Assembly: GCF_026210795.1 (NCBI RefSeq) | Contig: NC_089435.1 | Span: forward strand, 4,836,001 to 4,900,000 | Reading direction: 5' to 3' | DNA length: 64,000 nucleotides | From: Rhizophagus irregularis | Lineage: Eukaryota | In this document: positions 1-64,000 of the stretch, one piece after another | Layout: every line of letters begins with the position of its first letter | How positions within the stretch are numbered: the first letter of the stretch is position 1 | Made by a program: the position numbers and the translations under genes | The notes under the pieces: generated by a model | What the model saw: the letters and a program-made list of their open reading frames with translations, nothing else | Told to the model about the DNA's origin: nothing | Databases searched by the model: none

Positions 1-116
1 TTAATTTCACTGTTTCGTCACTTCCTCCCCTCTTTGGTTGTTGGTGCCATATGAAGTGACGCCTGGGGAGAGTTGCGTAGCATAAAACCACAGGCTTGAA
101 ACGTTAGTTGGGTAAG

Positions 117-309
117 CCCTGTAAAAAATCTGATCCGTGTTTTATCTTTCCATGTTTTTTCCGTGAATGTATCATTTTAATTATAGCCTTAAATCATGGA
201 AATTTTCATCTCGCTAACACGGATATCCGTGAATGTATCATTTTCACGGAATTTTTACGGAATACACGGAGAAATAATGGAAATATTCGGATAAAAATTT
301 TTTATAGGG
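117..309. mobile_element. MITE with CCCT termini and 3-bp TSD (CMC/CACTA-like)
   Basis: aag|CCCTGTAAAAAA...TTTTTATAGGG|aag. A degenerate related copy lies at about 740-851. Confidence 0.75.
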
Positions 310-2435
310 AAGTTATTTGAAGTAGGACGTGGTATACTGTTTGTTTTAAATTTGTTTTTTTTATAATTAAGTATTTCAAAATTTTCCATATAATTTATAC
401 TATAGATTTAATTGTTAAACGTGTAAAATGCGAAACGCGTTAATCAAAAAATGAAGTCATTTCAGACCTATATGATAACTACTTAAAATTAGAAAAATTT
501 ACTAATTGCCCAAAGAGTGTCGTTATAGCGGGCAGCACTTGTACCATAATTTTTAATTAATAAATTTCACAATTACAAAAAAGCTTCAAGTACTTTTTTA
601 ATGTAAAACATATCCAATTATTGGCTCCCATTCCCTAAAATCAGTAAAACGCTTGCTTCAGCACTCTTAGAAGAAATTAGTACATGTATCATCAGTAAAT
701 TTTTGAAGAGCACCAAGTTATCCCCTCTAATGGATTTTATATCCCTAAACTATGGAAATTATCCAAGTTACTTATATATTTTGTTATTTTTTCGTAAATT
801 TATCATATTTACGGAGTTTTTACAGAAATTACGGATAAAGTTTTTTACAGGCTATAAACTGATCAATAAAACATTAATGATTTTTAAATATGATGGCAAA
901 TGGTAAATCCGTAATATGAATTAAAATCTCGTTTTTTTTTATTTTTTTATAATATACTTAAGCAATTGAAAAACTTTGATACAAGAAATTTAATCTATGT
1001 AAAATTTGTAGTCAAATTAAAAGAAAGAAACAAATCAAAATTAATATAATGTAATATAATTTGGAGTAGTATTACATAACTTTCTCCTTGGGTGGATCGA
1101 AATTGTATAATGACGAAATATATATTCAGTTCTTTTGAGGTTGAGCTTTATATAATTTGATACAATAAAAAATATTATATCTCTTTTGCACAGAAGATTA
1201 AAACCAATATAACATTATTTATATTTAACAGAAATTTGAATAGAAATCTAACTGTTGTAGCGGCAAAGATTAGTCCAATAGCTTGCCTATATATATGTTA
1301 CTGCAATCTCATTTATGTCACTCATAATTTATACTTTACGCTTCAGAAATAAAATAATTTCTTTTCACACAAAGTGAACTCATCTACAGAGGAAAATGAT
1401 GAAAAGCTAGTAGAGTATATTAGTATATTTAAAGTCACATTATCTTTATGAATATTAATTATTAAAGTATAATGTTCGGAAATTTTAATATGAAATTATT
1501 ATTATAAATATTAAAAATATCCACGAGAAATTTTGAAATAATTGTCCATTTCATTATATTGGACTATAGCTCAGAAGATTACAATACAATATTCCACAAG
1601 CTTACTCTAATGGGCCGTTGGAACTTTTTATTTTATAGAATGTATTGTAATTAACAAAATTTTTTTGTAATAAAATTAAATAACGCCTTAAGAAAATTTT
1701 CTCATAGATCATTAAGAAACGGTTTATCAGCAGCAATTATATCATTTTTGGCCATATATTATAAAAATATATGCTGTATAGCTATAAATAATTTTAGAAT
1801 TATTTTTAAAATGTTAAGAAAATTTCTAACCCTAAACCGGAGAAGGATACATCCACATGCATGGATGGTAACAAATGGCGTTAAAATGAAATACGTAACC
1901 TTTTTTAGTTTGATATATTTTCTTCTGTTCATACTTCATATCCATCCCAATATCTCAGTGTCATAAAATTCTGCAGATTCAAGTATAACTAACTTTATTC
2001 CCTTTTTATATAATACGCTTGATAAGTTTTGAAGATATCATCACTACATACAAAAATTGAAATGAGAATTTTTTTGATGATCGGTATACGATGTAAAATC
2101 GGAAAATTATAAATACTGCGCAAGTTTATTGTTAGCCCCGATCGACATTATGCTTTTTTCCTGAAACATTGTAACGGTAGAATATTCTAAAAATTCATTG
2201 TTTATCATATACTATTATATATTTTTTTTTTAAAAAAAAAACAACCCCCTATTTTTTTTTTAATATTTTCGAGTTATAAAAAGTTTAAAAAAAAGAATAA
2301 CGGACTAACAAAATTTTATTAAAAATGGGTTTAACATTTTTTATTTTCATTTTTTAAAATTTGTTACGAAACTGGTTTAAATAAATTTCAGGTACAAATC
2401 ACCTGATCTGTAGATACTACATAAAAACTATAATT

Positions 2436-4313
2436 ATGAAAAATTTTATTTTGAAATTCGTGATTTTTATAATTTTACTTCATTTTATACTTGAAGTAAA
2501 CACTCAAGTTCCACCTGATGCCGGAACAACGCCTGCCGATGGAAAAGCACCTGCTGATGGTAAAGCGCCTGCGGATGGAAAAGCGCCTGTTGATGGAAAA
2601 GCACCGGCTGACGGAAAAGCGCCCGCTGATGGGAAAGCACCTGCTGATGGTAAAGCGCCTGCGGATGGAAAAGCGCCTGTTGATGGAAAAGCACCGGCTG
2701 ACGGAAAAGCGCCCGCTGCACCTGCTGATGGGAAAGCTCCAGCCGATGGTAAAGCTCCAGCCGATGGAAAAGCTCCAGCTGATGGAAAAGCTCCAGCTGA
2801 TGGAAAAGCACCTGATGATGGAAAAGCTCCAGCTGATGGAAAAGCGCCCGCTGATGGTAAAGCACCTGCTGATGGTAAAGCGCCTGCGGATGGAAAAGCG
2901 CCTGTTGATGGAAAAGCACCGGCTGACGGAAAAGCGCCCGCTGATGGTAAAGCACCTGCTGATGGGAAAGCTCCAGCCGATGGTAAAGCGCCCGCTGATG
3001 GTAAAGCACCTGCTGATGGAAAAGCTCCAGCCGATGGAAAAGCTCCAGCTGATGGAAAAGCGCCTGTTGATGGAAAAGCACCGGCTGACGGAAAAGCGCC
3101 CGCTGATGGTAAAGCACCTGCTGATGGGAAAGCTCCAGCCGATGGTAAAGCTCCAGCCGATGGTAAAGCTCCAGCCGATGGAAAAGCTCCAGAAGATGGA
3201 AAAGCACCTGCTGATGGAAAAGCTCCAGCTGATGGAAAAGCCCCAGCTGATGGAAAAGCCCCAGCTGATGGAAAAGCCCCAGCTAATGGAAAAGCTCCAG
3301 CTGACGGTAAAGCACCTGCTGATGGAAAAGCCCCAGAAAATGGAAAAGCTCCAGAAGATGGTAAAGCTCCAGCTGACGGTAAAGCACCTGCTGATGGTAA
3401 AGCACCTGTTGATGGTAAAGCACCTGTTGATGGAAAAGCTCCAGCTGATGGAAAAGCGCCTGTTGATGGAAAAGCGCCTGCCGATGGAAAAGCTCCAGCT
3501 GACGGTAAAGCTCCAGAAGATGGAAAAGCACCTGCTGATGGAAAAGCGCCAGAAGATGGAAAAGCGCCTGTTGATGGAAAAGCGCCTGCTGATGGAAAAG
3601 CACCAGTTGATGGAAAAGCTCCAGCTGATGGGAAAGCACCTGCTGATGGAAAAGCTCCAGCCGATGGAAAAGCGCCTGTTGCCGGAAAAGCACCTGATGA
3701 TGGAAAAGCGCCTGTTGATGGAAAAGCTCCAGCCGATAGAAAAGCACCTGCTGATGGAAAATTACCAGGTGCTGGGAAGGTGCCCGATTCTGGAAAGGTA
3801 CCTGATGTTGGAAAAGTACCAACTGGTGAAGGAAAATCAAAAGCAGAAACCAATGTAGAAGGAACTAAATCTACAAATGATATAGTTGTTGGAGGGATAG
3901 TTGGTGGTCTTGTTTTGATTGTTTTAACTGCTTTTTGTTTCTATTTAGTGAGAATTTATAAAAATAAAAGAGCAACTAAAGCAACTGATACAAATAATGA
4001 AGTAATTTTAAATCAAGGACAAGAATTTTTGCCAAGTTTTGAAAATCAACTGAAAAATCCCGGAAGAACGTATGATAACATGTTACCAACAGTTAATCCA
4101 TCATCTACGAAATTATTAAATTTAAATAAAGGGCAAGAATTCACACAATTGAACTTTGAAAATAATTCAATTAAACCTAGGAATCAAGGACAAGAATTCA
4201 CACAATTGAACTTTGAAAATGATTCAATTAAACCTAGGAATCAAGGACAAGAATTCAGACCTACACTCCCCGGTAAAAAGTATCCGACCACCCTAAAAAT
4301 TAAAAAATCTTAA
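2436..4313 (+). CDS. Type-I membrane protein: signal peptide, about 68 APADGK repeats, TM helix, NQGQEF-repeat cytoplasmic tail
   Basis: 625-aa ORF. Hydrophobic N-terminus ending EVNTQ, hexapeptide repeat, TM IVVGGIVGGLVLIVLTAFCFYLV followed by basic RIYKNKR, and four N(Q/K)GQEF motifs. The last ~15 codons come from an inserted MITE. Confidence 0.9.
   Translation: MKNFILKFVIFIILLHFILEVNTQVPPDAGTTPADGKAPADGKAPADGKAPVDGKAPADGKAPADGKAPADGKAPADGKAPVDGKAPADGKAPAAPADGKAPADGKAPADGKAPADGKAPADGKAPDDGKAPADGKAPADGKAPADGKAPADGKAPVDGKAPADGKAPADGKAPADGKAPADGKAPADGKAPADGKAPADGKAPADGKAPVDGKAPADGKAPADGKAPADGKAPADGKAPADGKAPADGKAPEDGKAPADGKAPADGKAPADGKAPADGKAPANGKAPADGKAPADGKAPENGKAPEDGKAPADGKAPADGKAPVDGKAPVDGKAPADGKAPVDGKAPADGKAPADGKAPEDGKAPADGKAPEDGKAPVDGKAPADGKAPVDGKAPADGKAPADGKAPADGKAPVAGKAPDDGKAPVDGKAPADRKAPADGKLPGAGKVPDSGKVPDVGKVPTGEGKSKAETNVEGTKSTNDIVVGGIVGGLVLIVLTAFCFYLVRIYKNKRATKATDTNNEVILNQGQEFLPSFENQLKNPGRTYDNMLPTVNPSSTKLLNLNKGQEFTQLNFENNSIKPRNQGQEFTQLNFENDSIKPRNQGQEFRPTLPGKKYPTTLKIKKS
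2530..3760 (+). repeat. 18-bp coding minisatellite (GCNCCNGCNGAYGGNAAA) encoding APADGK
   Basis: Tandem units vary mostly at third codon positions, which supports selection on the + frame of 2436..4313. Confidence 0.95.
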
Positions 4314-4962
4314 AAAATTCAGTGGGCCCAACAATAAATTTATATTTATTTTAAAAGTTTGAGACATGAGACACTTTTTAAAAGTGTTTTTTTAGCTTAA
4401 TTATTAGTAAAAATTCGCGGACATTTTTAATTCTAAAAATGGCAAAATTCTTAACTTTTTAACTAGAGCAGTTACGGCCAAATGAATTCCAGAAATCAAT
4501 TCTTTAACTAAAAAATAGCTTATGTTTAAAAAATCAGAAAGATTGGACTGGTAGTTGCCGAAAAATCCACCACTGAAGATCATAATTTTTATATGTAAAA
4601 ACGGTAAAATCACCATTTTTGCCAAATTTTAGTATAAAAATTATGATCTTCAGTGGTGGATTTTTCGGCAACTACCAGTCCAATCTTTCTGATTTTTTAA
4701 ACATAAGCTATTTTTTAGTCAAAGAATTGATTTCTGGAATTCATTTGGCCGTAACTGCTCTAGTTAAAAAGTTAAGAATTTTGCCATTTTTAGAATTAAA
4801 AATGTCCGCGAATTTTTACTAATAATTAAGCTAAAAAAACACTTTTAAAAAGTGTCTCATGTCTCAAACTTTTAAAATAAATATAAATTTATTGTTGGGC
4901 CCACTGAATTTTTTAAGATTTTTTAATTTTTAGGGTGGTCGGATACTTTTTACCGGGGAGTG
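4264..4962. mobile_element. Palindromic Tc1/mariner-type MITE (about 330-bp arms, TA TSD)
   Basis: ta|CACTCCCCGGTAAAAAG...CTTTTTACCGGGGAGTG|ta. Arms are nearly identical around a ~40-bp spacer near 4594-4634. Confidence 0.92.
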
Positions 4963-6961
4963 TACATATTATTACTGAGGAACTTATATCGGATACGAGC
5001 CATTTTCACACTCTAACACATTTGGCTATGCTATATTTTCATTGTTTAATATGGAGAGGGTAATAACGATAATAATTAAAAATCTTTTCTTTCTTATATT
5101 GATAAGATTAAGAAATAATTAATTGTATATATATAATGAGAGAATTTTTAATTCTTAATAGATTTATAGATGTCAACTAAATTTGACTAATGAATTCGGA
5201 ATTAAAGTTAATGAATTTTAATAGTCTGCTAAAACCCGAGATTAATGATAAGTACGATTAAAATACGACTATCTTAACAAGAATTAATAGATTTGGTAAA
5301 TAGTGTTATAACTCCAAATATAACTGAAGTTTATATCAACTTAATAAAGAATTTTCATAAACAGAAAGGTAATAAATAATATTAAGAAAATAATTTAGAG
5401 ATTCATAGTTATAAAGAAATTTAATAGCAAAGTAATATAATATGCTAAAACTATGATGTTGGCAATTTGGGTTTATGATTTTTAGTTTTTAAAATCTGTT
5501 AAAACTTATCATTTAATTAACATATTTATTCTTTGATAACCGATTGGTGACTCCGTGACTGATGACCTGTGTTAATTGTATGAATCACAATAATCTCAAT
5601 ATTTCAAGTTTTATAAAAATCTCGCGGTCTGTCTAGATTTTTACTATATAGGATAAGCAAGAATTTGAAGTAAAACTTGATGGAGACAATTTTTCATTGT
5701 TATTTTATTAATTTGTTAATTCTTATTAAGGATTTTTTGCGTTCATTTTATCAAATTTTATATTATCCTCTATTTCAAAGTCACGAGTTGAGTAAAAATT
5801 TTTGTTATTATAAATTTATAATAGCTATGATAAACTGATAATAGAGCAAAATGAGAGTGAAGTGAAGTGTTTTTACATGAATAAATTAATAGAATTTTAG
5901 TTGACTTTAAAATTAGAGAAAGGGAATTATACAATTTAACAAAATTACATAAAAAAAATTAATCTCACTTTTAATTTTTAAATTCAAAAAGATATACATA
6001 TTATATTTAACATTAAATATCTTTATGAAGTAACATGCAACTATTATTCAACCGTATAGTTACGCAAGTTGTAGTAATGGTTGCTATCGCACTATTATAA
6101 TTGTGATTCCATTATTCCATTTCAAAGGTTACCGTATTTTGCGGGCCACAGTACCACCCCAAAGAACTTCCATTTTCTACCGATTTTATTATTTAAAATA
6201 ATTTAATAAATAACCCAATTGTTTATACATTATCTACTAATAATAAAAACTCACGCAATGGCAGGTCAAAACCTCTGAAATTTGTATCATTGAATTTTTA
6301 TATTTTAAAAGAATTTCTAGTAATATGATTTTGTGCTCTTCTATTTAGTTAAAAAAGGATATCATTAACACTAATGATGTTAAATAGAAAGTTAAATAAA
6401 TAATAATTATTAAATAATCACTATACCTTCTGTTGCATTTTATGGTTCAGGTAAATTTCAAATTTATGAGTTTTACTTTTAAATGATTTACTGCTCGTGT
6501 TATTGTTTATTTCATTATCTATTTTTATTATTGATTGAGGTAATTCATTTGTTTATTTTGATAATATAATTTAATTTCTCTTATTTTTTCCAAAAGTATA
6601 ACAATGTTAGGTCTTTCTAATAGATTGGCATTCCAGCATTGTTCCATACCCGGATACTATGGCCCCCGTTATACGATAATAAGTAATTATAAATTGATTA
6701 TTTCGAAATTATATTCATATATTATTGATTGCAAAAAAAATTGGATTTATTTATTAAATTAATTTTTTGTGTAATAAATAATCTTTCTTAAAAAAAAAAA
6801 AGTGTTTCTACCTGAACTGAAATCGCATAAAATTTGTTAAAATTGTATAAATAATAATAATTTAACTAGCAATTACCAAAAGGATTTTCTAAAAAAGAAC
6901 CACCGAAAGAAGTCTAGTGTTCAGACCCGGGTTCTTAACGGGTAAACGGGTTGACCCATTA

Positions 6962-7728
6962 CAGCAAAATTCGAAATATAGTGGACACTTGAAAATTTTG
7001 ATTGTAGGGATTGTCGGGTACTCAGGTTACTCGGCTAGTGGGTTATTAGACAGAGTACTATATATGATGGCGTGGTAATTGTATATACTATATAATGTAA
7101 TTATGTTATATTAAAATTTAATTAAATATACCCGTGTTATTTTCTTTTGATTTTTTGTATGATGCCAAAATCAATACTAAATAAGCATTAACAGTTGAAA
7201 GGATTTTGAAAGGCTTATCATATAGAGAAGTATACATTTTTGACAAATATTTACATCATTTTGAGTTGGTAAAAGTTCGAAATATTAGCAAAAACCCAGT
7301 CAACAAATTCCGAGTCCAACACAACTTTTTGGTTTGTGGCACCTTTTTGTGTGAGGGGTCTGTGAACAAATTCTACTGCATAATTACGTTTAGCTTTTTT
7401 CCTCTTCCATATTACTTCTCTTGCTTGACAAGTGCATTTTTGATCATATGTGTTTTGACAATCTAAGCAAATAAGACAAATTGGACAGGCATTCAAACAA
7501 AATTCCAAAGAAAATGTCATTGTTCAATAAAAATCAAATAAAGTAATATTGTTGAAAAAAAGTTTAATTTATTAATTTATGTTATATTTGATATGTTTAC
7601 ATATTATACTCTATTATACTTTATACTACGCCATCATATATATATATGTCACGTGTTATATGTCTTTTCATAACGACAATCCCGACAATCACAATTTTCA
7701 AGTGTCCACTATATTTCGAATTTTGCTG
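6962..7728. mobile_element. Tc1/mariner-type MITE, TA TSD
   Basis: ta|CAGCAAAATTCGAAATATAGTGGACACTTGAAAATT...AATTTTCAAGTGTCCACTATATTTCGAATTTTGCTG|ta. Confidence 0.88.
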
Positions 7729-7781
7729 TAAAATTTAAAACCGTAAACCCGATATTAACGGATATCCGTTATAACTCGTTA

Positions 7782-8162
7782 TAGAGGTTGGAACCGACCA
7801 AAAAACCCTTAATCGATTAATAATCGATTAACCAAGGGCCCTAATCGATTAATAATCGATTAATATTAAAATATTAAAAAAATTTTTTTTTTGACCGCAG
7901 ATTGCACCAAATTGTTTTTGATCATACATTTAGTAATAGGAAAGTCTTATTTATTATTATTATCATTAAAAAATTAATACAAATTCTTCCAAGTTCGGAG
8001 AACACGTGACCAAAAATCCACAGCTCTGGGGCGCATTAGATAATTTGACCAGAATTATGGGTTGATAATTTTAATCGATTAACCGATTTTTGAGATACCT
8101 TAATCGATTAACCGTCTTAGTCGATTAATTAATCGATTAACCTTAATCGATTCCAAACTCTA
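7782..8162. mobile_element. hAT MITE, 8-bp TSD ACTCGTTA
   Basis: actcgtta|TAGAGGTTGGAA...TTCCAAACTCTA|actcgtta, with many TAATCGATTA subterminal palindromes. Confidence 0.9.
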
Positions 8163-9205
8163 ACTCGTTATAATAACGGGTTACGGGTCTGAAGTCTAAA
8201 CACTACTCTAAATGCACCCTCTAGTAGTTCAGTCCAAAGCTTATATAATCTCTAATTATTTTACTTCTATAAATGCACACCCTCTCTAAATGCACTATTT
8301 TGAAAATTATGCATATGGTCCAAGGGGTGCAATTATAAAGGTCTGACTGTAGTCCTTTTGTGAGTCTTTAGTGGTGATACTTTTGGTAGTAGCAGTTCTA
8401 TTTTAAAGAGGGTATACATAGTAGGTGCAATTATGGAGAGTGCAATTATAGATGTCTGACTGTATTACCAAAGCACTACTAAAAGAATCAGCAACAATAA
8501 CATCAGTAACATCACTGGGACCAGTAAAAACTCCGGAAAGTATGACATTTTCACCAGTTAGTAAGTCTAATAATGTTATTTTATATTAGTTGCTTTATAT
8601 TTCCATAACTACAACTTTTAAAATTAAGAGATTCCGATTTCAAACATAATCGAAAATAGATTTTTAAATGATAAGGAAACATATAATATATTTTTTTATT
8701 ATGAGCAAATAACTGCGTTTAACCGGAGGAAATCTTCTATAAATATAGGGGTCCTTTCAGCGGAGACATATAATAGAAATAAAAAAGAAATGTTGAAGCA
8801 TCCGGTACTATAAAAAAAATTATCAGCAGCTTCTCCAGCAAATTTAAGTCAAGGACGACATAATGAGTAATTCAATAGAAGCTGAATTTGTACAAAACCT
8901 TAAAGAGGAAATTATCAAAGATATTAAACAAGAAATGGCTCAAAGTAGTGAAAGTACAAGTCAATTTAATGTTTCTAGTTCATCAATTAATGTTGATAAA
9001 AAGTATAATAGATTAAATGAAACAAGAAATCCTAAAAGCAAGAATTAAGACAACATATCAGAGGTAATAGTAGTAATGATTAAAAAACAACTGAATTTGG
9101 TTATATGTCATTTTGTCCATGATGGTTTATTTTAAATTAGACATAATAATAAATGTTCAAAGTTAAATATTTTTTGAAATTCATTAATCTTTTTTAAGAT
9201 ACTAG

Positions 9206-9406
9206 TCTGTTCAATCTATTCTGTTCCGTTCTGATCCGATTTTTGCTAAATTTTTTTAGCCAATCAAATTAATTTAAAAATCGGATTGAAAATTGATGTG
9301 CTTGGTTGGAAATAAACGGAAAGATTAAACACTCACTCAATTTATTCAATTTTTTAATTAGCTAAAATTAATCGGATCAGAACGGAACAGAATAGAATTG
9401 AACAGG
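9206..9406. mobile_element. MITE-like inverted repeat
   Basis: CTGTTCAATCTATTCTGTTCCGTTCTGATCCGATT ... AATCGGATCAGAACGGAACAGAATAGAATTGAACAG. Confidence 0.7.
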
Positions 9407-9585
9407 GCAGGTGCCGACGTATGTAATAGTATGTTAGTTTAAAAGGTTGATAAATATAGACTAATATACGATTTTATAATAACGGATAGGTTACATATTG
9501 TGATAGCATAAAATCATTATAAAGTATATAGTTAATACATATATAAATTCCTCTATGTACTTATTATTAATAGTAATTAATAATT

Positions 9586-12181
9586 TTAATCTTGTCTTGT
9601 ATTATTTTTTATATTATTATAACTCTCCTGCCTAACAACTTTAAGAATCTCATTTCTCAAATTTTGATTAATTTCTTGTTTGACAGCTTGAAGCATTTCA
9701 TCTTTAAAAGCTTGTAATGATAACCTTTCATCATTATAATTACTAACTACTGCTGGAGCTGAAATTGTTGGTTCATGATTAGTTATATTTACATTATTTT
9801 CATTTTCGGGTGTTTGCATAATTGCTTGCCCATGGTCATTAGCTGGAATTATTGTTGGTTCATGATTGGTTGTATTTTCATGATGATCATTAGCTGGAAT
9901 TATTGTTGGTTCATGATTGGTTGTATTTTCATTTTCGGGCGTTAGAATAATTTCTTGCCCATGATGATCATTAGCTGGAATTATTGTGGTTGTATTTTCA
10001 TTTCTAGGTATTTGAATAATTTCTTGCCCATTATTATTATTGATCACTTGTTCATAATTATGAATATCCCTTATGATAGGAAGCTCCTTTTCTTCTTGAC
10101 CATAATCATTGTAATTTTCATTTCCATGTATAGTACTTTGTTCTCGTTTATTTTTATTCCATTTGTATATCAAGAAACTTCCAACTGATAATAAAATACC
10201 ACCTAATAAAGTTCCCAAAACTGCACCAGTTGTATTGCTTAGATTATTTGATGGTAATGGTAATGGTGAAGGTGAAGGTGAAGGTGAAGGTGAAGGTGGT
10301 GGTGAAAGTGTTGATGGTGGTGTCGATGGTGGTGATGATGGTGGTGGTGATGATGGCGGTGGGGATGGCATTTTTGGATCAAACATTGATGTCCATATAT
10401 ATTCTTCATTATTACTGATATCAAGCAATAATATATCACTTTCAACTGTTTTATCATATTCATATCCTATTAAATCAAATTATTTTTTGTTAAAAAATTA
10501 ATTTGCTTAAGAATAATTAATATATTTGAAATATTATATTTACCAAATGATATAACCATATATTTTCCGATCACGTTTGCTTTATGATAAGCTCTAGGCT
10601 TTGGAATTTTTCCAGATATTTTTGGAACATACCAATTAAAATCATTTAAATCTAATACATAAAGTGAAGTATCTAAATATCCGGGATTATTAAAAATTCC
10701 TCCATAAATTATAATTCTCTGACCATCCAAACCTGTTAAATAATTGCATTTATCATTAATATTTTCTTTTTAATATTAATTATAATATTCTCATAATTCA
10801 TACCAAGAATGGCGGAAAAGCCACCTCTATTAGAAGGTATTTTTCCTGATGTTATCTAATTTCAGTAATAAAATTAATACACATATTTTATTTTAATAAT
10901 AGTTAATTTAATATTTTTACATAATAATTTGTATAACTTACTTTTGTATCCCAACTGTCATTGATCATATCATATATATAAACCTGTATAAATAATTTTT
11001 AAAATTAATTGATTTTTAGAAAAAAAAATTACATATCACAAAATTTACCTCATTTAATGTTAAAGCGGCACCTTGAATAATATTCAAAGTTTTCCTATCA
11101 AACTTAATAGTATCATCGTTCATACCGCCTAAACAATAAGCGTTCATTAATAAAATAACAGTAATTAAATAACGACTTACTAAAACATCATAGTATGTGA
11201 TTTCAAAAAAATTATAACTTAAACTAAACATGTTGTACTAATTAAAATTGCTCAGCACTCTTGAAAATGGTCAGAAAAAAGAATTTGAATAATACTATTT
11301 TTTTTGTACTAGACCACAGTTATATGATTTATGTATTTTTTATTTGTTACCTAACTTTTTATTCTATATTATTAATAGTCTAGCTGAGCTGATTCTATTA
11401 ATTTAATAATTATATTTCACAAAGTACTTAATGCTGAAGCATATACTTCGCTTAAGTTTTTTGATTTTTTTTTATTTCGCAAATTTGTTGAACACTGCAG
11501 TGTGAAATATAATTTTTGTTAAATAAATATATGTTCATAAAAAATTACTCGCTTACCTATGTAAATAATCTTATTATTGGGTAATAAGGCAGCACCATAA
11601 TTACATCTTGAACTTGGAGCATTAACTATACTTCCCATTTCCCAGTTAAGATTTATTGTGTCTAAAATAAGCATATTGTTTGAAATACCCACATCAATAT
11701 TTCCGCTCCATAAATAAAATTTTCCATTATTATAATTCATAACTCCTGTTAATTCATATTTTATGACCGTGTTAATTCCAGTTATTTTTGGAGGATTCCA
11801 TGCAATGTGTTGTGGGTCAAATGTGTAAACCAATGGCATTTTTGGATCATTCGAAAATCCACCGTATAAAAATAGTGTATTATTGTTTGCTCCACCTTTA
11901 GTTGTTGTTGCAGAATCATGTGGCGGAACCATATTAATATTTGATAAGTCTTGCCATGATAATTCTTGGGTATTGAATGGAACAGAAACATCAAGATAAA
12001 AAAACTCTTTTAATAGTTTTTCGTTTAAATCGGAACCACCCAAAATATACAATTTATCATCAATGAGCGTAGCAGTATGACGATGATGTACAAATGGCTT
12101 AAAAGGCGTCATTTGACAATTTACTTTAACTACTTGAAGTAGTATCCATAATATGAAATAAACTGAAGAATTTCTTGACAT
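9586..12181 (-). CDS. Intact 6-exon Kelch (galactose-oxidase-like beta-propeller) single-pass membrane protein
   Basis: Exons 12181-11557, 11128-11049, 10983-10942, 10855-10804, 10732-10544 and 10466-9586 are joined in frame by GT-AG introns. Signal peptide, Kelch motifs (HTATLIDDKLYILGG, LFLYGG, IIYIGG, IIIYGG), Pro/Ser stalk, TM GAVLGTLLGGILLSVGSFLIY, and a tail with HGQE repeats. Confidence 0.9.
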
Positions 12182-13569
12182 GATTATAATTTATTTAATA
12201 GTAGAAATAAATATTTGAGAAAAAATATCTATTTACTTTCTTTAAAAAAAATTTTACGGTATTTAAATTCTTAGCGTTACACTTAGTATTACAAATAATT
12301 ACATAGAACGGATTATAATATTCAAATTTTTATTTCATTTATTCCACAATAATAATAATAAATTTCTTCCACATGTATTACATCTTCTATACCTTCGATG
12401 TGACATAAAATCATAACTTAATACGGAAAGTCCCGTTAATAAGATGATTTTTTTATTTTATCAACACATTTAAAATCTTAAAACATCACTCGAAATTTTG
12501 AAGTAAATTTTTTGACTTAAAAAAAACAATGTATAAACAGGCTTAATAAGACAATATCTTAATTTACAAAGTATAATTTACATTTTAATAAATCTTCATT
12601 GTGATAACAAGTATTTTAAAAAACAAGGAGGTTTAAACCTTAAACATACTAATATGCACCCAAAATGTAGTGTAATATAACATGACATTAGAATTTAAAG
12701 ATATAAGTAAATCGCTTCATGTAGATAGATTTTAACAAATCAAGACGTTCTGTTATGATTTTTCTGTTGGTGGTTCGAGATACAAATAAAACATCTTTTA
12801 ATCTTGTAAATCAAAAAAAAATAATAAATTAAAAATTAACTACCAAAAACGTGATGTTCCTACAATTGAAAGATGTATGTATGAATACGGTCAGTAATTA
12901 TTAATTGAACATTTCTATATCAGGTAATTTTATAATGTGATTTCTGCATATTTATTTTGTTCATTAGTCTCCTTAAACAATAATGCAGGGTTTATAACAC
13001 AACCATCCCTTAAAGCCGTGTCGGACATTTTTTTAATTTTTTTATGGCTTACGCACCGCAAAATCGAAATCAAAAAAAACTAAGATTGAAAATAGAGCTA
13101 TTCCATCGGAATTAATCAGCCACAAAAAAATTTACCAGTTGTTTTAATAAAATTCTATTTATTTTCTATGCAAATAATCAGGCATATTTATATAGTATGT
13201 TATTATTTTCCTCCTAGGTTATTGTTTTATCAACCAATTCAAAATATTAAGATATATTAAGATATGATTACTAAATTATTAAAAATATCTTTGACTTGAA
13301 AATAAACAGTGTAAAACGGAAGTTCCAACAAGAAATAATTGTTACAATTATTTTCAAAATTAAAGAGTGATCAATTAAAACTTACCAAATACTCATGCGG
13401 TGTAATTTCATGTTAGCACACATTCAATCTCCAAGTAGACATATAATCTGAATGCTGGATTTGAGATTTGACTTACAGAATATCATAAAACGTTTCTTAG
13501 AACAGGAGATTTTCCTGCTGGTAATTCGAGGCAGCATTGTTTGCATTCTTTTAATCTTACAAGTTAAAC

Positions 13570-13746
13570 CCCTATAAAAACGAAATGTGTTAAATTTGTT
13601 GTTCATGTGTAATAAATGTCTAAAAAAGCACCATTTTGTCCGATTTATATCTAATCACAAAAAAAACGAAAATTAAACAAAATGGTGCATTTTTAGACAT
13701 TTATTACACATGAACAACAAATTTAACACATTTCGTTTTTATAGGG
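13570..13746. mobile_element. Palindromic MITE with CCCT termini
   Basis: About 70-bp near-perfect TIRs CCCTATAAAAACGAAATGTG...CACATTTCGTTTTTATAGGG. Same terminal motif as 117-309. Confidence 0.8.
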
Positions 13747-14758
13747 AAAAAATAGTAATAAATTGAAAAATTAAAGGGTATAACGAATTTAGTTTACTTT
13801 ATTTTAGTTTATAATTATTGGTTCAGAAAGAAAATGTAACACACCACAAACTGTGTGGATGCATAGAAAAATCTCTTCTGCATATTGTAAGACATTAATT
13901 ACTAAAGGAAAAATTTCTATACAAGGTATCTGCACATTTGATTTGTTTATGTCATTCCGTAAATAATAATGGTATGGGTTTTAGTACCGTGCAACCATCA
14001 TTATAATTTCTGATATAGTCTATTACACGATGAAATTAATGAAAGAAAAAAAGTCGAAAATTGAGCTAAATCCTAATAATTTCATTTTCCGGTTGTTTTT
14101 ATTTATTTTCTATGGAGATAATCTGGCATTTTATATTTATATATGTTATAATTTCTTCTAATAATAAACTCTAATTCATGAATTTTCGAATAAGATTTAA
14201 ATTTTATTTTTGTTATTAGAAAGCATAACGATAATAATTGAAATTAGGAACTACAAATTTGGCCTAAATTGTTATAAAATTTTTGTGACAACTCAATGCG
14301 AAAATTCCCTTTACATAAAATGATTAAAAAATAATGACATCGATTCTCTCTTTGGGTGACGCGAGATAAAAAGCATATACTGATATACACATATATTCAG
14401 TTGTACGTTATTTAAGAAAAAAAAGATTACATTATTTACTTCAGTTATTTTCATTACACAATTGATAATTACTGTAATTTAATCTTGTATTATTTTTTTT
14501 GTAATATTAAACTGATTCTTTTCTCTATGATCTCACAGCTAAAGATGTTAAGTCGGTCTTTTCAGTCTTGTTTGTCCTGGTCGGTCTTTGGAAAAGTAAC
14601 AAAACTTGCACCTTTAGAATTTTGTTCATAGTAGTAGCATAGAGCAAAGACCGTCAAATGACGAAATTTGAGCCCAGTCCTACCCTTTCCAAGAGCAACA
14701 TCGGATAAAATGTAAAAAGCCGGGTAAGACCGGGTAAAAAAAAAAAATTTTTTCCTTA

Positions 14759-14993
14759 CAGCTGATTTCATAATATACGGGACACCCATCATTTTTACTC
14801 CATGCCGAGAGAAACTCGGTAAGATTCGGTATAACTCAGAATAAAATAAAAACTACACTGTTCTGTTCTCGGACCAGTGCTCCGAATCTAACGATATGGT
14901 TTTACCTTATTCTGAACTTTACCGAGTTTTACCGAATGTACCGAGTTGTCTCTCGGTAACTATTAGGTGTCCCGTATATTATGAAATCAGCTG
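14759..14993. mobile_element. Tc1/mariner-type MITE (TA TSD) with an inner inverted-repeat element at 14805-14956
   Basis: ta|CAGCTGATTTCATAATATACGGGACACC...GGTGTCCCGTATATTATGAAATCAGCTG|ta. Inner pair CCGAGAGAAACTCGGTA/TACCGAGTTGTCTCTCGG. Confidence 0.85.
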
Positions 14994-15048
14994 TAAGACT
15001 CTGAACTGATTGATCAGATTGAGATCAAATTTTGCAATCTAACGATTT

Positions 15049-15280
15049 CCCCTGCGTACCCTTCAAAAATGTCACGAAAATTCACGTGACTGTTTTTTTT
15101 GTCACATCCGTCACACCCTTCCTTGTTTCCATTTTTCATAAGTATCTGAGGGACTTAGTTTTTTTCGAGTAAGTAAAAACGTATTCGTCACACCCTTATT
15201 CGTCACTGTTTATTTTCACGTGTTAGTGCATAACGCCGTAATGCCGGCCGTTTCGTGACATTTTTGAAGGTACGCAGGGG
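15049..15280. mobile_element. MITE
   Basis: CCCCTGCGTACCCTTCAAAAATGTCACGAAA...TTTCGTGACATTTTTGAAGGTACGCAGGGG. Confidence 0.8.
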
Positions 15281-15454
15281 TAGTCCAATCTAACCTACTG
15301 CGCCACAGATTTTAAGGCGAAGGCGGTGTTGCAATATTCCAAAGACCGGCCGGAATTCTTCCCGTCTTCCAGTAATAAAGTTTTGATTACCTGATTTGGT
15401 ATTTTAAATAATGTTGACAAGGTCTGGGTAGTACCGACCGCATAACATCTTTAT

Positions 15455-16223
15455 CAGATGTTGAAATTATTTTGCCCGTAATAATTATAATTATTAGTAT
15501 TAATTATTGCTGGAGCTGGAATTGCTGGTTCGTAATTACTAGTTGTATCTTCATTTTGGAGCGTTCGCATAATTTCTTGCCCGTGTTCTGCCTCATAAGT
15601 AAAATTTTCCATTATAGTAATACAGTCAATAACACATGTTAAACATATTTTCTAATTGTATTAATTCCATTCATTTTTGAAATACTTCATACAATATTAC
15701 GTGAATTAAATAAATGTATAAACCAATGCCATAGTTGTTATTAGTCCATATAAAAATAGTTTATCATTATTTGCACCTTTAACTGATGCTGCAAAAAGAT
15801 ATGTTGTAACCCATATTAATATTTGATAAATCTTGCCATGATGATTGTTGAGTATTAAATGGTACAGAAACATCAATAAAAAAAAATTCTTTTAATAGTT
15901 TTATATTTTCAAAATGATGTACGCAGTTAAATTTGAATAAAAAAAAAAGAAACCCGAAACCCGGACGAAACCGGACGAAATATGGACAAAAAACGGATGA
16001 AACCCGGGCGAATATTGGTATTCGAATATACAATCACAAATAAACTGCGTACACTATTTTGAAAAAGGCGATAAATCCAATTCACCCAAAATATATAATT
16101 TATTATCAATGAGTGTAGCCGTATCGACTAGTATATAGTAGTACACTTTGTTTAAAGGGTGTAATTTGGCACTAATATTTGAAGTATCCATAATATGAAA
16201 TTAACTAAAGAATTTTTTGACAT
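15455..16223 (-). pseudogene. Kelch-receptor pseudogene with a large internal deletion
   Basis: ATG at 16223 is paralogous to 12181. LLKEFFFIDVSVPFNTQQSSWQDLSNINM is retained, with frameshifts. Exon-1 sequence runs directly into tail sequence (HGQEIMRTLQNE..EPAIPAPA). Confidence 0.85.
15922..16049. mobile_element. Small MITE with TA TSD inside the Kelch pseudogene
   Basis: ta|CGCAGTT...AACTGCG|ta with internal CCGGACGAAA repeats. Confidence 0.65.
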
Positions 16224-18470
16224 GATTATGATTGACAAACGGTCTAGTTAAACGAACTTTATGCGAAATTTTGGGCCAATTACTTTGCTAATATCAGCAA
16301 GATTTGGACGTAAAAATAGAAATAAATATTTAAGAAAAACCACTTAATTACCTTTATTTTTTTACGGTATTTAAATTTTTAGCGGTACACTTTGTATTAA
16401 AAGTATGAAATATGAATATTCGAGAATTAATAATAAATAAATTTATTGCATAAATTTCGTATGCGATGTGACATAAAATCATAAGGTATTGTCAACCAAT
16501 TCAATATCAATACAAATATCAAATAATTAAAATAATTTTTTCGGCTTGAAAATAATCAGTACTTAATCAGTATAAAAATAAAAAGAAGTTCTAATAAGGA
16601 ATTTTTAATAAAAGCTTGTGATCACCGAGTATGATCACAATAAACAATAACCCAGGTAAATATGGTGTTAAGCATTGAAAGATTCAAAGATTTAATAGAC
16701 AAGTTATTTTCAAGAGGTGACTTTAATGCTGACTTTGAAAGTTTCGAAACTTGCTCTTCAAAAAATAAAAAAATAAAAATAAAAGAGAAATAAAAAAATC
16801 CTTGAATTTTTCCTTATTATTGCTTGCAATTACATAAGCTTCATGAATATTAATAATTGATGTAAGATGGTAAAAAAACACTAACACAAGATTATAGAAA
16901 CCACCCTGATTTTGTGACACTCATCAACCTTTGATGTTGCACAGGTCAATAACGATACCCCTTGATTAACCTTCAACCTTTTCAGCATAAAAAAAATGTA
17001 TTCCATTATATCGCAAATATTACACATATTTTGTTTTTTGTCACTACCTTGCGTAATCGACATCAATTTCAGCCATTTTGAAACGGCGTCACTTTTTTTT
17101 GCATGAAAACTGATTTATCTATATAATCGATAAAGTTTTAAAGTTGCACAGTAATATAAATGGTTAAATAGATTTTATTTTAAATTTCTATATCAAGTAA
17201 TATTATAATGAGTATGCTTCTGCATATTTATAAAATTTGTTACCTTATTTGTTTACCGCTGAATAAAAAAGCACCCCTACTAATTTTCAGTTTAATACAA
17301 AATAATTTGTTTTGGCTAGTGGAATTCATATGCTAACTATATCGCCCACTTAACGAATTGATATTTCATAAAAAAAAATAATGTTTTTTACTACACGCGA
17401 TCGTACTCCGATGAAATTTTTAAAAAATTTATTTTTTACTGTTTATTTAGAATATTCGTTCAATTATTCTACCGTAATTACATTTTTTTTTTCCTAAACC
17501 GGAAATTCCATTTTTTTTAGCTAAAATAAACTGTAATTCACGATTACCTTTAAAAAAAAAATATTTCCTTATTTTTTTATATATATAAAGTACAGTAAAA
17601 AAGAAGAATAAAGGATCACAAACGAAAAACTTGTCTATTTTTGAAATTTTATTTCACATACAAAAATGATAAAAGTTTGGGAATAAAATTAAAGATAACG
17701 TTAGAAAATTATTCTTTATTAATTTTCGAAACTTGAGACTACTAAGTTACTATATACCAAAGTTTGGACGCTCATAAAAGTTAGAAACATCCCTTTGTTA
17801 ACTAACATAGGGAGAATATTATGTAGAAATTTTAGGAAAAATATAAAAACCTCAAGTAATAATTAGTAAAGGACTTAAATAAACAGTTTACTTTGTTTCT
17901 GCCTTTTGTGTTTTTAAAAGAACAAGATGCCGCAGCAAGATGAAAAAAGATAAGACATGTAATATTGATCAGTAAGTTCCGTATACTTGTAATACTGTTG
18001 CGTAATAGGATAAGTCATTAGGATAACGATTGTATGGTAAACTTATAGGACTCCTACGAGCGTCTAAAAAAAACATTACGTGAAATTATTAAGTGAAATT
18101 ATCATACTGCAATTACTACTGTATGTATATTATTGTGCTATGAAACCGAATCTTCATTGTTTACTCTTTGTAATTTCATAATATTGTTCAAGTTTTATAA
18201 TTGCAAGAATAAAAAGTTTTCTTATTATGAAAATTTTTTTTTTTTTTTGTTCAACCGAGTTTATTAAAGTACATACAAATAAATAGATTTTACTATTATT
18301 GGATAAGATTGCTAGCTATTATTACACAAAAAATAAAATGTTGTGTCATGATAACAAATTTTGCATATAAATTTATAAGAACAAACCTACTTATTTTTAC
18401 TTCTTTTTCAGTCAAATTATATGAATATATTATATAAATTATTTTTTTTATCATATAATTTCCTTTAATA

Positions 18471-19298
18471 ATGAAAAAAATATTCATTTTGATTTTTATG
18501 ATTCTTATTATTTTACTTCAATTTATACATGAAGTAAATACTCAAGCTCCAGCAGATGTACCAGGTCCTCCACCAGAAGGAGCTGTACCATCACCGGCAA
18601 AGGCACCACCAGGAGGAGTTACTCCAGCAGGAACAGCTAGCCCACCACCATCAGCAGCATCAGCAGCATCAGCATCATCTTCAGCATCAGTGTCAGCATC
18701 ATCTTCAGCATCAGCGCCAGTGTCAGCAACTTCTGTAGATTCTTCAATTCCTTCAAATATAATAGCTGCTTCAATTATTGGAGGGATAGTTAGTGGTTTA
18801 ATTTTAATCTTCCTAGTTGGGTTATGCTACTTTTTAGTGAGAATGTATAAAAATAAAAAAGAAAGTTCTAAAGCAATTGCGACTCCTGGGAATGAAAATA
18901 ATAATAATATTTCAAATCCTGGAATCATGAATGATGATTTATATCATAACAAGATGTTACCTATTCCCATAGAATTAGTAATTCCAAATCAAGGACAAGA
19001 ACTTGCACCAAATTATAACAATCAACAAGGAGCAACACGCGAATTAGGAAACAACTCAGTAGATAATGAAACTATTCAAAATATTAGACAAGAAATGGTT
19101 CATAATTTAAGTCAAGATCCAGCAAGAAATTTATCATCATTTAATATCGATGAAGATATTATAAATCAAATGAAACAAGACATTCTACTAGATATTAAAC
19201 AAGAATTGAAGCAGAATATAAGGTCAAAAGTAATGACATCGTTTTATAAAGATAATATTGATGATAATAGTAGTAGTAATAGCAATGTTAATAAATAA
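18471..19298 (+). CDS. Type-I membrane protein with a short Pro/Ala/Ser ectodomain and NQGQE/helical tail
   Basis: 275-aa intronless ORF. Signal peptide ..ILLQFIHEVNTQ, TM IIAASIIGGIVSGLILIFLVGLCYFLV, tail NQGQE and INQMKQDILLDIKQELKQNI. Confidence 0.88.
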   Translation: MKKIFILIFMILIILLQFIHEVNTQAPADVPGPPPEGAVPSPAKAPPGGVTPAGTASPPPSAASAASASSSASVSASSSASAPVSATSVDSSIPSNIIAASIIGGIVSGLILIFLVGLCYFLVRMYKNKKESSKAIATPGNENNNNISNPGIMNDDLYHNKMLPIPIELVIPNQGQELAPNYNNQQGATRELGNNSVDNETIQNIRQEMVHNLSQDPARNLSSFNIDEDIINQMKQDILLDIKQELKQNIRSKVMTSFYKDNIDDNSSSNSNVNK

Positions 19299-20269
19299 TA
19301 TATTTATTTTATGAACAAATTATTCCCACCATCTTACTATAAGAGAGTGAACACCCAAAAATTCCAAGTCAAAAAAAAAAAAGTTAAACTGAATGAGGTA
19401 CATAATTATATAAAGTTTAACACCTAAAGATTATTATATATATAAAAAAATATTATTAATGTAGTCGTCGTTTTAATATAATTTATATAAATGGAAATAA
19501 AAAAACATCATCATAAAATAGTAAATAAATGAAAAAATATTATAATGCAACTAACTAAGTTTTTCGGTAATACGAGATATCAAATAAAAATTCAAATAAA
19601 ATTTTAGATGGGAAGTAGCATCACAGTTTATTAGAGAATTAATTAATAATAGAAATGATTAAAAAAAAAATATATAATAATCGCAAATTACCTTCAGATA
19701 TTTAAAATAACTTTACCTTCACAATTTGGTTAATTAATTGTTTCTTATTTTAATCAGGGATCATATTACAAATTCATTTTTTTAAAAATTTTAAAATTAT
19801 AACTTTGATCTTCTCTTTATTTTTAAATTACGTTTCATATCCAGTCAAAGTAAAAAACTGCAATATTTGACCGTATATAAAAAGCAATTGGCTAAAAGTC
19901 AACGCACCTTTTTCTCTGTTTTATAATGCAAGGACAAAAGTTTTCTCATCATAGTCGATAGTCGATTCCGTGTAACAGTTCGTTGAATAATTTAGACTAC
20001 CCCAGCGTGACCTATGGCCAGCATTTACGCATTTTGACTGAAAACCGATGACGTAATTTTCTCTCAGAATCACGTGGTCAGTAAGTCTAAAATAATTTAG
20101 AAAAGAATGAAGCGACTTGCTATCGAATTCTTTTTAGGGTGAGGCGAGATATATAGCATGTGTTAAAAATATACGAATATAGTGTATGTTATTTAAAAAA
20201 CTGGTTGTTACCATATTATTGAAAATACTGTGTAAACAATTGAATATCAATAACTTGACTTGTATTATT

Positions 20270-20500
20270 TTTTATAATATTATACTTATTAAAATTCTCT
20301 CCAATAGCTTGAAGAATTTTTCAACTTTTAGACAATTTCTTGTTTAATAAATTGAAGAATTTCGATGATAACCTATTATTATTAAGTATTAAAATTACTT
20401 CTCGCTCATAATTATAATTATTAGTATTAACTACTGCTGGAGCTGGAATTGTTGGTTCGTGATTAGTTTTGGAGCGTCTGCACCCATTAGCTGGAATTAT
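20270..20500 (-). pseudogene. Relic of a Kelch-receptor cytoplasmic tail
   Basis: Reads NHEPTIPAPAVVNTNNYNYEREVI..NNRLSS and matches 32441-32660 at the nucleotide level. Confidence 0.75.
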
Positions 20501-21167
20501 TAGTTATATTTTCTGAGCGGATACCAGATACCGGTAACCCTAATACTAAAGCAATCTGTTAAATCAATATTCTGGATATCATGAATATAATGAGAGGGAT
20601 GAATTCGAAATTTAAAAGGTACCTCGGGTATAAGGTTATCCTGTACTTTCATATATCCCGGAAAGCAACCTGTATTGTGTTAATCGTTTGTGATATTATC
20701 AACCTTCATTGTTTTAAATGTTTTAAAAAGAACCCAAGAGAACTAAGTCATTTATAATTAGGTTATTTTGGGATCTATCATACTAGATTTTTTTATTCCA
20801 GAAAATTTTTTATGTTCTACGTTCACAATATGCTGATTACCGATTACAACAAGACTTACGAGCTTTAATTGGAAATTGTTATGATTTAAAATCAAGTCTT
20901 TTTGTTTAATTTCCTTTTTTACTTTTTGTAATTCCATAATTTGAAATTGCGATCGACCGAATTTATTAGGTGCATCAGTGGTACATCCAAATAATACTAA
21001 AATTATTCCACTACTATTGGATAAATTTTGGAACTATTACTACTATTAGTTGTGCCATGATAACAAATTTTGCATATAAATTTGAACAAAATTAATTATT
21101 TTTACTACTTTTTTAGTCAAATTATATGAATAAACCTCAAGCTTAAATATAATTTCCTCTGCTAATA

Positions 21168-21939
21168 ATGAAAAAAATATTTATTTTGATTTTTATAATT
21201 TTTATAATCTTACTTCAATTTATACATGAAGTAAATACTCAAGCTCCAGCAGATGTACCAGGTCCTCCACCAGAAGGAGCTGTACCATCACCGGCAAAGG
21301 CACCACCAGGAGGAGTTACTCCAGCAGGAACAGCTAGCCCACCACCATCAGCAGCATCAGCATCATCTTCAGCATCAGCGCCAGTGTCAGCAACTTCTGT
21401 AGATTCTTCAATTCCTTCAAATATAATAGCTGCTTCAATTATTGGAGGGATAGTTAGTGGTTTAATTTTAATCTTCCTAGTTGGGTTATGCTACTTTTTA
21501 GTGAGAATGTATAAAAATAAACAAGAAAATTCTAAAGCAATTACAACCCATGGACTGAATAATGTCAAAAGTAAAAAAAAATATTTCAAATCCTGGAATA
21601 ATGAATGATGAATTATATAATGAACCGATCCCTACAGAATTAATAATTTCGAATCATGGACAAGAATTTATACCAAATTCACCAAATTATAATAATCAAC
21701 AAGGGACAACACGTGAATTAGGAAACAACTCAACAGATAATGAAATTATTCAAAAAATCAGACAAGAAAATTTATCATCAAAATTTAATATTGATGAAAA
21801 TATTATAGATCAAATGAAACAAGATATTCTACAAGACATTAAACAAGAATTAAAACAAAATATTAGATCAAAAGTGATGACATCATTATATAAGGATAAT
21901 AATGATGAAGATAGTGGTAGTAATATAAATGATAAATAA
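21168..21939 (+). CDS. Paralog of 18471..19298 with a +1 frameshift in an A9 run (pseudogene or sequencing error)
   Basis: ORFs 21168..21608 and 21562..21939 together match the whole paralog. Removing one A at about 21573-21581 restores ..SKKNISNPGIMND.. Confidence 0.8.
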
Positions 21940-22554
21940 TATAAGGTTATGCAGAGTCATTTTATTATGGCTAAATAATATTCTTTAGGAACACTCGCGT
22001 TTGGTAATCTACGTGAATTACTTGAATGTTTATTTATAATTTATAATCATTATGTAATAAATAGTTTTTTATTGATAAGACATTAAGTGAATATTAATAC
22101 ATAAAGTTTAACACCTCGAGTTAATCTTATAAATAAAAATATTGTGGCATATAATTTGATTTTTGATTGATAAACTTTTTTCATATTTGACTAAGATGAT
22201 TATCTTATAGTAATCATAGTTTTAATATTAAATAAATTATATTCCTTTTGTTATCGGTGAACTAAGATATTCAAAATAAATTGATCTTACCCTTACAATT
22301 TATTTGATTCGATTTATTGGTATATGAGTTTAATTCGCTTTTTATGATTTTTATTTTAGTCAAGAATTCAGGCAAGAAATGTTAAATATAATTCGGAAAA
22401 AAGAAGTCATTGCGAAATGTTGCATTTTTAAATAAAATTATATACGTATAAATACTATTTACTAGTGATAATTTAAAACACAAAGCGGACTTAAGTCAGT
22501 TCATTCAATAATATTAGTTCAGACCGAGTAAGTCGTTCCCCATCCTAATATCTA

Positions 22555-22830
22555 CTCCATAACCATTGCCATGTTTGATCAATTGTCAAGTGTTGTGAAT
22601 CCCCATACAAAATAGCTAGTGTATCATTTTTGCACCACCTTTAACTGATGTTGCAGAAATATGAGTGTATACTTTTGATGCTTGTTCCTATCCACATATA
22701 ATTTATTATCAACGAGTGTAGCAGCATGACGGCGTGACACACTTGGCTTAAGGGTGTCATTTGACGATTTACTTTAACTAATACTTGAATTAGTATCCAT
22801 AATATAAAATCACTGAAAAATTTCTTGAAT
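22555..22830 (-). pseudogene. Relic of Kelch-receptor exon 1
   Basis: Matches 12181-11800 with deletions (RRHAATLVDNKLYMWIG). The upstream non-coding block is conserved as well. Confidence 0.75.
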
Positions 22831-24010
22831 AAGCAGAAATAAATATTTAAGAAAAAATATTTATTTAATTTTTTTTTAAAGAAAGATTTTTACGTATTTA
22901 AATTTTTAGTATTATAAACATGGTTACATAGAACGGATCATAACTGAATGTTCAAGTATTTATTTCACAATAATAATTAAAACCTTAGCCCATGCAACAT
23001 TCAGTTACTTCCACACATATTGCACCTTCGATGTGACATAAAATAATAAAATATCAATAAGTTATATTTTTTTTTATCAACTAATTCAAAATTATTAAAT
23101 TATTAAAATAATATTTTGATTCGAAAATAAAGTCTATTTTATAAGTCAAATTTTTTCAAAATTATAAAGCTTGTCATTAACAAGTTAAACCCTACTTTAC
23201 ACCAAACACAGCGCAGTGTAATATTTAGCGTGCATTTGAAATTCAAAGGTTTAAGTGATCCCTTATTTCCCTTGGTCCTTAGACCTATGGCCTTCAGGTC
23301 TCAAGGTCGGGGACTTCGTTCCAACCGCTTTAAGTAGGCAGATGCTGATTTGATTTACAAATTATCACAAAGGAATAGGATATACTATAATGAATTTTCC
23401 TTTTGGTAATTCAACACGCAAATAAAGCATTGCTTGCAGCCTTTTAACTTGTATATCAAAGAAAAGATAAATTAAAGAATTAAAGGGTATACCGAATCTG
23501 GTTAACTTTGACTAATTCAATTTTTGTACTACCAAACCGCAATAGATAGTAATAATTATTGGAAGAACCCAAAAAGAGTGTGTAACACACCGTAACTGTA
23601 TAGATGAGATATACTGCTCTAGGATACATCAAGGTGACAACCCAGTCAATATGGACCCGGAAAATTTCTATAAAAGGTAATTTTGTAATGAGATTACAGT
23701 ATTTATTATGCGGGCAGGTTTTTAGTACCATGCAACCATCCCAGTAACGTAACAATGCATTATACGTTAATACAAAATTGCAATACATCTACAATACTGT
23801 GATTGCGTTGTTTGATATATTGTGACTATATCATGAATAGGCACTAATGGATATACATATTTATTTTATGTCAAGCAGGAAGAAAAATTCAAATTTCGGG
23901 GAAAAGCCCTTATTTATATGAAATTATGTATCACGTGATTAACGTGACAATTTTAACAACCAGATCTATCAGTTCCACTAAAAATATCCAGTTTATCGGG
24001 ATATTCGGTA

Positions 24011-24456
24011 TAGTGAAAAAATTTCGATATATTGAAAATTTATTATACTGAATTTTTTAAAAAAATTCATGCTAATAAAACTAATATACACTATATCCTA
24101 ATTTTTCATCCTAGTTTTAAGTCACAGAGGTCATGAAAATGAATATAAAATGTTTTAATTGAATATATAAGTAATATATAACTTCGGCTGGAATTAAGAT
24201 TTTTATTTTTATAATTCTTGCCAAAATTAAGATTTACCGCATCACGTTACTTAAATTTTATTGGTTAATGATTACGTGATCTGGTTTATCGAATCATTTG
24301 TTGGAAAATTGATCCATTATAGCGAATATCGAGCTTTTACTAGTAAACTCTAGTATATTGAACCTATTTTAATATATGTGATTTGGTTCCAGCAAAAAAG
24401 TCCAGTTTAGGCCCAAATCCGGTTTATCAAAGATCTAGTTTATCGAATTTCACTGT
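24011..24456. mobile_element. Degenerate Tc1/mariner-like MITE
   Basis: TAGTGAAAAAATTTCGATA ... TATCGAATTTCACTG imperfect TIRs. Confidence 0.45.
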
Positions 24457-24458
24457 GT

Positions 24459-25432
24459 ACTGATTTCAAAGAATCAAAAATTAGAAGATGCAAAATTCAG
24501 TTGATGATTAAAAAATTTCCTTGCGTTGAACAAATTAAAAAAACTTTATTTTCATTATATAAAGAAAGGTTTTGTCCTATGTGTGAAGAGGATGAAGAAA
24601 ATTTCAATCATATCTGGTTTTGTGAAGAAAGACGAGAGGATATAGATGATTTAATTTCAGGAGTACAAAATTGGCTTCTTTTAGAAATTAATAAAATTTT
24701 AGATCCTATTAACAAATTCTTTTTCAAATTGTTTTATCTCCCGCTCTTCTATTAATCATATTACTTTTGAACATATTAAAAATCTCAATGATATTTGGAA
24801 ACTTGAAGTATCAGAGGATCACATAACTTTCATAGATTTAATTAAAGGTTTCTTTCCTTGTTTGTTAATTAATTTTTTTAAACAATTATTATCTACGAAA
24901 TCAAAAGTTGAAATTTTGTCATATAATTTTAGGAATGAAATTTTGGATAAATCTATGATTTTTTGGAAAGTGAGGTGTAATAAACTTAATGAAATTGATA
25001 GAGGTTTGGGAATTGATAAAAATGTTAAAAAACATTTTGGTAAAGAGCAGTTTATTGACAAAACATGTAAATCAAAAAATAAGAAATACTTTAATCTACA
25101 AAGTCTTTAAAGTCATATTTATTTTGGGGTAATACTATAATATTGTTGATTACGGTAGTGTTTCGTAGTATTATTTTTATTATCTTTGATGTTGTAGTAG
25201 TAATTAAAGGAGTTGAGGTGGGTTTATATATAACATTACCGAAGTCCATACGAATAGTAGTAGTTATGCGGATAGTTTAGTGAACCTATTTGGGTGAGCA
25301 GGATGGTAGATAGTTCTTTTGAACATAAAATCTTAAGTCCCTAATAATATTATAGTATAGTTCGATCGTATTCTTTACTAAATGTTATATAATGTAGATC
25401 TTTTCCTTTTTTGTAATTTTTTTTATTTCTAA
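24459..25432 (+). mobile_element. 3' fragment of a non-LTR retrotransposon (CCHC zinc knuckle and 3'UTR); poly(A) lies beyond the foldback insertion at about 32199-32209
   Basis: CPMCEEDEENFNHIWFC is homologous to CPICNIEKEEFNHVWTC of the 58602..62282 ORF, and the 3'UTR is similar. AATAAA plus an A-tract resumes right after 32180. Confidence 0.85.
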
Positions 25433-25814
25433 CACCCAATCCAAATGATCGACATAGTTTATAAGCTGAAACTTCGTGCACAAAACCTCAGCTAAGAAAC
25501 TGCCCATGGGCAGATTTGCCCATGGGATTTGATTGGCTAATACTTAGTTGGTTTATATCGGCTAAATAAAGTAATTCTATAATTTCTGAATGCAGATTTG
25601 CCTATAAACCAGCATGCGAGGATTGCATTGATATAAATTTTGTACTACCTAATAACCAAAAAAAGTCAAAAAAATTTTTAAGGTTACACAGTAATTCTGA
25701 CTGAAGTTGAAATCATTATAGCCAGAATTAAGCTAATTCTGGCCAACCAGTTTCTGTCTAATAATTCGTCCAATTAAATTCCATCAATTCCTTTACCCAA
25801 TGCGCAGTAATTTC

Positions 25815-26760
25815 CGTTTTATATGAACCAATCAAATTTCATCAAATTATTTACCTAATGGACAAAATTGCCCATTTTATATGAACCAATCAAATTTCAT
25901 CAAATCGTTTACCTAATGGACAAAATTGTCCGTTTTTATATGAACCAATCAAATTTCATCAAATCATTTACCTAATGTGCAGTAATTTCTGGCCAAAATT
26001 AAAGTGACCGGCCAGAATTAAGTTAATTTGGCTGAACAAAATTGTCCGTTTTATATGAGCCAATCAAATTTCATCAAATCATGGACAAAATTGTCCATTT
26101 TATATGAGCCAATCAAATTTCATCAAATCATGGACAAAATTGTCCATTTTATATGAGCCAATCAAATTTCATCAATCCGAAGCGGACAAAAATTTCGTCC
26201 GCTTTTATACTTGAGCCAATCAAATTTCATCAAATCATGGACAAAATTGTTCGTTTTATATGAGCCAATCAAATTTCATCAAATCATTTGGAACAAAATT
26301 GTCCGCTTTTATATGAGCCAATCAAATTTCATCAAATCATTGGACAAAATTGTCCTGCTTTTATATGAAGCCAATCAAATTTCATCAAATCAAAGCCGGT
26401 TGGACAAAATTGTCTCTGCTTTTATATGAAAGCCAATCAAATTTCATCAAATCATTGGACAAAATTGTCTGTTTTATATGGGCCAATCTAATTTCAAATT
26501 TCAAATCAAATCGGTAGCTGGGACAATTGTCTGTTTTATATAGCAGCCTAATCGAGAATTTCATCGAATCGTAATCGGACAAAATTGTCCGCTTTTATAT
26601 GAACCAATCAAATTTCAATTTCGCAATTCGACTGCTTTATATAAACCAATCAAATTTCATCAAATCAATGGACAAAATTGTTCGCTTTTATATAAACCAA
26701 TCAAATTTCATCAAATCATTGACAAAATTGTCCATTTTATATAAACCAATCAAATTTCAT
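25815..26760 (+). repeat. About 47-bp tandem repeat in the left foldback arm (mirrored at about 30845-31790)
   Basis: Unit GGACAAAATTGTCCGTTTTATATGAGCCAATCAAATTTCATCAAATCAT, containing CCAAT and a GGACAA/TTGTCC palindrome. Confidence 0.92.
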
Positions 26761-29700
26761 GGGCAGATTTCGCCCATGGGCAGTTTCTTAGCTAAGATTT
26801 TCTGCACAAATCTTCAGCTTATAAACTTTATCATTTAAATCCAACCAATCAAATTTCATGGGCATTCATCCCATGGGCAGTTTCTTAAATGAAATTTTGT
26901 GCAGAAACTTTCAGCTTATAAATTATATTATTTGATCGCAGTCGAATTAAATATAATTCTGGCCAAATCGTTCTATTTATTGCAAAAACTGGTTACCTGC
27001 ATACCATTGAGTACTTTATCACGTGAAGTGGTTCTTGCAACACACACGAGATCTGATTGGTTCATATAACTTACCAACATTTAATTACAAATAAGGCAAT
27101 TTTATAACTTTTGACTGGATATTTATTCTAAACTCAACAGTAAGGATTGCACTAACATACATTTTGTACCACCTTATAACTATAAAAAAGGCAAAAATTT
27201 TTTGAGGTTACACATTAATTTGGCCAGAATTAAGATAATTTCGCCCAGCAAAATTTGGCCAGAATTAAATTTTGGTTAGAATTATAAAAACAGACATTTA
27301 TGTCTGTTTTTGTAAATTTAGTTAGCATTATAAATGTAAATATTATAAATTGCATTAATTTATCATAATCCAGTAAATAGAAAAATCAATTATAACTTAT
27401 TAGCTTTGTCTCATTAAAGCATGTTAAATTGTTAAATAGTGGTATTTATTATCAATAGATGGGTATTTAGAAATATTTAAGAATACTACAAAAAAATTCT
27501 TTTCAAAAAAATGTTAATATCTTATTATTTGTTATTCCTAAAGGTATAAAACTCCTACCATTTAATACATCTCAATACAATCCAACAAGCTGTGTATTAA
27601 TTTGGTATATATATTTAACCAAAAAAATTTTTTTATTGTATTTTTATTGTATTTAAATATAGACATATAAAAAGATATTTATATTATTTTTGTAATTTAT
27701 TTAATATATAATTATAAAATTTTGTAAAGAAAAATATATAAAAATTTATAATTAATATAATTACTATGATTTATTATTTTAATGTATCACATATTTAGGG
27801 AAGTTTACTTTAACATAACATATACAGTATAATTATATTATATTATAAATTATTAATAAAGAAAATATATAAATAAATTTCCAATATATTTACTAATTAT
27901 TATAATTTATTATTTTAATTGCATGAATTTATAATACAATTGCAATTTAACATTTAAAAAATGATTTTTTGTATTTATTTTTTACTAAAAAGCAAATAAA
28001 AAATAAACAAAAAAATTAATGTTTTATTTAAAATAATTTTTAAATAATAATTAAAAGATCTAATTTTCTGACATTTTATTAGATTTAAAAATTATCAGAA
28101 ATTTAAATTCTTCAATTATTAATACATTACATATTTATGAAAGTTAAATAAATATACTTATTTATTAATCTATTTAATGTAATTTAGCAATTAAGTGAAT
28201 TAACATTAGGTTTATTTTAATTTTATTTATTTTTTTTATTGATCCAAATTATTTTAAAAATTGATAGAAAATTAAATGATTTGGCTTTTTTAATTATTAA
28301 TATATTATATATTTATAGAAGTTAAATAAACATACTTATTTAATCTATTTAATGTAATTTAGCAATTAACATTAGTTTATTTTAATTTTATTTATTTTTT
28401 TTTATTTGATCTAAATTATTTAAAAATTGATAAAAACTTAACAGTTAAAGGATTTGGCTCTTAATTATTAATACATTACATATTTATAGAAGTTAAATAA
28501 ACATACATATTTAGTGGAATTTAATTTAAAATTATTTTATTAATATAAACTTAATTTTTGTTTTGTTTTTATTTACAGTATTTATTTATTTATTTATTTT
28601 TATTTATTTTATTAGACACAAATTATATTCAGTACATTTCGCAAATCCAAATTTTTTAATAAATGATTTTGTTGATCCAATTTCTAACAATATTTAAAAT
28701 AATTTGTGTCTAATAAAATAAAATTAATAAATAAATACTGTAAATAAAAACAAAACAAAAATTAAGTTTTATATTAATAAAATAATTTTAAATTAAATTC
28801 CACTAAATAGGTATGTTTATTTAACTTCTATAAATATGTAATGTATTAATAATTAAGAGCCAAATCCTTTAACTGTTAAGTTTCTATCAATTTTTAAATA
28901 ATTTAGATCAAATAAAAAAAAATAAATAAAATTAAAATAAACTAATGTTAATTGCTAAATTACATTAAATAGATTAAATAAGTATGTTTATTTAACTTCT
29001 ATAAATATATAATATATATTAATAATTAAAAAAGCCAAATCATTTAATTTTCTATCAATTTTTAAAATAATTTGGATCAATAAAAAAAAAATTAAAATTA
29101 AAATAAACCTAATGTTAATTCACTTAATTGCTAAATTACATTAAATAGATTAATAAATAAGTATATTTATTTAACTTTCATAAATATGTAATGTATTAAT
29201 AATTGAAGAATTTAAATTTCTGATAATTTTTAAATCTAATAAAATGTCAGAAAATTAGATCTTTTAATTATTATTTAAAAATTATTTTAAATAAAACATT
29301 AATTTTTTTGTTTATTTTTTATTTGCTTTTTAGTAAAAAATAAATACAAAAAATCATTTTTTAAATGTTAAATTGCAATTGTATTATAAATTCATGCAAT
29401 TAAAATAATAAATTATAATAATTAGTAAATATATTGGAAATTTATTTATATATTTTCTTTATTAATAATTTATAATATAATATAATTATACTGTATATGT
29501 TATGTTAAAGTAAACTTCCCTAAATATGATACATTAAAATAATAAATCATAGTAATTATATTAATTATAAATTTTTATATATTTTTCTTTACAAAATTTT
29601 ATAATTATATATTAAATAAATTACAAAAATAATATAAATATCTTTTTATATGTCTATATTTAAATACAATAAAAATACAATAAAAAAATTTTTTTGGTTA

Positions 29701-30188
29701 AATATATATACCAAATTAATACACAGCTTGTTGGATTGTATTGAGATGTATTAAATGGTAGGAGTTTTATACCTTTAGGAATAACAAATAATAAGATATT
29801 AACATTTTTTTGAAAAGAATTTTTTTTTTTTGTAGTATTCTTAAATATTTCTAAATACCCATCTATTGATAATAAATACCACTATTTAACAATTTAACAT
29901 GCTTTAATGAGACAAAGCTAATAAGTTATAATTGATTTTTCTATTTACTGGATTATGATAAATTAATGCAATTTATAATATTTACATTTATAATGCTAAC
30001 TAAATTTACAAAAACAGACATAAATGTCTGTTTTTATAATTCTAACCAAAATTTAATTCTGGCCAAATTTTGCTGGGCGAAATTATCTTAATTCTGGCCA
30101 AATTAATGTGTAACCTCAAAAAATTTTTGCCTTTTTTATAGTTATAAGGTGGTACAAAATGTATGTTAGTGCAATCCTTACTGTTGAG

Positions 30189-30572
30189 TATAGGTGTCGT
30201 CGAAATTAATTACGGATTTTACCACGGTTACGGCACGTGCCGCATTGCCGACCGTAAAAACCGTAAAATTTTATTAAGGCATTAAGTTCGGCCAGAGTTA
30301 AATGATCTTCGCGATAATTTCCTTTTTTGGAATATGGTGTAACCATTGTGTAACTCGATTCTCCATTTTTGATGGGAAGCAAAATTTCCTTTTATGGAAA
30401 TCTGTGTAACGTCACGTGATATAACAACAAAATTCGGCCGGCATTACCGGCATTACCGGCATTATAAACCTATTTACGGCATTACGGATAATTTACGGAT
30501 TTCGCCGAATTAATTACGGTATAGCCGAAATGCCAAAATTGCCGTAATTCATGAATTTCGACGACAAGTATA
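30189..30572. mobile_element. hAT MITE, 8-bp TSD CTGTTGAG, present only in the right foldback arm
   Basis: ctgttgag|TATAGGTGTCGTCGAAATT...AATTTCGACGACAAGTATA|ctgttgag. The empty site is visible in the left arm near 27132-27140. Confidence 0.92.
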
Positions 30573-33500
30573 CTGTTGAGTTTAGAATAAATATCCAGTC
30601 AAAAGTTATAAAATTGCCTTATTTGTAATTAAATGTTGGTAAGTTATATGAACCAATCAGATCTCGTAGTGCGTTGCAAGAACCACTTCACGTGATAAAG
30701 TACTCAATGGTATGCAGGTAACCAGTTTTTGCAATAAATAGAACGATTTGGCCAGAATTATATTTAATTCGGACCGGTGGTCAAACAATATAATTTATAA
30801 GCTGAAAGTTTCTGCACAAAATTTCATTTAAGAAACTGCCCATGAAATTTGATTGGTTTATATAAAATGGACAATTTTTGTCAATGATTTGATGAAATTT
30901 GATTGGTTTATATAAAGCGGACAATTTTGTCCATGATTTGATGAAATTTGATTGGTTTATATAAAGCGGACGAATTTTGATGAATTTTGATTGGCACATA
31001 TAAAAGCGGACAATTTTGTCGTGATTTGATGAAATTTGATTGGCTTATATAAAGCGGACAATTTTGTCCATGATTTGATGAAATTTGATTGGCTCAATAT
31101 AAAGCGGACAATTTTATCCGTTGATTTGATGAAATTTGATTAGGTTCATATAAAACAGACAATTTTGTCATGATTTGATGAAATTTGATTGGCTCATATA
31201 AAATGAACAATTTTGTCATTGATTTGATGAAATTTGATTGGTTTCATATAAATAAAACGGACAATTTTGTCAGCTGATTTGATGAAATTTGATTCGGTAC
31301 CGTATAAACGGACGATTTTGTCAGCTGATTTGATGAAATTTGATTGGCTCATATAAAACGGACAATTTTGTCCATGATTTGATGAAATTTGATTGGCTCA
31401 TATAAACCGGACAATTTTGTCAATGATTTGATGAAATTTGATTGGCTCATATAAACCGGACAATTTTGTCCATGATTTGATGAAATTTGATTGGCTCATA
31501 TAAAATGGACAATTTTGTCTATGATTTGATGAAATTTGATTGGCTCATATAAAACAGACAATTTTGTTCAGCCAAATTAACTTAATTCTGGCCGGTTACT
31601 TTAATTTTGGCCAGAAATTACTGCACATTAGGTAAATGATTTGATGAAATTTGATTGGTTCATATAAAAACGGACAATTTTGTCCATTAGGTAAACGATT
31701 TGATGAAATTTGATTGGTTCATATAAAATGGGCAATTTTGTCCATTAGGTAAATAATTTGATGAAATTTGATTGGTTCATATAAAACAAAAATTACTGCG
31801 CATTGGGTAATAAAGGAATTGATGGAATTTAATTGAACGAATTATTAGACAGAAACTGGTCGGCCAGAATTAGCTTAATTCTGGCTATAATGATTTCAAC
31901 TTCAGTCAGAATTACTGTGTAACCTTAAAATTTTTTTTGACTTTTTTTGGTTATTAGGTAGTACAAATTTATATCAATGCAATCCTCGCATGCTGGTTTA
32001 TAGGCAAATCTGCATTCAGAAATTATAGAATTACTTTATTTAGCCGATATAAACCAACTAAGTATTAGCCAATCAAATCCCATGGGCAAATCTGCCCATG
32101 GGCAGTTTCTTAGCTGAGGTTTTGTGCACGAAGTTTCAGCTTATAAACTATGTCGATCATTTGGATTGGGTGATTTCTAAATAAAGTTGCACTTCGTTAA
32201 AAAAAAAAATATATAATAATATATATTTTGGATAGTATCATACGTATTTGGAGATTTCAGTCGACTGCAGATCGATAATAATGTGAGATATAAGCATATA
32301 GTAAATATTTTCGTTAAAAGATTTACACATATTTGGTACATTATATATTTAAAGAAAAAAATTTATTTCATCATTATATTATTTTCATATTTATCATTAA
32401 ATATAATAAAATAACAATTAACTATTAATTTAATCTTGTATTATTTTTTGTTATTAAAATTCTCCTCTCTAACAGCTTGAAGAATTTCATTTTTCAAATT
32501 TTGGCCAATTTCTTGTTTAATGGCTTGAAGAATTTCTTCTTTTAAAAGTTGTGATGATATCCTATTATTATTAGGATTAGATGTTGAAATTACTTCTTGC
32601 CCATAATTAAAATTATTAGTATTAACTATTGCAGGAGCTGGAATTGTTGGTTCGAATGGTTCGTGATCACTAGTATTTTCATTTTGGAGCGTTTGCATAA
32701 TTTCTTGCCCATGATGACAATCATTGACTGGAATGATTATTGGTTCATGGTTGGTTGTATTTTCATTTTCAGGTGCTAGAATAATTTCTTGCTTATGATA
32801 GTTATTCTTATTAATTATTGGAGGTGGAATTATTATTGGTTCATAGTTGGATATACTTTTATTTCTAGATATTTGGTTAATTTGAATAGTAGCTTCTTGC
32901 TCATTACTATTGATATCTTGTTCATAATTATGAATATTCCTTATGATAGGGAGCTCCTTTTCTTCTTGACTGTAATCATTATTATTATCATTTTCATGAA
33001 TAGTTTTTTGTTTATTTTTATTCCATTTATATATCAAGAAACTTCCAACTGATAATAAAATGCTACTCAATAAAGATCCAACAACTATACCAGCTATATT
33101 GCCTGAATTATTTGGTGGTGATGAAGAAGAAAGTGAAGATGAAGGTGAAGGAGAAGGTACTAGTGAAGGTGGTGGTAATGGTGGCAGTGTTGATGGTGGT
33201 ATTGGTGGTGGTGGCGATGGCATTTTTGGATCAAATATCGTTGTCCATATATATTCCTCATTATTACTAATATCAAGCAATAATATATCACTTTCAACTG
33301 TTTTATCATAACCAACTCCTATTAAATCAAATTGTTTTTGTTAAAACTAGTTAATTTGCTTAAGTAATAGTAAGGAGTATTATATTTACCAAATGATACA
33401 ACCATATATTTTCCAATTACATCTGCTTTATGAAAAACTCTAGGTCTTGGGATTTTCCCAGAAATTTTTGGAATGTACCAATTATAATTAGCTAAATCTA

Positions 33501-34369
33501 ATACGTAAAGTGTAGTATCTAAATATCCAGGATTTATAAAATATCCTCCAAAAATTATGATTCTTTTACCATCTAAACCTGTTAAAATATAATGGAAATT
33601 TACCATTACTGACTACTAATATTAATCTTTTAATAATAATCGTAGACTTCTCATTTGATTACATACCTAGAATAGTGGTAAAAGCGCCTCTATTAGAAGG
33701 GATTTTTCCTGACGTTACCTAATTTTAGCAATAATGTTATTTATTACACAATTTTTAATATATTTATATAATAATAATTTATATAATTTACTTTTGTTTC
33801 CCAATTGTCATTGATCGTATCATATATATAAACCTAAATAAATAACTTTATCTTAATTAATTGATTATTAAAAAAATTTATACATTACAAAATTTACCTC
33901 ACTTAATGTTAAAGCGGTACCTTGACCAATATTTAATGATTTTGTATCAAATATAATTTCATTACCATTCCTACCACCTAAACAATAAGCGTTCATTAAT
34001 AAAATAACAAAACATATTTAAATAAATATATAACATAGAAATTACTCTCTTACCTATATAAATAATCTTATTATTGGGTAATAAAGTGGCACCATATCTA
34101 TCTCTCGGAGTTGGTGCATTAATTATACTTCCTTTACCCCAGTTAAGATTTATTGTATCTAAAATACACTGGTCGAAATAGTCCAAATCGGCTAGAAATT
34201 GGATGTCCGATTTTAGGCTGAATTTGGTGATAAAGATGGCCGATTTATTAATTTAGGCAAAGTTCCGATTGGCAGGCCGATCAACGCTGATCAGAATATC
34301 CAAATTGTATCTGAATTGCTTAGTATTTTTGATCCGAATTGTTTAAAAAAATATATTCATAAATTTACC

Positions 34370-34825
34370 GAATTGCAGTGAATTTATTCTGAATTATGAT
34401 AAATTTTGATAAATTGCGATAAATTTTAATCTGAATTGCAGTAAATTTTAATCTGAATTGCAGTAAATTTTATTCTGAATTGCGGTAAATTTTATTCTGA
34501 ATTGCGGTAAATTTTCTATTCTGAATTGCGGTAAATTTATTCTGAATTGCGGTAAATTTTATTTTGAATTGCAGTAAATTTTAATCTGAATTGCAGTAAA
34601 TTTTCTATTCTGAATTGCGGTAAATTTATTCTGAATTGCGGTAAAAATTTAATGAATTGCGGTTAATTTTATTCTGAATTGCGTCTGAATTGCAGTAAAT
34701 TTTATTCTGAATTATGGTATATTTGCAGTAAATTTTATTCTGAATTGCGGTAAATTTGCAGTAAATTTATTTCGAATTGTAATTAATTTTTTTCTGAATT
34801 AAGACAAATTTATTTTGAATTATGG
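34370..34825. repeat. About 21-bp subterminal tandem repeat of the CACTA element
   Basis: Unit TTATTCTGAATTGCGGTAAATT. Confidence 0.9.
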
Positions 34826-34922
34826 AAAATTCTAATACTAATAATTTGGAATATTAATTACATATATATATAGATTTTTGACGAAAAAAAGAAAGTTTTC
34901 TACCAAATTAATTCAGATTCGT

Positions 34923-37240
34923 TCATTGCGCATCATCCATATGTAAATCAGAATCTGAATTATTATGATTGTTGCTGACCGTTGATTTTGATGGTTTTTC
35001 TTCTCCTTCCTTGTTATGGTCTTCATCATTTTCGGTAGTGTTGCCAGTTGCTGGTGTTGTCCCTCTACTAACTTCTTCTTCTTTTTCATCATATTCAGTG
35101 ATTAAATCCTGATCAATATCAGTATCGAATATTAAATCTTGTTGTTGTACAATATAAAACCATTCCGACTTATTTGACGAGTGTATATTGAGTACATTTT
35201 GTAGCAAATTTTTAAGCTGAAGAAACAATAAAATATAAAAATTAAATCCAGCAATTCGTCTGAAAAATCAAGATTCAGAAGTTCTAACCTCATCAGATCT
35301 CCACGAATAGTCGTAAATAGCGATTATGAACTTTGTTGGGTCTTCTTCGTCTGTCTCACTTATTTCTGAAGAATGAAATAAGCGATTGGATAACATCTTT
35401 AGTAATCTACGCTTATCATATTTTGTTATCCGTTCATCGTCAAAACTATATAATCTCTTTGCCGCCTTAATTCGGCGGATTTTCTTCTAAAATACGTTAT
35501 AATTTGAATAAAATTCAATACATAATTGGAATAAAATTCAGCATAATAATTATAAATCATTACTAACGTCGTGTACTCGATTGTTTGAGTGCACCCGGTG
35601 TTTATTTTCATTGGCTTTTCCCCTATCCATTAATCTTTGATGAGAACGACGAGACTTGTGGAGACAACCTAACTATTTTGTAAGTTGCTTATTCGAAGCG
35701 GGAAAATACGGAGCAAGGGCTGAACGCAATTCAGGGACTAGCTTACGACGAATCTTGAGATTTTTCACGCTATTGAACGTTTCATTGTAATCTAGTCCTC
35801 GAGTTTCATCGATGGTTTTCAAAATAGACTTCATTTCAGCCTAAATATAACAATCAAATAATGATAACCGGTACTTAATTACTCAATACTGCAATTTTAA
35901 ATAACTGAATCAGACAAATAAAATTAATATACCCTAGCTTCTTTTTCGTCGTACTCATCATTATTGTTAGAACTAAACCGTTCTTCCTCTGATTCTTTCT
36001 CGTATTGCTTGGACTTTTTTGTCTTAATTCTTTTTTGACATTTTGCCGGCTGTTCGAGATCCGTCTGCCTATGAATGGCTTTAGGCAGACAGATTCTCGA
36101 ATACCTGTTTAAGCTTTCGCGTAGATCATCATTCTCGTCTGCAAAGGCCTCATTTATTCGAGTCAAAAAACGATTTTCGTCGAATAATCGGTTATTTTCG
36201 CATTGAAGCTTTGCATTCTCTACTTGTACTTCTTCAATTTGTTTCTTTAATTTTAGATTTTCTAAATAAAGAATTTTATTAATAGTAATATTTTTTTACA
36301 AATAATTCTGAATTTATACGAATGAAGTCAAAATCGTACCTGCTTCTAAATCAGTATCATCGTCATCGATCATCCTTTCATTACCTTGATCGTCTTTAAC
36401 CACTAATACGAATTTTTGTGGAATTCGAATATTCCCATATCATTTTTTCATTTCCGATAACATCTCTTGTTGATCTATAAAAATTATTAATTATCGTACA
36501 TGTCAATCAGCAATTTTCCAAAATTCAATTACCTTTAGGAATATTTGGCGGTTCAATTTCTATAACCTCATCGTCAGACTCTTCTTGAGTCAGCTTAGTC
36601 GACTTTGCAGATTTGAGGATCGACTTGATGGGTGACGATTTGCTAGTCGACTTATTGGTTTTGTCAATCGTCTCATTCGGATTACTTTCTTCTTCCGTTC
36701 TTCCCCGTTGACGATTAGATCCTTCGTCAGGTATTTCTTCTTGAAACCTTTGCTGCTTTTGTTTGTTTGACTTGGTGGGTGACGATTTGCTAGTCGACTT
36801 ATTGGTCTTTCATTCGGATCACTTTCTTCTTCCGCTCTTCCCCGTTGACAATTAGATTCTTCGCTCGGTGTTTCTTCTTGAAACCTTTGCTGCTTTTGTT
36901 TGTTTGACTTGGTGAGTGACGATTTGCTAGTCGACTTATTGGTTTTGTCACTCGTCTCATTCGGATTACTTTCTTCTTCCGTTCTTCCCCGTTGACGATT
37001 AGATCCTTTGTCAGGTGTTTCTTCTTGAAACCTTTGCTGCTTTTGTTTGTTTGACTTGGTGGGTGACGATTTGCTAGTTGACTTATTGGTCTTGTCACTT
37101 GTCTCATTCGGATTACTTTCTTTTTCCGTTCTTCTCCGTTGACGATTAGATCCTTTGTCAGGTGTTTCTTCTTGAAACCTCTGTTGCTTTTGTTTGTTAT
37201 TTTTTTTATTGTTTTTTTTATTATTGCTATTATTTGACAT
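34923..37240 (-). pseudogene. Second, divergently transcribed multi-exon gene of the CACTA element (accessory ORF), degenerate
   Basis: Starts MSNNSNNKK. Four 120-bp coding repeats (QRFQEETPDKGSNRQR..), GT-AG introns near 36531-36478, 36338-36262 and 35930-35842, a coiled-coil-like middle and an acidic C-terminus. Contains frameshifts and stops. Confidence 0.65.
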
Positions 37241-37319
37241 TTTATATTCACTCAATATTCGTTTAAAAAATCGAAGCGGGTTCAATATCGTCATATCGTC
37301 CTATTTATAAATTTAAAAA

Positions 37320-38510
37320 TCATCAATTAATTAATAAGAAAATCGTTAGCGTTCTACTGCGTTGATTTCTCGATTGAAAAATCAACTATAAATCATAATT
37401 AAAAAAGACAAATCAATTAATTAATAAGAAAATCGTTAGCGTTCTACTGCGTTGATTTCTCAAGGAAAATCAACTATAAATCATAATTAAAAAATCAAAT
37501 AAATTAATTAATAAGAAAATCGTTAGCGTCCTACTGCGTTGAATTCTCAATTGGAAAATCAACTATAAATCATAATTAAAAAAGACAAATAAATTAAAAT
37601 TACGAAAATCGTTAACGTCCTATTGCGTTGATTTCTCGATTGAAAAATCAACTATAAATCATAATTAAAAAAGACAAATCAATTAATTAATAAGAAAATC
37701 GTTAGCATCCTGCGTTGATTTCTCGATTGAAAAATCAATTATAAATCATAATTAAAAAAGACAAATAAATTAAAATTACGAAAATCGTTAGCGTTCTACT
37801 GCGTTGATTTCTCGATTGAAAAATCAATTATAAATTATAATTAAAAAAGACAAATAAATTAAAATTACGAAAATTGTTAGCGTCCTACTGCGTTGATTTC
37901 TCAATTGAAAAATCAACTATAAATCATAATTAAAAAAGACAAATAAATTAAAATTACAAAAATCGTTAGCGTTCTACTGCGTTGAATTCTTAATTGAAAA
38001 ATCAACTATAAATTATAATTAAAAAATCAAATAAATTAATTAATAAGAAAATCGTTAGCATCCTGCGTTGATTTTTTGATTGAAAAATCAATTATAAATC
38101 ATAATTAAAAAAGACAAATAAATTAAAATTACGAAAATCGTTAGCGTTCTACTGCGTTGATTTCTCGATTGAAAAATCGACTATAAATCATAATTAAAAA
38201 AGACAAATAAATTAAAATTACGAAAATTTTTAGCGTCCTACTGCGTTGAATTCTCAATTGAAAAATCAACTATAAATCATAATTAAAAAATCAAATAAAT
38301 TAATTAATAAGAAAATCATTAGCGTCCTATTGCGTTGATTTCTCGATTGAAAAATCAACTATAAATCATAATTAAAAAGACAAATCAATTAATTAATAAG
38401 AAAATCGTTAGTGTCCTGCGTTGATTTCTCGATTGAAAAATCAATTATAAATCATAATTAAAAAGACAAATAAATTAAAATTACAAAAATTGTTAGCATT
38501 CTACTGCGTT
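37320..38510. repeat. About 88-bp satellite (about 13 copies) between the two CACTA genes
   Basis: Unit AAAATCGTTAGCGTTCTACTGCGTTGATTTCTCGATTGAAAAATCAACTATAAATCATAATT... Confidence 0.93.
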
Positions 38511-39032
38511 AAAATTTGATATACTTTAATGCGGCAAGTTATACTTTGTCAAAATTTGCAGTAAAATTGAAAATATATTGTTATTATAGCAATACCACTT
38601 CGATTAATACAAAATTGTTACTTTTCAACTTTCGCTAAAATTTACAGTTTCTTTTGATAAGGTTTGTTTGGCATCCGAAAATGATAAAGGGATGATAAAG
38701 TGATTATCTTGTAAATAAAAGTTATTTTAAAATAAAATAAGCTTTTTATTTTAATAATAAGCTTTTTATTGTAAAATAAGCTTAAATCATATTGCAATTT
38801 TTAAAAGTATATTAATTAGAAAATTCGCAAATTTATTATATAAAATTGCCAAATTTGCGAAAAAAAAATATTAAATCCTAAAAAATTATTGAAATAATTA
38901 TAGAAGCCAGGATTACATTAATTATACATACAAATTATACAAATTTTGTGTTATTTCAAATTTTATAAAAATCGGCCTTTTTACAAATTTGGATTTTGCC
39001 AAACTTATTAAACTTATTTAAATACTAAACAA

Positions 39033-42000
39033 ATGAGCAGAAAAAGGTCAGTCTCTAGTATACTTGACGATCTTGATGATGAAGAATCACCTTCAAATCA
39101 GCCATCTTCTACTCGTAGAAATAGATCAATTTCTGGTATAATAAACGAAGAAATAGTATCTTCTGCTGGACCAACAAGTAATAAAAGAAAACTAGTAGTT
39201 TGTAATTGTCCTGATTGTGATGGCAACTTGGTGGATTCTCGCACAAAAGAAATTCACGATTCTAGACATTAAGAATACCAAGATTCGCAAGGTACAATTT
39301 TGTCTCAAGTTCGTCAACTTGAAATAGGTGAAACATCAATACCCGCTTCAGCTGGACGAATGATTGATGAATCTATTAGACAAGAATCGGAAAAATCAGA
39401 TAACAGTAATCAAGATGATGTTGATGATGAACATCAAGATGTCGAATTTAACTTCTTACCTCGACAACGTGCAAGAAAGTATACAAATCATCCAGAAATT
39501 TCAGAAGATCCAGAAGATTCATCATCATCCGAATATACTACAGAGGAAGATATCTACAGTGATACATTGTCTATAGGCAGTGAATCAGATAATGATCCAA
39601 TTTCTGGAATTTCTGAAATTTTTGAAGACTATTCACCACCTAGTTATGAACCATTTCAAAACCCACCATATTTAGAATCGAATTATGATCGATTTTTATG
39701 GATTTTACTTTGGATAATGAACTTTCGAACAAGATTTAATATCGCAAAGACAGCTACTGAGACTCTAATAAAATTTATGAAATTGGCCCTGTGCGAGTTC
39801 AGTAGTGACGATTTTAATGATTTCCCAGATTCGCTTTACTTAACAAGAAAGAAGCTTGGATTAAATGACCAATTTCATAGTTTTGTACCTTGTCCGAAAT
39901 GTCACAAATTATATAAAAAAGAGGAAGTGGTAGATTTCAAACAAGAGGACAATCCTGCTATAATGAAATGTCAACACATAGAATTTCCCAATTCTTCAGT
40001 TCACAAATTACGTCTTTGCAATACGGCATTATCTGAAAAAATTAGCACATCGACAAATTGAACAATAATACGACCTAATTTAATGTATCCGTTTGCTGGA
40101 ATCAATCAAGAACTTGCCACTATGTTTTGTCGGTCTGGGTTTGAAAATTCTCTCTGACATTGGGCTAATCGGTCGAATTTTGATAATATTTTGACCGATA
40201 TATATGATGGGCAAGTGTGGAAGAATTTTAAAGAATCGGACAATGAAGATTCGCCAAATTTTTTCAGAAGTGAAGTGGCCGATTCTCATCTTGGCTTTAT
40301 GCTGAATCTTGATTGGTTTCAGCCATATGATAGTACCATTTATAGTATCAGTGTCATATACGCCGCTATATGCAATTTGCCACGCGATATTCGATTTAGA
40401 CGTGAAAATTTATTGACTCTCGGCATTTTACCTGGGCCAAAGGAGGTCAGCCTACATAAAGTGAACCACTATTTAGCACCAATAGTTAACAAATTGGAAA
40501 CACTCTAGGTTGGGTTAACACTAAATCGTACTTATGAATGCGAAAATGGAAAGAGAGTTCGTGGCGCTTTAATCTTAGTATCATGTGACATTCCCGCTGC
40601 AAGAAAAATTTGCGGTCATGTTTCTGCCTTAGTTTCATGTCACAGGTGTGAGAAAAAAGCAAATTATGAAAATGGGCAGCATAATTTTGCTGGAATGGAT
40701 GATGTAAGGTAAGGTTGCTTGCCGAAATCAAGTAGTTTAGGCCAAGGCCGAAACTTTTTTAAAACCGAAAATTTAGGCAATTAAAAGTAAATTTGCCGAA
40801 ATTATACAATGCCGAAACTTTTACTGAAAGGCCGAAATTTGGCCGAAATTATTGGCCAACATTAATACTATAATTCTGGCCGGAATAATGATCGACATGT
40901 AAATTTCCTTTTATGGAAATTTGTGTAACATTTGTGCGACACATTTCTCCGATTTTACTGGGAAACAAAATTTCCTTTTTTGGATATTTGTGTAACGTCA
41001 CGTGACACAATATCATAATTTCGGCCGAATTTTAATTTTGGCCAAAATTAAGACCGAGTTTCGGCCTAATTTCGGCATTTTCGGCATTTGATTTGATTGG
41101 CCGAAACCTTTCGGAATTTCCTTTTTAGTTTCGGCAGGCAACCTTAATGTAGGGTATTCTGCTTGAGATTCGAATGAGCACCGGCAAAACGCATTAGGTT
41201 GGCGAAGATGCAACTCAGACACTGCTAGAAAGCGCTTCGTCAAAGAAACTGGCGTTAGATAGTCCGAATTGTTGCATCTATCATATTTCGACTCTATTAG
41301 ATTTATTACAGTCGATCCAATGCATTGCTTATTTCTGGGCATTGCGAAGTGGATAGTAAAACGAATTTGGATCGATAGGGGTATTTTGACACCAAATTCT
41401 TTGAACAAAATTCAGAAAAAGATGGACGAGTTTCAGATACCATCCGATTTAGGTCGAATTCCAGGAAAAATTCATAGTGGAGAGGGATTCACCAATTTTA
41501 CGGCCAATCAGTGGCAAATATTCTTTACAATTTATTCAACTGTATCACTTTGGGAACACCTTTCAGACGTAGATAGAAGAATCCTGAATCATTTTGTCAG
41601 AGTTTGTTCGATTTTGGTAAATCGGATTCTAGAATCTAATTTGGTGGATGAAGCCCATAGAAGTCTTATCGAAATAGTCAAGCTCATTGAGAATCACCAC
41701 GGCAGAAATAAGATCACACTGAATCTTCATCTTTCTCTGCATTTGCGTGATTGCTCATCTGATTATGGACCATTATATGCGTTCTGGTGTTTCTCTTTCG
41801 AACATATGAACGGTATTTTAGGTAAATATCCGTTAATGATTTTTTAACGATTTTAACGATTTCAATATTAGCTTATAATTTATTGATTTCGCACTTTTAG
41901 GTTCGTTACCAAACAGCAACAGGAAAATTGAGTCTGAACTTATGCGTCGATTAATGTTTGATAAACAAATCGAAAATATCATAAGTTCAGGTATCGAAGT

Positions 42001-42732
42001 AAAAGGTCTTGAATTGCTAAACAGTCAGCGTACTATCGGGTCCCTTTCAGTTACTGATGAATTTTCGTCAGATGAGATGCATCGATTTTGGCTGAATTCA
42101 CAAAATATTAAAGATTCACAGATGTCTGGCAAAGAAGGCTTCCCAGGTGAATTTCTTAAGCCGGTATCTCATAATATACTACTTTCAAGTGAAATGTTAA
42201 ATTTAATGGTCGAATATTACAATGCGATTTACGAATCATTTGGATTTCGGAGGCCTCTTGTAGAAGGTTTAGATAACGATATAATAATTAGGGTCAAAAT
42301 TAACCAATTCGGAAGGTGTCGGATTGGTTCAGAAGTCTTTGGATCGTCATTATCGTTAAGACATGTAAAAAGTTCGTACGTCTTAGCGAAATTTATTACG
42401 GATGATGAAGATGTTGACACCTACCCAGGTCAAATTCAGTATTATTTTACTCACGTAGTAGACTTTCCGGATGGTCCTGTCAAACATTTTCTAGCATACA
42501 TTCGTTAGTATAAACACGCAAATTCAACCAATATTCGATACTATTTCAGCAGTAATGAAATTTGTAATGTTGAGTTGTGGAATACCGAATTTTATCCAAT
42601 AAGTCGTGATTGTATAATACCTGTGCATCATATTTTAGGTAGATTTGTACCAGTAAGTTACCAAATCTCAAACCGGCAAAATGCAAGAGAGTATTTAGCC
42701 GTAAATCCAATTAGTAGAAAATACCAATTATA
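39033..42732 (+). pseudogene. CACTA transposase (Tnp2/Transposase_21-like) with in-frame stops, an intron (~41822-41900) and a MITE insertion
   Basis: Motifs CPKCHKLY, DIYDGQVWK, LNLDWFQPY, LPGPKE, CDIPAARKICG, DPMHCLFLG, LHLSLHL and YGPLYAFWCFSFE are typical of fungal CACTA transposases. Confidence 0.9.
40710..41146. mobile_element. hAT MITE inside the CACTA transposase, 8-bp TSD (1 mismatch)
   Basis: atgtaagg|TAAGGTTGCTTGCCGAAA...TTTCGGCAGGCAACCTTA|atgtaggg, with GCCGAAA subterminal repeats. Confidence 0.88.
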
Positions 42733-42864
42733 AACTTATAAGTTTTAGACATAAATTTATAATAAATTGAGTAATTGACTATAAATTTTGTGTTGATTTT
42801 TCCGAATTTCTGAATTTTAATGACAAATCATGTTTTTCAAAAGTTAATTTTGATGACTTTTTTT

Positions 42865-43610
42865 GTATCAATCAGCCGTCAATCAAATATAATGATTTTT
42901 TGCCGAATTTTTATTGAATTTTTATTGAATTTTTATTGAATTATCAATTTTCCATAAATCGGAAGTACATATTTGAATATTGGGTAAATTTTAGGTTGAT
43001 TTGTCATTTTGTCTGATTTTTTTTTGATTTCAACCAGCATCAATCACCGTCAATCAAATATAATGATTTTTTGCCAAATTTTTATCAAATTTTTATTGAA
43101 TTTTTATTGAATTGTCAATTTTCCATAAATCGGAAGTACATATTTAAATATTGGGTAAATTTTAGGTTGATTTGTCATTTTGTCTGATTTTTTTTTTGAT
43201 TTCAACCAACATCAATCAGCCGTCAATCAAATATAATGATTTTTTGCCAAATTTTTATCAAATTTTTATTGAATTTTTATTGAATTGTCAATTTTCCATA
43301 AATTGGAAGTACATATTTGAATATTGGGTAAATTTTAGGTTGATTTGTCATTTTGTCTGATTTTTTTTTTTATTTCAACCAGCATCAATCAGCCGTCAAT
43401 CAAATATAATGATTTTTTTCTGGATTTTTATCAAATTTTTATTGAATTTTTATTGAATTGTCAATTTTCCATAAATTGGAAGTTCATATTTGAATATTGG
43501 GCAAATTTTAGGTTGATTTGCCATTTGTCTGATTTTTTTTTTGATTTCAACTAGCATTTATCAGCCGTCAATCAAATATGATGATTTTTTTCTGGATTTT
43601 CATTAAATTG
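42865..43610. repeat. About 172-bp tandem repeat (4+ copies), right subterminal region of the CACTA element
   Basis: ATCAATCAGCCGTCAATCAAATATAATGATTTTT recurs near 42867, 43038, 43211, 43384 and 43559. Confidence 0.9.
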
Positions 43611-44588
43611 TCCGATTGGCATCAATCAGATGTGCTGATTTGTAATGTCAGTCGATTTTGGTCTGATTTTTAGCTGATTTTCCATATGTCTGATTTTTTT
43701 GATTTCGACTAGTAATAAGCATTTCACCTCCACCCCATAAATACATCCTTCCGTCGTTATTAATAATGCCTGTTAAACTCCATTTTCTAATTGCATTAAC
43801 TCCAGCTATTTTTGGAATACTTCACACAACACTTTGTGAATCAAATGCATATACCAATGCCATTGTTTGATCAGTTGTGAGTCCTCTGTATAAAAATAGT
43901 GTATCATTATTTGGACCACCTTTAACTGATATTGCAGAAGAATGAGGTGGAACCATATTAATATTTGATAAATCTTGCCATGATAATTCTTGAGTATTAA
44001 ATGGTACAGAAACATCAAGGTAAAAAAATTCATTTATTTGTTTTTTGTTTAAATCATATCCATCCAAAATATATAATTTATTATCAATGAGTGTAGCAGT
44101 ATGACGACTATATACATTTGGTTTAAAGGGCGTCATTTGACAATTTACTTTAACCAATGCTTGAAGTAATATCCATAATATGAAATAAACCAAAGGATTT
44201 CTTGACATAATCGTAATTTATTTAATAGTAGAAATGAATAATATTAATATTTAAGAAAAAATATTTATTCACTTTTTAAAAAAAGAATTTTACGGTATTT
44301 AAATTTTTAGCATTACACTTAGCAAAAACATGGTTGCATAGAACGGATTATAATATTCAAGTATTTATTTTTCACAACAATATAATTAATGCACACCCAC
44401 ATACCCTATGCAAATTTATTAGCACAATTTCCATATGTGTTGCATAAAATCATAAGATAATGATTCAATAATGCTAAAACGTTACCCAAATAATTAAATT
44501 AATTTTTTGGCTTGAAAATACGCTGTGCAAAAAAGATGATCCAATAAGAAATAAATTGTTACGATGTTTGTGATCAACAATTAATTAA

Positions 44589-44839
44589 CCCTCATATCAA
44601 ATAATTCGATAGATTTTTTTGTGCCAAAATGATGATCATATCCTGGAATGCATTAGATCATTGACAATCATATCTTAAAATGAAGAATGATGAAAAATTG
44701 TGAAAAATTGTGCGTTTTTATGGATTAGTTAATGCATTTTTATGGATTAGATTTTGCATTTAATTTAACCATAAGTCCAAATTTGGATGAAAAAGTCAGA
44801 TAATTTTATATATATGTTAGTATAGCGAAGCTAACGTTT
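44589..44839 (+). mobile_element. Terminus of a TTAA-CCCT (piggyBac-like) element, copy 1; LINE target
   Basis: ttaa|CCCTCATATCAAATAATTCGAT..., homologous to 62689-62457 in reverse orientation. Ends at TAGCGAAGCTAACGTTT. Confidence 0.7.
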
Positions 44840-45291
44840 ATTTAAAAATAATTTTATTATAAATAATATTTTTTTAATGAAGGAAAATAATGTTTCAATA
44901 GAATTAGATAAATTGGATATTTCCAATTTGAATAAAATAATAGGTGGGCATGAATTAATTATAAATATAATTACACCAAAAGTTTATATAAAATATTTGA
45001 AACAATTAAGAAAATATAAATTAATGTTTCTAGATCAACTAACTACATTAAAAGGAGATTATTTTTTTAACTTTTTGGCAATTTAAACAACGACGTTTTG
45101 TTGGAAATTTAAGATCAAGTAATATTACCCCAAAAATTTTTTCAATATTAAATGATATTACAATAGAAGATAAATATACGAATTTATTGAAACCACGTTA
45201 TCGGTATAGTAATGTAATTAATAATTTAAAAGGTTACGAATTAATTTCACCAAATGAATGTAAGAAAAAACAATTTATAATGTTTTGGAAT
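44840..45291 (+). mobile_element. 5'-truncated, 3'-deleted fragment of the same LINE as 58266-62456
   Basis: Near-identical (about 3 differences seen) to the reverse complement of about 60411-60861. Confidence 0.92.
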
Positions 45292-46220
45292 ATGTAATAG
45301 CAAAAGGTAAGTGAATTTAATGGATTTAATAATTTTATAATAATATTACTAATATAATACTTTATTTATTTAGATTAATCAATGATTTGGAATTCTTTAA
45401 AATAAGAAACAAGGCTATAGCTCCATTTGTTTATTCACGAATAGTATCTCTTCAAGCTTTTTTATCATTAGGAACCAGGAATCCTCCAATTTCAAATGAA
45501 ATATTCCAATTATTAAACGAAGAAAATTAAGATATTGCATCTTTTGTTTCATTATTTTCTAGAGCTTTTATATTGGCAAATGAAAAATGTGAGAAACATA
45601 TATCTCATCATCCAGCTTTATTATTTTTCAAAGCAATACAATGTTTTGATCCAAGATTTATTCAATCTAATTCATCTAATCATAATATGGAAAATTATAG
45701 AATTATCAAAGAATTTTATCTTCCTACTGATACTTTAATACAAGAATGGGTTATTTACTGTGGACTTAATGAATCTATTGAAGAGTTTGATGATTTGGAT
45801 TTGTATTGGCGAGGTAAAAAGACATATATTACCAGAACTTAGTTCACTGGCTTTAATATATATATGGTTGTGGTGTAAATATTGAACGTAGTTTTTCTAG
45901 TTATAAAAGCATTTTATCAGATAGAAGAGTAGCGCTTAAAGAAGAAAATATTCAAATGCTTAATTTTCTTTATTTTAATCTTAGTAATAATGATGATTAT
46001 AATAATGAATTGATGATTTATGAATAATATAAATGTATAAATTTATTACTTAATTGTAAATAAATAAATAAAATTTGTATAGAATATAAATTATTAAAAA
46101 GTTTTCATAATCGGAATTATGGTAATTCTGGCTGAAATTATGGATCACGATTTTCACGATTTTTGTGATTTTTCACGCCTGATTTTTGGGCCATCACGAC
46201 GTCAAATCCTGGACACCCTA
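45292..46220 (+). mobile_element. 3' part of a hAT transposon (C-terminal dimerisation domain pseudogene plus terminus)
   Basis: DLDLYWRG..PELSSLALIYIWL..NIERSFSSYKSILSDRRVALKEENIQML. Ends GGACACCCTA after TCACGA subterminal repeats. Confidence 0.8.
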
Positions 46221-47889
46221 CTATCGATCTGCATCAAAGTCACGTGATAGTAACAGTAATTCGTATTACATTTATCACGAAAATAAAGTGTATACGTGGA
46301 TTTAAAGTTTATATGTTTAATTTTAAAGTAATTTATTCAAAATAAATATTAACTCAAAATAACGAAACAATACAAGTAAATAAATACTAATTCATTAATC
46401 ATAATAAAAAAATAAAATATTGGAGCAGTAATCCCTAGGGAATAGATAGGGGCCAACTTAGGTTACACAAACTAACGGATTATAAATTTGAACTGAAGTC
46501 TTAATAAAATCAGTTACACAAAAAAAACTATATTAAATCGTGCAAAATTTTTAGTTTTTTTTTATTTTTTTGATATGCGCATATAAAAGAGTAGCTGATT
46601 TTAAAAGTTAAGGTCAACAACTTGAGCTCTAATGGATGGTGCAATTTTTATTAAAATTGGTCTACTGTAGCTTTTTAAAGTTCGCTTTCTTTTTTAAAAT
46701 AATATATAGGTAACATTTATTTCAATCATTACGTTTGAAAGTGAACAGTAAACTTTATTATTTTTATCAAAATAATTTCTCTACATGTTTTTGTCTATTT
46801 TCCAACAAAATTATAGTTTATGATGTAAACATTTGTCTTTTTAACATAGCCTCTTCACAAAATTGAGTTTCTTTTTTGAGATGATCAAAAATTAAAGGTA
46901 TCAAATTTTTTTTTTGTTTAATTTTAGCATTAATATTATTTCCAAATACCCAAAGTAACCACTGTAATTCTGATACTTGAATTATCTTTGAAAATGCTTT
47001 TTCAGCACCATCCAGCTGTGCTCAAATTCGAAGCTGTACTAAACCAAGTAAAAGATCTTGTGGAATATTGGCTTTCTTTATCGAAGAAAATTTATTTTCA
47101 CTTTTTGGGAGGGTTTGTGTATCATTGTAAAATGCCTTCAAATTCTCACAAAGACTTGAAGTTCCTTTTTCAGGAATAAGATCATTAAACTTTCGCCATG
47201 ATTTTTGTCTGCTTTTCATGTAGATGGAAATAATACGTTCATAAAGAAAAACTCTTACATCATCTTTTAGTTCTTGACTTTCATCTTTTGATTCTTGATT
47301 TTCATCTTTTGTTTTATGAGTCAAAAGTTGCTGACTAGCAAAATCTAAAAGTGAGTTGAAAGATTGAAACAATGGTAAGTTGCAAAACAAACTATTATGT
47401 ATATATTGGAGGATATTTGGCCCAAATTCTTCATATTTAAAAGAATTAATGATTCCATTTTATACATAAACTCTCATCACGAAGTTAAACTAAGCATTTA
47501 CCAACCGTTTATTAAATGCTTTAAGAATATTTAATTTAAGCGCTTATTAAACAAGTTTCAACGCAGCTTGTATTCGATAAGCATTATTTTTTTATTGCTA
47601 ATTGAATAATAATATTATGTATTAAATTTGCATTAGAAATTAGTATAATTAAAATACTTAAATTAATTATATAATAAATAATAGTATATTATGCTATTTT
47701 AATATTGATATTTATTATTATTTTACTATTCAATTTTATTATTATATTTATACATATTGTTCTGTTATATTACATATGATATATTTTTATATTACAACTA
47801 ATTAAATTTTTCAACACTTCCAAAGACCCTCCCTGCCATTTAAAATTAAAAGATTTCCAATTATTTAACGAATTTTCATGCATCCAGAG

Positions 47890-49675
47890 ACCAGGTTGTC
47901 TAATAAAAAAGAGAATGAAATTAAATAAATAAAACTAGTCAAAAAAAATACTTCAGATTCCTCTTACCAAAATTCTACGCTTCCAAAGATCTGGTCATCT
48001 GGTCATCTGGTCATCTAGAAAAAAAAAAGATAAAAATCAAATGTTAGTAAGATGTTTCGTTAAAAGAAATAAATCAAAGAAACTCCAATACTTACCGAAA
48101 TTGAATTACCTAAATCCAACATGTTCAGACCCGGAGAACCAGAATCCAAGATCCGCCTAAAAAAAATAATAATGAAATGTTAATAAACGTTTCATAAAAA
48201 TAAAAAATAAAAAAACCCATTGAAAACAATGTAGCTATCTATTTTTTTGATGTATTACTATTAGGACCTGTTTTTCATTTTCAAGTGTATTATTATGTTT
48301 ATTATCCATATCTTTATTAAAATTACCAATAGAGAACCAGAGAACCGGTCACCTAAAAAAAAGAAAAAAGAGAAACCAAAACGTTAGCAAACGTTTTGTT
48401 AAAAAAAATTTTTTAAAGAAAAACAATTACCAAAATCTCGCGTGTCCAGGCCCATCTAAAAAAAGAAAGAACGAAATATTAGAATACATTTCATTCGTTT
48501 CGTTAAAACAAATAATAGCGAAAAAATAGCTCACCTAATCCAACGTGTTTTCTATTATCCCATCTTGATTTTCATTGTTTTTAGTCGTGGATTGTAACGA
48601 AATGATTTCATTCAAATAATGCATGCCATCCAGGTCCGAAGAGCATGCCATCTAAAAAAAGGAAGATAACGAAATGTTAGACAGTTTGTTAAATAAATAA
48701 AATTAAAAATTTTTTTTTGATTTCTTACCGGAATTCAAGATCCGTCTAAAAAAAGAAAATAATGAAACGTTAGTAAACGTTTCGCTAAAATAAATAAAAG
48801 AAAAAAATAAGATAAATTGAAAAAAACTTACGAATCTGCGTCAAAAAAGGTTTGAAAAAGCTGACTAAAAAAAAGAAATAAGACAAAACGTTAATAAACA
48901 TTTCATTAAAATAAATAATAAAATAAAAGAAATAAATTACTTACCGAAATGTCATGTCCAAAGAGCCGAAGACCTGCCTAAAAAAATAAAAAACGAAATT
49001 GTTAGGTTAACATTTCGTTATAATAAAGATGTTTAAAAAACAAAAACAAAACAAAATATATACAATAATCTGCGCGTACAAAGACTTGAAGAAAAAGAAG
49101 CTGTCTAAAAAGAGAAAGATAAATGAAACGTTAGTAAACATTTCATTAAAGAATTATAAAAAATAGCCCCTCTCTTACCAAATTCAAGTACTCAAATCCA
49201 AGCCATCTAAACTTCAGAAACTAGAAAGATCTGCCTAAAAAAGAAAAAGAAACGAACTATTAGTATAGTTCGTTAAAAATAAAAAATTTAGTAAAAAAAA
49301 ATTAAGACTTACCGAATTCCTAAGCCATCATCAATTATTTTAATAAAAGGAATGTGACAAAAATTTGAAGAGCTCTAAAAAAGAAAAAAAAGTGAACTGT
49401 TAATACAGTTCGTCAGAGTAGTTAAATTAAAGAAAATAAAAAAATATACCGAAAACTTACATGTCAAAAGAAACCAAAAGACCGTCTAAAAAAAAAAATG
49501 AAACTGAATTTCCACGCATCTAAATATACAAAAAAAGAACAAACTGTCTAAAAAAAATCAAAAAAATGAGCCATTAGAAACTAGCTCGTTAAAATAAATA
49601 TAATTGAAGAAAAAAAATAGTTTACCGGAAATGTTGTGTCCAATGAGACTGAAATAACCGTCTAAAAAAGAATTT
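47890..49675 (-). repeat. Array of about 14 related intron/micro-exon units
   Basis: The minus strand repeats GTAAG/GTATA/GTGAG donor, TACTAAC-like branch point and poly-T-AG acceptor, separated by 17-117-nt exon-like segments. Confidence 0.78.
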
Positions 49676-50059
49676 TAGATTTTTTTTGTAGGTGATTTTA
49701 ACTTTTTTTTTAAACAGAAGAGGGAAAGGATGAAAAAGAGGAAAGAACGAATTTGAAGAAGAAAAAGATTGAAGGAAATGGAAATGGAGAGAATAAAAAA
49801 AAGAACAAAAAAAAAAGAACGAAGGGAAGGAAAATGGGAAAAGGAAATGTAATGTAAATCCCGATAGATAAGCTTATAAAAATTATCAATTTGATAATCT
49901 ATATCACGTGGTACCTGTAACACTAATTTAACAAAGTAATTAGAACTCCAACTTGACCTGAAACTTTTTTTCGGTCGAATCAGGTCAGGTGACCTGTATC
50001 GAACTGCACTAACCTGATCTACCTGTTTGACCAAACCTGATTTTTTCAGGATGGGTAAT

Positions 50060-50735
50060 TTTTCATAAATAAAAGTGAAAAACGCCGATTGGCTTTTTTT
50101 CATAAAAAATAATGAAAAAATGCCACAAACTGGCATTTTTCATAAATAAAAAGTGAAAAAAATGCCATAAACTGGCATTTTTAATAAATAAAGTTAAAAA
50201 ATGCTGGAATGGCGTTTTTTTTTTCAAAAAAATAATGAAAATGCCATAAGCCGGCATTTTTCATAAATAGAAGTGAAAAAACGCCAGAATGGCGTTTTTT
50301 TTCATAAATAATTATGAAAAAATGCCACAGCCTGGCATTTTTCATTAAAAAATGTGAAAAAACGCCGAAATGGCATTTTTTTTATAAATGAATATAAAAA
50401 AAAATGCCATAAGTCAGCATTTTTCATAAAAAGAAGTGAAAACCGCCAAAATGGCGTTTTTTCATAAATAAATATGTAAAAAATGCCATAAACCGGCATT
50501 TTTCATAAATAAAAGTGAAAAAACGCCGGATTAGCATTTTTTTTATAAATGAATATAAAAAAAATGCCATAAGTCGGCATTTTTCATAAATAAAGTGAAA
50601 AAATGCCAGAATGGTGTTTTTTCATAAATGAATATGAAAAAAATGCCATAAACCGGCATTTTTCATAAATAAAGTGAAAAAATGCCGGAATGGCGTTTTT
50701 TTTCATAAATAAATATGAAAAAATGCCATAAACCA
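50060..50735. repeat. About 40-bp satellite of short palindromic units, inside an ACCTGA-rich hAT-like MITE (about 49941-50830)
   Basis: Alternating GGCATTTTTCATAAATAAAAGTGAAAAAACGCC and GGCGTTTTTTCATAAATAAATATGAAAAAATGCC units. The flanks carry GACCTG repeats ending GAGCACTA. Confidence 0.85.
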
Positions 50736-53700
50736 GGGTTGAAACTTTAACCCGACCTGGTACTAGATCATGGATATTTCAGGTCAACCTGATCAGGTCA
50801 CCTGAAATCACCTGACCTGTTTAGAGCACTAAGTCAAAGTTTATATTATTATACTAAAGGTACTTATGAAAAGCCTCTAAGGCTTAATATAAAAAATAAT
50901 AAAATTTAAATGCTCATATTTTATACCTTTTTAATGATAAATTCAAATGCTTAATTGGTATTTTTTTTCATAGCAATTAATAAGTATTAATCTAAAATAT
51001 TTTTTAAGCATTTTGTTAAAGCAGCAATTATAAAGTATTTAATGATAAATATTTAATTTGTAATCTATTATAATGATAACTAAATACTTATTTTAAATAC
51101 AAATAGGTATTCATAAAACATTAAGCATTCAGTAAATACAAAATTTAAGCATTTATTAAATAATTTGTGTTTGATGAATACAAGTCTAACATTTGATCAA
51201 CTTCGTGATGCTAGGAATTTTTGTCCAGGAATCACATTTGTTATTTGAGATCAAACATCCTTCTCATAGATTACTTGTTTCGAATTGAAAATTTCAAGAT
51301 AGGTACAAATATCTTTAAACTGGAAGTGTGATTTTGTTACGTGATCATTTTTAGTTAATTTATAAATAATCCATCCAACGATATAGGAAAATTTTGATGC
51401 TTCAGCTGGTTCCAAAATAATAATATTCTTTGGCGTTATATTACAGTCTGCAGCAAAGTTAGTTGGATTTTTTTCATCGCTTTTTTTGAATGTATATTTA
51501 ATTACATTTTGCAAAAGTAAATATACAATAAGCCTTAAGACTGAAGAATCATGCAATTTAGTTTTTGCCAAAAATTCCTGATACCAGCTACCAGAACATT
51601 GATAGTTATTCAAACGGAGTTCAAAGGTAGAATTCCAAATAGTTAACCATTGAACCCCTATTTTCTTTGGAACAGATTCACAAGCAATTTTTTTAATATT
51701 ATCTTTCCACAATTGTAATAATTCATTAATAGAATCCAAATAAAGTATAACTTCAATAAGATTTTGTCATTCAATTTGAAGCTGATAAATTCTAAGATTT
51801 TCATAATCAACATTATCATTAAAGGACTTTAACGGAAATGTAAATCTTCCCATAGTTAAATTATCAGTAAAAAGATTTTTAAAGATAGTACAAGAAAATG
51901 ATGATAATTGTAACAATCGCATATTGTATTTTTGAGAAAGATCATTTTCATTTTCTTTGTTTTCTTCATTATGTAATTTTTTTCTTTTCGGTAATCTCTA
52001 AAAATTAAATAAAAAACATTTAATTAAATTTTATTTATAATTAAAAAATTGAAAATACTGTATATACCTTCTTGTTAAAGAATTAATACCAATACCAGTA
52101 GTATTATTAGCTATTCCATAATTAATGCTTTTTATTTCAGATGAAACTAATGCTGTAATTTGATATTTATTTAAAGTATGTCCATATGATTTTAGTGTTT
52201 GTGTGGAAGAATCTCCTCCAAGTTCACGAATTACACCAAAAAGACCTTCAAGTATATCTTGTGAAATACATCGTGACTGAACTATTGAACCAGGATATTT
52301 TTTCAAAATAAATTCTAATAGTCCAAGAAAACCATCAATTGATAAAATCAAATCAAATTGACATTGTGGTGAGATCCATTCCATATGTCCTGTCTTTTGT
52401 TTATTCCTATATATAAACCAATTATGAATTTCTTTTAAAGTATTAACACGCGGATCTTCTATAGAGCAAAAATTGATTTTACTATGCATAATCTGGCGAT
52501 ATTTTCATGCATATTTAATAAATTCCTTAAAAAAAAAAATTGGAATTAATAATACCTCAAATATAAATAAATAATATTCTTTAATAATAACTTACTCTTG
52601 TTCCTTCTGATATATTTTTAAATTTATTGATAGATGCTAATGCATCTTCAACTTCTTTTGATAATGTATGTTCAGCAAGGTCAACACGCATTTTACTCCA
52701 TGAAGTAAGCTATATATGTCGCTTTGTAAGTTTTGTAGCTTTTGCTGTTGCATGTTGATTTGTATATTCATAAACACCTTTTATATGTTTCCAACTAATT
52801 TCCTTTCCATTAATCATTATTTCTCTAGCATTTTTTTTACCAGTGTGACTCTTTGATAGATTATTTCTAAGTTTTTTAAAAACGTGTATTGAATCACTAA
52901 TAAAGAACCACTCTTCGTCTCTTCCCCAGTAATAGGATTATTATAAATAGGTCTAAGAAATTTACTAACATGATAACTAAAAACTTTCCATCTTCTTTTT
53001 GCATATATTCCTTCTACAATTTCTACAGATAATGTTATTTCAATCAGATCAAAATTCAATAATTTTTCCTAAATACCATTGATTATCATCTGGATTTTTA
53101 AATTCACATAACTTATTAACATTCCATTCTAATTTTAAAGGCATTGGTGGATGAATATAAGCTCGATCAATTGTAATTATTTCAGAATTATTATGATTAA
53201 GCTGACGTACAATAAATTTTGATCTTTCAGAATTACTACCTATGATTTCTGCTGCATAAAATGATTTTTTAGTTTTATCAAAATTAATTTCTACCAAATC
53301 ACCAGAAGACCAGGTTGATGCATACCAATCAAAACTCTTTATATGAGTTCTATTTTCTCCTGCACCATCACAAATTGAACCATATGTATGTATGCCAATA
53401 CATTCTAATTTTGCTGCAAGGTTGAATATTAAAGTATTTAAATTATGTGCTGTTAATATATTAATACCATAATAAGCAATTGGAAAGGCAAAGTTATGTG
53501 TTGTTGAGTGCCAAACAATTTGATGAACCTGAGTTGCAAGTTCATTCTTTTGCTTTTGCTTTTCAGATATAGTATTAGATAATGAATTATTTTCTCCTGA
53601 TATTTCACATTGACACTGCAAGGCAAATGATTGATAATCCTGCATTTCATTTTCAAAATCTAAATATCCAACATAACAGTTTTCACGTTGACTCCAAAGA

Positions 53701-55724
53701 AGACCTTTTTAAATTAAATTATTAATTAATTTATTTATATGTAAAATTAAAAATAAAATAAATAAAATTCAATACCTTTTTGAATTTTAAAGGAATCATG
53801 TGAAAAAAATCCTACTCGTCCATATCCCCAAATTTTGTTTGTTGTTAAACTTTCTAACATTTGAGAAGCAATTTTATCTTGCCATCCTGAATGCTGTTCA
53901 CTTTCATTTATATAACTTTTAAGGGTAGAAATTGATGGTAAACGCATTATTGTTTTCATTGCATTATAGGCAGCATTTCCAGATCTACTATATACAGATA
54001 TTGCCCAACGTAAAAACCTATAAAAAAAATTAGTTTTTTTTGTGAAATAAAATAAAGTCATTACTTAATTAATTAATCTTACATTGGATGGTATCTTACT
54101 CCATTTGGTTTTTCACTTTGAATACAAATTAGTTCTTGAAAAATAGGATGAAAATTTGAAATATCTATGTTTTTACTGGTAACATTTTCAGTAGCTGTAT
54201 AAGCAATTTTTTCCATCTCATCAGAGATTTCGCCTCCTTCTTCTTCTATCTTCTTCTGTAAGCAAGTTCTTATATTTGTAATAGTTAAATTTTGTTCTTG
54301 AATTATTTTGCATTGATGATTAATTTTTTTTATAAGAATTTCTTTAGAAGCATGTATAGTTTTCACAGAATTTACACCAGATAAAAATCTTCTATGAATT
54401 TGTTGTATTATTTTATGCACCTTTTAACAATTTTCACATACATTACTATTTTTTACTACAAGCATGCAATTTATATGTCGATATACTTCATCTGATTGAC
54501 CTTTATTCTCCAAAATAGCCAAAACAGCATGCTCTTGTGTATTGCTAACTAATTGATTTCCTCTAATACAAACTATATTTTCAAAACCTTGAATTTTAAA
54601 TTAATAATAAGTAAATAATAAATAAAAATATAAATACTTCAAATTATAAATTTATATTTACCAATGGTACTTTGTCTATAATAAACTTTAAGAAAAAAAA
54701 TATGTTTGATTTCATTAAGAGTTCTTTTCATTGCTTTAATTGGAAATGGAAGATCTACTTCTGGTAATATTTTATTAAATACCCAAACTTCGTAACTAAA
54801 TAAAGCACCTTTAGCAAAAATTATCATCATCTTTTCTGATTTTTTTTTTTTATTAAAAAAGTGAAGTTCAAGACCTTTATTAATTTCTTGTACAATGGTT
54901 CCTATAAATTTTCCACCTGGTAAAATTTCTTTTTGAATTAATAAAAAAATATTTTGAATATCTGCGCAATTAGAAGTTTTTCAGTATGGCGTATAATTAG
55001 ATTTACATAAAATTGATGCAATCGGTATACTAGTAGGATTGGATTCTAAAAAAATAGTTGTAAGAGCTGATTTATATCCTTTAAATAATCCTTGTTTTTT
55101 TAATCCAGTTATCCATTTGGAAAATGTTTCATACTTATGATCATTTTTAATACTATATACATATGCTTTTTTTTCTTTCACATCATATAAAAGTATACCT
55201 TCAAAGTATTTATCCAATGTTGGAAAAAAGTATACTTTTTTTCCTTTAAGTTCTGGTCAAATATGTACAAATTCTTGTAATGCTTCAACTTTTTTTTGCC
55301 GATTTATTGAAGTATTAGTTTTTTCATGAGAAGTAGAAGGCTATTTTGAAATAAGAATTATTAATATAATAAAATTTCTATTTAAAAATAACAACAGCAT
55401 CAATTTTTTTCTTGTTACTCACCATTTTTAACGTTTATCTTATAGTCTATAATCAATTAAAGTCGCTAATTCAAATTATCTTTAGAACTAGAAATGCAAT
55501 AACGATAAAATTCATATCACGTATAGCCACATATTGTATCATCTTGGTGTAATTTAATAGTGTCACAAGAAATTGACTTATTAGCAGGGGAGTAGGGGAG
55601 CTACCATTCGATTCATTCATTGTGTTATAAGATAATAAGAACCATCTAAAAGCGGAAACCAAATAGTAAAGCTTTATTCACTAGTAAATTATTATTTAAA
55701 AAAAAAATTATTATTAAAAAAAAA

Positions 55725-57429
55725 TCTATATAACTAAAAAAATTTGTCTGACGTTTGGATTTATAGTCTCTGTGTAAATAATTTAAATTGTGTAATTTGA
55801 AATACAATTAAAACCCGTGATAAGCCTCCGCCTGATCTATTTATGGTCAAAAACTATTCGATTCGTGTGCATTCCAATCAACTAATCCAATTTCAGTTAA
55901 TAAAATTTTCCTTTTTTTCGGAAATTTCCCTTTTTTTCAAACTGATTTCCTTTCTTTATTCTTTTTCTTCCCCCCAAATTTTTTTATTATATTAAATATA
56001 TTTACAAAATTATTATTTTTTTTAAAAAAATCAATATAACAAACATATCAGATATAGGAAAATTGACCAACACGAGTAAGATTTTTTCAATTAAATTAAA
56101 TGCTGGATAAATAGTTTGATTTTCAAATTCATAAAAATCAATTAATTATAAAATATATAAAAATGTCAATTTTTTTTTTAAAGAAATTGTTGATTTAATA
56201 ATAGATTATTATAACCAAATCCATATCCAAAATTGTCTAAATAACTATCAGATTTTTGAATAAAAATTTTAATTCAAATGGTTTAGTTAAATTAAGTACC
56301 AAAATAATAATAAATGAAATGAATAGATTCTAATACATTTAATTATTCAAATATTTTTTTTAAGTTGGTTATAAGTTTAAGATTGACGTAATATAAAATA
56401 AGAAATAATTATAAAATTTATAATTAATTAAAAAAAAATATTTGTAGTATTTTCATAATATTAAAGTTTTACAAAAATATTTCTAAAAAATTAATCAAAA
56501 AAATGAGGGTGAATGAAAAAATAGGGAGATAAAAGGATAAAAGAAATGAAGGAGAGTGAGGGAGAAACGAAATGGAGCAAAGGGTGAGCGAAAAAAATAA
56601 AAGGAACGAAAAAGATCAAGTCGGAATGAAAAAAAATGAAAAAAATGGAGGGACGAAATGGAGCAAAGGAGAATAAAAAAAAATGAAAGGAACAAAGGGT
56701 AATGTAAAAAGAAGTGGAATGGGAAAAAAATGAAATGATAGAGGATAGTGTAAAGGAACAAAAAAGATGAAACGGGAATGGAATAAAAATGAAAGGAACG
56801 AAGGGTAGTGTAAAGGAATGAAAAGACGAAGAAACAAAGAGGAAATAAAAATAACAGAAAAAACGAAGGAAGGGAAGAATAAAAAGAGCAAAAAAAATGA
56901 AGAAACAAAAAGAAAACAAAAAAATGGAGAAGGGACGGAAATGAGATAAACAGTAAAAACCAAACCCATAAAATTAAAAGGAGAAATAAAGTTAGTAGGA
57001 AACGGAAATTACATGTAATAAATAAACAAAAACAAAAAAATAAAAAACATACCTTAGTAGTTATAAAGAAGAATCGAAAGACCTAAAAAGAATGAATTCA
57101 AAATGTAAAATGATCAGCACAAATTTAGCCAATAAAATTTAATGTGAAAAATTATTAAATCGCCCAGGGTGAAAATACACTCAAACGTCAAATCATTAAT
57201 ATAAACTATATTATTCTAAATATAATTTATATCATTCTAATATTATAAATATAATTTAATACATGTTATTTATTATTTTTTGTTAACTAATTATTACCAT
57301 ATTAAATTCCTAATTATAAACAAAAAACTACTGTAACCATCTTTAATTTACTTAGTATTGCATTACATTATAATACTAAATTTTTCTATTTAATAAACAA
57401 ACTCATTTGTCCCGGTGCATGACTGCTAG
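55725..57429 (+). mobile_element. Non-autonomous Helitron-like insertion
   Basis: a|TCTATATAAC...CCCGGTGCATGACTGCTAG|t (TC start, CTAG end, A/T target, no TSD). The flanks rejoin to a local repeat unit seen again near 57645. Internal TGACGTTTG/CAAACGTCA inverted pair. The 3' hairpin is weak. Confidence 0.6.
56495..56990. repeat. Purine-rich low-complexity tract (similar tract at 49715-49850)
   Basis: GAA/AAG-rich + strand that produces spurious Phe-rich minus-strand ORFs in all three frames. Confidence 0.85.
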
Positions 57430-58265
57430 TAATAAACTAATACTAAATTGTACTATAATCTAGATTTTTTGAAGATATAATAATATTATTAAGATTAATC
57501 ACTTTTTTAAGAACGATAAATCAGCTGTAAAATAGTGATATAGTGATCTGCAAATTTGTATACATCATAAAAAAAAAAATTATTAAAAAAAAAAATTATT
57601 ATTACGATAAATCAGCTGTAAATAGTGATATAGTGATCTGTTAAAAAAATAATAATAATAAACTAATCCTAAATTGTACTATAATCTAAATTTTTGAAGA
57701 TATAATAATATTTATTTTTAATTTTAATAAATATTTAAAAGTTACTGTAAATTTTATTAGTAAAATATTTTTAGTGGAGTAAAATTATTATTAAAAAAAA
57801 AATCAAAAATTTATTAATTAAGAAAACATTCATTTTGAAAATTTTAAAAGTATTTTTCCTTTTTTAAATTTTATGAATTCTTTGATAAAAATTTTTTTAC
57901 GAAAAGAGAAAAAAATAGATCAAAATGGAAAACCATTTCCTTTATATTTTTTATGAATTTTTTTAATTTTTTTTTTCAACGAAAAAAAATTTTTTACAAA
58001 AGAAAAAAAATAAATTAAAAAGGAAACCCATTTCCTTTTTCATCTTATAAATTTTTTTGATTTTTTTATGAAAAAAAATTTTTACAAAAGGAGAAAAAAA
58101 AATTAAAAAGGAAACCCATTTCCTTTTTTCATTTTTATAATTTTTTTTTGATTTTTTTTTCAACAAAAAAAAAGTTTTTTACGAAAAGAGAAAAAATTAA
58201 AGCAAAAATGGAAAGTTATTTCCTTTTTCAATCAAAAAAAAATCTAAAAAACGTTAGCTTCGCTA

Positions 58266-58296
<31 letters not shown>

Positions 58297-61200
58297 GTTC
58301 AACTCATATATTTATTAATTTTAGAATAAAGATACAAAACGCGAGTTACAAAAATAAAGCTCTAGCTAACTAGTTACTAAATAGTTGTGGGGGGGATAAG
58401 AATTAATTGCTCTACGAGACGATCTAAATCCCACTGCCGACCCATAAACAACTTTCACCCATCTACTTGATGGACTACTGGAAGACGTATCAACCTTAAT
58501 AGCGTTTATAAACTACACTAACACCTACTGCACCTTTAATTAACTACACTACTACTAATAAATTAAAAATTCTATAAACATAATAACAAAGAGCTACGCT
58601 ATTATGGTACACAACAATTATAGTAATCAATTATTTTTCCTCCATATCTAATGTAATTAACTAATCCTTCTGTATCATTATATTTTTTATCTATAGGAGG
58701 TTTTTTTGTTGTTATACATTTTTCTTTACCATATTGTTCTTTTAAAACATTTTTTGTAATTCCTAATGCGATATTAATTTCATGATAGACAGAACATCGT
58801 TCATTCCAAAAATCTCTAATTAAATTGAAAGAAATTTTCCGGAAATTATATAAAATTTCCTTTGTTTTTTTATAATTTTTTAATTTTCCATTAATAAATT
58901 TACATAAACTTAAAGGAATTATTCCTTTTATTATATCAATACTTGTAAAAAAATCTTCTCTAATTGAATTATCCCAAATATAAGGTAAATCTGGCAAATC
59001 AATATCTTCTACATATAATGCTTGATTTTCTATATGATCATTAATACTATCAATTAAAATTTGTTTTATCTGTTGAATTAATATAAAATTGTCTTCTGAT
59101 CTTTGGTTACATGTCCAAACATGATTAAATTCTTCTTTTTCTATATTACATATTGGACAAAAACGATCTTTAAAAATTGAAAAACATGATTTTTTAATAT
59201 GTTCTATTGTAGGTATTTCTTCAATAAGAAATTGAATCTTTTTTCGCTTTAACTTAGATTCATAAAAATCTGTATGCATAGTACCTTGATCTCCTTGTAG
59301 TAGATAAAATGTAATTTCCCAATCTACTTGTAGTTTTCGATATTTATAATTTCGATTAAGATTTAAAAATTGTTCCAGATTAAAAATATTTGTATATATT
59401 TTTAAAAATTTTCTTAAACTTAATTCTATTGGTACACCATTCCATTTAGGAAAAAATTTAATTAATGATAATGACGTTGTTTTAATATTAATTCCTAAAT
59501 GTTGTATGTAATTATATTTATCTTTCAAATGTTGATTAAATATCGAAAAATTAAGATCATTTTCCTGAACAAGTAAGATATTAACATCTAATGATAATGT
59601 TTTAATAATTTCAAAAATTATAATCCACATATAATTATGGTGTTTTAATTTAAAAATTTGTCGACTCGTTAATGAAAAAAAATTATTAATTCTATAATTA
59701 TTATATGTTTCTATTAATGATTTATCTTTTGTAAGAATAGTTATTCTACTATTTTCTGGTAATATAATTATAGAACATAATAATGCTAAAATTGATGCTT
59801 TTGTTACTGATATATAATTATTATAACTTGAAAAAAATTCTAATATAAATGTCGAATTCAAATCAAATGTACTAAAACCAAAAATTGATTCAGCTTTATC
59901 TGTGCCTATGTTTTTTGCTGATCCATCTATATAAGTTAAAAATTGTTTAACATTTAATGATAGTATTAATCTTTGAGAATATAATAAATCTGATTTATTT
60001 AAAGATAGATCTATATATTTATCAATTATATTAACATTTTGATTCTGAAAATTCATTATAAACCTTGAGTCCATAACTTGATAATATTGTGGATTTAAAT
60101 TTAAATGTTGATTTATTTCCATTATCTGAAAAATATCTACGTATTGAGTTTTTGGTAGAACTAATGTTTTATTTTTTTCAAATTTATCTGTAAAATTTTT
60201 TGTTTTTTCTCCTACTAAAAACATATTAGATGTTTTAAGCTTTAATAAACATTTTTTTGATTCACGAGTATCATTTGCAAAATTACAACCAGAACAAGTT
60301 TGAACTTCCATATAAATACTTTGTTTATCACTTGTGACAATATAATGTCTAATAATGTATTCTTCTCCCTTTTTTTCTTCATCAAAAATTCTTCCTATTT
60401 GTAATCCATTATTCCAAAACATTATAAATTGTTTTTTCTTACATTCATTTGGCGAAATTAATTCGTAACCTTTTAAATTATTAATTACATTACTATACCG
60501 ATAACGTGGTTTCAATAAATTCGTATATTTATCTTCTATTGTAATATCATTTAATATTGAAAAAATTTTTGGGGTAATATTACTTGATCTTAAATTTCCA
60601 ACAAAACGTCGTTGTTTAAATTGCCAAAAAGTTAAAAAATAATCTCCTTTTAATGTAGTTAGTTGATCTAAAAACATTAATTTATATTTTCTTAATTGTT
60701 TCAAATATTTTATATAAACTTTTGGTGTAATTATATTTATAATTAATTCATGCCCACCTATTATTTTATTCAAATTGGAAATATCCAATTTATCTAATTC
60801 TATTGAAACATTATTTTCCTTCATTAAAAAAATATTATTTATAATAAAATTATTTTTAAATTTTGGTAAAAATACATTAATCTCTTTTTTTTGATATGGC
60901 ATATCTACTAAAGGACTTTTATCTAACCATAACTTATTTTGAATATCTATTATTCTAATTCTCATAATATCACCTAATAAACCTCTGTCATTTATTTGTA
61001 TAAAGAAATTATTTATCTTTGCTTGAATCTGATTGGCCCAGATAGAGCGTATATTATATATTAGATTATTCTCTACTATTGAATTAGGCGCTGTTGATGC
61101 AAATTTAAGTTTATTTTTAAACATTCTTCTATACGGTACCATCATTTGATTACATTCTTTTTCTGTAAAAATCGTTACTTGAGATCTATACTCTATTCTA

Positions 61201-62456
61201 GAAAGTATTATTGAGTTAAAAATGTAAGCCGTTTGTTTATCTGTAATAACTTTCCTTCTTAAAGTATTTGTAATTAAATTAAGAATATCATTTTTGCATT
61301 GATTTAATACAAATTTTCTATCATCATAAGCATTGAACCATACTCCTAAAATCCTAATTGAGTTTTCTTTTGGAACTGGAAATATACTAATTTTTTTATC
61401 TCCAAAATTAATATGAATTTTTTCTTTTTTTTCAAAATCATAATTCTTTGATCGTAAAAGTAATTCACTTTTATCCTTATTAATCTGTATATCATTTAAT
61501 GTATAAAATTCATCTGCAATAGATAAAAGTAATTCCAATTCATGTTTGTTTCCTGATATTATATTAGTATCATCCATGTAGGCTAAATTAGAAATATATA
61601 GCTTATGTTCCTTTTCGATATTCTCATAAATATTTACAATCTTTTTTGTTGATAATTTGTATCCCAAGTGATGTTTATTTAATTCGCATAGAAGAGGGTC
61701 ATAGTATATACACCACAAAAGAGGAGAAATTACTTCCCCTTGATCAATTCCTACAAGAACATCATATTCAGGGGTTAATCCTCCAGCTGTGAATACTTGA
61801 TTTTTCCTATTTGTAAATAGACTTAATATTAATTCAATAAAATTTAATGGAATTTTTAATCTTAGTAGAGCTTTACTTAACATATTTATATTAACTTTAT
61901 CATACGCTTTTGACATGTCTAATGCCAATAACCAAAGTTCTTTGTTATTTTCATTAGCATCATTAATTAATTCTTTAATAATTCTTATTGGTTCAAATGT
62001 TGAACTTAAAGGAAGGCCTGCAAATTGATTACCCTTTAAAATATTGTATTTCTTCAAGATTTTTGATAATCTTTGATTTAATATTGCTACCATGAGTTTT
62101 CGTACTGTTTCAAGCAAAGTTATTGGTCTGGTATTAACTAAATCACATCCCCACGGTTTCGGCTTTGGTATGGGATATACATTAGCTAATCTCCAATCTT
62201 TAGGTATTTGTCCATGTTTAAAGATTCCTGATATCATTTCTTTAATTAAATTCAAATATTCTGGTGATGCATGTTTAATCATTTCATAAGTAATGGTTGA
62301 TGGACCAGATGCTTTATTATTTGGTAAATTATGTATAAAAAATTGCCATTCTTCATCAGTGATCGGTTCTAATATATTTTTATATATTTCTGGATTTATT
62401 TCATCTATAGGTTGATATTGATATTTCCAATTTTCTGGAATTTCTTTTTCTCTGTT
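58266..62456 (-). mobile_element. Young 5'-truncated non-LTR retrotransposon (LINE) with 28-nt poly(A) and 17-bp TSD
   Basis: TSD AAACGTTAGCTTCGCTA at 58249-58265 and 62457-62473, T28 at 58266-58293, and an uninterrupted ORF. Confidence 0.95.
58602..62456 (-). CDS. LINE ORF2 (5'-partial): reverse transcriptase, RNase H-like domain, CCHC zinc knuckle
   Basis: The frame is open from the truncation point (NREKEIPENW..KASGPS). RT motifs RPITLLE, LDMSKAYD, GIDQGEVISPLLW, YMDD and ILGVWF; RNase H-like YIDGS; CPICNIEKEEFNHVWTC. Confidence 0.93.
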   Translation of the reverse strand, partial: NREKEIPENWKYQYQPIDEINPEIYKNILEPITDEEWQFFIHNLPNNKASGPSTITYEMIKHASPEYLNLIKEMISGIFKHGQIPKDWRLANVYPIPKPKPWGCDLVNTRPITLLETVRKLMVAILNQRLSKILKKYNILKGNQFAGLPLSSTFEPIRIIKELINDANENNKELWLLALDMSKAYDKVNINMLSKALLRLKIPLNFIELILSLFTNRKNQVFTAGGLTPEYDVLVGIDQGEVISPLLWCIYYDPLLCELNKHHLGYKLSTKKIVNIYENIEKEHKLYISNLAYMDDTNIISGNKHELELLLSIADEFYTLNDIQINKDKSELLLRSKNYDFEKKEKIHINFGDKKISIFPVPKENSIRILGVWFNAYDDRKFVLNQCKNDILNLITNTLRRKVITDKQTAYIFNSIILSRIEYRSQVTIFTEKECNQMMVPYRRMFKNKLKFASTAPNSIVENNLIYNIRSIWANQIQAKINNFFIQINDRGLLGDIMRIRIIDIQNKLWLDKSPLVDMPYQKKEINVFLPKFKNNFIINNIFLMKENNVSIELDKLDISNLNKIIGGHELIINIITPKVYIKYLKQLRKYKLMFLDQLTTLKGDYFLTFWQFKQRRFVGNLRSSNITPKIFSILNDITIEDKYTNLLKPRYRYSNVINNLKGYELISPNECKKKQFIMFWNNGLQIGRIFDEEKKGEEYIIRHYIVTSDKQSIYMEVQTCSGCNFANDTRESKKCLLKLKTSNMFLVGEKTKNFTDKFEKNKTLVLPKTQYVDIFQIMEINQHLNLNPQYYQVMDSRFIMNFQNQNVNIIDKYIDLSLNKSDLLYSQRLILSLNVKQFLTYIDGSAKNIGTDKAESIFGFSTFDLNSTFILEFFSSYNNYISVTKASILALLCSIIILPENSRITILTKDKSLIETYNNYRINNFFSLTSRQIFKLKHHNYMWIIIFEIIKTLSLDVNILLVQENDLNFSIFNQHLKDKYNYIQHLGINIKTTSLSLIKFFPKWNGVPIELSLRKFLKIYTNIFNLEQFLNLNRNYKYRKLQVDWEITFYLLQGDQGTMHTDFYESKLKRKKIQFLIEEIPTIEHIKKSCFSIFKDRFCPICNIEKEEFNHVWTCNQRSEDNFILIQQIKQILIDSINDHIENQALYVEDIDLPDLPYIWDNSIREDFFTSIDIIKGIIPLSLCKFINGKLKNYKKTKEILYNFRKISFNLIRDFWNERCSVYHEINIALGITKNVLKEQYGKEKCITTKKPPIDKKYNDTEGLVNYIRYGGKIIDYYNCCVP

Positions 62457-62689
62457 AAACGTTAGCTTCGCTATACTAACATATATATAAAATTATGTGA
62501 GACTTTTTTATCCAAATTTGGACTTATGGTTAGATCAAATGCAACATCTAATCCATAAAAATGCACTAACTAATCCATAAAACCGCACAATTTTTCATAA
62601 TTTTTCATTTTAAGATATGATTGTCAATGATCTAATGCATTCCAGGATATGATCATCATTTTGGCACATCGAATTATTTGATATGAGGG
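62457..62689 (-). mobile_element. Terminus of the TTAA-CCCT (piggyBac-like) element, copy 2; host of the LINE (continues below 58249)
   Basis: ...TTTGATATGAGGG|ttaa. Homologous to 44589-44839. The far terminus was not found. Confidence 0.7.
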
Positions 62690-63175
62690 TTAACAATTTA
62701 TTAAAATAAAATCATCAGCAATTTGCACTTGTATAGATCATTATATAGTAATTAATAGTAAATTTATATATGACTTCAGTTCAAATTATGATCCATTAGT
62801 TTGTGTAACTTAAGTTGGCTCTGTATATTTATCTATCCCTAGGTAATCCTGCCTGAGTTTACTATTTTTAGTCACGTGTTTTGTTACCTCAAAATTAAGC
62901 CGTACCAGGTTGTTTATTTTTCTTTTTTTTTGTACGACAAAGACGTAAAAAAAAATTTTCAAAGTTCAACTCAAACTTATATAAATACTTTTGCTTTTTT
63001 TTACTTATTACAAGTTTGAAAAGTAATACTATGTTTTGTATTTTAAATGTTTTAATAATAACTATAATTCTTTTTTACTAATAAAATCTTTTTTTTATTT
63101 ATATATTATTTTAAAGACAATACAATTCTTTTTTTTTTGAAAAGCAGAGTTTTATAGTTTTTTAATTTTAAAAAG

Positions 63176-63922
63176 ATGTCAAATAAAATTGAAAAACATC
63201 TTTTATTAAATAAAACTCAAAAGCAAAAATTAACCTTACTATTAGAAAACAATTGATTAGTTGAAATGTATTGAAAAAAAAGCAACAAAATGAGGCTAAG
63301 GCATCTTTAAAGCAATATAATCTCTTACCAGATCAAATTAAGAGTGGTCTAACAAAATGGAAAATACATCAAAAAAGGAATGATTTAAAAACAATGAATA
63401 AAATATTATACCAATGTACTACAGGAAGTTTTATAAAAATACCAAAGGTACTGGGAAAAATCAACACTACTAATAAAGCAACTGGTTTTTATATAAGAGC
63501 AATGGGTTACTTGGAACATTCAGAATCTTGTAAAAGAGCAATAAGGGTATTACCACCTGTACTTAATTTACATCCTTGTGTTAAAGAAATGGCTTTAAAT
63601 TTATTAAAATTAATGCTCAAATTTATTGAACAGAAATGTAATAGTAAAGTGATTATTGGAAATCATAGGCTTTTATTAAAAGCATCTGATCTATCAAATA
63701 TTATGAGAAATTTTAGAAAAACTCATCTTAATATAAATACAAGAGTAACAAGTAGAATATAATTTAGATCAAATATTTGGTAATGATGGAAATTTGGTAT
63801 TAAAAGAAGCATACTTTCATTATCAACCTGAAACAATTAATAATAGATTAGAGATAGGTATTTCAACAAAAGCTCAAAGAAATCTTGCTTGGTCATTTGG
63901 TCATAAAAATATTTTATTACTA
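63176..63922 (+). pseudogene. Probable transposase (Mutator/MULE-like) N-terminal part, frameshifted
   Basis: Fragmented ORF ending HYQPETINNRLEIGISTKAQRNLAWSFGHKNILLL, which resembles the segment before the first catalytic Asp of MULE-type transposases. Recognised from memory only. Confidence 0.4.
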
Positions 63923-64000
63923 GGAAACAGGAACCGTTAGAGCGTCTGAAGTATTCAGTATAATTAATAATTGTACATTTAATACTAAAAAAAATTGTCA

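What the first reader, a model, noticed from the sequence alone, without database searches (positions are those of the whole stretch)
2436..44208. Clustered receptor family with one chassis and swapped ectodomains (Kelch, APADGK repeat, short stalk)
Seen: about nine genes or relics. Where those parts survive, they share a homologous signal peptide (ILL[Q/H]..[E/K]VN[T/C]Q), a Gly-rich TM followed by YK..KNK, and Asn-rich tails with xxGQE motifs. Most also have a terminal helix repeat (ILQAIKQEIGQNLKNEILQAVREE; MKQDILLDIKQELKQNI). Ectodomains are unrelated: an intron-containing Kelch propeller, about 68 APADGK repeats, or a ~70-aa Pro/Ala/Ser stalk in intronless genes. There is no kinase or other catalytic domain. 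Inference: a birth-and-death array of non-catalytic surface receptors signalling through a shared adaptor-binding or oligomerising tail. The Kelch-less members could be decoys, co-receptors or wall sensors, with a possible role in non-self, symbiosis or anastomosis recognition.
Basis: partly seen in the sequence, partly recalled or inferred. Interest (0 to 1): 0.85.

Follow-up and report, generated by a model that had tools for sequence, protein, structure and literature searches.

The report
Mycorrhizal surface proteins sharing one tail
A root-symbiotic fungus carries a cluster of seven related membrane-protein genes, two of them intact, that share a signal peptide, membrane anchor and inner tail but carry different outer parts, some likely captured from known cell-wall proteins, and they likely work as non-enzymatic surface sensors grouped by a helix at the tail's end.

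Summary
The family is real but holds seven loci, not nine. One Kelch gene is split by a 9.5-kb CACTA transposon, and the APADGK gene has lost its tail end to insertions. Only G2 (Kelch) and G4 (short stalk) are intact. Signal-peptide and tail similarity between Kelch and non-Kelch members beats composition-preserving shuffles, and a stalk-only profile finds Kelch relatives at E 3.5e-7. The membrane segment alone is weaker, and G2 itself is linked only through relatives. The ectodomains are not all unrelated: APADGK is the repeat of the GPI-anchored AGL wall proteins, and the short stalk matches AGL3 (12/13 residues) and AGL5 (11/12). One relative carries an ML lipid-binding domain. Stalk paralogues exchange ectodomains and tails. 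The terminal helix has a period-4 hydrophobic stripe, and its best PDB match is the VASP tetramerisation domain (E 0.019, weak). Best reading: a Glomeraceae family of non-catalytic surface sensors, Wsc/Mid2-like in design, in which a Kelch receptor chassis captured AGL and ML ectodomains. Expression, oligomerisation and signalling are untested. Ten paper searches found no description of the family, and the scan had not noted it on other DNA.

The parts
2436..4313 (+). G1: intronless type I membrane protein, 625 aa: signal peptide, about 68 APADGK-type repeats (2532-3761), TM (about 3882-3950), tail with four GQE motifs; the last 17 codons come from the inserted foldback; no terminal helix
   Evidence: signal cleavage after residue 23 and no GPI signal were reported for a public model with the same N-terminus
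4262..4964 (.). Foldback element (348-nt arms, 98% complementary) that starts where G1 tail homology stops
8851..9062 (+). Decayed stalk-type tail end with two helix repeats, 2 frameshifts and 1 stop; inferred severed end of G1
9586..12181 (-). G2: intact Kelch-propeller type I membrane protein, 622 aa; exons 11557-12181, 11049-11128, 10942-10983, 10804-10855, 10544-10732, 9586-10466
15453..16223 (-). G3: Kelch-type relic; decayed 5' end, internal deletion, piece of tail
18471..19298 (+). G4: intact intronless short-stalk protein, 275 aa; stalk residues 33-45 and 50-61 match AGL3 and AGL5; terminal helix at about 19140-19250
20235..20497 (-). G5 tail relic (Kelch type), probably the 3' end of the relic at 22550-22828
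21168..21939 (+). G6: short-stalk paralogue, frameshifted at an A9 run (21573-21581); 5' half nearly identical to G4, tail diverged
   Evidence: near-identical relative P0001 is in frame
22550..22828 (-). G5 5' relic (Kelch type: signal peptide and first blade, decayed)
32441..34166 (-). G7 3' part: rest of Kelch propeller, stalk, TM, tail, terminal helix
34167..43714 (.). CACTA-type transposon, 9548 bp, inside G7 exon 1: 13-bp terminal inverted repeats, 3-bp target duplication, Transposase_21 piece at 40158-40505
43715..44208 (-). G7 5' part: signal peptide and first blades, premature stop at 43822-43824

Best explanation
These seven loci are one family of single-pass membrane proteins of Glomeraceae fungi that share a signal peptide, transmembrane segment and cytoplasmic tail, in which a likely ancestral Kelch-propeller gene likely had its outer domain replaced by sequence from AGL wall proteins, and which likely act as non-enzymatic surface sensors predicted to be clustered by the helix at the end of the tail. 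Shown: common chassis, lineage range, turnover by transposons and recombination, non-catalytic Kelch fold, AGL-like stretches, ML-domain relative. Inferred steps: (1) secretion and cleavage leave an N-terminal Gln; (2) the propeller binds an unknown ligand, the AGL-type rod spans or sticks to the wall, the ML domain binds lipid; (3) GxxxG motifs in the TM and the period-4 terminal helix form right-handed bundles, possibly mixing paralogues; (4) the disordered tail (TPG site, repeated xGQE) recruits a cytoplasmic partner, as Wsc/Mid2 tails recruit Rom2. G1, lacking the helix, would be a membrane-tethered AGL-like spacer or adhesin.
For: Homology: cross-type tail scores exceed 0 of 1140 and 0 of 750 shuffles, both global and in 10-aa windows. 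hhalign probabilities 84% (tail), 93% (signal peptide), 94% (TM). G4 signal-peptide DNA beats 1000 of 1000 codon shuffles against G2 and G7. A stalk-only profile scores 2 of 79 Kelch proteins at E<1e-3 on a 1.84-billion scale, and 32 of 79 above the best of 1580 shuffles. TPG follows the TM in 7 of 26 Kelch rows and 6 of 13 stalk rows (counted by eye). Both types have helix period 4.0-4.1 with 2-3% of the power at 3.5. Real genes: 28 stalk-type relatives in four named species; dN/dS 0.26 for G4/G6 tails, 0.39 for G2/G7 exon 1, pN/pS 0.21 among G1 repeats. Mixed Kelch and stalk clusters recur by locus tag on three other contigs. AGL link: 12/13 aa and 32/39 nt with RiAGL3, 11/12 aa with RiAGL5 (by eye); in R. 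clarus, Kelch member RclHR1_06920001 and RcAGL1 RclHR1_06920006 share a scaffold number. ML relative P0025 groups with the stalk clade, 99/98. Helix: best PDB match is the VASP tetramerisation domain; Pfam VASP_tetra in 11 of 21 tails. Fold.
Against: A direct search with the G4 TM+tail found none of 734 long candidates at E<=1, and G2 scores only 3-4 bits per stretch on the stalk profile, so the window's own Kelch genes are linked through divergent relatives that a mixed profile had collected (selection bias). TM cross-scores are not significant in one direction. G1 signal peptide versus Kelch DNA is marginal (13 and 15 of 1000). The VASP match is weak (E 0.019; 1 of 21 above the Pfam cut-off), and period 4.0 differs from VASP's 15-residue repeat. 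The tree has 38 columns and no root, so Kelch-first is not shown. The AGL match was judged by eye in low-complexity sequence. The ML fusion rests on one unnamed record. dN/dS is 0.69 for the G2/G7 last exon and 0.95 for G1/G4 TM-tail (poorly alignable). Five of seven loci are damaged. No expression, ligand or partner data.
Confidence: 0.5

Rival explanations
1. Structural tethers or adhesins: same family and history, but the proteins only anchor wall or matrix material to the membrane, and the tail helix serves clustering or trafficking, not signalling.
For: AGL repeats form polyproline II helices and self-assemble (PMC8786786). G1 stays open for 625 codons without the helix while its severed end has 2 frameshifts and a stop. 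No signalling domain is present.
Against: Tails of 145-400 aa with a conserved helix and a TPG site are kept across genera. A Kelch propeller and an ML domain are binding modules rather than rods. GPI-anchored AGLs already offer the tether role.
Confidence: 0.25
2. Only the Kelch genes matter; stalk and APADGK genes are short-lived by-products of recombination in a transposon-rich accessory region.
For: [quoted passage not shown]
Against: Stalk-type genes are intact in three Rhizophagus species and present in Glomus; tail dN/dS 0.26; helix residues 90% or more conserved over 32 rows.
Confidence: 0.1
3. Immune or cell-death receptors: the tail helix is a homotypic module that recruits a cytoplasmic MACPF/kinase effector carrying the same helix.
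For: One unnamed 900-aa protein has a 69-residue copy of the Kelch-type tail end (65% identical to G7) inside a MACPF-like protein that ends in a kinase-like stretch.
Against: Single record, 1 of 46 hits; none among the 59 representatives scanned by Pfam. The copy sits within the MACPF domain, which looks like a chance insertion or a chimeric contig.
Confidence: 0.07
4. Two unrelated families (Kelch-TM and stalk-TM) that sit together and look alike through shared composition and generic signal, TM and amphipathic features.
For: One search found nothing; weak TM scores; the stalk clade is separated by a long, well-supported branch.
Against: Three separate segments match in the same order, at protein and DNA level, above shuffles. 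Database-scale E 3.5e-7. The ML-type tail hits both types in the window. Shared non-heptad period.
Confidence: 0.06

Closest known systems
Rhizophagus AGL proteins RiAGL1, RiAGL3, RiAGL5 (PMC8786786)
   Same: APADGK repeat (RiAGL1, RiAGL5); two non-repeat stretches shared with G4/G6; N-terminal Gln after the signal peptide; Pro/Gly/Ala-rich and clustered
   Different: AGLs are under 200 aa, GPI-anchored, with one intron after a different signal peptide and no cytoplasmic part. G1, G4 and G6 are intronless with TM and tail; G1 has about 68 repeats against 11.
Yeast Wsc1-3, Mid2 and Mtl1 wall mechanosensors (PMC6685044)
   Same: Signal peptide, extended extracellular rod, one TM, non-catalytic tail; different head groups on one design
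   Different: No WSC domain; Mid2 family only E 0.011 in one relative, below cut-off; no known Rom2 link; tails end in a conserved period-4 helix
High-copy Kelch-like genes of R. irregularis, labelled 'galactose oxidase' in databases (PMC8647823)
   Same: G2 is one of them (identical to P0059)
   Different: The passages read treat them only as a domain class; the fold matches binding propellers (LZTR1, KLHDC2/3), not galactose oxidase
Ena/VASP tetramerisation domain (PDB 1USE; PMC4721544)
   Same: C-terminal helix with the same spacing of hydrophobic and KQE/EL residues; VASP paralogues form mixed tetramers through it
   Different: Weak score; 16-residue versus 15-residue repeat; no EVH1/EVH2 domains; probably convergent; oligomer state here unknown
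Attractin/MEGF8 (recalled; Pfam PF24981 hit)
   Same: Extracellular Kelch propeller on a single-pass protein
   Different: No CUB, EGF or PSI domains in Pfam scans; unrelated tail

Membership tests
AGL proteins | ER signal and N-terminal Gln | tested here: met
   cleavage site reported in supplement S3
AGL proteins | Pro+Gly+Ala of 40% or more in the mature extracellular part | tested here: met
   G1 60%, G4 53%
AGL proteins | C-terminal GPI signal and size under about 200 aa | tested here: not met
   internal TM followed by a tail of 120-150 aa; 625 and 275 aa
AGL proteins | Single intron after the signal peptide | tested here: not met
   continuous ORFs
Wsc/Mid2 sensors | Type I topology with non-catalytic tail | tested here: met
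Wsc/Mid2 sensors | WSC domain or Mid2 family domain | tested here: not met
   absent; Mid2 E 0.011, below cut-off, in 1 of 6 proteins
Wsc/Mid2 sensors | Tail activates Rom2/Rho1 | not testable with these tools
   needs interaction assays
Galactose oxidase | Sequence or fold match to solved galactose oxidases | tested here: not met
   0 of 27 PDB sequence hits and none of the listed Foldseek rows
Galactose oxidase | Copper-site residues and the C-terminal domain after the propeller (recalled) | tested here: inconclusive
   the propeller runs straight into a Pro/Ser stalk and TM; residues were not mapped one by one
Kelch-repeat propeller proteins | Kelch repeats forming a beta-propeller | tested here: met
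   Pfam E 2e-46; 267 residues with pLDDT >= 90; Foldseek E 8e-19 to LZTR1
VASP tetramerisation domain | Pfam PF08776 above cut-off | tested here: inconclusive
   1 of 21 above cut-off (summed repeats), 10 more below; window proteins E 0.011-0.052 in 3 of 4
VASP tetramerisation domain | 15-residue repeat | tested here: not met
   best period 4.0-4.1; one-residue gap in the alignment
Receptor kinases | Cytoplasmic kinase domain | tested here: not met

The most novel reading that the evidence does not exclude
AM fungi have a modular, recombining surface-receptor system of their own: one right-handed oligomerising tail is fused to Kelch, lipid-binding ML or captured AGL ectodomains, turning GPI-anchored wall proteins into signalling sensors, and paralogues assemble as mixed oligomers whose make-up differs between strains and underlies self, host or wall-state recognition.
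Probability: 0.2. Interest if true: 0.85.

Novelty: new variant of a known kind. Interest (0 to 1): 0.58.

Why it matters
How AM fungi sense host, wall and self at the surface is largely open, and secretome pipelines discard TM proteins (PMC5293756), so this class is easily missed. The family offers concrete candidates (G2, G4), a testable assembly module, and an apparent case of a GPI-anchored wall protein gaining a cytoplasmic tail by domain capture. It also corrects database labels: 'galactose oxidase' for the Kelch members, and a truncated public model for G1.

Tried and rejected
No whole genome was held, so there is no genome-wide census. No RNA evidence was obtained, so expression is open. 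Complex prediction of four copies of the G4 helix gave no verdict. The structure model of the ML relative was low-confidence outside TM and tail helices, and its PDB sequence search was empty. The Atlas search with the G4 tail gave no hit at 0.9 or above. The exact G1 protein is not in the collection. I first read G1 codons (Asp GAT 56 of 63) against RiAGL1 (GAC 100%) as independent origin, then dropped this because RiAGL5 repeats use both codons; the origin of the G1 repeat is unresolved. A full-tail tree was abandoned as unalignable; the 38-column tree neither rejects nor shows one non-Kelch clade (p-AU 0.6). Rejected: nine genes; galactose oxidase; P0171 as a member (bacterial-like repeat protein, E 7e-4). 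Earlier scan notes were unrelated. PMC535362 is not held; PMC10197012 passages gave nothing relevant.
Full report
Setting. The window is AT-rich and transposon-rich. Its proteins match Rhizophagus records; the spliced G2 is identical to P0059, named R. irregularis. No genome was held.

Inventory. Motif scans, self-comparison and translation give seven loci. G1 (+2436-4313) has a signal peptide, 67.8 18-bp repeats, a TM and a tail that stops matching relatives at 4262, where a 703-bp foldback begins. A stalk-type tail end with two frameshifts and a stop lies at 8851-9062; that it is G1's severed end is inferred. G2 (-12181..9586) is intact with five GT-AG introns. G3 and G5 are Kelch relics, and G6 lies on the other strand between the two G5 pieces. 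G4 (+18471-19298) is intact. G6 is frameshifted at an A9 run, while the near-identical P0001 is in frame, so this may be an allele or an assembly error. G7 is one gene cut by a 9548-bp element with 13-bp inverted ends, a 3-bp target duplication and a Transposase_21 piece, and it also has a premature stop.

Is the chassis homologous? Searches gave 28 stalk-type proteins and 46 proteins with the Kelch-type tail, 45 of them Kelch. Using 25 of 28 and 38 of 45 tails, each type's profile scored the other above every shuffle at the median (0 of 1140, 0 of 750). Signal peptides passed (1-11 of 630-1080). The TM passed in one direction only (3 and 74 of 1140; 341 and 380 of 750). hhalign gave 84-94%. 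At DNA level, G4 signal and TM beat all 1000 codon shuffles against G2 and G7; the helix pairs gave 0, 1 and 14 of 1000, and G1's signal gave 13 and 15. A mixed TM+tail profile found 107 of 1.84 billion representatives; 35 carry a propeller or its last blade, one is a bacterial-like false positive, and most others are fragments. A profile from 19 stalk rows alone scored 2 of 79 Kelch proteins at E<1e-3, 16 at E<1, and 32 above the best of 1580 shuffles. Against this: one search found nothing among 734 long candidates, G2 itself is not significant on that profile, and the best Kelch hits had been collected by a stalk-rich profile. Homology is well supported but runs through divergent relatives, many of which keep the TPG site after the TM that G2 and G7 lack (7 of 26 Kelch rows, 6 of 13 stalk rows, by eye).

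Range. Named members are Rhizophagus, Glomus and Funneliformis (6 of 10 clusters named, 0 of 10). Kelch and stalk genes have neighbouring locus tags on three other contigs: C1646_765765/765767/765768, RhiirC2_828473/828476 and 20576/20580-20583.

Ectodomains. G2 folds as a Kelch propeller, then a low-confidence stalk, a TM helix (409-443), a disordered tail and a helix (574-618). Nearest structures are binding propellers, and galactose oxidase does not appear. APADGK is the published repeat of RiAGL1 and RiAGL5, GPI-anchored wall proteins (PMC8786786; I saw the abstract, passages, Results parts 1-2, section 21, Discussion part 2, searches of all 8 supplements, rows of file 3 and part 2 of 9 of file 2). 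Its Table S3 lists a truncated public model with G1's N-terminus as a BLAST hit, ER signal yes and GPI no; the main text has no mention of 'transmembrane' or 'kelch'. The G4 stalk matches RiAGL3 at 12 of 13 residues (32 of 39 nt, six of seven changes silent) and RiAGL5 at 11 of 12 (by eye; no computed null). In R. clarus, a Kelch member and RcAGL1 carry the same scaffold number. AGLs have their own signal peptide and an intron; the stalk genes have the Kelch-type signal and no intron. Capture of AGL exon 2 into the chassis is therefore my inference. P0025 carries an ML domain (Pfam E 5e-4, below cut-off; Atlas 0.90, 29 of 30 hits) behind a different signal peptide, on a stalk-type TM (99/98); it is one unnamed record.

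Exchange and selection. G4 and G6 differ by dS 0.03 in the 5' half and 0.43 in the tail. P0002 has a G6-type front (signal and TM 100%) with a tail 99% like P0016, and P0013 has the reverse. Both come from one annotation, so misassembly is possible. dN/dS is 0.26 for G4/G6 tails, 0.39 for G2/G7 exon 1, 0.69 for their last exon and 0.95 for G1/G4; pN/pS among 31 distinct G1 repeat units is 0.21.

The terminal helix. In both types the hydrophobic period is 4.0-4.1, not heptad. The best PDB match of the family profile is the VASP tetramerisation domain (E 0.019; 13 of 17 hits fall on this helix). Pfam VASP_tetra appears in 11 of 21 tails, once above cut-off. [quoted passage not shown] This is a lead for oligomerisation, probably convergent, and is not shown.

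Mechanism. The design parallels yeast Wsc/Mid2 sensors: varied head, rod, one TM and a non-catalytic tail (PMC6685044, passages). I put non-catalytic clustered sensors at 0.5, structural tethers at 0.25, by-products at 0.1, a MACPF-linked immune pathway at 0.07 and unrelated families at 0.06. GxxxG-driven TM association, TPG phosphorylation and pyroglutamate formation are recalled general knowledge, untested here.

Novelty. Kelch-like expansion near transposons is known (PMC8647823, passages); ML and Kelch secreted proteins are noted in PMC5293756 (passages), whose pipeline excluded TM proteins. Searches (listings only, apart from the papers named) showed no account of this family; one search was for VASP. 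Subscription papers and bioRxiv supplements were not visible and may bear on this. Verdict: a real, apparently undescribed Glomeraceae membrane-protein family with domain capture; function inferred.

Noticed in passing
P0074 residues 415-483: A copy of the Kelch-type tail end and helix sits in frame inside a MACPF-like protein that ends in a kinase-like stretch; single unnamed record.
   Followed up: partly
L001 2-972: Stalk-type gene from a metagenome contig with a PADGK motif near its open 5' end, four helix repeats and a frameshifted tail.
   Followed up: partly
window 25422-32185: Large inverted-repeat element (arms of about 1.7 kb at 84% identity, 49-bp subterminal repeats) around a 13-19% GC core that is itself an inverted duplication.
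   Followed up: no
window 4262-4964: Near-perfect 703-bp foldback, 98% complementary arms, no target duplication recognised.
   Followed up: partly
window 6931-7759: MITE-like element with 86-nt inverted ends; one public gene model (P0060) splices its ORF piece onto the G2 C-terminus.
   Followed up: no
window 58602-62492: Intact-looking 1296-aa reverse-transcriptase ORF (RVT_1 E 4e-26); a 453-bp piece is copied at 44840-45292 with 99% identity.
   Followed up: no
window 51251-55256: Fragmented P-element/THAP9-like transposase (TNP-like RNase H domains).
   Followed up: no
window 36590-38510: Inside the CACTA element: a 147-bp coding repeat (236-aa charged ORF) and an 89-bp array of 13 copies with small palindromes.
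   Followed up: no

Follow-up and report, generated by a model that had tools for sequence, protein, structure and literature searches.

Within a 64,000-nucleotide stretch of the Rhizophagus irregularis genome (called the window throughout), the open reading frame at 2436-4313 on the forward strand encodes a protein of 625 amino acids (aa) and is open from its Met through a long array of APADGK-type repeats. Hydropathy revealed only two hydrophobic stretches in this protein, aa 1-26 and aa ~483-505, and the gene and its 3′ end comprise the following features.

2436-2504, + strand: predicted signal peptide (aa 1-23), from hydropathy and 80-82% DNA identity to the starts of two paralogs
2529-3761, + strand: core zwitterionic array of 68 APADGK-type units (aa 32-442), from repeat finding, protein parse and pN/pS
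3762-3881, + strand: four degenerate units and a short linker (aa 443-482), from the protein parse
3882-3950, + strand: predicted single transmembrane helix (aa 483-505), from a hydropathy peak of 2.67 and 75-76% DNA identity to the paralog helices
3951-4265, + strand: native predicted cytoplasmic tail (aa 506-610), from repeat finding, motif reading and profile scores
4264-4962, no strand: 699-bp foldback, MITE-like insertion between two TA dinucleotides, from inverted arms, flanks and an empty site

Tandem Repeats Finder placed an 18-nt unit in 67.8 copies at 2532-3761, and parsing of the protein gave 72 Lys-ending units at aa 32-467 (the number as assembled), which confirms the about 68 units proposed by an earlier, sequence-only reading. 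Exact APADGK makes up 47 of the 72 units (46 plain and one within a longer unit), alongside 10 APVDGK, 4 APEDGK, 2 APDDGK and single variants, the last four units being degenerate. The charge balance and near-absence of Ser/Thr noted in that reading also hold, as the 436-aa array contains 75 D+E against 73 K+R and three Ser+Thr, with 61% Pro+Gly+Ala. The whole ectodomain (458 aa) has no Cys and no N-glycosylation sequon. The 67 six-codon units fall into 28 types as DNA and just 9 as protein, and pN/pS was 0.09 among all 67 and 0.14 over the 28 distinct DNA units, values that are descriptive because the units share descent and the comparisons are not independent. Variation was mostly at third positions (11 of 18 variant codons synonymous, 7 nonsynonymous), and the 72 units are free of stops and frameshifts. 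Given the low pN/pS and the third-position variation in the APADGK frame, the array looks to be under selection as protein. Blocks of units recur in a pattern as after internal duplication. Shadow frames over the array (a + strand ORF of 446 aa at 2518-3858 and one on the - strand) were rejected, as third positions of the APADGK frame are where the variation lies, and Pfam matches to Cementoin, DUF1388 and glutenin were set aside as matches to repeat composition.

After removal of the signal peptide the mature protein would start at Gln24, the predicted residue after the cleavage site. The predicted helix contains overlapping GxxxG motifs, a dimer motif of helices, and is followed by a basic stretch. 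Hydropathy thus agrees with the earlier description of a transmembrane helix and a tail of ~115 aa, the tail being 120 aa by the boundary used here. The last 15 residues are hydrophilic (hydropathy -0.97 versus +1.91 for the RiAGL1 record), and the empty-site allele described below likewise has a polar C-terminal stretch and, by hydropathy, no GPI-type end. We compared 8 of 24 listed sequencing runs, all records being assembled contigs and stretches without contig cover not being counted as absence. In four of four runs (X2, X6, X10 and X15) a single contig links the array end (3740/3741), the helix and the tail (to 4163/4194) unspliced; of these runs, only X15 comes with a poly(A) library record, RNA being a guess for X2 and X6 and the kind of X10 being unrecorded, and this evidence for an unspliced transcript is limited by the DNA that RNA libraries can contain. 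Four further RNA runs, including X17 and X20, cover parts of 3790-4242 with no joints. Splicing of the tail to a relic at 8848 was considered because of donor-like sites at 4002, 4070 and 4092 and was rejected, as the contigs pass through these sites with no loose end. The two outcomes that had been named as counting against a transmembrane protein, a GPI end and splicing away of the helix, were therefore not seen, the C-terminus being hydrophilic and the contigs unspliced in all four runs. Overall, we predict a type I single-pass surface protein and infer that it is made and exported.

The 3′ end of the gene is occupied by the foldback element, whose arms at 4262-4609 and 4617-4964 are 98% complementary. 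The insertion encodes residues 611-625 and the stop codon (4311-4313) and carries an AATAAA at 4333, and in its absence the frame ends three Tyr past Thr610; as far as the sequence goes, the last 15 residues of the protein are thus derived from the inserted element. An empty site is present in one contig of the rhizosphere run X20 (depth 3.2), with one TA and 21 of 21 letters as expected, and this site together with the TA pair rules out an assembly artefact as the source of the foldback. The X20 contig parts from the window one 57-nt unit sooner than the insertion site and then shows the empty-site sequence. Among the eight runs, three cross into the element at the insertion site, one has the empty site and four are without cover there. 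Contigs end at 4325 in X2 and at 4324 in X6, just before the AATAAA at 4333, and X10 continues to 4505, which hints weakly at a further role of the element in ending the transcript; the poly(A) site is predicted near 4350, within the element. RNA that reads through the element would fold into a 340-bp hairpin with a computed energy of -549 kcal/mol. Within the 64-kb window the 699-bp element is present in one copy. Like the MITEs defined for R. irregularis in the available text of PMC11075540, it is shorter than 1 kb, has terminal inverted repeats, no transposase and TA flanks, and has an empty site; unlike these, it consists almost entirely of its arms (foldback type). A contig of the poly(A) run X15 covers 5010-5275, with 61 differing letters before 5010, and the X15 allele likely also differs in the 3′ untranslated region.

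Further members of the same architecture lie in the window.

18471-19298, + strand: paralog with the same signal peptide and helix and a tail with a terminal helix, from DNA identity and motif matches
21168-21939, + strand: second paralog, a near-duplicate of the 18471 gene, from DNA identity and reading frames
9586-12181, - strand: Kelch-domain, multi-exon single-pass gene with related helix and tail, from Pfam Kelch matches and exons read by eye
8848-9045, + strand: orphan relic encoding a terminal KQE helix, from a profile score of 24 bits (E 2e-6) and a DNA match to the paralog 3′ ends

To the 18471 and 21168 paralogs, the focal gene is 80-82% identical in signal-peptide DNA and 75-76% in helix DNA, and 23 of 49 residues of the helix block are identical. 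On a five-sequence family profile built without the focal gene, its helix and tail scored 35.1 bits, the best of 500 shuffles reaching 17.7, and on a profile of Kelch-gene tails only they scored 10.3 bits, a score reached by 1 of 500 shuffles. The signal peptide matched those of the two Kelch genes weakly (7.3 and 12.8 bits, 0 of 500 shuffles each, outside the top 15 six-frame rows), and the same comparison with RiAGL1 gave 4.4 bits (2 of 500 shuffles). A tree of the helix block had supports of 53-59 and was without resolution. Judged by these identities and profile scores, the focal gene is a member of an undescribed single-pass family that includes Kelch-domain proteins, and the receptor chassis of the earlier reading is borne out as a signal peptide and helix homologous to this local family, the signal peptide clearly so for the two paralogs and with a weak resemblance for the Kelch genes. 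Both Kelch genes encode a signal peptide and Kelch repeats, together with a Pro-rich stalk, a helix and a tail. In the second of them (44208-32441, - strand), ~9 kb that contain tandem arrays and transposon-like frames separate the first exon from the later ones.

In an alignment of seven segments, chosen for having it, a terminal helix with an invariant KQE is common to both paralogs, both Kelch genes, a 280-aa relative, a Funneliformis protein and the orphan relic. The focal gene is without this helix, with and without the insertion. The tail of the 21168 paralog changes frame after ~21560, which would cut off its terminal helix as in the focal gene. The relic at 8848 may be either the candidate lost 3′ end of the focal gene or a separate pseudogene. 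The terminal helix of the 18471 paralog gave weak VASP-tetramer matches (E 0.048 and 0.001) that were below the cut-off and serve as a lead only, and the tail of this paralog gave nothing usable in ESM Atlas. Two small nested inverted-repeat elements (6936-7754 and 7788-8160, the second read by eye) lie between the focal gene and the relic. Broken pieces of further Kelch-TM copies are found at 16223-15457 and 22826-20249 (both - strand), and a 3.1-kb foldback at 27128-30193, 97% self-complementary, is nested in larger inverted arms (25422-32185) that bear 49-nt tandem arrays. A reverse-transcriptase ORF of 1,226 aa occupies 58602-62282 (- strand), and an inverted, internally deleted copy of parts of it is located at 44585-45292.

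The exact 625-aa protein was absent from a 15-billion-protein collection, in which the protein of the 18471 paralog clusters under an R. irregularis representative, and present in ESM Atlas. Its helix and tail matched none of 608 word-sharing candidates of 343-1094 aa and none of 135 candidates of 30-342 aa, and had one match, an unnamed 280-aa family member, among 1.84 billion representatives, the search that alone covered proteins >1094 aa. In metagenome contigs, a three-unit pattern had no matches and none of 595 stretches was confirmed. A search with aa 1-130 gave seven matches among 7,994 scored proteins, of which five were PADGK-like runs in proteins that belong neither to the AGLs nor to the focal family. 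The seven include Funneliformis caledonium CAG8657698.1, which combines six xDGK units with a signal peptide, a helix and a tail that matches the 18471 paralog (E 1e-9); compared directly with the focal helix and tail, it was no match (E 0.32).

The array raises the question of its relation to the AGLs. The earlier identification of APADGK as an AGL repeat is confirmed for RiAGL1 and RiAGL5, in which, according to the available text of PMC8786786 (Schultz et al. 2022), it is the unit of 11 tandem copies each. The same text describes Rhizophagus AGLs as GPI-anchored proteins of <200 aa with a single intron at the signal-peptide boundary, some AGLs outside Rhizophagus being without a GPI signal. 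In the literature searched, APADGK occurred in this paper only, the word 'transmembrane' is found neither in its text nor in its eight supplements, and a transmembrane AGL is not described in that literature, which largely excludes subscription journals. By design, secretome screens omit transmembrane proteins (available text of PMC5293756), and this may explain why the single-pass family is undescribed. The focal protein shares with AGLs a signal peptide (by hydropathy), a Pro+Gly+Ala content of 61% (threshold >=40%) and the zwitterionic APADGK repeat. It differs in size (625 aa versus <=200 aa), in having no GPI signal by hydropathy and in having no signal-peptide intron, and the AGL exon-1 motif had no matches in the window. 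As size, GPI signal and intron all fail, we do not file the gene as an AGL; on these features it is not a member of that family. Of the transmembrane AGL variant proposed earlier, the AGL-type array, the helix and the lack of a GPI signal stand, and the assignment to the AGLs falls on size, anchor and intron.

AGL-type ectodomains nevertheless appear to recur on the single-pass chassis in at least two genera, as linkers in the paralog and as PADGK repeats in Funneliformis. The short Pro/Ala/Ser ectodomain of the 18471 paralog has two AGL linker motifs, matching the RiAGL3 linker at 12 of 13 and the RiAGL5 linker at 11 of 12 positions; neither was reached in 200,000 shuffles, the motifs having been picked by eye before this shuffling. 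That this paralog and RiAGL1 lie on one scaffold is suggested by their protein records (the RiAGL1 one being collapsed), each of which gives 867,189 bases as the longest contig. The public RiAGL1 record P0010 (POG81850.1) is only 93 aa long and lacks most of the repeat, which illustrates how an array can collapse in annotation.

The codons bear on how the array came to be on this chassis. RiAGL1 repeats use CCA and GAC throughout (available text of PMC8786786), whereas CCA is found in 20, GAC in 7 and the CCA-GAC-GGA pattern in none of the 47 exact focal units, 12 of which fit the RiAGL1/RiAGL5 codon set. The preference for GAT matches that of neighbouring genes (44 versus 5). As the codons differ from those of RiAGL1, a direct recent copy is argued against, and as five of the seven aa 1-130 matches were unrelated proteins with PADGK-like runs, convergence is possible. 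Whatever the function of the protein, the array could have arisen on the chassis by expansion of a Pro/Ala/Gly/Asp/Lys unit rather than by copying from an AGL. Such an independent origin would agree with the codon usage, the local GAT preference, the PADGK-like runs elsewhere and the lack of an AGL intron. We regard it as a real possibility that falls somewhat short of probable, since a quarter of the exact units do fit the AGL codon set (12 of 47), the 18471 paralog carries non-repeat AGL motifs far beyond chance and is perhaps on one scaffold with RiAGL1, and F. mosseae has PADGK runs on other chassis. Of the earlier proposal that an AGL repeat was recruited onto the chassis, the recurrence of AGL-type ectodomains is upheld; direct recruitment of the array from an AGL gene is plausible and no more, its codons differing from those of RiAGL1.

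We next consider what the tail can tell about function. It is Asn-rich, with four xGQEF motifs, a 57-nt internal repeat and one YxxM motif. It had no match in Pfam at the curated cut-off, scored below zero on the profile of the family's terminal KQE helix and, taken alone, reached scores on the family profiles that were also reached by 93, 9 and 12 of 500 shuffles. In ESM Atlas it gave only leads, <0.9, to generic single-pass families, with a model pLDDT of 0.39. Over 3741-4163, from the array end into the tail, X15 has seven differences from the window, six of them nonsynonymous; four of the differences recur in X17 and one in X20, in which the tail is one 57-nt unit shorter. In unconstrained sequence, roughly three quarters of changes are replacements, and six of seven, a small sample of seven changes, would be about at this level. 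The 'signalling-type' tail reporting to the cytoplasm that had been read from the sequence is not supported, in view of the lack of a Pfam domain and of the terminal KQE helix and of the replacement of its end by the insertion, and the six nonsynonymous strain differences argue against conserved signalling. The tail likely does little signalling.

This weighs on the possibility of a wall-stress or contact sensor like yeast Wsc1/Mid2, in which the array would serve as a wall-embedded spring and the signal would be relayed by the tail. The Wsc topology is shared (a long low-complexity ectodomain, one helix and a tail, as given in the available text of PMC9024836), as is the chassis with the Kelch-domain, receptor-like genes, and a GxxxG helix and repeated GQEF motifs would fit a sensor. 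However, the protein has neither the Cys-rich WSC domain nor the Ser/Thr rod (0 Cys, 3 Ser+Thr), the tail alone scores weakly on the family profiles, neither the filled nor the empty-site allele encodes the family's terminal helix, and the tail end varies between samples. A sensor is therefore unlikely and the weaker reading when set beside the tether proposed below. Loss of the terminal helix could also make the protein a decoy or modulator that pairs with full-length family members via the shared helix and damps their signalling. The helix block shared with the paralogs and the presence of the terminal helix in the other aligned members speak for such a role; it presupposes, however, family members that signal or oligomerise, and a decoy would not need a constrained array of 72 units, which leaves this role improbable.

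The replacement changes in helix and tail would also be expected of a fast-turnover accessory copy that is expressed but drifting, with repeat dynamics keeping the array open and homogenised and little present function. The neighbourhood, in which broken copies of family members lie among nested inverted-repeat elements and pieces of transposons, the lack of a close relative of helix and tail in three protein searches, and the strain-specific expanded families near transposons that are described for R. irregularis in the available text of PMC8647823 are all in line with this. Against drift stand the excess of synonymous variant codons (11 versus 7), the 72 units without stop or frameshift, a frame that is open in all alleles seen and the recurrence of the architecture in Funneliformis, so that we consider mere drift quite unlikely.

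With about an even chance of being right, the explanation that we prefer is that the gene encodes a non-releasable AGL-like structural tether, charge-balanced and anchored by a helix rather than a lipid, whose tail has little signalling function. On a Kelch-TM chassis, an AGL-type ectodomain would have replaced the Kelch propeller some time ago, and the array would later have grown by internal duplication. The protein, once made and exported, would expose an unglycosylated, charge-balanced Pro/Gly chain. At 0.31 nm per residue of extended chain, the 436 residues could reach up to ~135 nm when fully extended, into or through the wall. The array might form polyproline-II or elastic chains that self-associate, as (APADGK)5 peptides do, and could co-assemble with GPI-anchored RiAGL1/RiAGL5. 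As the protein would be held by a helix instead of a lipid anchor, phospholipase could not release it. The basis for this tether is composition and published peptide data: (APADGK)5 peptides form PPII helices and self-assemble, as the available text of PMC8786786 states, citing Creasey 2012. The tether is favoured by the protein-level constraint on the array (pN/pS 0.09-0.14), the unit shared with RiAGL1/RiAGL5, the hydrophilic C-terminus and the unspliced contigs. Against it, a disordered chain is far more compact than its contour length, and short tails can signal without a conserved domain, the focal tail keeping four GQEF motifs and one YxxM.

A bolder extension, which we rate as a long shot, is that Glomeraceae have transmembrane AGL readers whose ectodomains copy the GPI-AGL repeat of the same fungus (units of six residues in R. 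irregularis and of eight in Funneliformis). Through co-assembly with the AGL coat of a hypha that matches, such readers would transmit self-recognition or wall strain to the cytoplasm. The focal gene would then be a greatly expanded member, its tail being rewritten by a strain-segregating insertion. Few surface proteins are specific to arbuscular mycorrhizal fungi, and the AGLs belong to these; the unique tail of a helix-anchored AGL-like protein would make it possible to tag or detect it separately from the GPI-anchored AGLs. In at least two genera, shuffling seems to have placed the AGL module on a chassis of receptor-like type, and such a gene would be missed both by secretome screens, which drop transmembrane proteins, and by AGL screens, which look for small proteins. 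If the structural tether does co-assemble with AGLs, it would offer a testable handle on wall mechanics and self-recognition, and the insertion is a natural variant for probing the importance of the tail.

Compared with RiAGL1 and RiAGL5 as given in the available text of PMC8786786, the focal protein is alike in its APADGK unit, its zwitterionic Pro/Gly/Ala-rich chain, its signal peptide and its predicted N-terminal Gln. In contrast, it has 72 units versus 11 each, an ectodomain of 458 aa versus <200 aa, and a helix and tail in place of the GPI signal, and it is without the intron at the signal-peptide boundary and differs in signal peptide and codon usage. F. caledonium CAG8657698.1 (P0012) resembles the focal protein in its signal peptide, its PADGK repeats, its one helix and a tail that belongs to the same family; unlike the focal gene, it has six longer units, mostly of eight residues, and keeps the terminal KQE helix. 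F. mosseae Fumos_AGL5 and Fumos_AGL6 also carry a PADGK-type stalk on a non-AGL protein but have a non-repeat N-terminal region and either a GPI signal or no anchor, and in the portion of the PMC8786786 supplement that covers them neither is described as transmembrane. With yeast Wsc1/Mid2 and single-pass mucins, the focal protein shares type I topology, a long low-complexity ectodomain and a short tail, whereas it has no WSC domain (no Pfam WSC match), no Ser/Thr-rich glycosylated rod and no sequence match to these proteins. Any stiffness of the focal array would need to be provided by Pro and the pairing of charges.

Follow-up and report, generated by a model that had tools for sequence, protein, structure and literature searches.

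A young Rhizophagus LINE that probably inserts, repeatedly and independently, at one 17-bp site within the end of a multicopy repeat

Most of the target-specific LINEs reported to date belong to early-branching RLE groups, to Tx1 or to R1 (PMC4640811). Tx1D, the repeat entered by Tx1L of Xenopus laevis, has been called a non-autonomous piggyBac family, three Harbinger families receive the crocodilian Tx1-9_AMi ~300 bp from their 5' end, and the Tx1 clade as a whole is given as an animal group (PMC4494074). In vitro, the Tx1L endonuclease acts in a sequence-specific manner (PMC1950540). RNase H has been reported in the I group, including R1, and Proto1 is also listed as RNase H-bearing (PMC4640811). 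A curated R. irregularis library contains families labelled 'LINE/L1-Tx1' and 'LINE/I' (PMC11075540). The original prediction for the locus analysed here, correctly attributed to a mycorrhizal fungus (Rhizophagus), held that a LINE homing to another transposon was undescribed there; LINE targeting of DNA transposons has been published for animals (PMC4494074), and for fungi we found no description of site-specific LINE homing in the literature. Starting from a 64,000-nucleotide stretch of this genome (the window), we consider it probable that a Rhizophagus LINE, young and present in few copies, has entered a single 17-bp site in repeated, independent insertions, ~235 bp from the end of a multicopy repeat and likely by means of its own APE-type endonuclease.

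The window contains two copies of the host repeat end, copy 1 at 44585–44839 on the plus strand (TTAA at 44585–44588, CCCT from 44589) and copy 2, aligned to it, at 62457–62693 on the minus strand, left of the second LINE. Similarity between them begins exactly at TTAA|CCCT: pairwise alignment was possible from TTAA onward and not outside, and the BLAST match of copy 1 to 62693–62456 (88% identity) stops at TTAA. Both ends close with the same 17-mer, an exact match at 44823–44839 (plus) and 62457–62473 (minus) that contains TAGC-GAA-GCTA and AACGTT as predicted, and then switch at the same base into one LINE, at LINE position 60861 in copy 1 and 62456 in copy 2, 1,595 bp apart, in agreement with the ~1.6 kb first estimated. 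The only other occurrence of the 17-mer in the window, at 58249–58265 on the minus strand, is identical to the left one and forms the right copy of a 17-bp target-site duplication. No other part of the host is as rich in GC as the target, and a wider palindrome, GTTAG..CTAAC, surrounds its TAGC-GAA-GCTA hairpin.

The LINE of copy 2 (58294–62456, minus strand; 4,163 bp) comprises an RT (Pfam RVT_1, E=4e-26), a degenerate RNase H, a CCHC knuckle and a 3' UTR, with an open frame of 1,296 aa at 58602–62492, an AATAAA signal at 58311–58316 and a 28-nt poly(A) tail at 58266–58293, all on the minus strand. Its 28 A run into the perfect duplication at 58265–58249, confirming the 17-mer as the duplication beside the poly(A), although this may amount to 18 bp since the preceding host base is also A. 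Beyond lies further host repeat (57740–58248, minus strand), in which a repeat search found four ~90-bp units and whose inner boundary is approximate. Copy 2 had been taken for a complete LINE, but it is 5'-truncated just before the RT and hence no endonuclease lies within the window. In copy 1, the LINE fragment (44840–45292, plus strand; 453 bp) is 5'-truncated at LINE position 60861, is 99.3% identical to 60861–60410 and runs into the interior of a hAT transposase remnant (45293–46220, plus strand), which is outside the targeting system and was recognised from a Pfam hAT dimerisation match (E=7e-4 at 45857–46027) and frame translations; because its 3' end was lost, this copy has neither poly(A) nor a second duplication. 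The two host ends differ by eight substitutions and three indels in 235 aligned columns (3.4% substitutions), whereas the LINE overlap differs by two substitutions and one indel in 452 columns (0.4%). Host divergence is thus ~8-fold that of the LINE (8/235 versus 2/452, Fisher p=0.004), bearing out the diverged hosts and near-identical LINEs of the original prediction and arguing against copy 1 as a deletion derivative of one composite.

Contigs from the sequencing runs carried the host end of copy 2 at roughly 10–40 times the depth of the unique flank contig, which points to a multicopy repeat, and the high depth reached ~57780. A piggyBac boundary consists of TTAA followed by CCY, and the host repeat probably represents one end of a TTAA-type DNA transposon. 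It has many copies and a TTAA|CCCT boundary, 'transposon' (with a piggyBac-like end) being a putative designation. No piggyBac transposase was matched by Pfam in the 48 frames scanned, our searches yielded neither a transposase for the host repeat nor an empty pre-insertion site of the repeat itself, and within the window the only candidate far end after copy 2 was copy 1 itself, 18.1 kb off and inverted. Hence, of the predicted transposon host, copy number and boundary stood, while transposase, matching far end and empty pre-insertion site were not found. A Helentron or HINE, which is marked by 12–15 bp subterminal inverted repeats and a 3' palindrome adjoining the end (PMC4067079), was rejected, since no such inverted repeat pair is present and the high depth continues past the palindrome. 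As to a Crypton, the accessible text of the Glomhopper paper gives no TTAA termini. In a protein search, the host-derived part of the gene-model protein P0085 matched only P0085 and P0101.

Junctions beyond the window's two copies were surveyed in contigs of seven public runs and in NCBI gene models, with only 20–37 letters on the short side of the joints; 24 of 49 loose ends were covered in runs X1, X7, X13 and X3, and 15 of 46 joints and 24 of 851 loose ends in a second survey. Among the junctions listed, eight distinct 5' breakpoints (two in the window and six further) all join the same 17-bp site. Five of the six joints among the matches listed in X1, X7, X13 and X3 lead from LINE to target (58414, 59451, 60534, 60860 and 61773), the remaining one being a 43-bp internal deletion; at 61773, five letters fit either side, and this joint may instead have arisen by deletion within a composite of the copy-2 type. 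A joint from 59322 to 62470 was seen in X10 and X6, one X6 contig passes through the copy-2 junction, and the LINE–target joint of copy 1 is also present in X1, which may be the window's own source. Gene models show host-to-LINE junctions at ~59088 (P0085, P0101), 60534 (P0118) and 62456 (P0002, P0116); the ~59088 copy, whose junction comes from predicted proteins only, is more diverged and its host is yet another variant. Six of the eight breakpoints fall at the end of the 17-mer, with 0–2 extra nt or short microhomology, and two inside it. Depth steps along the LINE in X13 roughly equal the on-target joints (29.2+18+23+15.2=85 versus 82.9), with depth serving as a rough guide. The 3' junction, on the first-nick side, was seen once, in copy 2, as the run-contig survey leaves out poly(A) rows. 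Splicing as the origin of joints in X13, which is possibly RNA, was rejected, since on the LINE strand the skipped stretches lack GT-AG ends and one of the joints is also found in DNA run X7.

Empty sites, a comparison proposed at the outset, were present: loose ends occur before 62457 in all four of X1, X7, X13 and X3, in X13 the 58248-side host sequence is read directly after the 17-mer, and filled hosts are fewer than empty ones. The runs do not carry identical sets of insertions. At 59400 (4/4 runs), 60179, 60695, 61401 and 62392, loose ends have flanks other than the host; because an unbroken main contig crosses each of these places in at least one run showing it, we read them as short look-alikes, a reading not fully settled for 59400. 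Behind 62458, a loose end in X1 and X7 reveals a longer LINE copy that extends the ORF in frame and matches relatives over the 30 letters shown. Leaving out this longer copy, all eight distinct young 5' junctions identified among the matches listed were on target, with the 3' flank seen once, and no young off-target junction appeared among those listed, so that the scatter over unrelated sites that would have told against targeting was not observed. By comparison, Kojima 2015 regards a LINE as target-specific when >20% of its flanks fall in one sequence type (PMC4494074), a value that the Rhizophagus LINE exceeds with 8/8 of the 5' junctions among the matches listed. Poly(A), target-site duplication and variable 5' truncation, features of target-primed reverse transcription, are all found in copy 2 and the eight breakpoints. 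Given eight breakpoints at one 17-bp site, the empty sites and the lack of off-target junctions among those listed, we conclude that targeting is real and recurs within the species, in line with the independent, recent, site-specific insertions first proposed.

The RT (RVT_1, E=4e-26) is of the non-LTR type, and the best PDB matches of the relative P0003 were human L1 ORF2 (1e-22), then R2. We built two RT trees, one after dropping 13 near-duplicates and one from 26 rows picked by hand, in which zf-RVT L1-type rows stood for the Tx1/L1-type side, with no authentic Tx1 and no R1 reference rows. The window LINE (P0001) fell in a 14-row single-ORF group (SH-aLRT 98–99), apart from the zf-RVT L1-type rows, two of which carry a DQEKA motif that we take to be Tx1-like. 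Its sister row, P0149 (74–75% over RT columns), carries APE motifs, as do all other full-length neighbours aligned, and the RNase H-like domain is intact in relatives and degenerate in the window LINE. Members of the Tx1 clade have two ORFs and are not known to carry RNase H. On sequence criteria, the LINE belongs to a single-ORF APE-RT-RNase H lineage apart from L1/Tx1-type sequences and, judged without an authentic Tx1 sequence in the tree, is probably not a Tx1 member; its APE-type endonuclease is predicted from the nearest relatives and the in-frame longer copy. The label 'Tx1-like' therefore survives for the way of working, which resembles that of Tx1L, but probably not for kinship, because the RT lineage lies apart from the L1/Tx1-type rows in trees with no authentic Tx1.

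In the mechanism that we propose, the LINE's own APE-type endonuclease likely recognises the 17-bp sequence. ORF2 would nick the bottom strand where the 17-mer begins on its left, at a T/A step or one base to the side of it, reverse transcription would start from the poly(A), and the top strand would be cut ~17 nt on, within the T run, where the cDNA would often anneal via 1–3 T microhomology; most copies would end 5'-truncated, and the host, likely a TTAA-type DNA transposon end, would serve as a multicopy safe harbour. Position-specific tethering, known for tRNA-gene-targeting retroelements, might instead bring the LINE to the repeat end through a protein bound there (host transposase or chromatin factor), with a loosely specific endonuclease cutting the nearest suitable step. 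The site does lie at a fixed distance from the putative transposon end amid subterminal-like repeats, two of the eight junctions are atypical and the first nick was seen only once, but six of the eight 5' junctions share one base or lie no more than 2 nt from it though the hosts differ by upstream indels, which fits sequence read-out better than distance measuring. Moreover, purified Tx1L endonuclease alone nicks its own site almost exclusively (PMC1950540), and we consider tethering unlikely.

The original prediction had also singled out the mini-hairpin as the targeting signal. d(GCGAAGC) forms a stable mini-hairpin, and TAGC-GAA-GCTA (or the GTTAG..CTAAC palindrome) might be extruded and nicked, whether by the LINE's endonuclease or by a nuclease of the host; consistent with this, the target exceeds the rest of the host in GC, the window has, over both strands, just one other C(GNA)G loop on a 4-bp stem, and the 59322 junction, as interpreted from contigs, lacks the hairpin loop and 3' arm. 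Yet folding z-scores were ~0 to −0.5 for all six stretches (with parameters in which the sheared G-A pair may go uncredited), the strand carrying the hairpin would not be the first to be nicked, extrusion of so short a stem (4 bp) from duplex DNA is unlikely, the motif was chosen after the fact and no link between the GCGAAGC hairpin and retrotransposons appeared among the literature matches listed. What persists of the proposal is a rare motif at the site, and structure-driven cutting seems to us improbable. It would be more surprising still, and we regard it as very improbable, if one or a few ancestral host+LINE composites had been copied along with the host and then deleted from a fragile site so as to mimic truncations. 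The copy-2 junction is common to several runs and gene models and has ~2-fold flank depth in X6, the two sides of the 61773 joint share 5 nt of homology and copy 1 did lose its 3' side by deletion; against this stand the excess of host over LINE divergence between copies 1 and 2, the further host variant of P0085/P0101 and the preponderance of empty hosts, and deletions would not stop time after time at the duplication's final base with their other end scattered across 4 kb.

Pattern searches gave no match in viral contigs (nor any viral relative by protein search) and none in two scans of prokaryote genomes, and none of 75 metagenome loci had fungal host or LINE flanks. The metagenomic 17-mer loci have a GC content of 35–57%, many of them belonging to a repeat family that is unrelated but contains the same 17-mer. 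No Rfam family was matched at the target, with six weak, chance-level matches elsewhere. The target as an intron branch point or acceptor, as in the small-exon arrays at 47900–49700, was set aside: the arrays share the CTAAC core, but no unit is within 7 mismatches of the 24-mer.

Returning to targeted insertion by the LINE's own endonuclease, we regard it as nearly as likely as not that an unnamed single-ORF APE-RT-RNase H lineage evolved strict specificity outside Tx1 and R1, with a still-active Rhizophagus element, its endonuclease reading 17 bp in a transposon end, as the first such case in fungi. If true, a specific APE element from another lineage would mean an independent origin of specificity, offering a fresh point of comparison for DNA recognition by APE loops and a new natural site-specific insertion enzyme, of a kind also sought for gene insertion, as well as a marker of ongoing transposition in mycorrhizal fungi. 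For these fungi, the case documents directly that retrotransposition has taken place recently and varies from isolate to isolate, at one PCR-typable site, and it is a likely example of targeting to a safe harbour within a repeat-packed genome.

The Rhizophagus LINE, itself predicted to be APE-type, resembles Tx1L of X. laevis, an APE-type LINE at one sequence inside a DNA-transposon-like repeat, and its host repeat shares with Tx1D a TTAA|CCC end; it differs in its fungal host, in an RT of the single-ORF APE-RT-RNase H lineage with an RNase H-like domain and, as far as known, in an unrelated target sequence. Crocodilian Tx1-Mar and Tx1-9_AMi also prefer DNA transposons, and the ~300 bp of the latter is close to the 235 bp found here, but those are old animal elements of the Tx1 clade, whereas the Rhizophagus family comes from another lineage and is young and variable among isolates. 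Proto1 and the RNase H-bearing APE clades, compared by description, have the APE-RT-RNase H layout of its lineage; for these clades, and for the R. irregularis 'LINE/L1-Tx1' and 'LINE/I' families, compared by label, the texts consulted report no target specificity. The R1 clade (R1Bm, TRAS, SART) is APE-type, as predicted for the Rhizophagus LINE, and sequence-specific, but its targets are arthropod rDNA and telomeric repeats.

The two TTAA-CCCT host ends (44585–44839, plus strand, and 62693–62457, minus strand) are 88% identical by BLAST, in an alignment that begins exactly at TTAA-CCCT, with unrelated flanks outside. As originally noticed, both finish with the same 17-bp sequence (the 17-mer, containing TAGC-GAA-GCTA) and right after it enter the same LINE at the same nucleotide of the target, 1,595 bp apart in LINE positions. 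LINE copy 2 (62456–58294, minus strand) carries a single open frame of 1,296 aa, AATAAA and 28 A, followed by another exact copy of the 17-mer; regarded earlier as complete, it is in fact 5'-truncated. Copy 1 (44840–45292, plus strand) comprises 453 bp of LINE, then joined to the interior of a hAT transposase remnant.

The host is a dispersed multicopy repeat with short subterminal repeats, a ~90-bp array beyond the target and a sharp TTAA-CCCT end similar to that of piggyBac elements. It is likely the end of the predicted transposon, but searches around the locus found neither far end nor pre-insertion site, and a Pfam search of window frames found no host transposase. Because the two ends point towards one another across 18.1 kb and each has TTAA, they may belong to a single old nested element as its two termini. 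No Rfam RNA gene matched the host, and it is without the subterminal repeats of Helentrons (criteria from the available part of PMC4067079). The 17-mer also occurs near the end of a ~40% GC multicopy repeat at metagenome loci L001–L074 (many from one assembly); that repeat has internal GCTAA/TTAGC repeats and is not related to the Rhizophagus host, and the shared 17-mer appears coincidental as far as tested.

Elsewhere in the window, a second shared repeat (80%) lies close to both host ends (46425–46508, plus; 62852–62763, minus). An array of ~110-bp units at 47900–49700 (minus) resembles tiny exons between introns that have GTAAG as donor, CTAAC as branch point and a T-rich AG acceptor, its branch motif being similar to part of the LINE target. 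We also identified a decayed P-element/THAP9-like transposase with introns (51200–55300, minus; Pfam TNP-like RNase H N, C and GTP-binding matches), nested inverted repeats with internal arrays (25422–32185; outer arms 25422–27142 and 32185–30571, 84%) enclosing a 3-kb self-inverted block (27128–30193, 97%), a 703-bp palindromic block (4262–4964, 97%) and diverged pieces of a dispersed Kelch-repeat gene family (9569–12335, 15453–16554, 20235–20468, 22550–23092, 32410–34166 and 43729–44520).

Site specificity was examined by comparing contigs from seven of 24 listed public sequencing runs (six samples, six studies; X1 twice) with the locus; X1, possibly the source of the window, does not count as independent evidence. 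With the LINE plus 64 bp of host as reference (runs X1, X3, X7 and X13; 24 of 49 loose ends listed), five of six joints led from LINE to target, the sixth being a 43-bp internal deletion. The on-target joints lie at 58414, 59451 and 60534 in X13, at 61773 in X7 and X13, and at 60860 in X1 (copy 1). The wider comparison (15 of 46 joints and 24 of 851 loose ends listed) added 59322 in X10 and X6, and an X6 contig crosses the copy-2 junction. Predicted proteins from assemblies agree, carrying the copy-2 junction (P0002, P0116), the 60534 junction (P0118) and, in P0085/P0101, a variant of the host fused near 59088 to the LINE, this copy being more diverged. Thus, among the matches listed, at least eight distinct 5' breakpoints, six of them outside the window, all fall at the site: six at the 17-mer end, with 0–2 extra bases or 1–5 bases of microhomology, and two inside it. 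The short side of the joints spans only 20–37 letters, and the tally leaves out a longer copy, seen in X1 and X7 as a loose end behind 62458 that stays in frame with relatives. A single random insertion would fall within 3 nt of the site with a chance of about 2–5 per million, assuming 40–100 host copies and a genome that we take to be about 150 Mb. There is little doubt that the repeated, site-specific insertion proposed originally is real, and it is well supported.

Among those listed, 5'-side loose ends with non-host flanks occur at 59400 (four runs), 60179, 60695, 61401 and 62392. Each position is spanned by an unbroken main contig in at least one run that has it, implying fewer than 31 shared bases; we therefore read the last four as look-alikes or old relatives, and 59400 tentatively so. 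Only one 3' junction was seen, contig rows at the poly(A) being excluded by the method.

Empty host sites, seen as loose ends before 62457, were present in all four runs compared with the LINE plus 64-bp host reference; those in X13 run on into the sequence following the copy-2 tail, and in X1, X7 and X3 different sequences also follow after about 16 bases. Judged roughly from contig depth, the host stands about 10–40-fold and the LINE about 1.5–5-fold over unique flank, the latter increasing toward the 3' end, and depth steps in X13 agree with on-target joints (85 versus 83). The insertion sets vary from run to run, the duplication has no mismatch and the LINE shows few variants (18 sites listed across 4.2 kb); insertion therefore continued after the isolates diverged, bearing out the predicted recency and independence.

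Insertion recurs at a single site and leaves poly(A), a duplication and 5' truncation, all marks of target-primed reverse transcription. The bottom strand would be nicked at the left edge of the 17-mer, at or beside a T/A step, the tail priming with at most one paired base; the second cut would fall about 17 nt further, within a T run, with T-run microhomology at several 5' junctions. For comparison, human L1 cuts at TTTT/AA (PMC1950540, in part). Deletions of one host+LINE composite might mimic many truncations, and deletion through microhomology could account for the 61773 joint. Equal divergence of host and LINE would have pointed to such a composite, but the host ends of the two copies show 8 substitutions in 235 columns plus three indels, versus 2 in 452 plus one indel in the LINE overlap (substitutions, Fisher p = 0.004). 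The GCGAAGC mini-hairpin originally put forward as the signal could instead select the site, its motif being rare (one other place in the window, both strands); however, the site folds no better than shuffles and the hairpin sits on the strand that would be cut second; this part of the prediction is unsupported. Tethering of the LINE machinery to the host repeat end is a further rival. A sequence-specific APE domain is, in our judgement, the probable cause of targeting.

The closest protein matches (89–100% identity) are Rhizophagus irregularis gene models and one from R. diaphanus. The window protein has RT and a C-terminal CCHC motif. Its RNase H-like domain (59550–59960, minus), which has no Pfam RNase_H match, retains the first Asp, but most of the catalytic residues, conserved in relatives, are gone despite an intact frame and young family. 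Full-length relatives are single proteins of 1,600–2,600 aa with APE, RT and usually RNase H (APE matches in 21 and RNase H matches in 20 of 24 scanned, E ≤ 0.001). In RT trees, built without authentic Tx1, R1 or Proto1 sequences, P0149, a relative with APE motifs, is sister to the window row (74–75% over kept columns), and both lie inside the APE-RT-RNase H single-protein group, apart from zf-RVT-bearing L1-type rows.

In the available text of PMC11075540, R. irregularis carries LINE/L1-Tx1 and other labels, and the terms 'target site' and 'nested' are absent. We found no description of fungal or mycorrhizal LINE-into-transposon targeting in the open literature; a Repbase entry or subscription paper is possible. 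According to the parts available, target-specific families are mostly in RLE groups, Tx1 and R1 (PMC4640811), and targeting of transposons has been described in animals for the Tx1 clade, with Tx1 in Tx1D, Tx1-Mar in Mariner-N4 and Tx1-9_AMi about 300 bp into Harbinger elements (PMC4494074, PMC6719617). Of the proposed Tx1 likeness, the way of working holds and membership probably does not, given the RT placement: the LINE operates like Tx1L yet is probably no Tx1 member. For Tx1L, a sequence-specific APE domain was seen in vitro (PMC1950540, in part), whereas for the Rhizophagus LINE we infer one as the simplest explanation for targeting precise to the base.

Follow-up and report, generated by a model that had tools for sequence, protein, structure and literature searches.

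Introners, or introner-like elements, are families of sequence-similar introns dispersed singly in unrelated genes; schistosome micro-exon genes are runs of very short exons, symmetric and coding, for secreted proteins; and non-coding snoRNA host genes and mirtrons have poorly constrained exons and conserved introns. The sister stwintrons of Hypoxylaceae are spliceosomal introns that form families by sequence similarity and are internally symmetric (accessible text of PMC8469720), and the spliced TE-derived lncRNAs of the obligate biotrophic fungus Blumeria hordei, in the available part of their description, run for the most part antisense to TE genes and average 2.3 exons, with more than five in <1.9% (PMC10648671). 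PlavakaB transposons, which belong to the CMCT clade, have 5'-CATCA..TGATG-3' termini and a target site duplication (TSD) of 2 or 3 bp, all TET-carrying (TET+) Plavaka belong to PlavakaB, and the TET/JBP cargo of basidiomycete members is proposed to counter silencing (accessible text of PMC12730594); Plavaka are prevalent in Rhizophagus irregularis (accessible text of PMC11075540). Here we describe in R. irregularis a transposon with PlavakaB-type termini in which a tandemly duplicated exon-plus-intron unit would be the sole cargo, with transcription and splicing probably yielding a short non-coding RNA. The intron array is real, likely spliced and apparently undescribed. We found no description of such arrays in the openly searchable full-text literature, none in the accessible parts of 10.1101/2022.10.19.511543 and PMC9757828, and no occurrence of 'intron' or 'splic' in the main texts of PMC8647823 and PMC11075540.

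The window, that is, the whole 64,000-nt stretch of DNA analysed, is AT-rich and repeat-rich, and a flanking ORF is 94% and 98% identical to R. irregularis proteins, with other Glomeromycotina more distant. Within it lies a non-autonomous DNA transposon of 3736 bp with 12-bp terminal inverted repeats (TIRs) (Table 1), bearing out the sequence-only reading, which had proposed a non-autonomous, TIR-bounded carrier. Its two flanks form one P/THAP-like transposase pseudogene (Pfam TNP-like_RNaseH; tblastn), hereafter the host pseudogene, whose uninterrupted relatives read KFL-EFMY straight through the insertion site; the empty site is seamless, and these relatives fix the TSD at 2 bp. A 1- or 4-base overlap at the empty site, suggested by a first frame test, was discarded when the alignment showed a separate frameshift in the host pseudogene downstream of the insertion site and a clean 2-bp TSD. 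Elsewhere in the window, at 57140–56490 (minus strand), a 500-nt pyrimidine tract preceded by one or two introns lies upstream of the P-like ORF, a layout resembling the interior of L013, one of the related loci described below.

Both the termini and the TSD conform to the PlavakaB pattern. The element is placed there by its ends, because no transposase of that family was seen: an ORF survey of the 3.7 kb found neither a transposase ORF nor any long ORF. PlavakaB members can carry a presumed counter-silencing cargo (accessible text of PMC12730594); this element differs in having neither a transposase nor a TET/JBP gene, its cargo being the intron array. The TIR 12-mer has no match among the entries listed in the available part of the PMC12730594 supplement, and the carrier appears to be a new member of a known lineage. 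Inward from the upstream TIR run AT-rich DNA, the 40/81-bp palindromic repeats, the CACGTG site and the pyrimidine tract (both as the sequence-only reading had placed them), the array and, after ~430 nt, the other TIR. CT-rich core promoters occur in fungi. An Rfam search gave 12 sub-threshold matches, all within the subterminal repeats. Two candidates were rejected: a nested element enclosing the 40-bp repeats, whose score of 40 merely matched the null maximum, and, as partner element, the CACTA remnant at 34168–43714, whose ends are different.

Where about 14 duplicated introns of ~70–95 nt had been claimed, we found 13 well-formed introns of 68–102 nt on the minus strand, separated by exons of 17–117 nt, plus two weak ones (acceptor 49662; 49529–49486). 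A GT donor (with G at −1 in 9), a YTAAY branch-like motif 22–32 nt before the end of the AG (exactly TACTAAC in three) and a T-rich AG acceptor are present in all 13, as the earlier description of the units had it. The nine exon coordinates that it gave are all right, including 49485–49450, for which the donor at 49460 is nevertheless better than that at 49449; at 48326–48157 the intron is 170 nt long unless the donor at 48258 is used. A fixed intron rule applied to 47890–49910 called 13 acceptors, amounting to 12 distinct introns, on the minus strand and none on the plus strand, as against a mean of 0.24 and a maximum of 2 in 1000 dinucleotide shuffles; each of the remaining 2-kb bins into which the window was divided gave 0–3 calls on either strand. 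The array is thus far above chance. When aligned, its introns have a mean column identity of 59%, and 11 of 78 exon pairs are related at p<0.02. Since the exons are also related to one another, duplication as such stands, but the duplicated unit is exon plus intron rather than the intron, and this unit appears to have been amplified in place: in a unit tree used solely for clustering by element, which has few columns and weak support, the 12 window units cluster, with 2 label changes against 11.7 when shuffled.

Table 1. Features of the element, its intron array and the flanking host pseudogene (window coordinates; the array is read on the minus strand, from high to low positions).
Feature	Position	Strand	Basis
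Host P/THAP-like transposase pseudogene, part upstream of insertion	51213..55301	-	Pfam TNP-like_RNaseH
TSD copy 1, 2 bp	51211..51212	.	uninterrupted relatives of host pseudogene
Non-autonomous DNA transposon, PlavakaB-type termini (CATCA..TGATG), no transposase ORF	47475..51210	-	
TIR, 12 bp, perfect, upstream of array	51199..51210	-	
Subterminal tandem repeats, 40/81-bp period, every unit a short palindrome	50060..50734		
CACGTG site upstream of array	49905..49910		
Pyrimidine tract, likely start region or first exon	49715..49850	-	
Weak first acceptor, without good donor or branch motif	49662	-	
Exon, 36 nt; upstream intron weak	49626..49661	-	
Intron, 78 nt	49548..49625	-	
Exon, 87 nt; may contain weak 44-nt intron 49529-49486; alternative donor 49449	49461..49547	-	
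Intron, 86 nt (75 nt from 49449 donor)	49375..49460	-	
Exon, 62 nt	49313..49374	-	
Intron, 78 nt, branch hairpin	49235..49312	-	
Exon, 56 nt	49179..49234	-	
Intron, 74 nt, TACTAAC inside hairpin	49105..49178	-	
Exon, 41 nt	49064..49104	-	
Intron, 86 nt	48978..49063	-	
Exon, 33 nt	48945..48977	-	
Intron, 80 nt	48865..48944	-	
Exon, 33 nt	48832..48864	-	
Intron, 86 nt, TACTAAC inside hairpin	48746..48831	-	
Exon, 17 nt	48729..48745	-	
Intron, 77 nt	48652..48728	-	
Exon, 117 nt, contains longest ATG ORF of spliced model (38 aa)	48535..48651	-	
Intron, 79 nt	48456..48534	-	
Exon, 25 nt	48431..48455	-	
Intron, 78 nt	48353..48430	-	
Exon, 26 nt, longer with 48258 donor	48327..48352	-	
Intron, 170 nt (102 nt from donor 48258)	48157..48326	-	
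Exon, 61 nt, alternative donor 48109	48096..48156	-	
Intron, 81 nt, TACTAAC	48015..48095	-	
Exon, 47 nt, with 8-bp repeat	47968..48014	-	
Last intron, 68 nt, decayed hairpin	47900..47967	-	
Likely terminal exon; AATAAA at 47740 and 47716 (weak evidence in AT-rich DNA)	47700..47899	-	
TIR, 12 bp, perfect, downstream of array	47475..47486	+	
TSD copy 2, 2 bp	47473..47474	.	uninterrupted relatives of host pseudogene
Host P/THAP-like transposase pseudogene, part downstream of insertion	46821..47472	-	tblastn and alignment to uninterrupted relatives

The search for similar arrays that the sequence-only reading had suggested, made as one scan of metagenome contigs with a hairpin–acceptor motif, yielded 23 loci (18 once near-identical ones were merged), probably of arbuscular mycorrhizal fungal (AMF) origin, to judge from composition and flanking kinase-type genes; the intron pattern had no match in the viral and genome contig collections scanned. 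At least two introns were called in 22 of the 23, at least three in 21 and 10–19 in seven, giving 183 introns (142 after removal of 41 near-duplicates; median 80 nt, GC 0.23) and 104 exons (median 33 nt, GC 0.48). Related TIRs, CATC(A/G)G(C/G)AAATT, flank the arrays in five of the 23 loci, always oriented as in the window, and most of the remaining contigs are too short to reveal element ends. The arrays of the window element, L003, L015 and L017 finish with a terminal exon that stops a few hundred bases short of the TIR and has no ORF downstream, and those of L012 and L018 begin near the other TIR. The inverted ends of L013, a small element, are different, and in L004 a DUF7869 ORF, possibly Sola-like, has an array on either side; the two face inward, at 1200–2100 (+) and 4730–5595 (−), one sense and one antisense. 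L012 has the 3' part of the array (3060–3400) followed by an inverted copy (4000–4546), read-through of which would give long double-stranded RNA. Acceptor-only repeats, with a T-tract and AG every 30–40 nt and neither donor nor branch hairpin, occupy 1–1100 of L023 and 1130–1700 of L017 in the array sense. In L009 a hairpin-type acceptor (928–970) comes right after coding-like ORFs, the sole case in which an array intron possibly lies beside a gene.

These arrays share with introners and stwintrons the similarity among introns but differ in that the units are tandem, duplicate together with an exon and are carried along when a larger element moves, and in that the symmetry consists of two local hairpins, not of long terminal repeats of the intron. 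Introners lie singly in unrelated host genes; here 22 of 23 loci have at least two called introns in a row or a cassette, with L009 as possible exception. Nor is the intron alone the mobile entity, since exons are related too and TIR and TSD bound the whole 3.7 kb. The suggestion that the arrays act as a source of new introns fares poorly: the hairpin intron occurs in arrays or transposon-like cassettes at 22 of 23 loci, with only L009 at an ORF end, and four host-gene introns inspected in the window are without the hairpin. Conserved intron parts comprise only the splice signals and a 25–30-nt hairpin, the intron folds are local rather than end to end, and an Rfam search gave no match within the array, unlike what a snoRNA host gene or mirtron would show. 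The cargo is nearest to the Blumeria lncRNAs as the accessible text presents them, being non-coding, probably spliced, TE-borne and from an obligate biotrophic fungus, but differs in build, with 14–19 micro-exons from one duplicated unit and conserved splice signals and hairpins (compare PMC10648671).

The array introns are, with good probability, spliced, as the state of their signals indicates. In a hairpin-anchored, seed-free test, from which search seeds and near-duplicates were removed to leave 69 cores, the pyrimidine tract that follows the core ends in AG in 62 cases (1 of 69 on the opposite strand), and G|GTR lies 20–75 nt upstream of 61 cores (shuffle mean 19, maximum 31); a looser donor pattern, present at 64 of 69, gave no separation from shuffles (mean 54, maximum 64). 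We compared 48 introns, called in one copy only, across 11 copy-to-copy alignments (70–95% identity) with gap-adjacent and CpG columns removed. GT and AG had changed at 5 of 163 sites, against 26.0 expected from the intron background (p=1e-7) or 14.8 from exon flanks (p=0.002), p-values that are optimistic, given the common ancestry of the 11 pairs and the bias of BLAST anchoring towards conserved motifs; with the branch T and A included, 6 of 247 sites had changed against 36.2 or 22.8. An earlier pass on closer pairs was weaker, with 5 changes against 11.5 (p=0.024) and reciprocal pairs counted twice. The proposition on which the sequence-only reading had staked its case, that splice signals are better conserved than their surroundings, therefore holds in related copies, and the opposite outcome, GT, branch and AG positions no more conserved than neighbouring ones, does not. 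Donors, branch motifs and U-tracts come close to consensus, and the four host-gene introns inspected have weaker ones. P0058 (CAB4483366.1), an NCBI R. irregularis gene model of 124 aa over the array that forms a one-member cluster, agrees with the spliced reading at four clear and one marginal of nine junctions tested, being a computed prediction that also takes joints outside the called set.

The branch point had been described as often lying inside an inverted repeat, and the hairpin is real: 12 units give seven consensus pairs, five of them with changes on both sides, including A-U to C-G, although these changes may go back to one or two events. Within the window, hairpin cores with a following acceptor occur only inside the element. 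Folding predicts a loop that contains the 5' part of the branch motif (median paired probability 0.05) and a stem that contains the branch A (0.89 in the window, 0.93 in the loci), a pairing that could slow splicing. Of 130 introns from the loci, 54 have a further inverted repeat across the donor (null mean 2.9, maximum 8), as do none of 12 in the window. The arms are built on CpG-centred palindromes, and double changes at CpG pairs number 18 against 6.8 expected under independence. Mismatches show no excess of G-U over A-C (27 against 23, p=0.67; 22 against 24 at A-T pairs), which leaves the hairpin without a link to the RNA strand; sense and antisense folding energies differ, as expected for a U-rich strand. 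The stem is maintained, either as RNA or as a DNA palindrome.

What such a cassette might do is a matter on which we hold a preferred but tentative view, to which we would give somewhat less than even chances: that it is spliced and non-coding and acts in cis against silencing. We are led to it because only the splice signals are clearly constrained, and these are near consensus, and because the cassette fills the cargo position in which other members of the lineage have a demethylase, a proposed counter to silencing. The HUSH complex belongs to animals. In human cells introns shield transgenes from its action and so counter the silencing of foreign DNA (accessible text of PMC8770142), and R. 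irregularis controls its TEs by RNAi and CpG methylation (accessible text of PMC8647823), which also speaks for this view. A further reason is that CpG is kept in the element (observed/expected 1.34 in the array; 2.11 in loci arrays) and lost in the host pseudogene (0.44 and 0.30); a young insertion fits CpG retention equally well, and the CACTA remnant likewise stands at 1.14. A broader version, in which AMF DNA transposons of more than one superfamily carry protein-free, hairpin-gated intron arrays that are selected only for splicing and that disguise the element as a host gene, shielding it from RNAi and methylation, is somewhat less probable.

On the cis-acting view, Pol II would transcribe from the pyrimidine tract toward the downstream TIR and the U2 spliceosome would remove the introns, with the hairpin loop exposing the 5' part of the branch motif and the stem hiding the branch A until U2 opens it; the array may have grown via slippage or unequal crossing-over. 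Splicing itself likely serves the element, in that its transcript would resemble that of a host gene and escape silencing. More speculatively, dense spliceosome loading might keep the locus transcribed and lightly methylated, and the open termini would then be available to a transposase supplied in trans, so that the array might do the job proposed for the TET/JBP cargo genes of basidiomycete PlavakaB elements.

The same hairpins could have the reverse effect, hiding branch A and donor so that spliceosomes stall and siRNA made from the stalled RNA keeps the family in check, whether as transposon self-restraint or to the benefit of the host. This accords with the predicted pairing of the branch A in most units, with the frequent donor-spanning repeats of the loci, with the inverted array end of L012 and the array antisense to the ORF in L004, and with stalled spliceosomes triggering siRNA in Cryptococcus (Dumesic 2013, as cited in the accessible text of PMC6643885). 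We nevertheless consider it unlikely: the signals that would have to stall are near consensus and stronger than those of the inspected host-gene introns, donor hairpins are absent from the window array, and a non-autonomous element gains little by feeding its own silencing.

Somewhat less likely again is that the array is a relic, the spliced 5' leader (an intron-mediated enhancer) of the transposase or accessory gene of an autonomous parent, left as a passenger by internal deletion. In L004 one array does lie immediately upstream of the DUF7869 ORF in the same sense, and in the host P-like element the ORF is preceded by one or two introns and by a pyrimidine tract, but arrays that end in a terminal exon near the TIR with no ORF beyond (window, L003, L015, L017) or start near the other TIR (L012, L018) do not look like leaders, and no autonomous CATC-type copy was seen.

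Lower still we place a minisatellite of palindromic protein-binding sites, for a transposase or an anti-silencing factor, that amplified one ancestral intron and in which splice signals persist by gene conversion and not by use. Palindrome correction would yield the excess of double changes, the CpG-centred arms and the even G-U and A-C mismatches suit a DNA palindrome, and clustering of units by element and the acceptor-only repeats of L017 and L023 also fit. It is hard to reconcile with GT, AG and branch bases more conserved than their neighbours, hairpin arms included, with signals that are strictly one-stranded and correctly spaced, or with window units that at 59% mean column identity still keep them.

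The array product is very likely non-coding. As had been claimed, exon lengths keep no frame (32/37/35 of 104 for the three remainders modulo 3, p=0.83); only 6 of 19 exon indels, with pairs counted twice, are multiples of three, and the coding check that had been suggested gave, in an 841-nt spliced model, a longest ATG ORF of 38 aa, under the shuffle mean of 42. Protein searches with ORFs of L001 and L023, taken unspliced, found for either locus a single unnamed protein, likewise unspliced. Very short exons are common to these arrays and schistosome micro-exon genes, but here the frames are random, the introns are homologous copies, and neither symmetric exons nor one open frame was found; the properties are those of a spliced TE-derived lncRNA without coding potential. 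A coding micro-exon gene giving variable peptides through exon skipping, to which the 124-aa P0058 and the few exons of 33 or 36 nt might point, is on these frame, indel and ORF data, on the single-member status of P0058 and on the lone match of each of the two other ORFs, very improbable.

Were the cis-acting reading true, what is selected for in a transposon cargo would be splicing itself, a counter-defence that needs no protein, and the arrays would be a natural test of introns marking self versus non-self in fungi. They would also account for spurious orphan gene models with many exons, P0058 among them, and would put a name to part of the ~30% unclassified repeat content of R. irregularis; curation of these repeats, as given in the accessible text, retained an element only if it had a transposase domain or was a MITE <1 kb, and thus misses one of 3.7 kb that has no such domain (PMC11075540). 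Public long-read RNA, small-RNA and methylome sets exist for R. irregularis (10.1101/2022.10.19.511543, accessible part).

The rest of the window holds further repeats and genes. A ~6.7-kb near-perfect palindrome at 25433–32172 has arms 96–100% complementary, 49- and 171-bp internal repeats and a very AT-rich centre, and the CACTA/EnSpm-type element at 34168–43714 has a Tnp2 remnant (plus strand), a second multi-exon gene (minus strand) and tandem repeats of 22, 89, 147 and 173 bp. A LINE at 58266–62492 has a 1296-aa RT-bearing frame and a poly(A) tail, and inverted LINE fragments lie at 44620–45322. Predicted secreted single-pass membrane proteins form a family at 2385–4313, 18459–19298 and 21153–21939, one with ~68 copies of a six-residue repeat, and a 348-bp perfect hairpin follows at 4262–4964. 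Kelch-repeat membrane-protein genes are found at 9586–12190, 32441–34140 and 43760–44217, two of them interrupted by transposon insertions.
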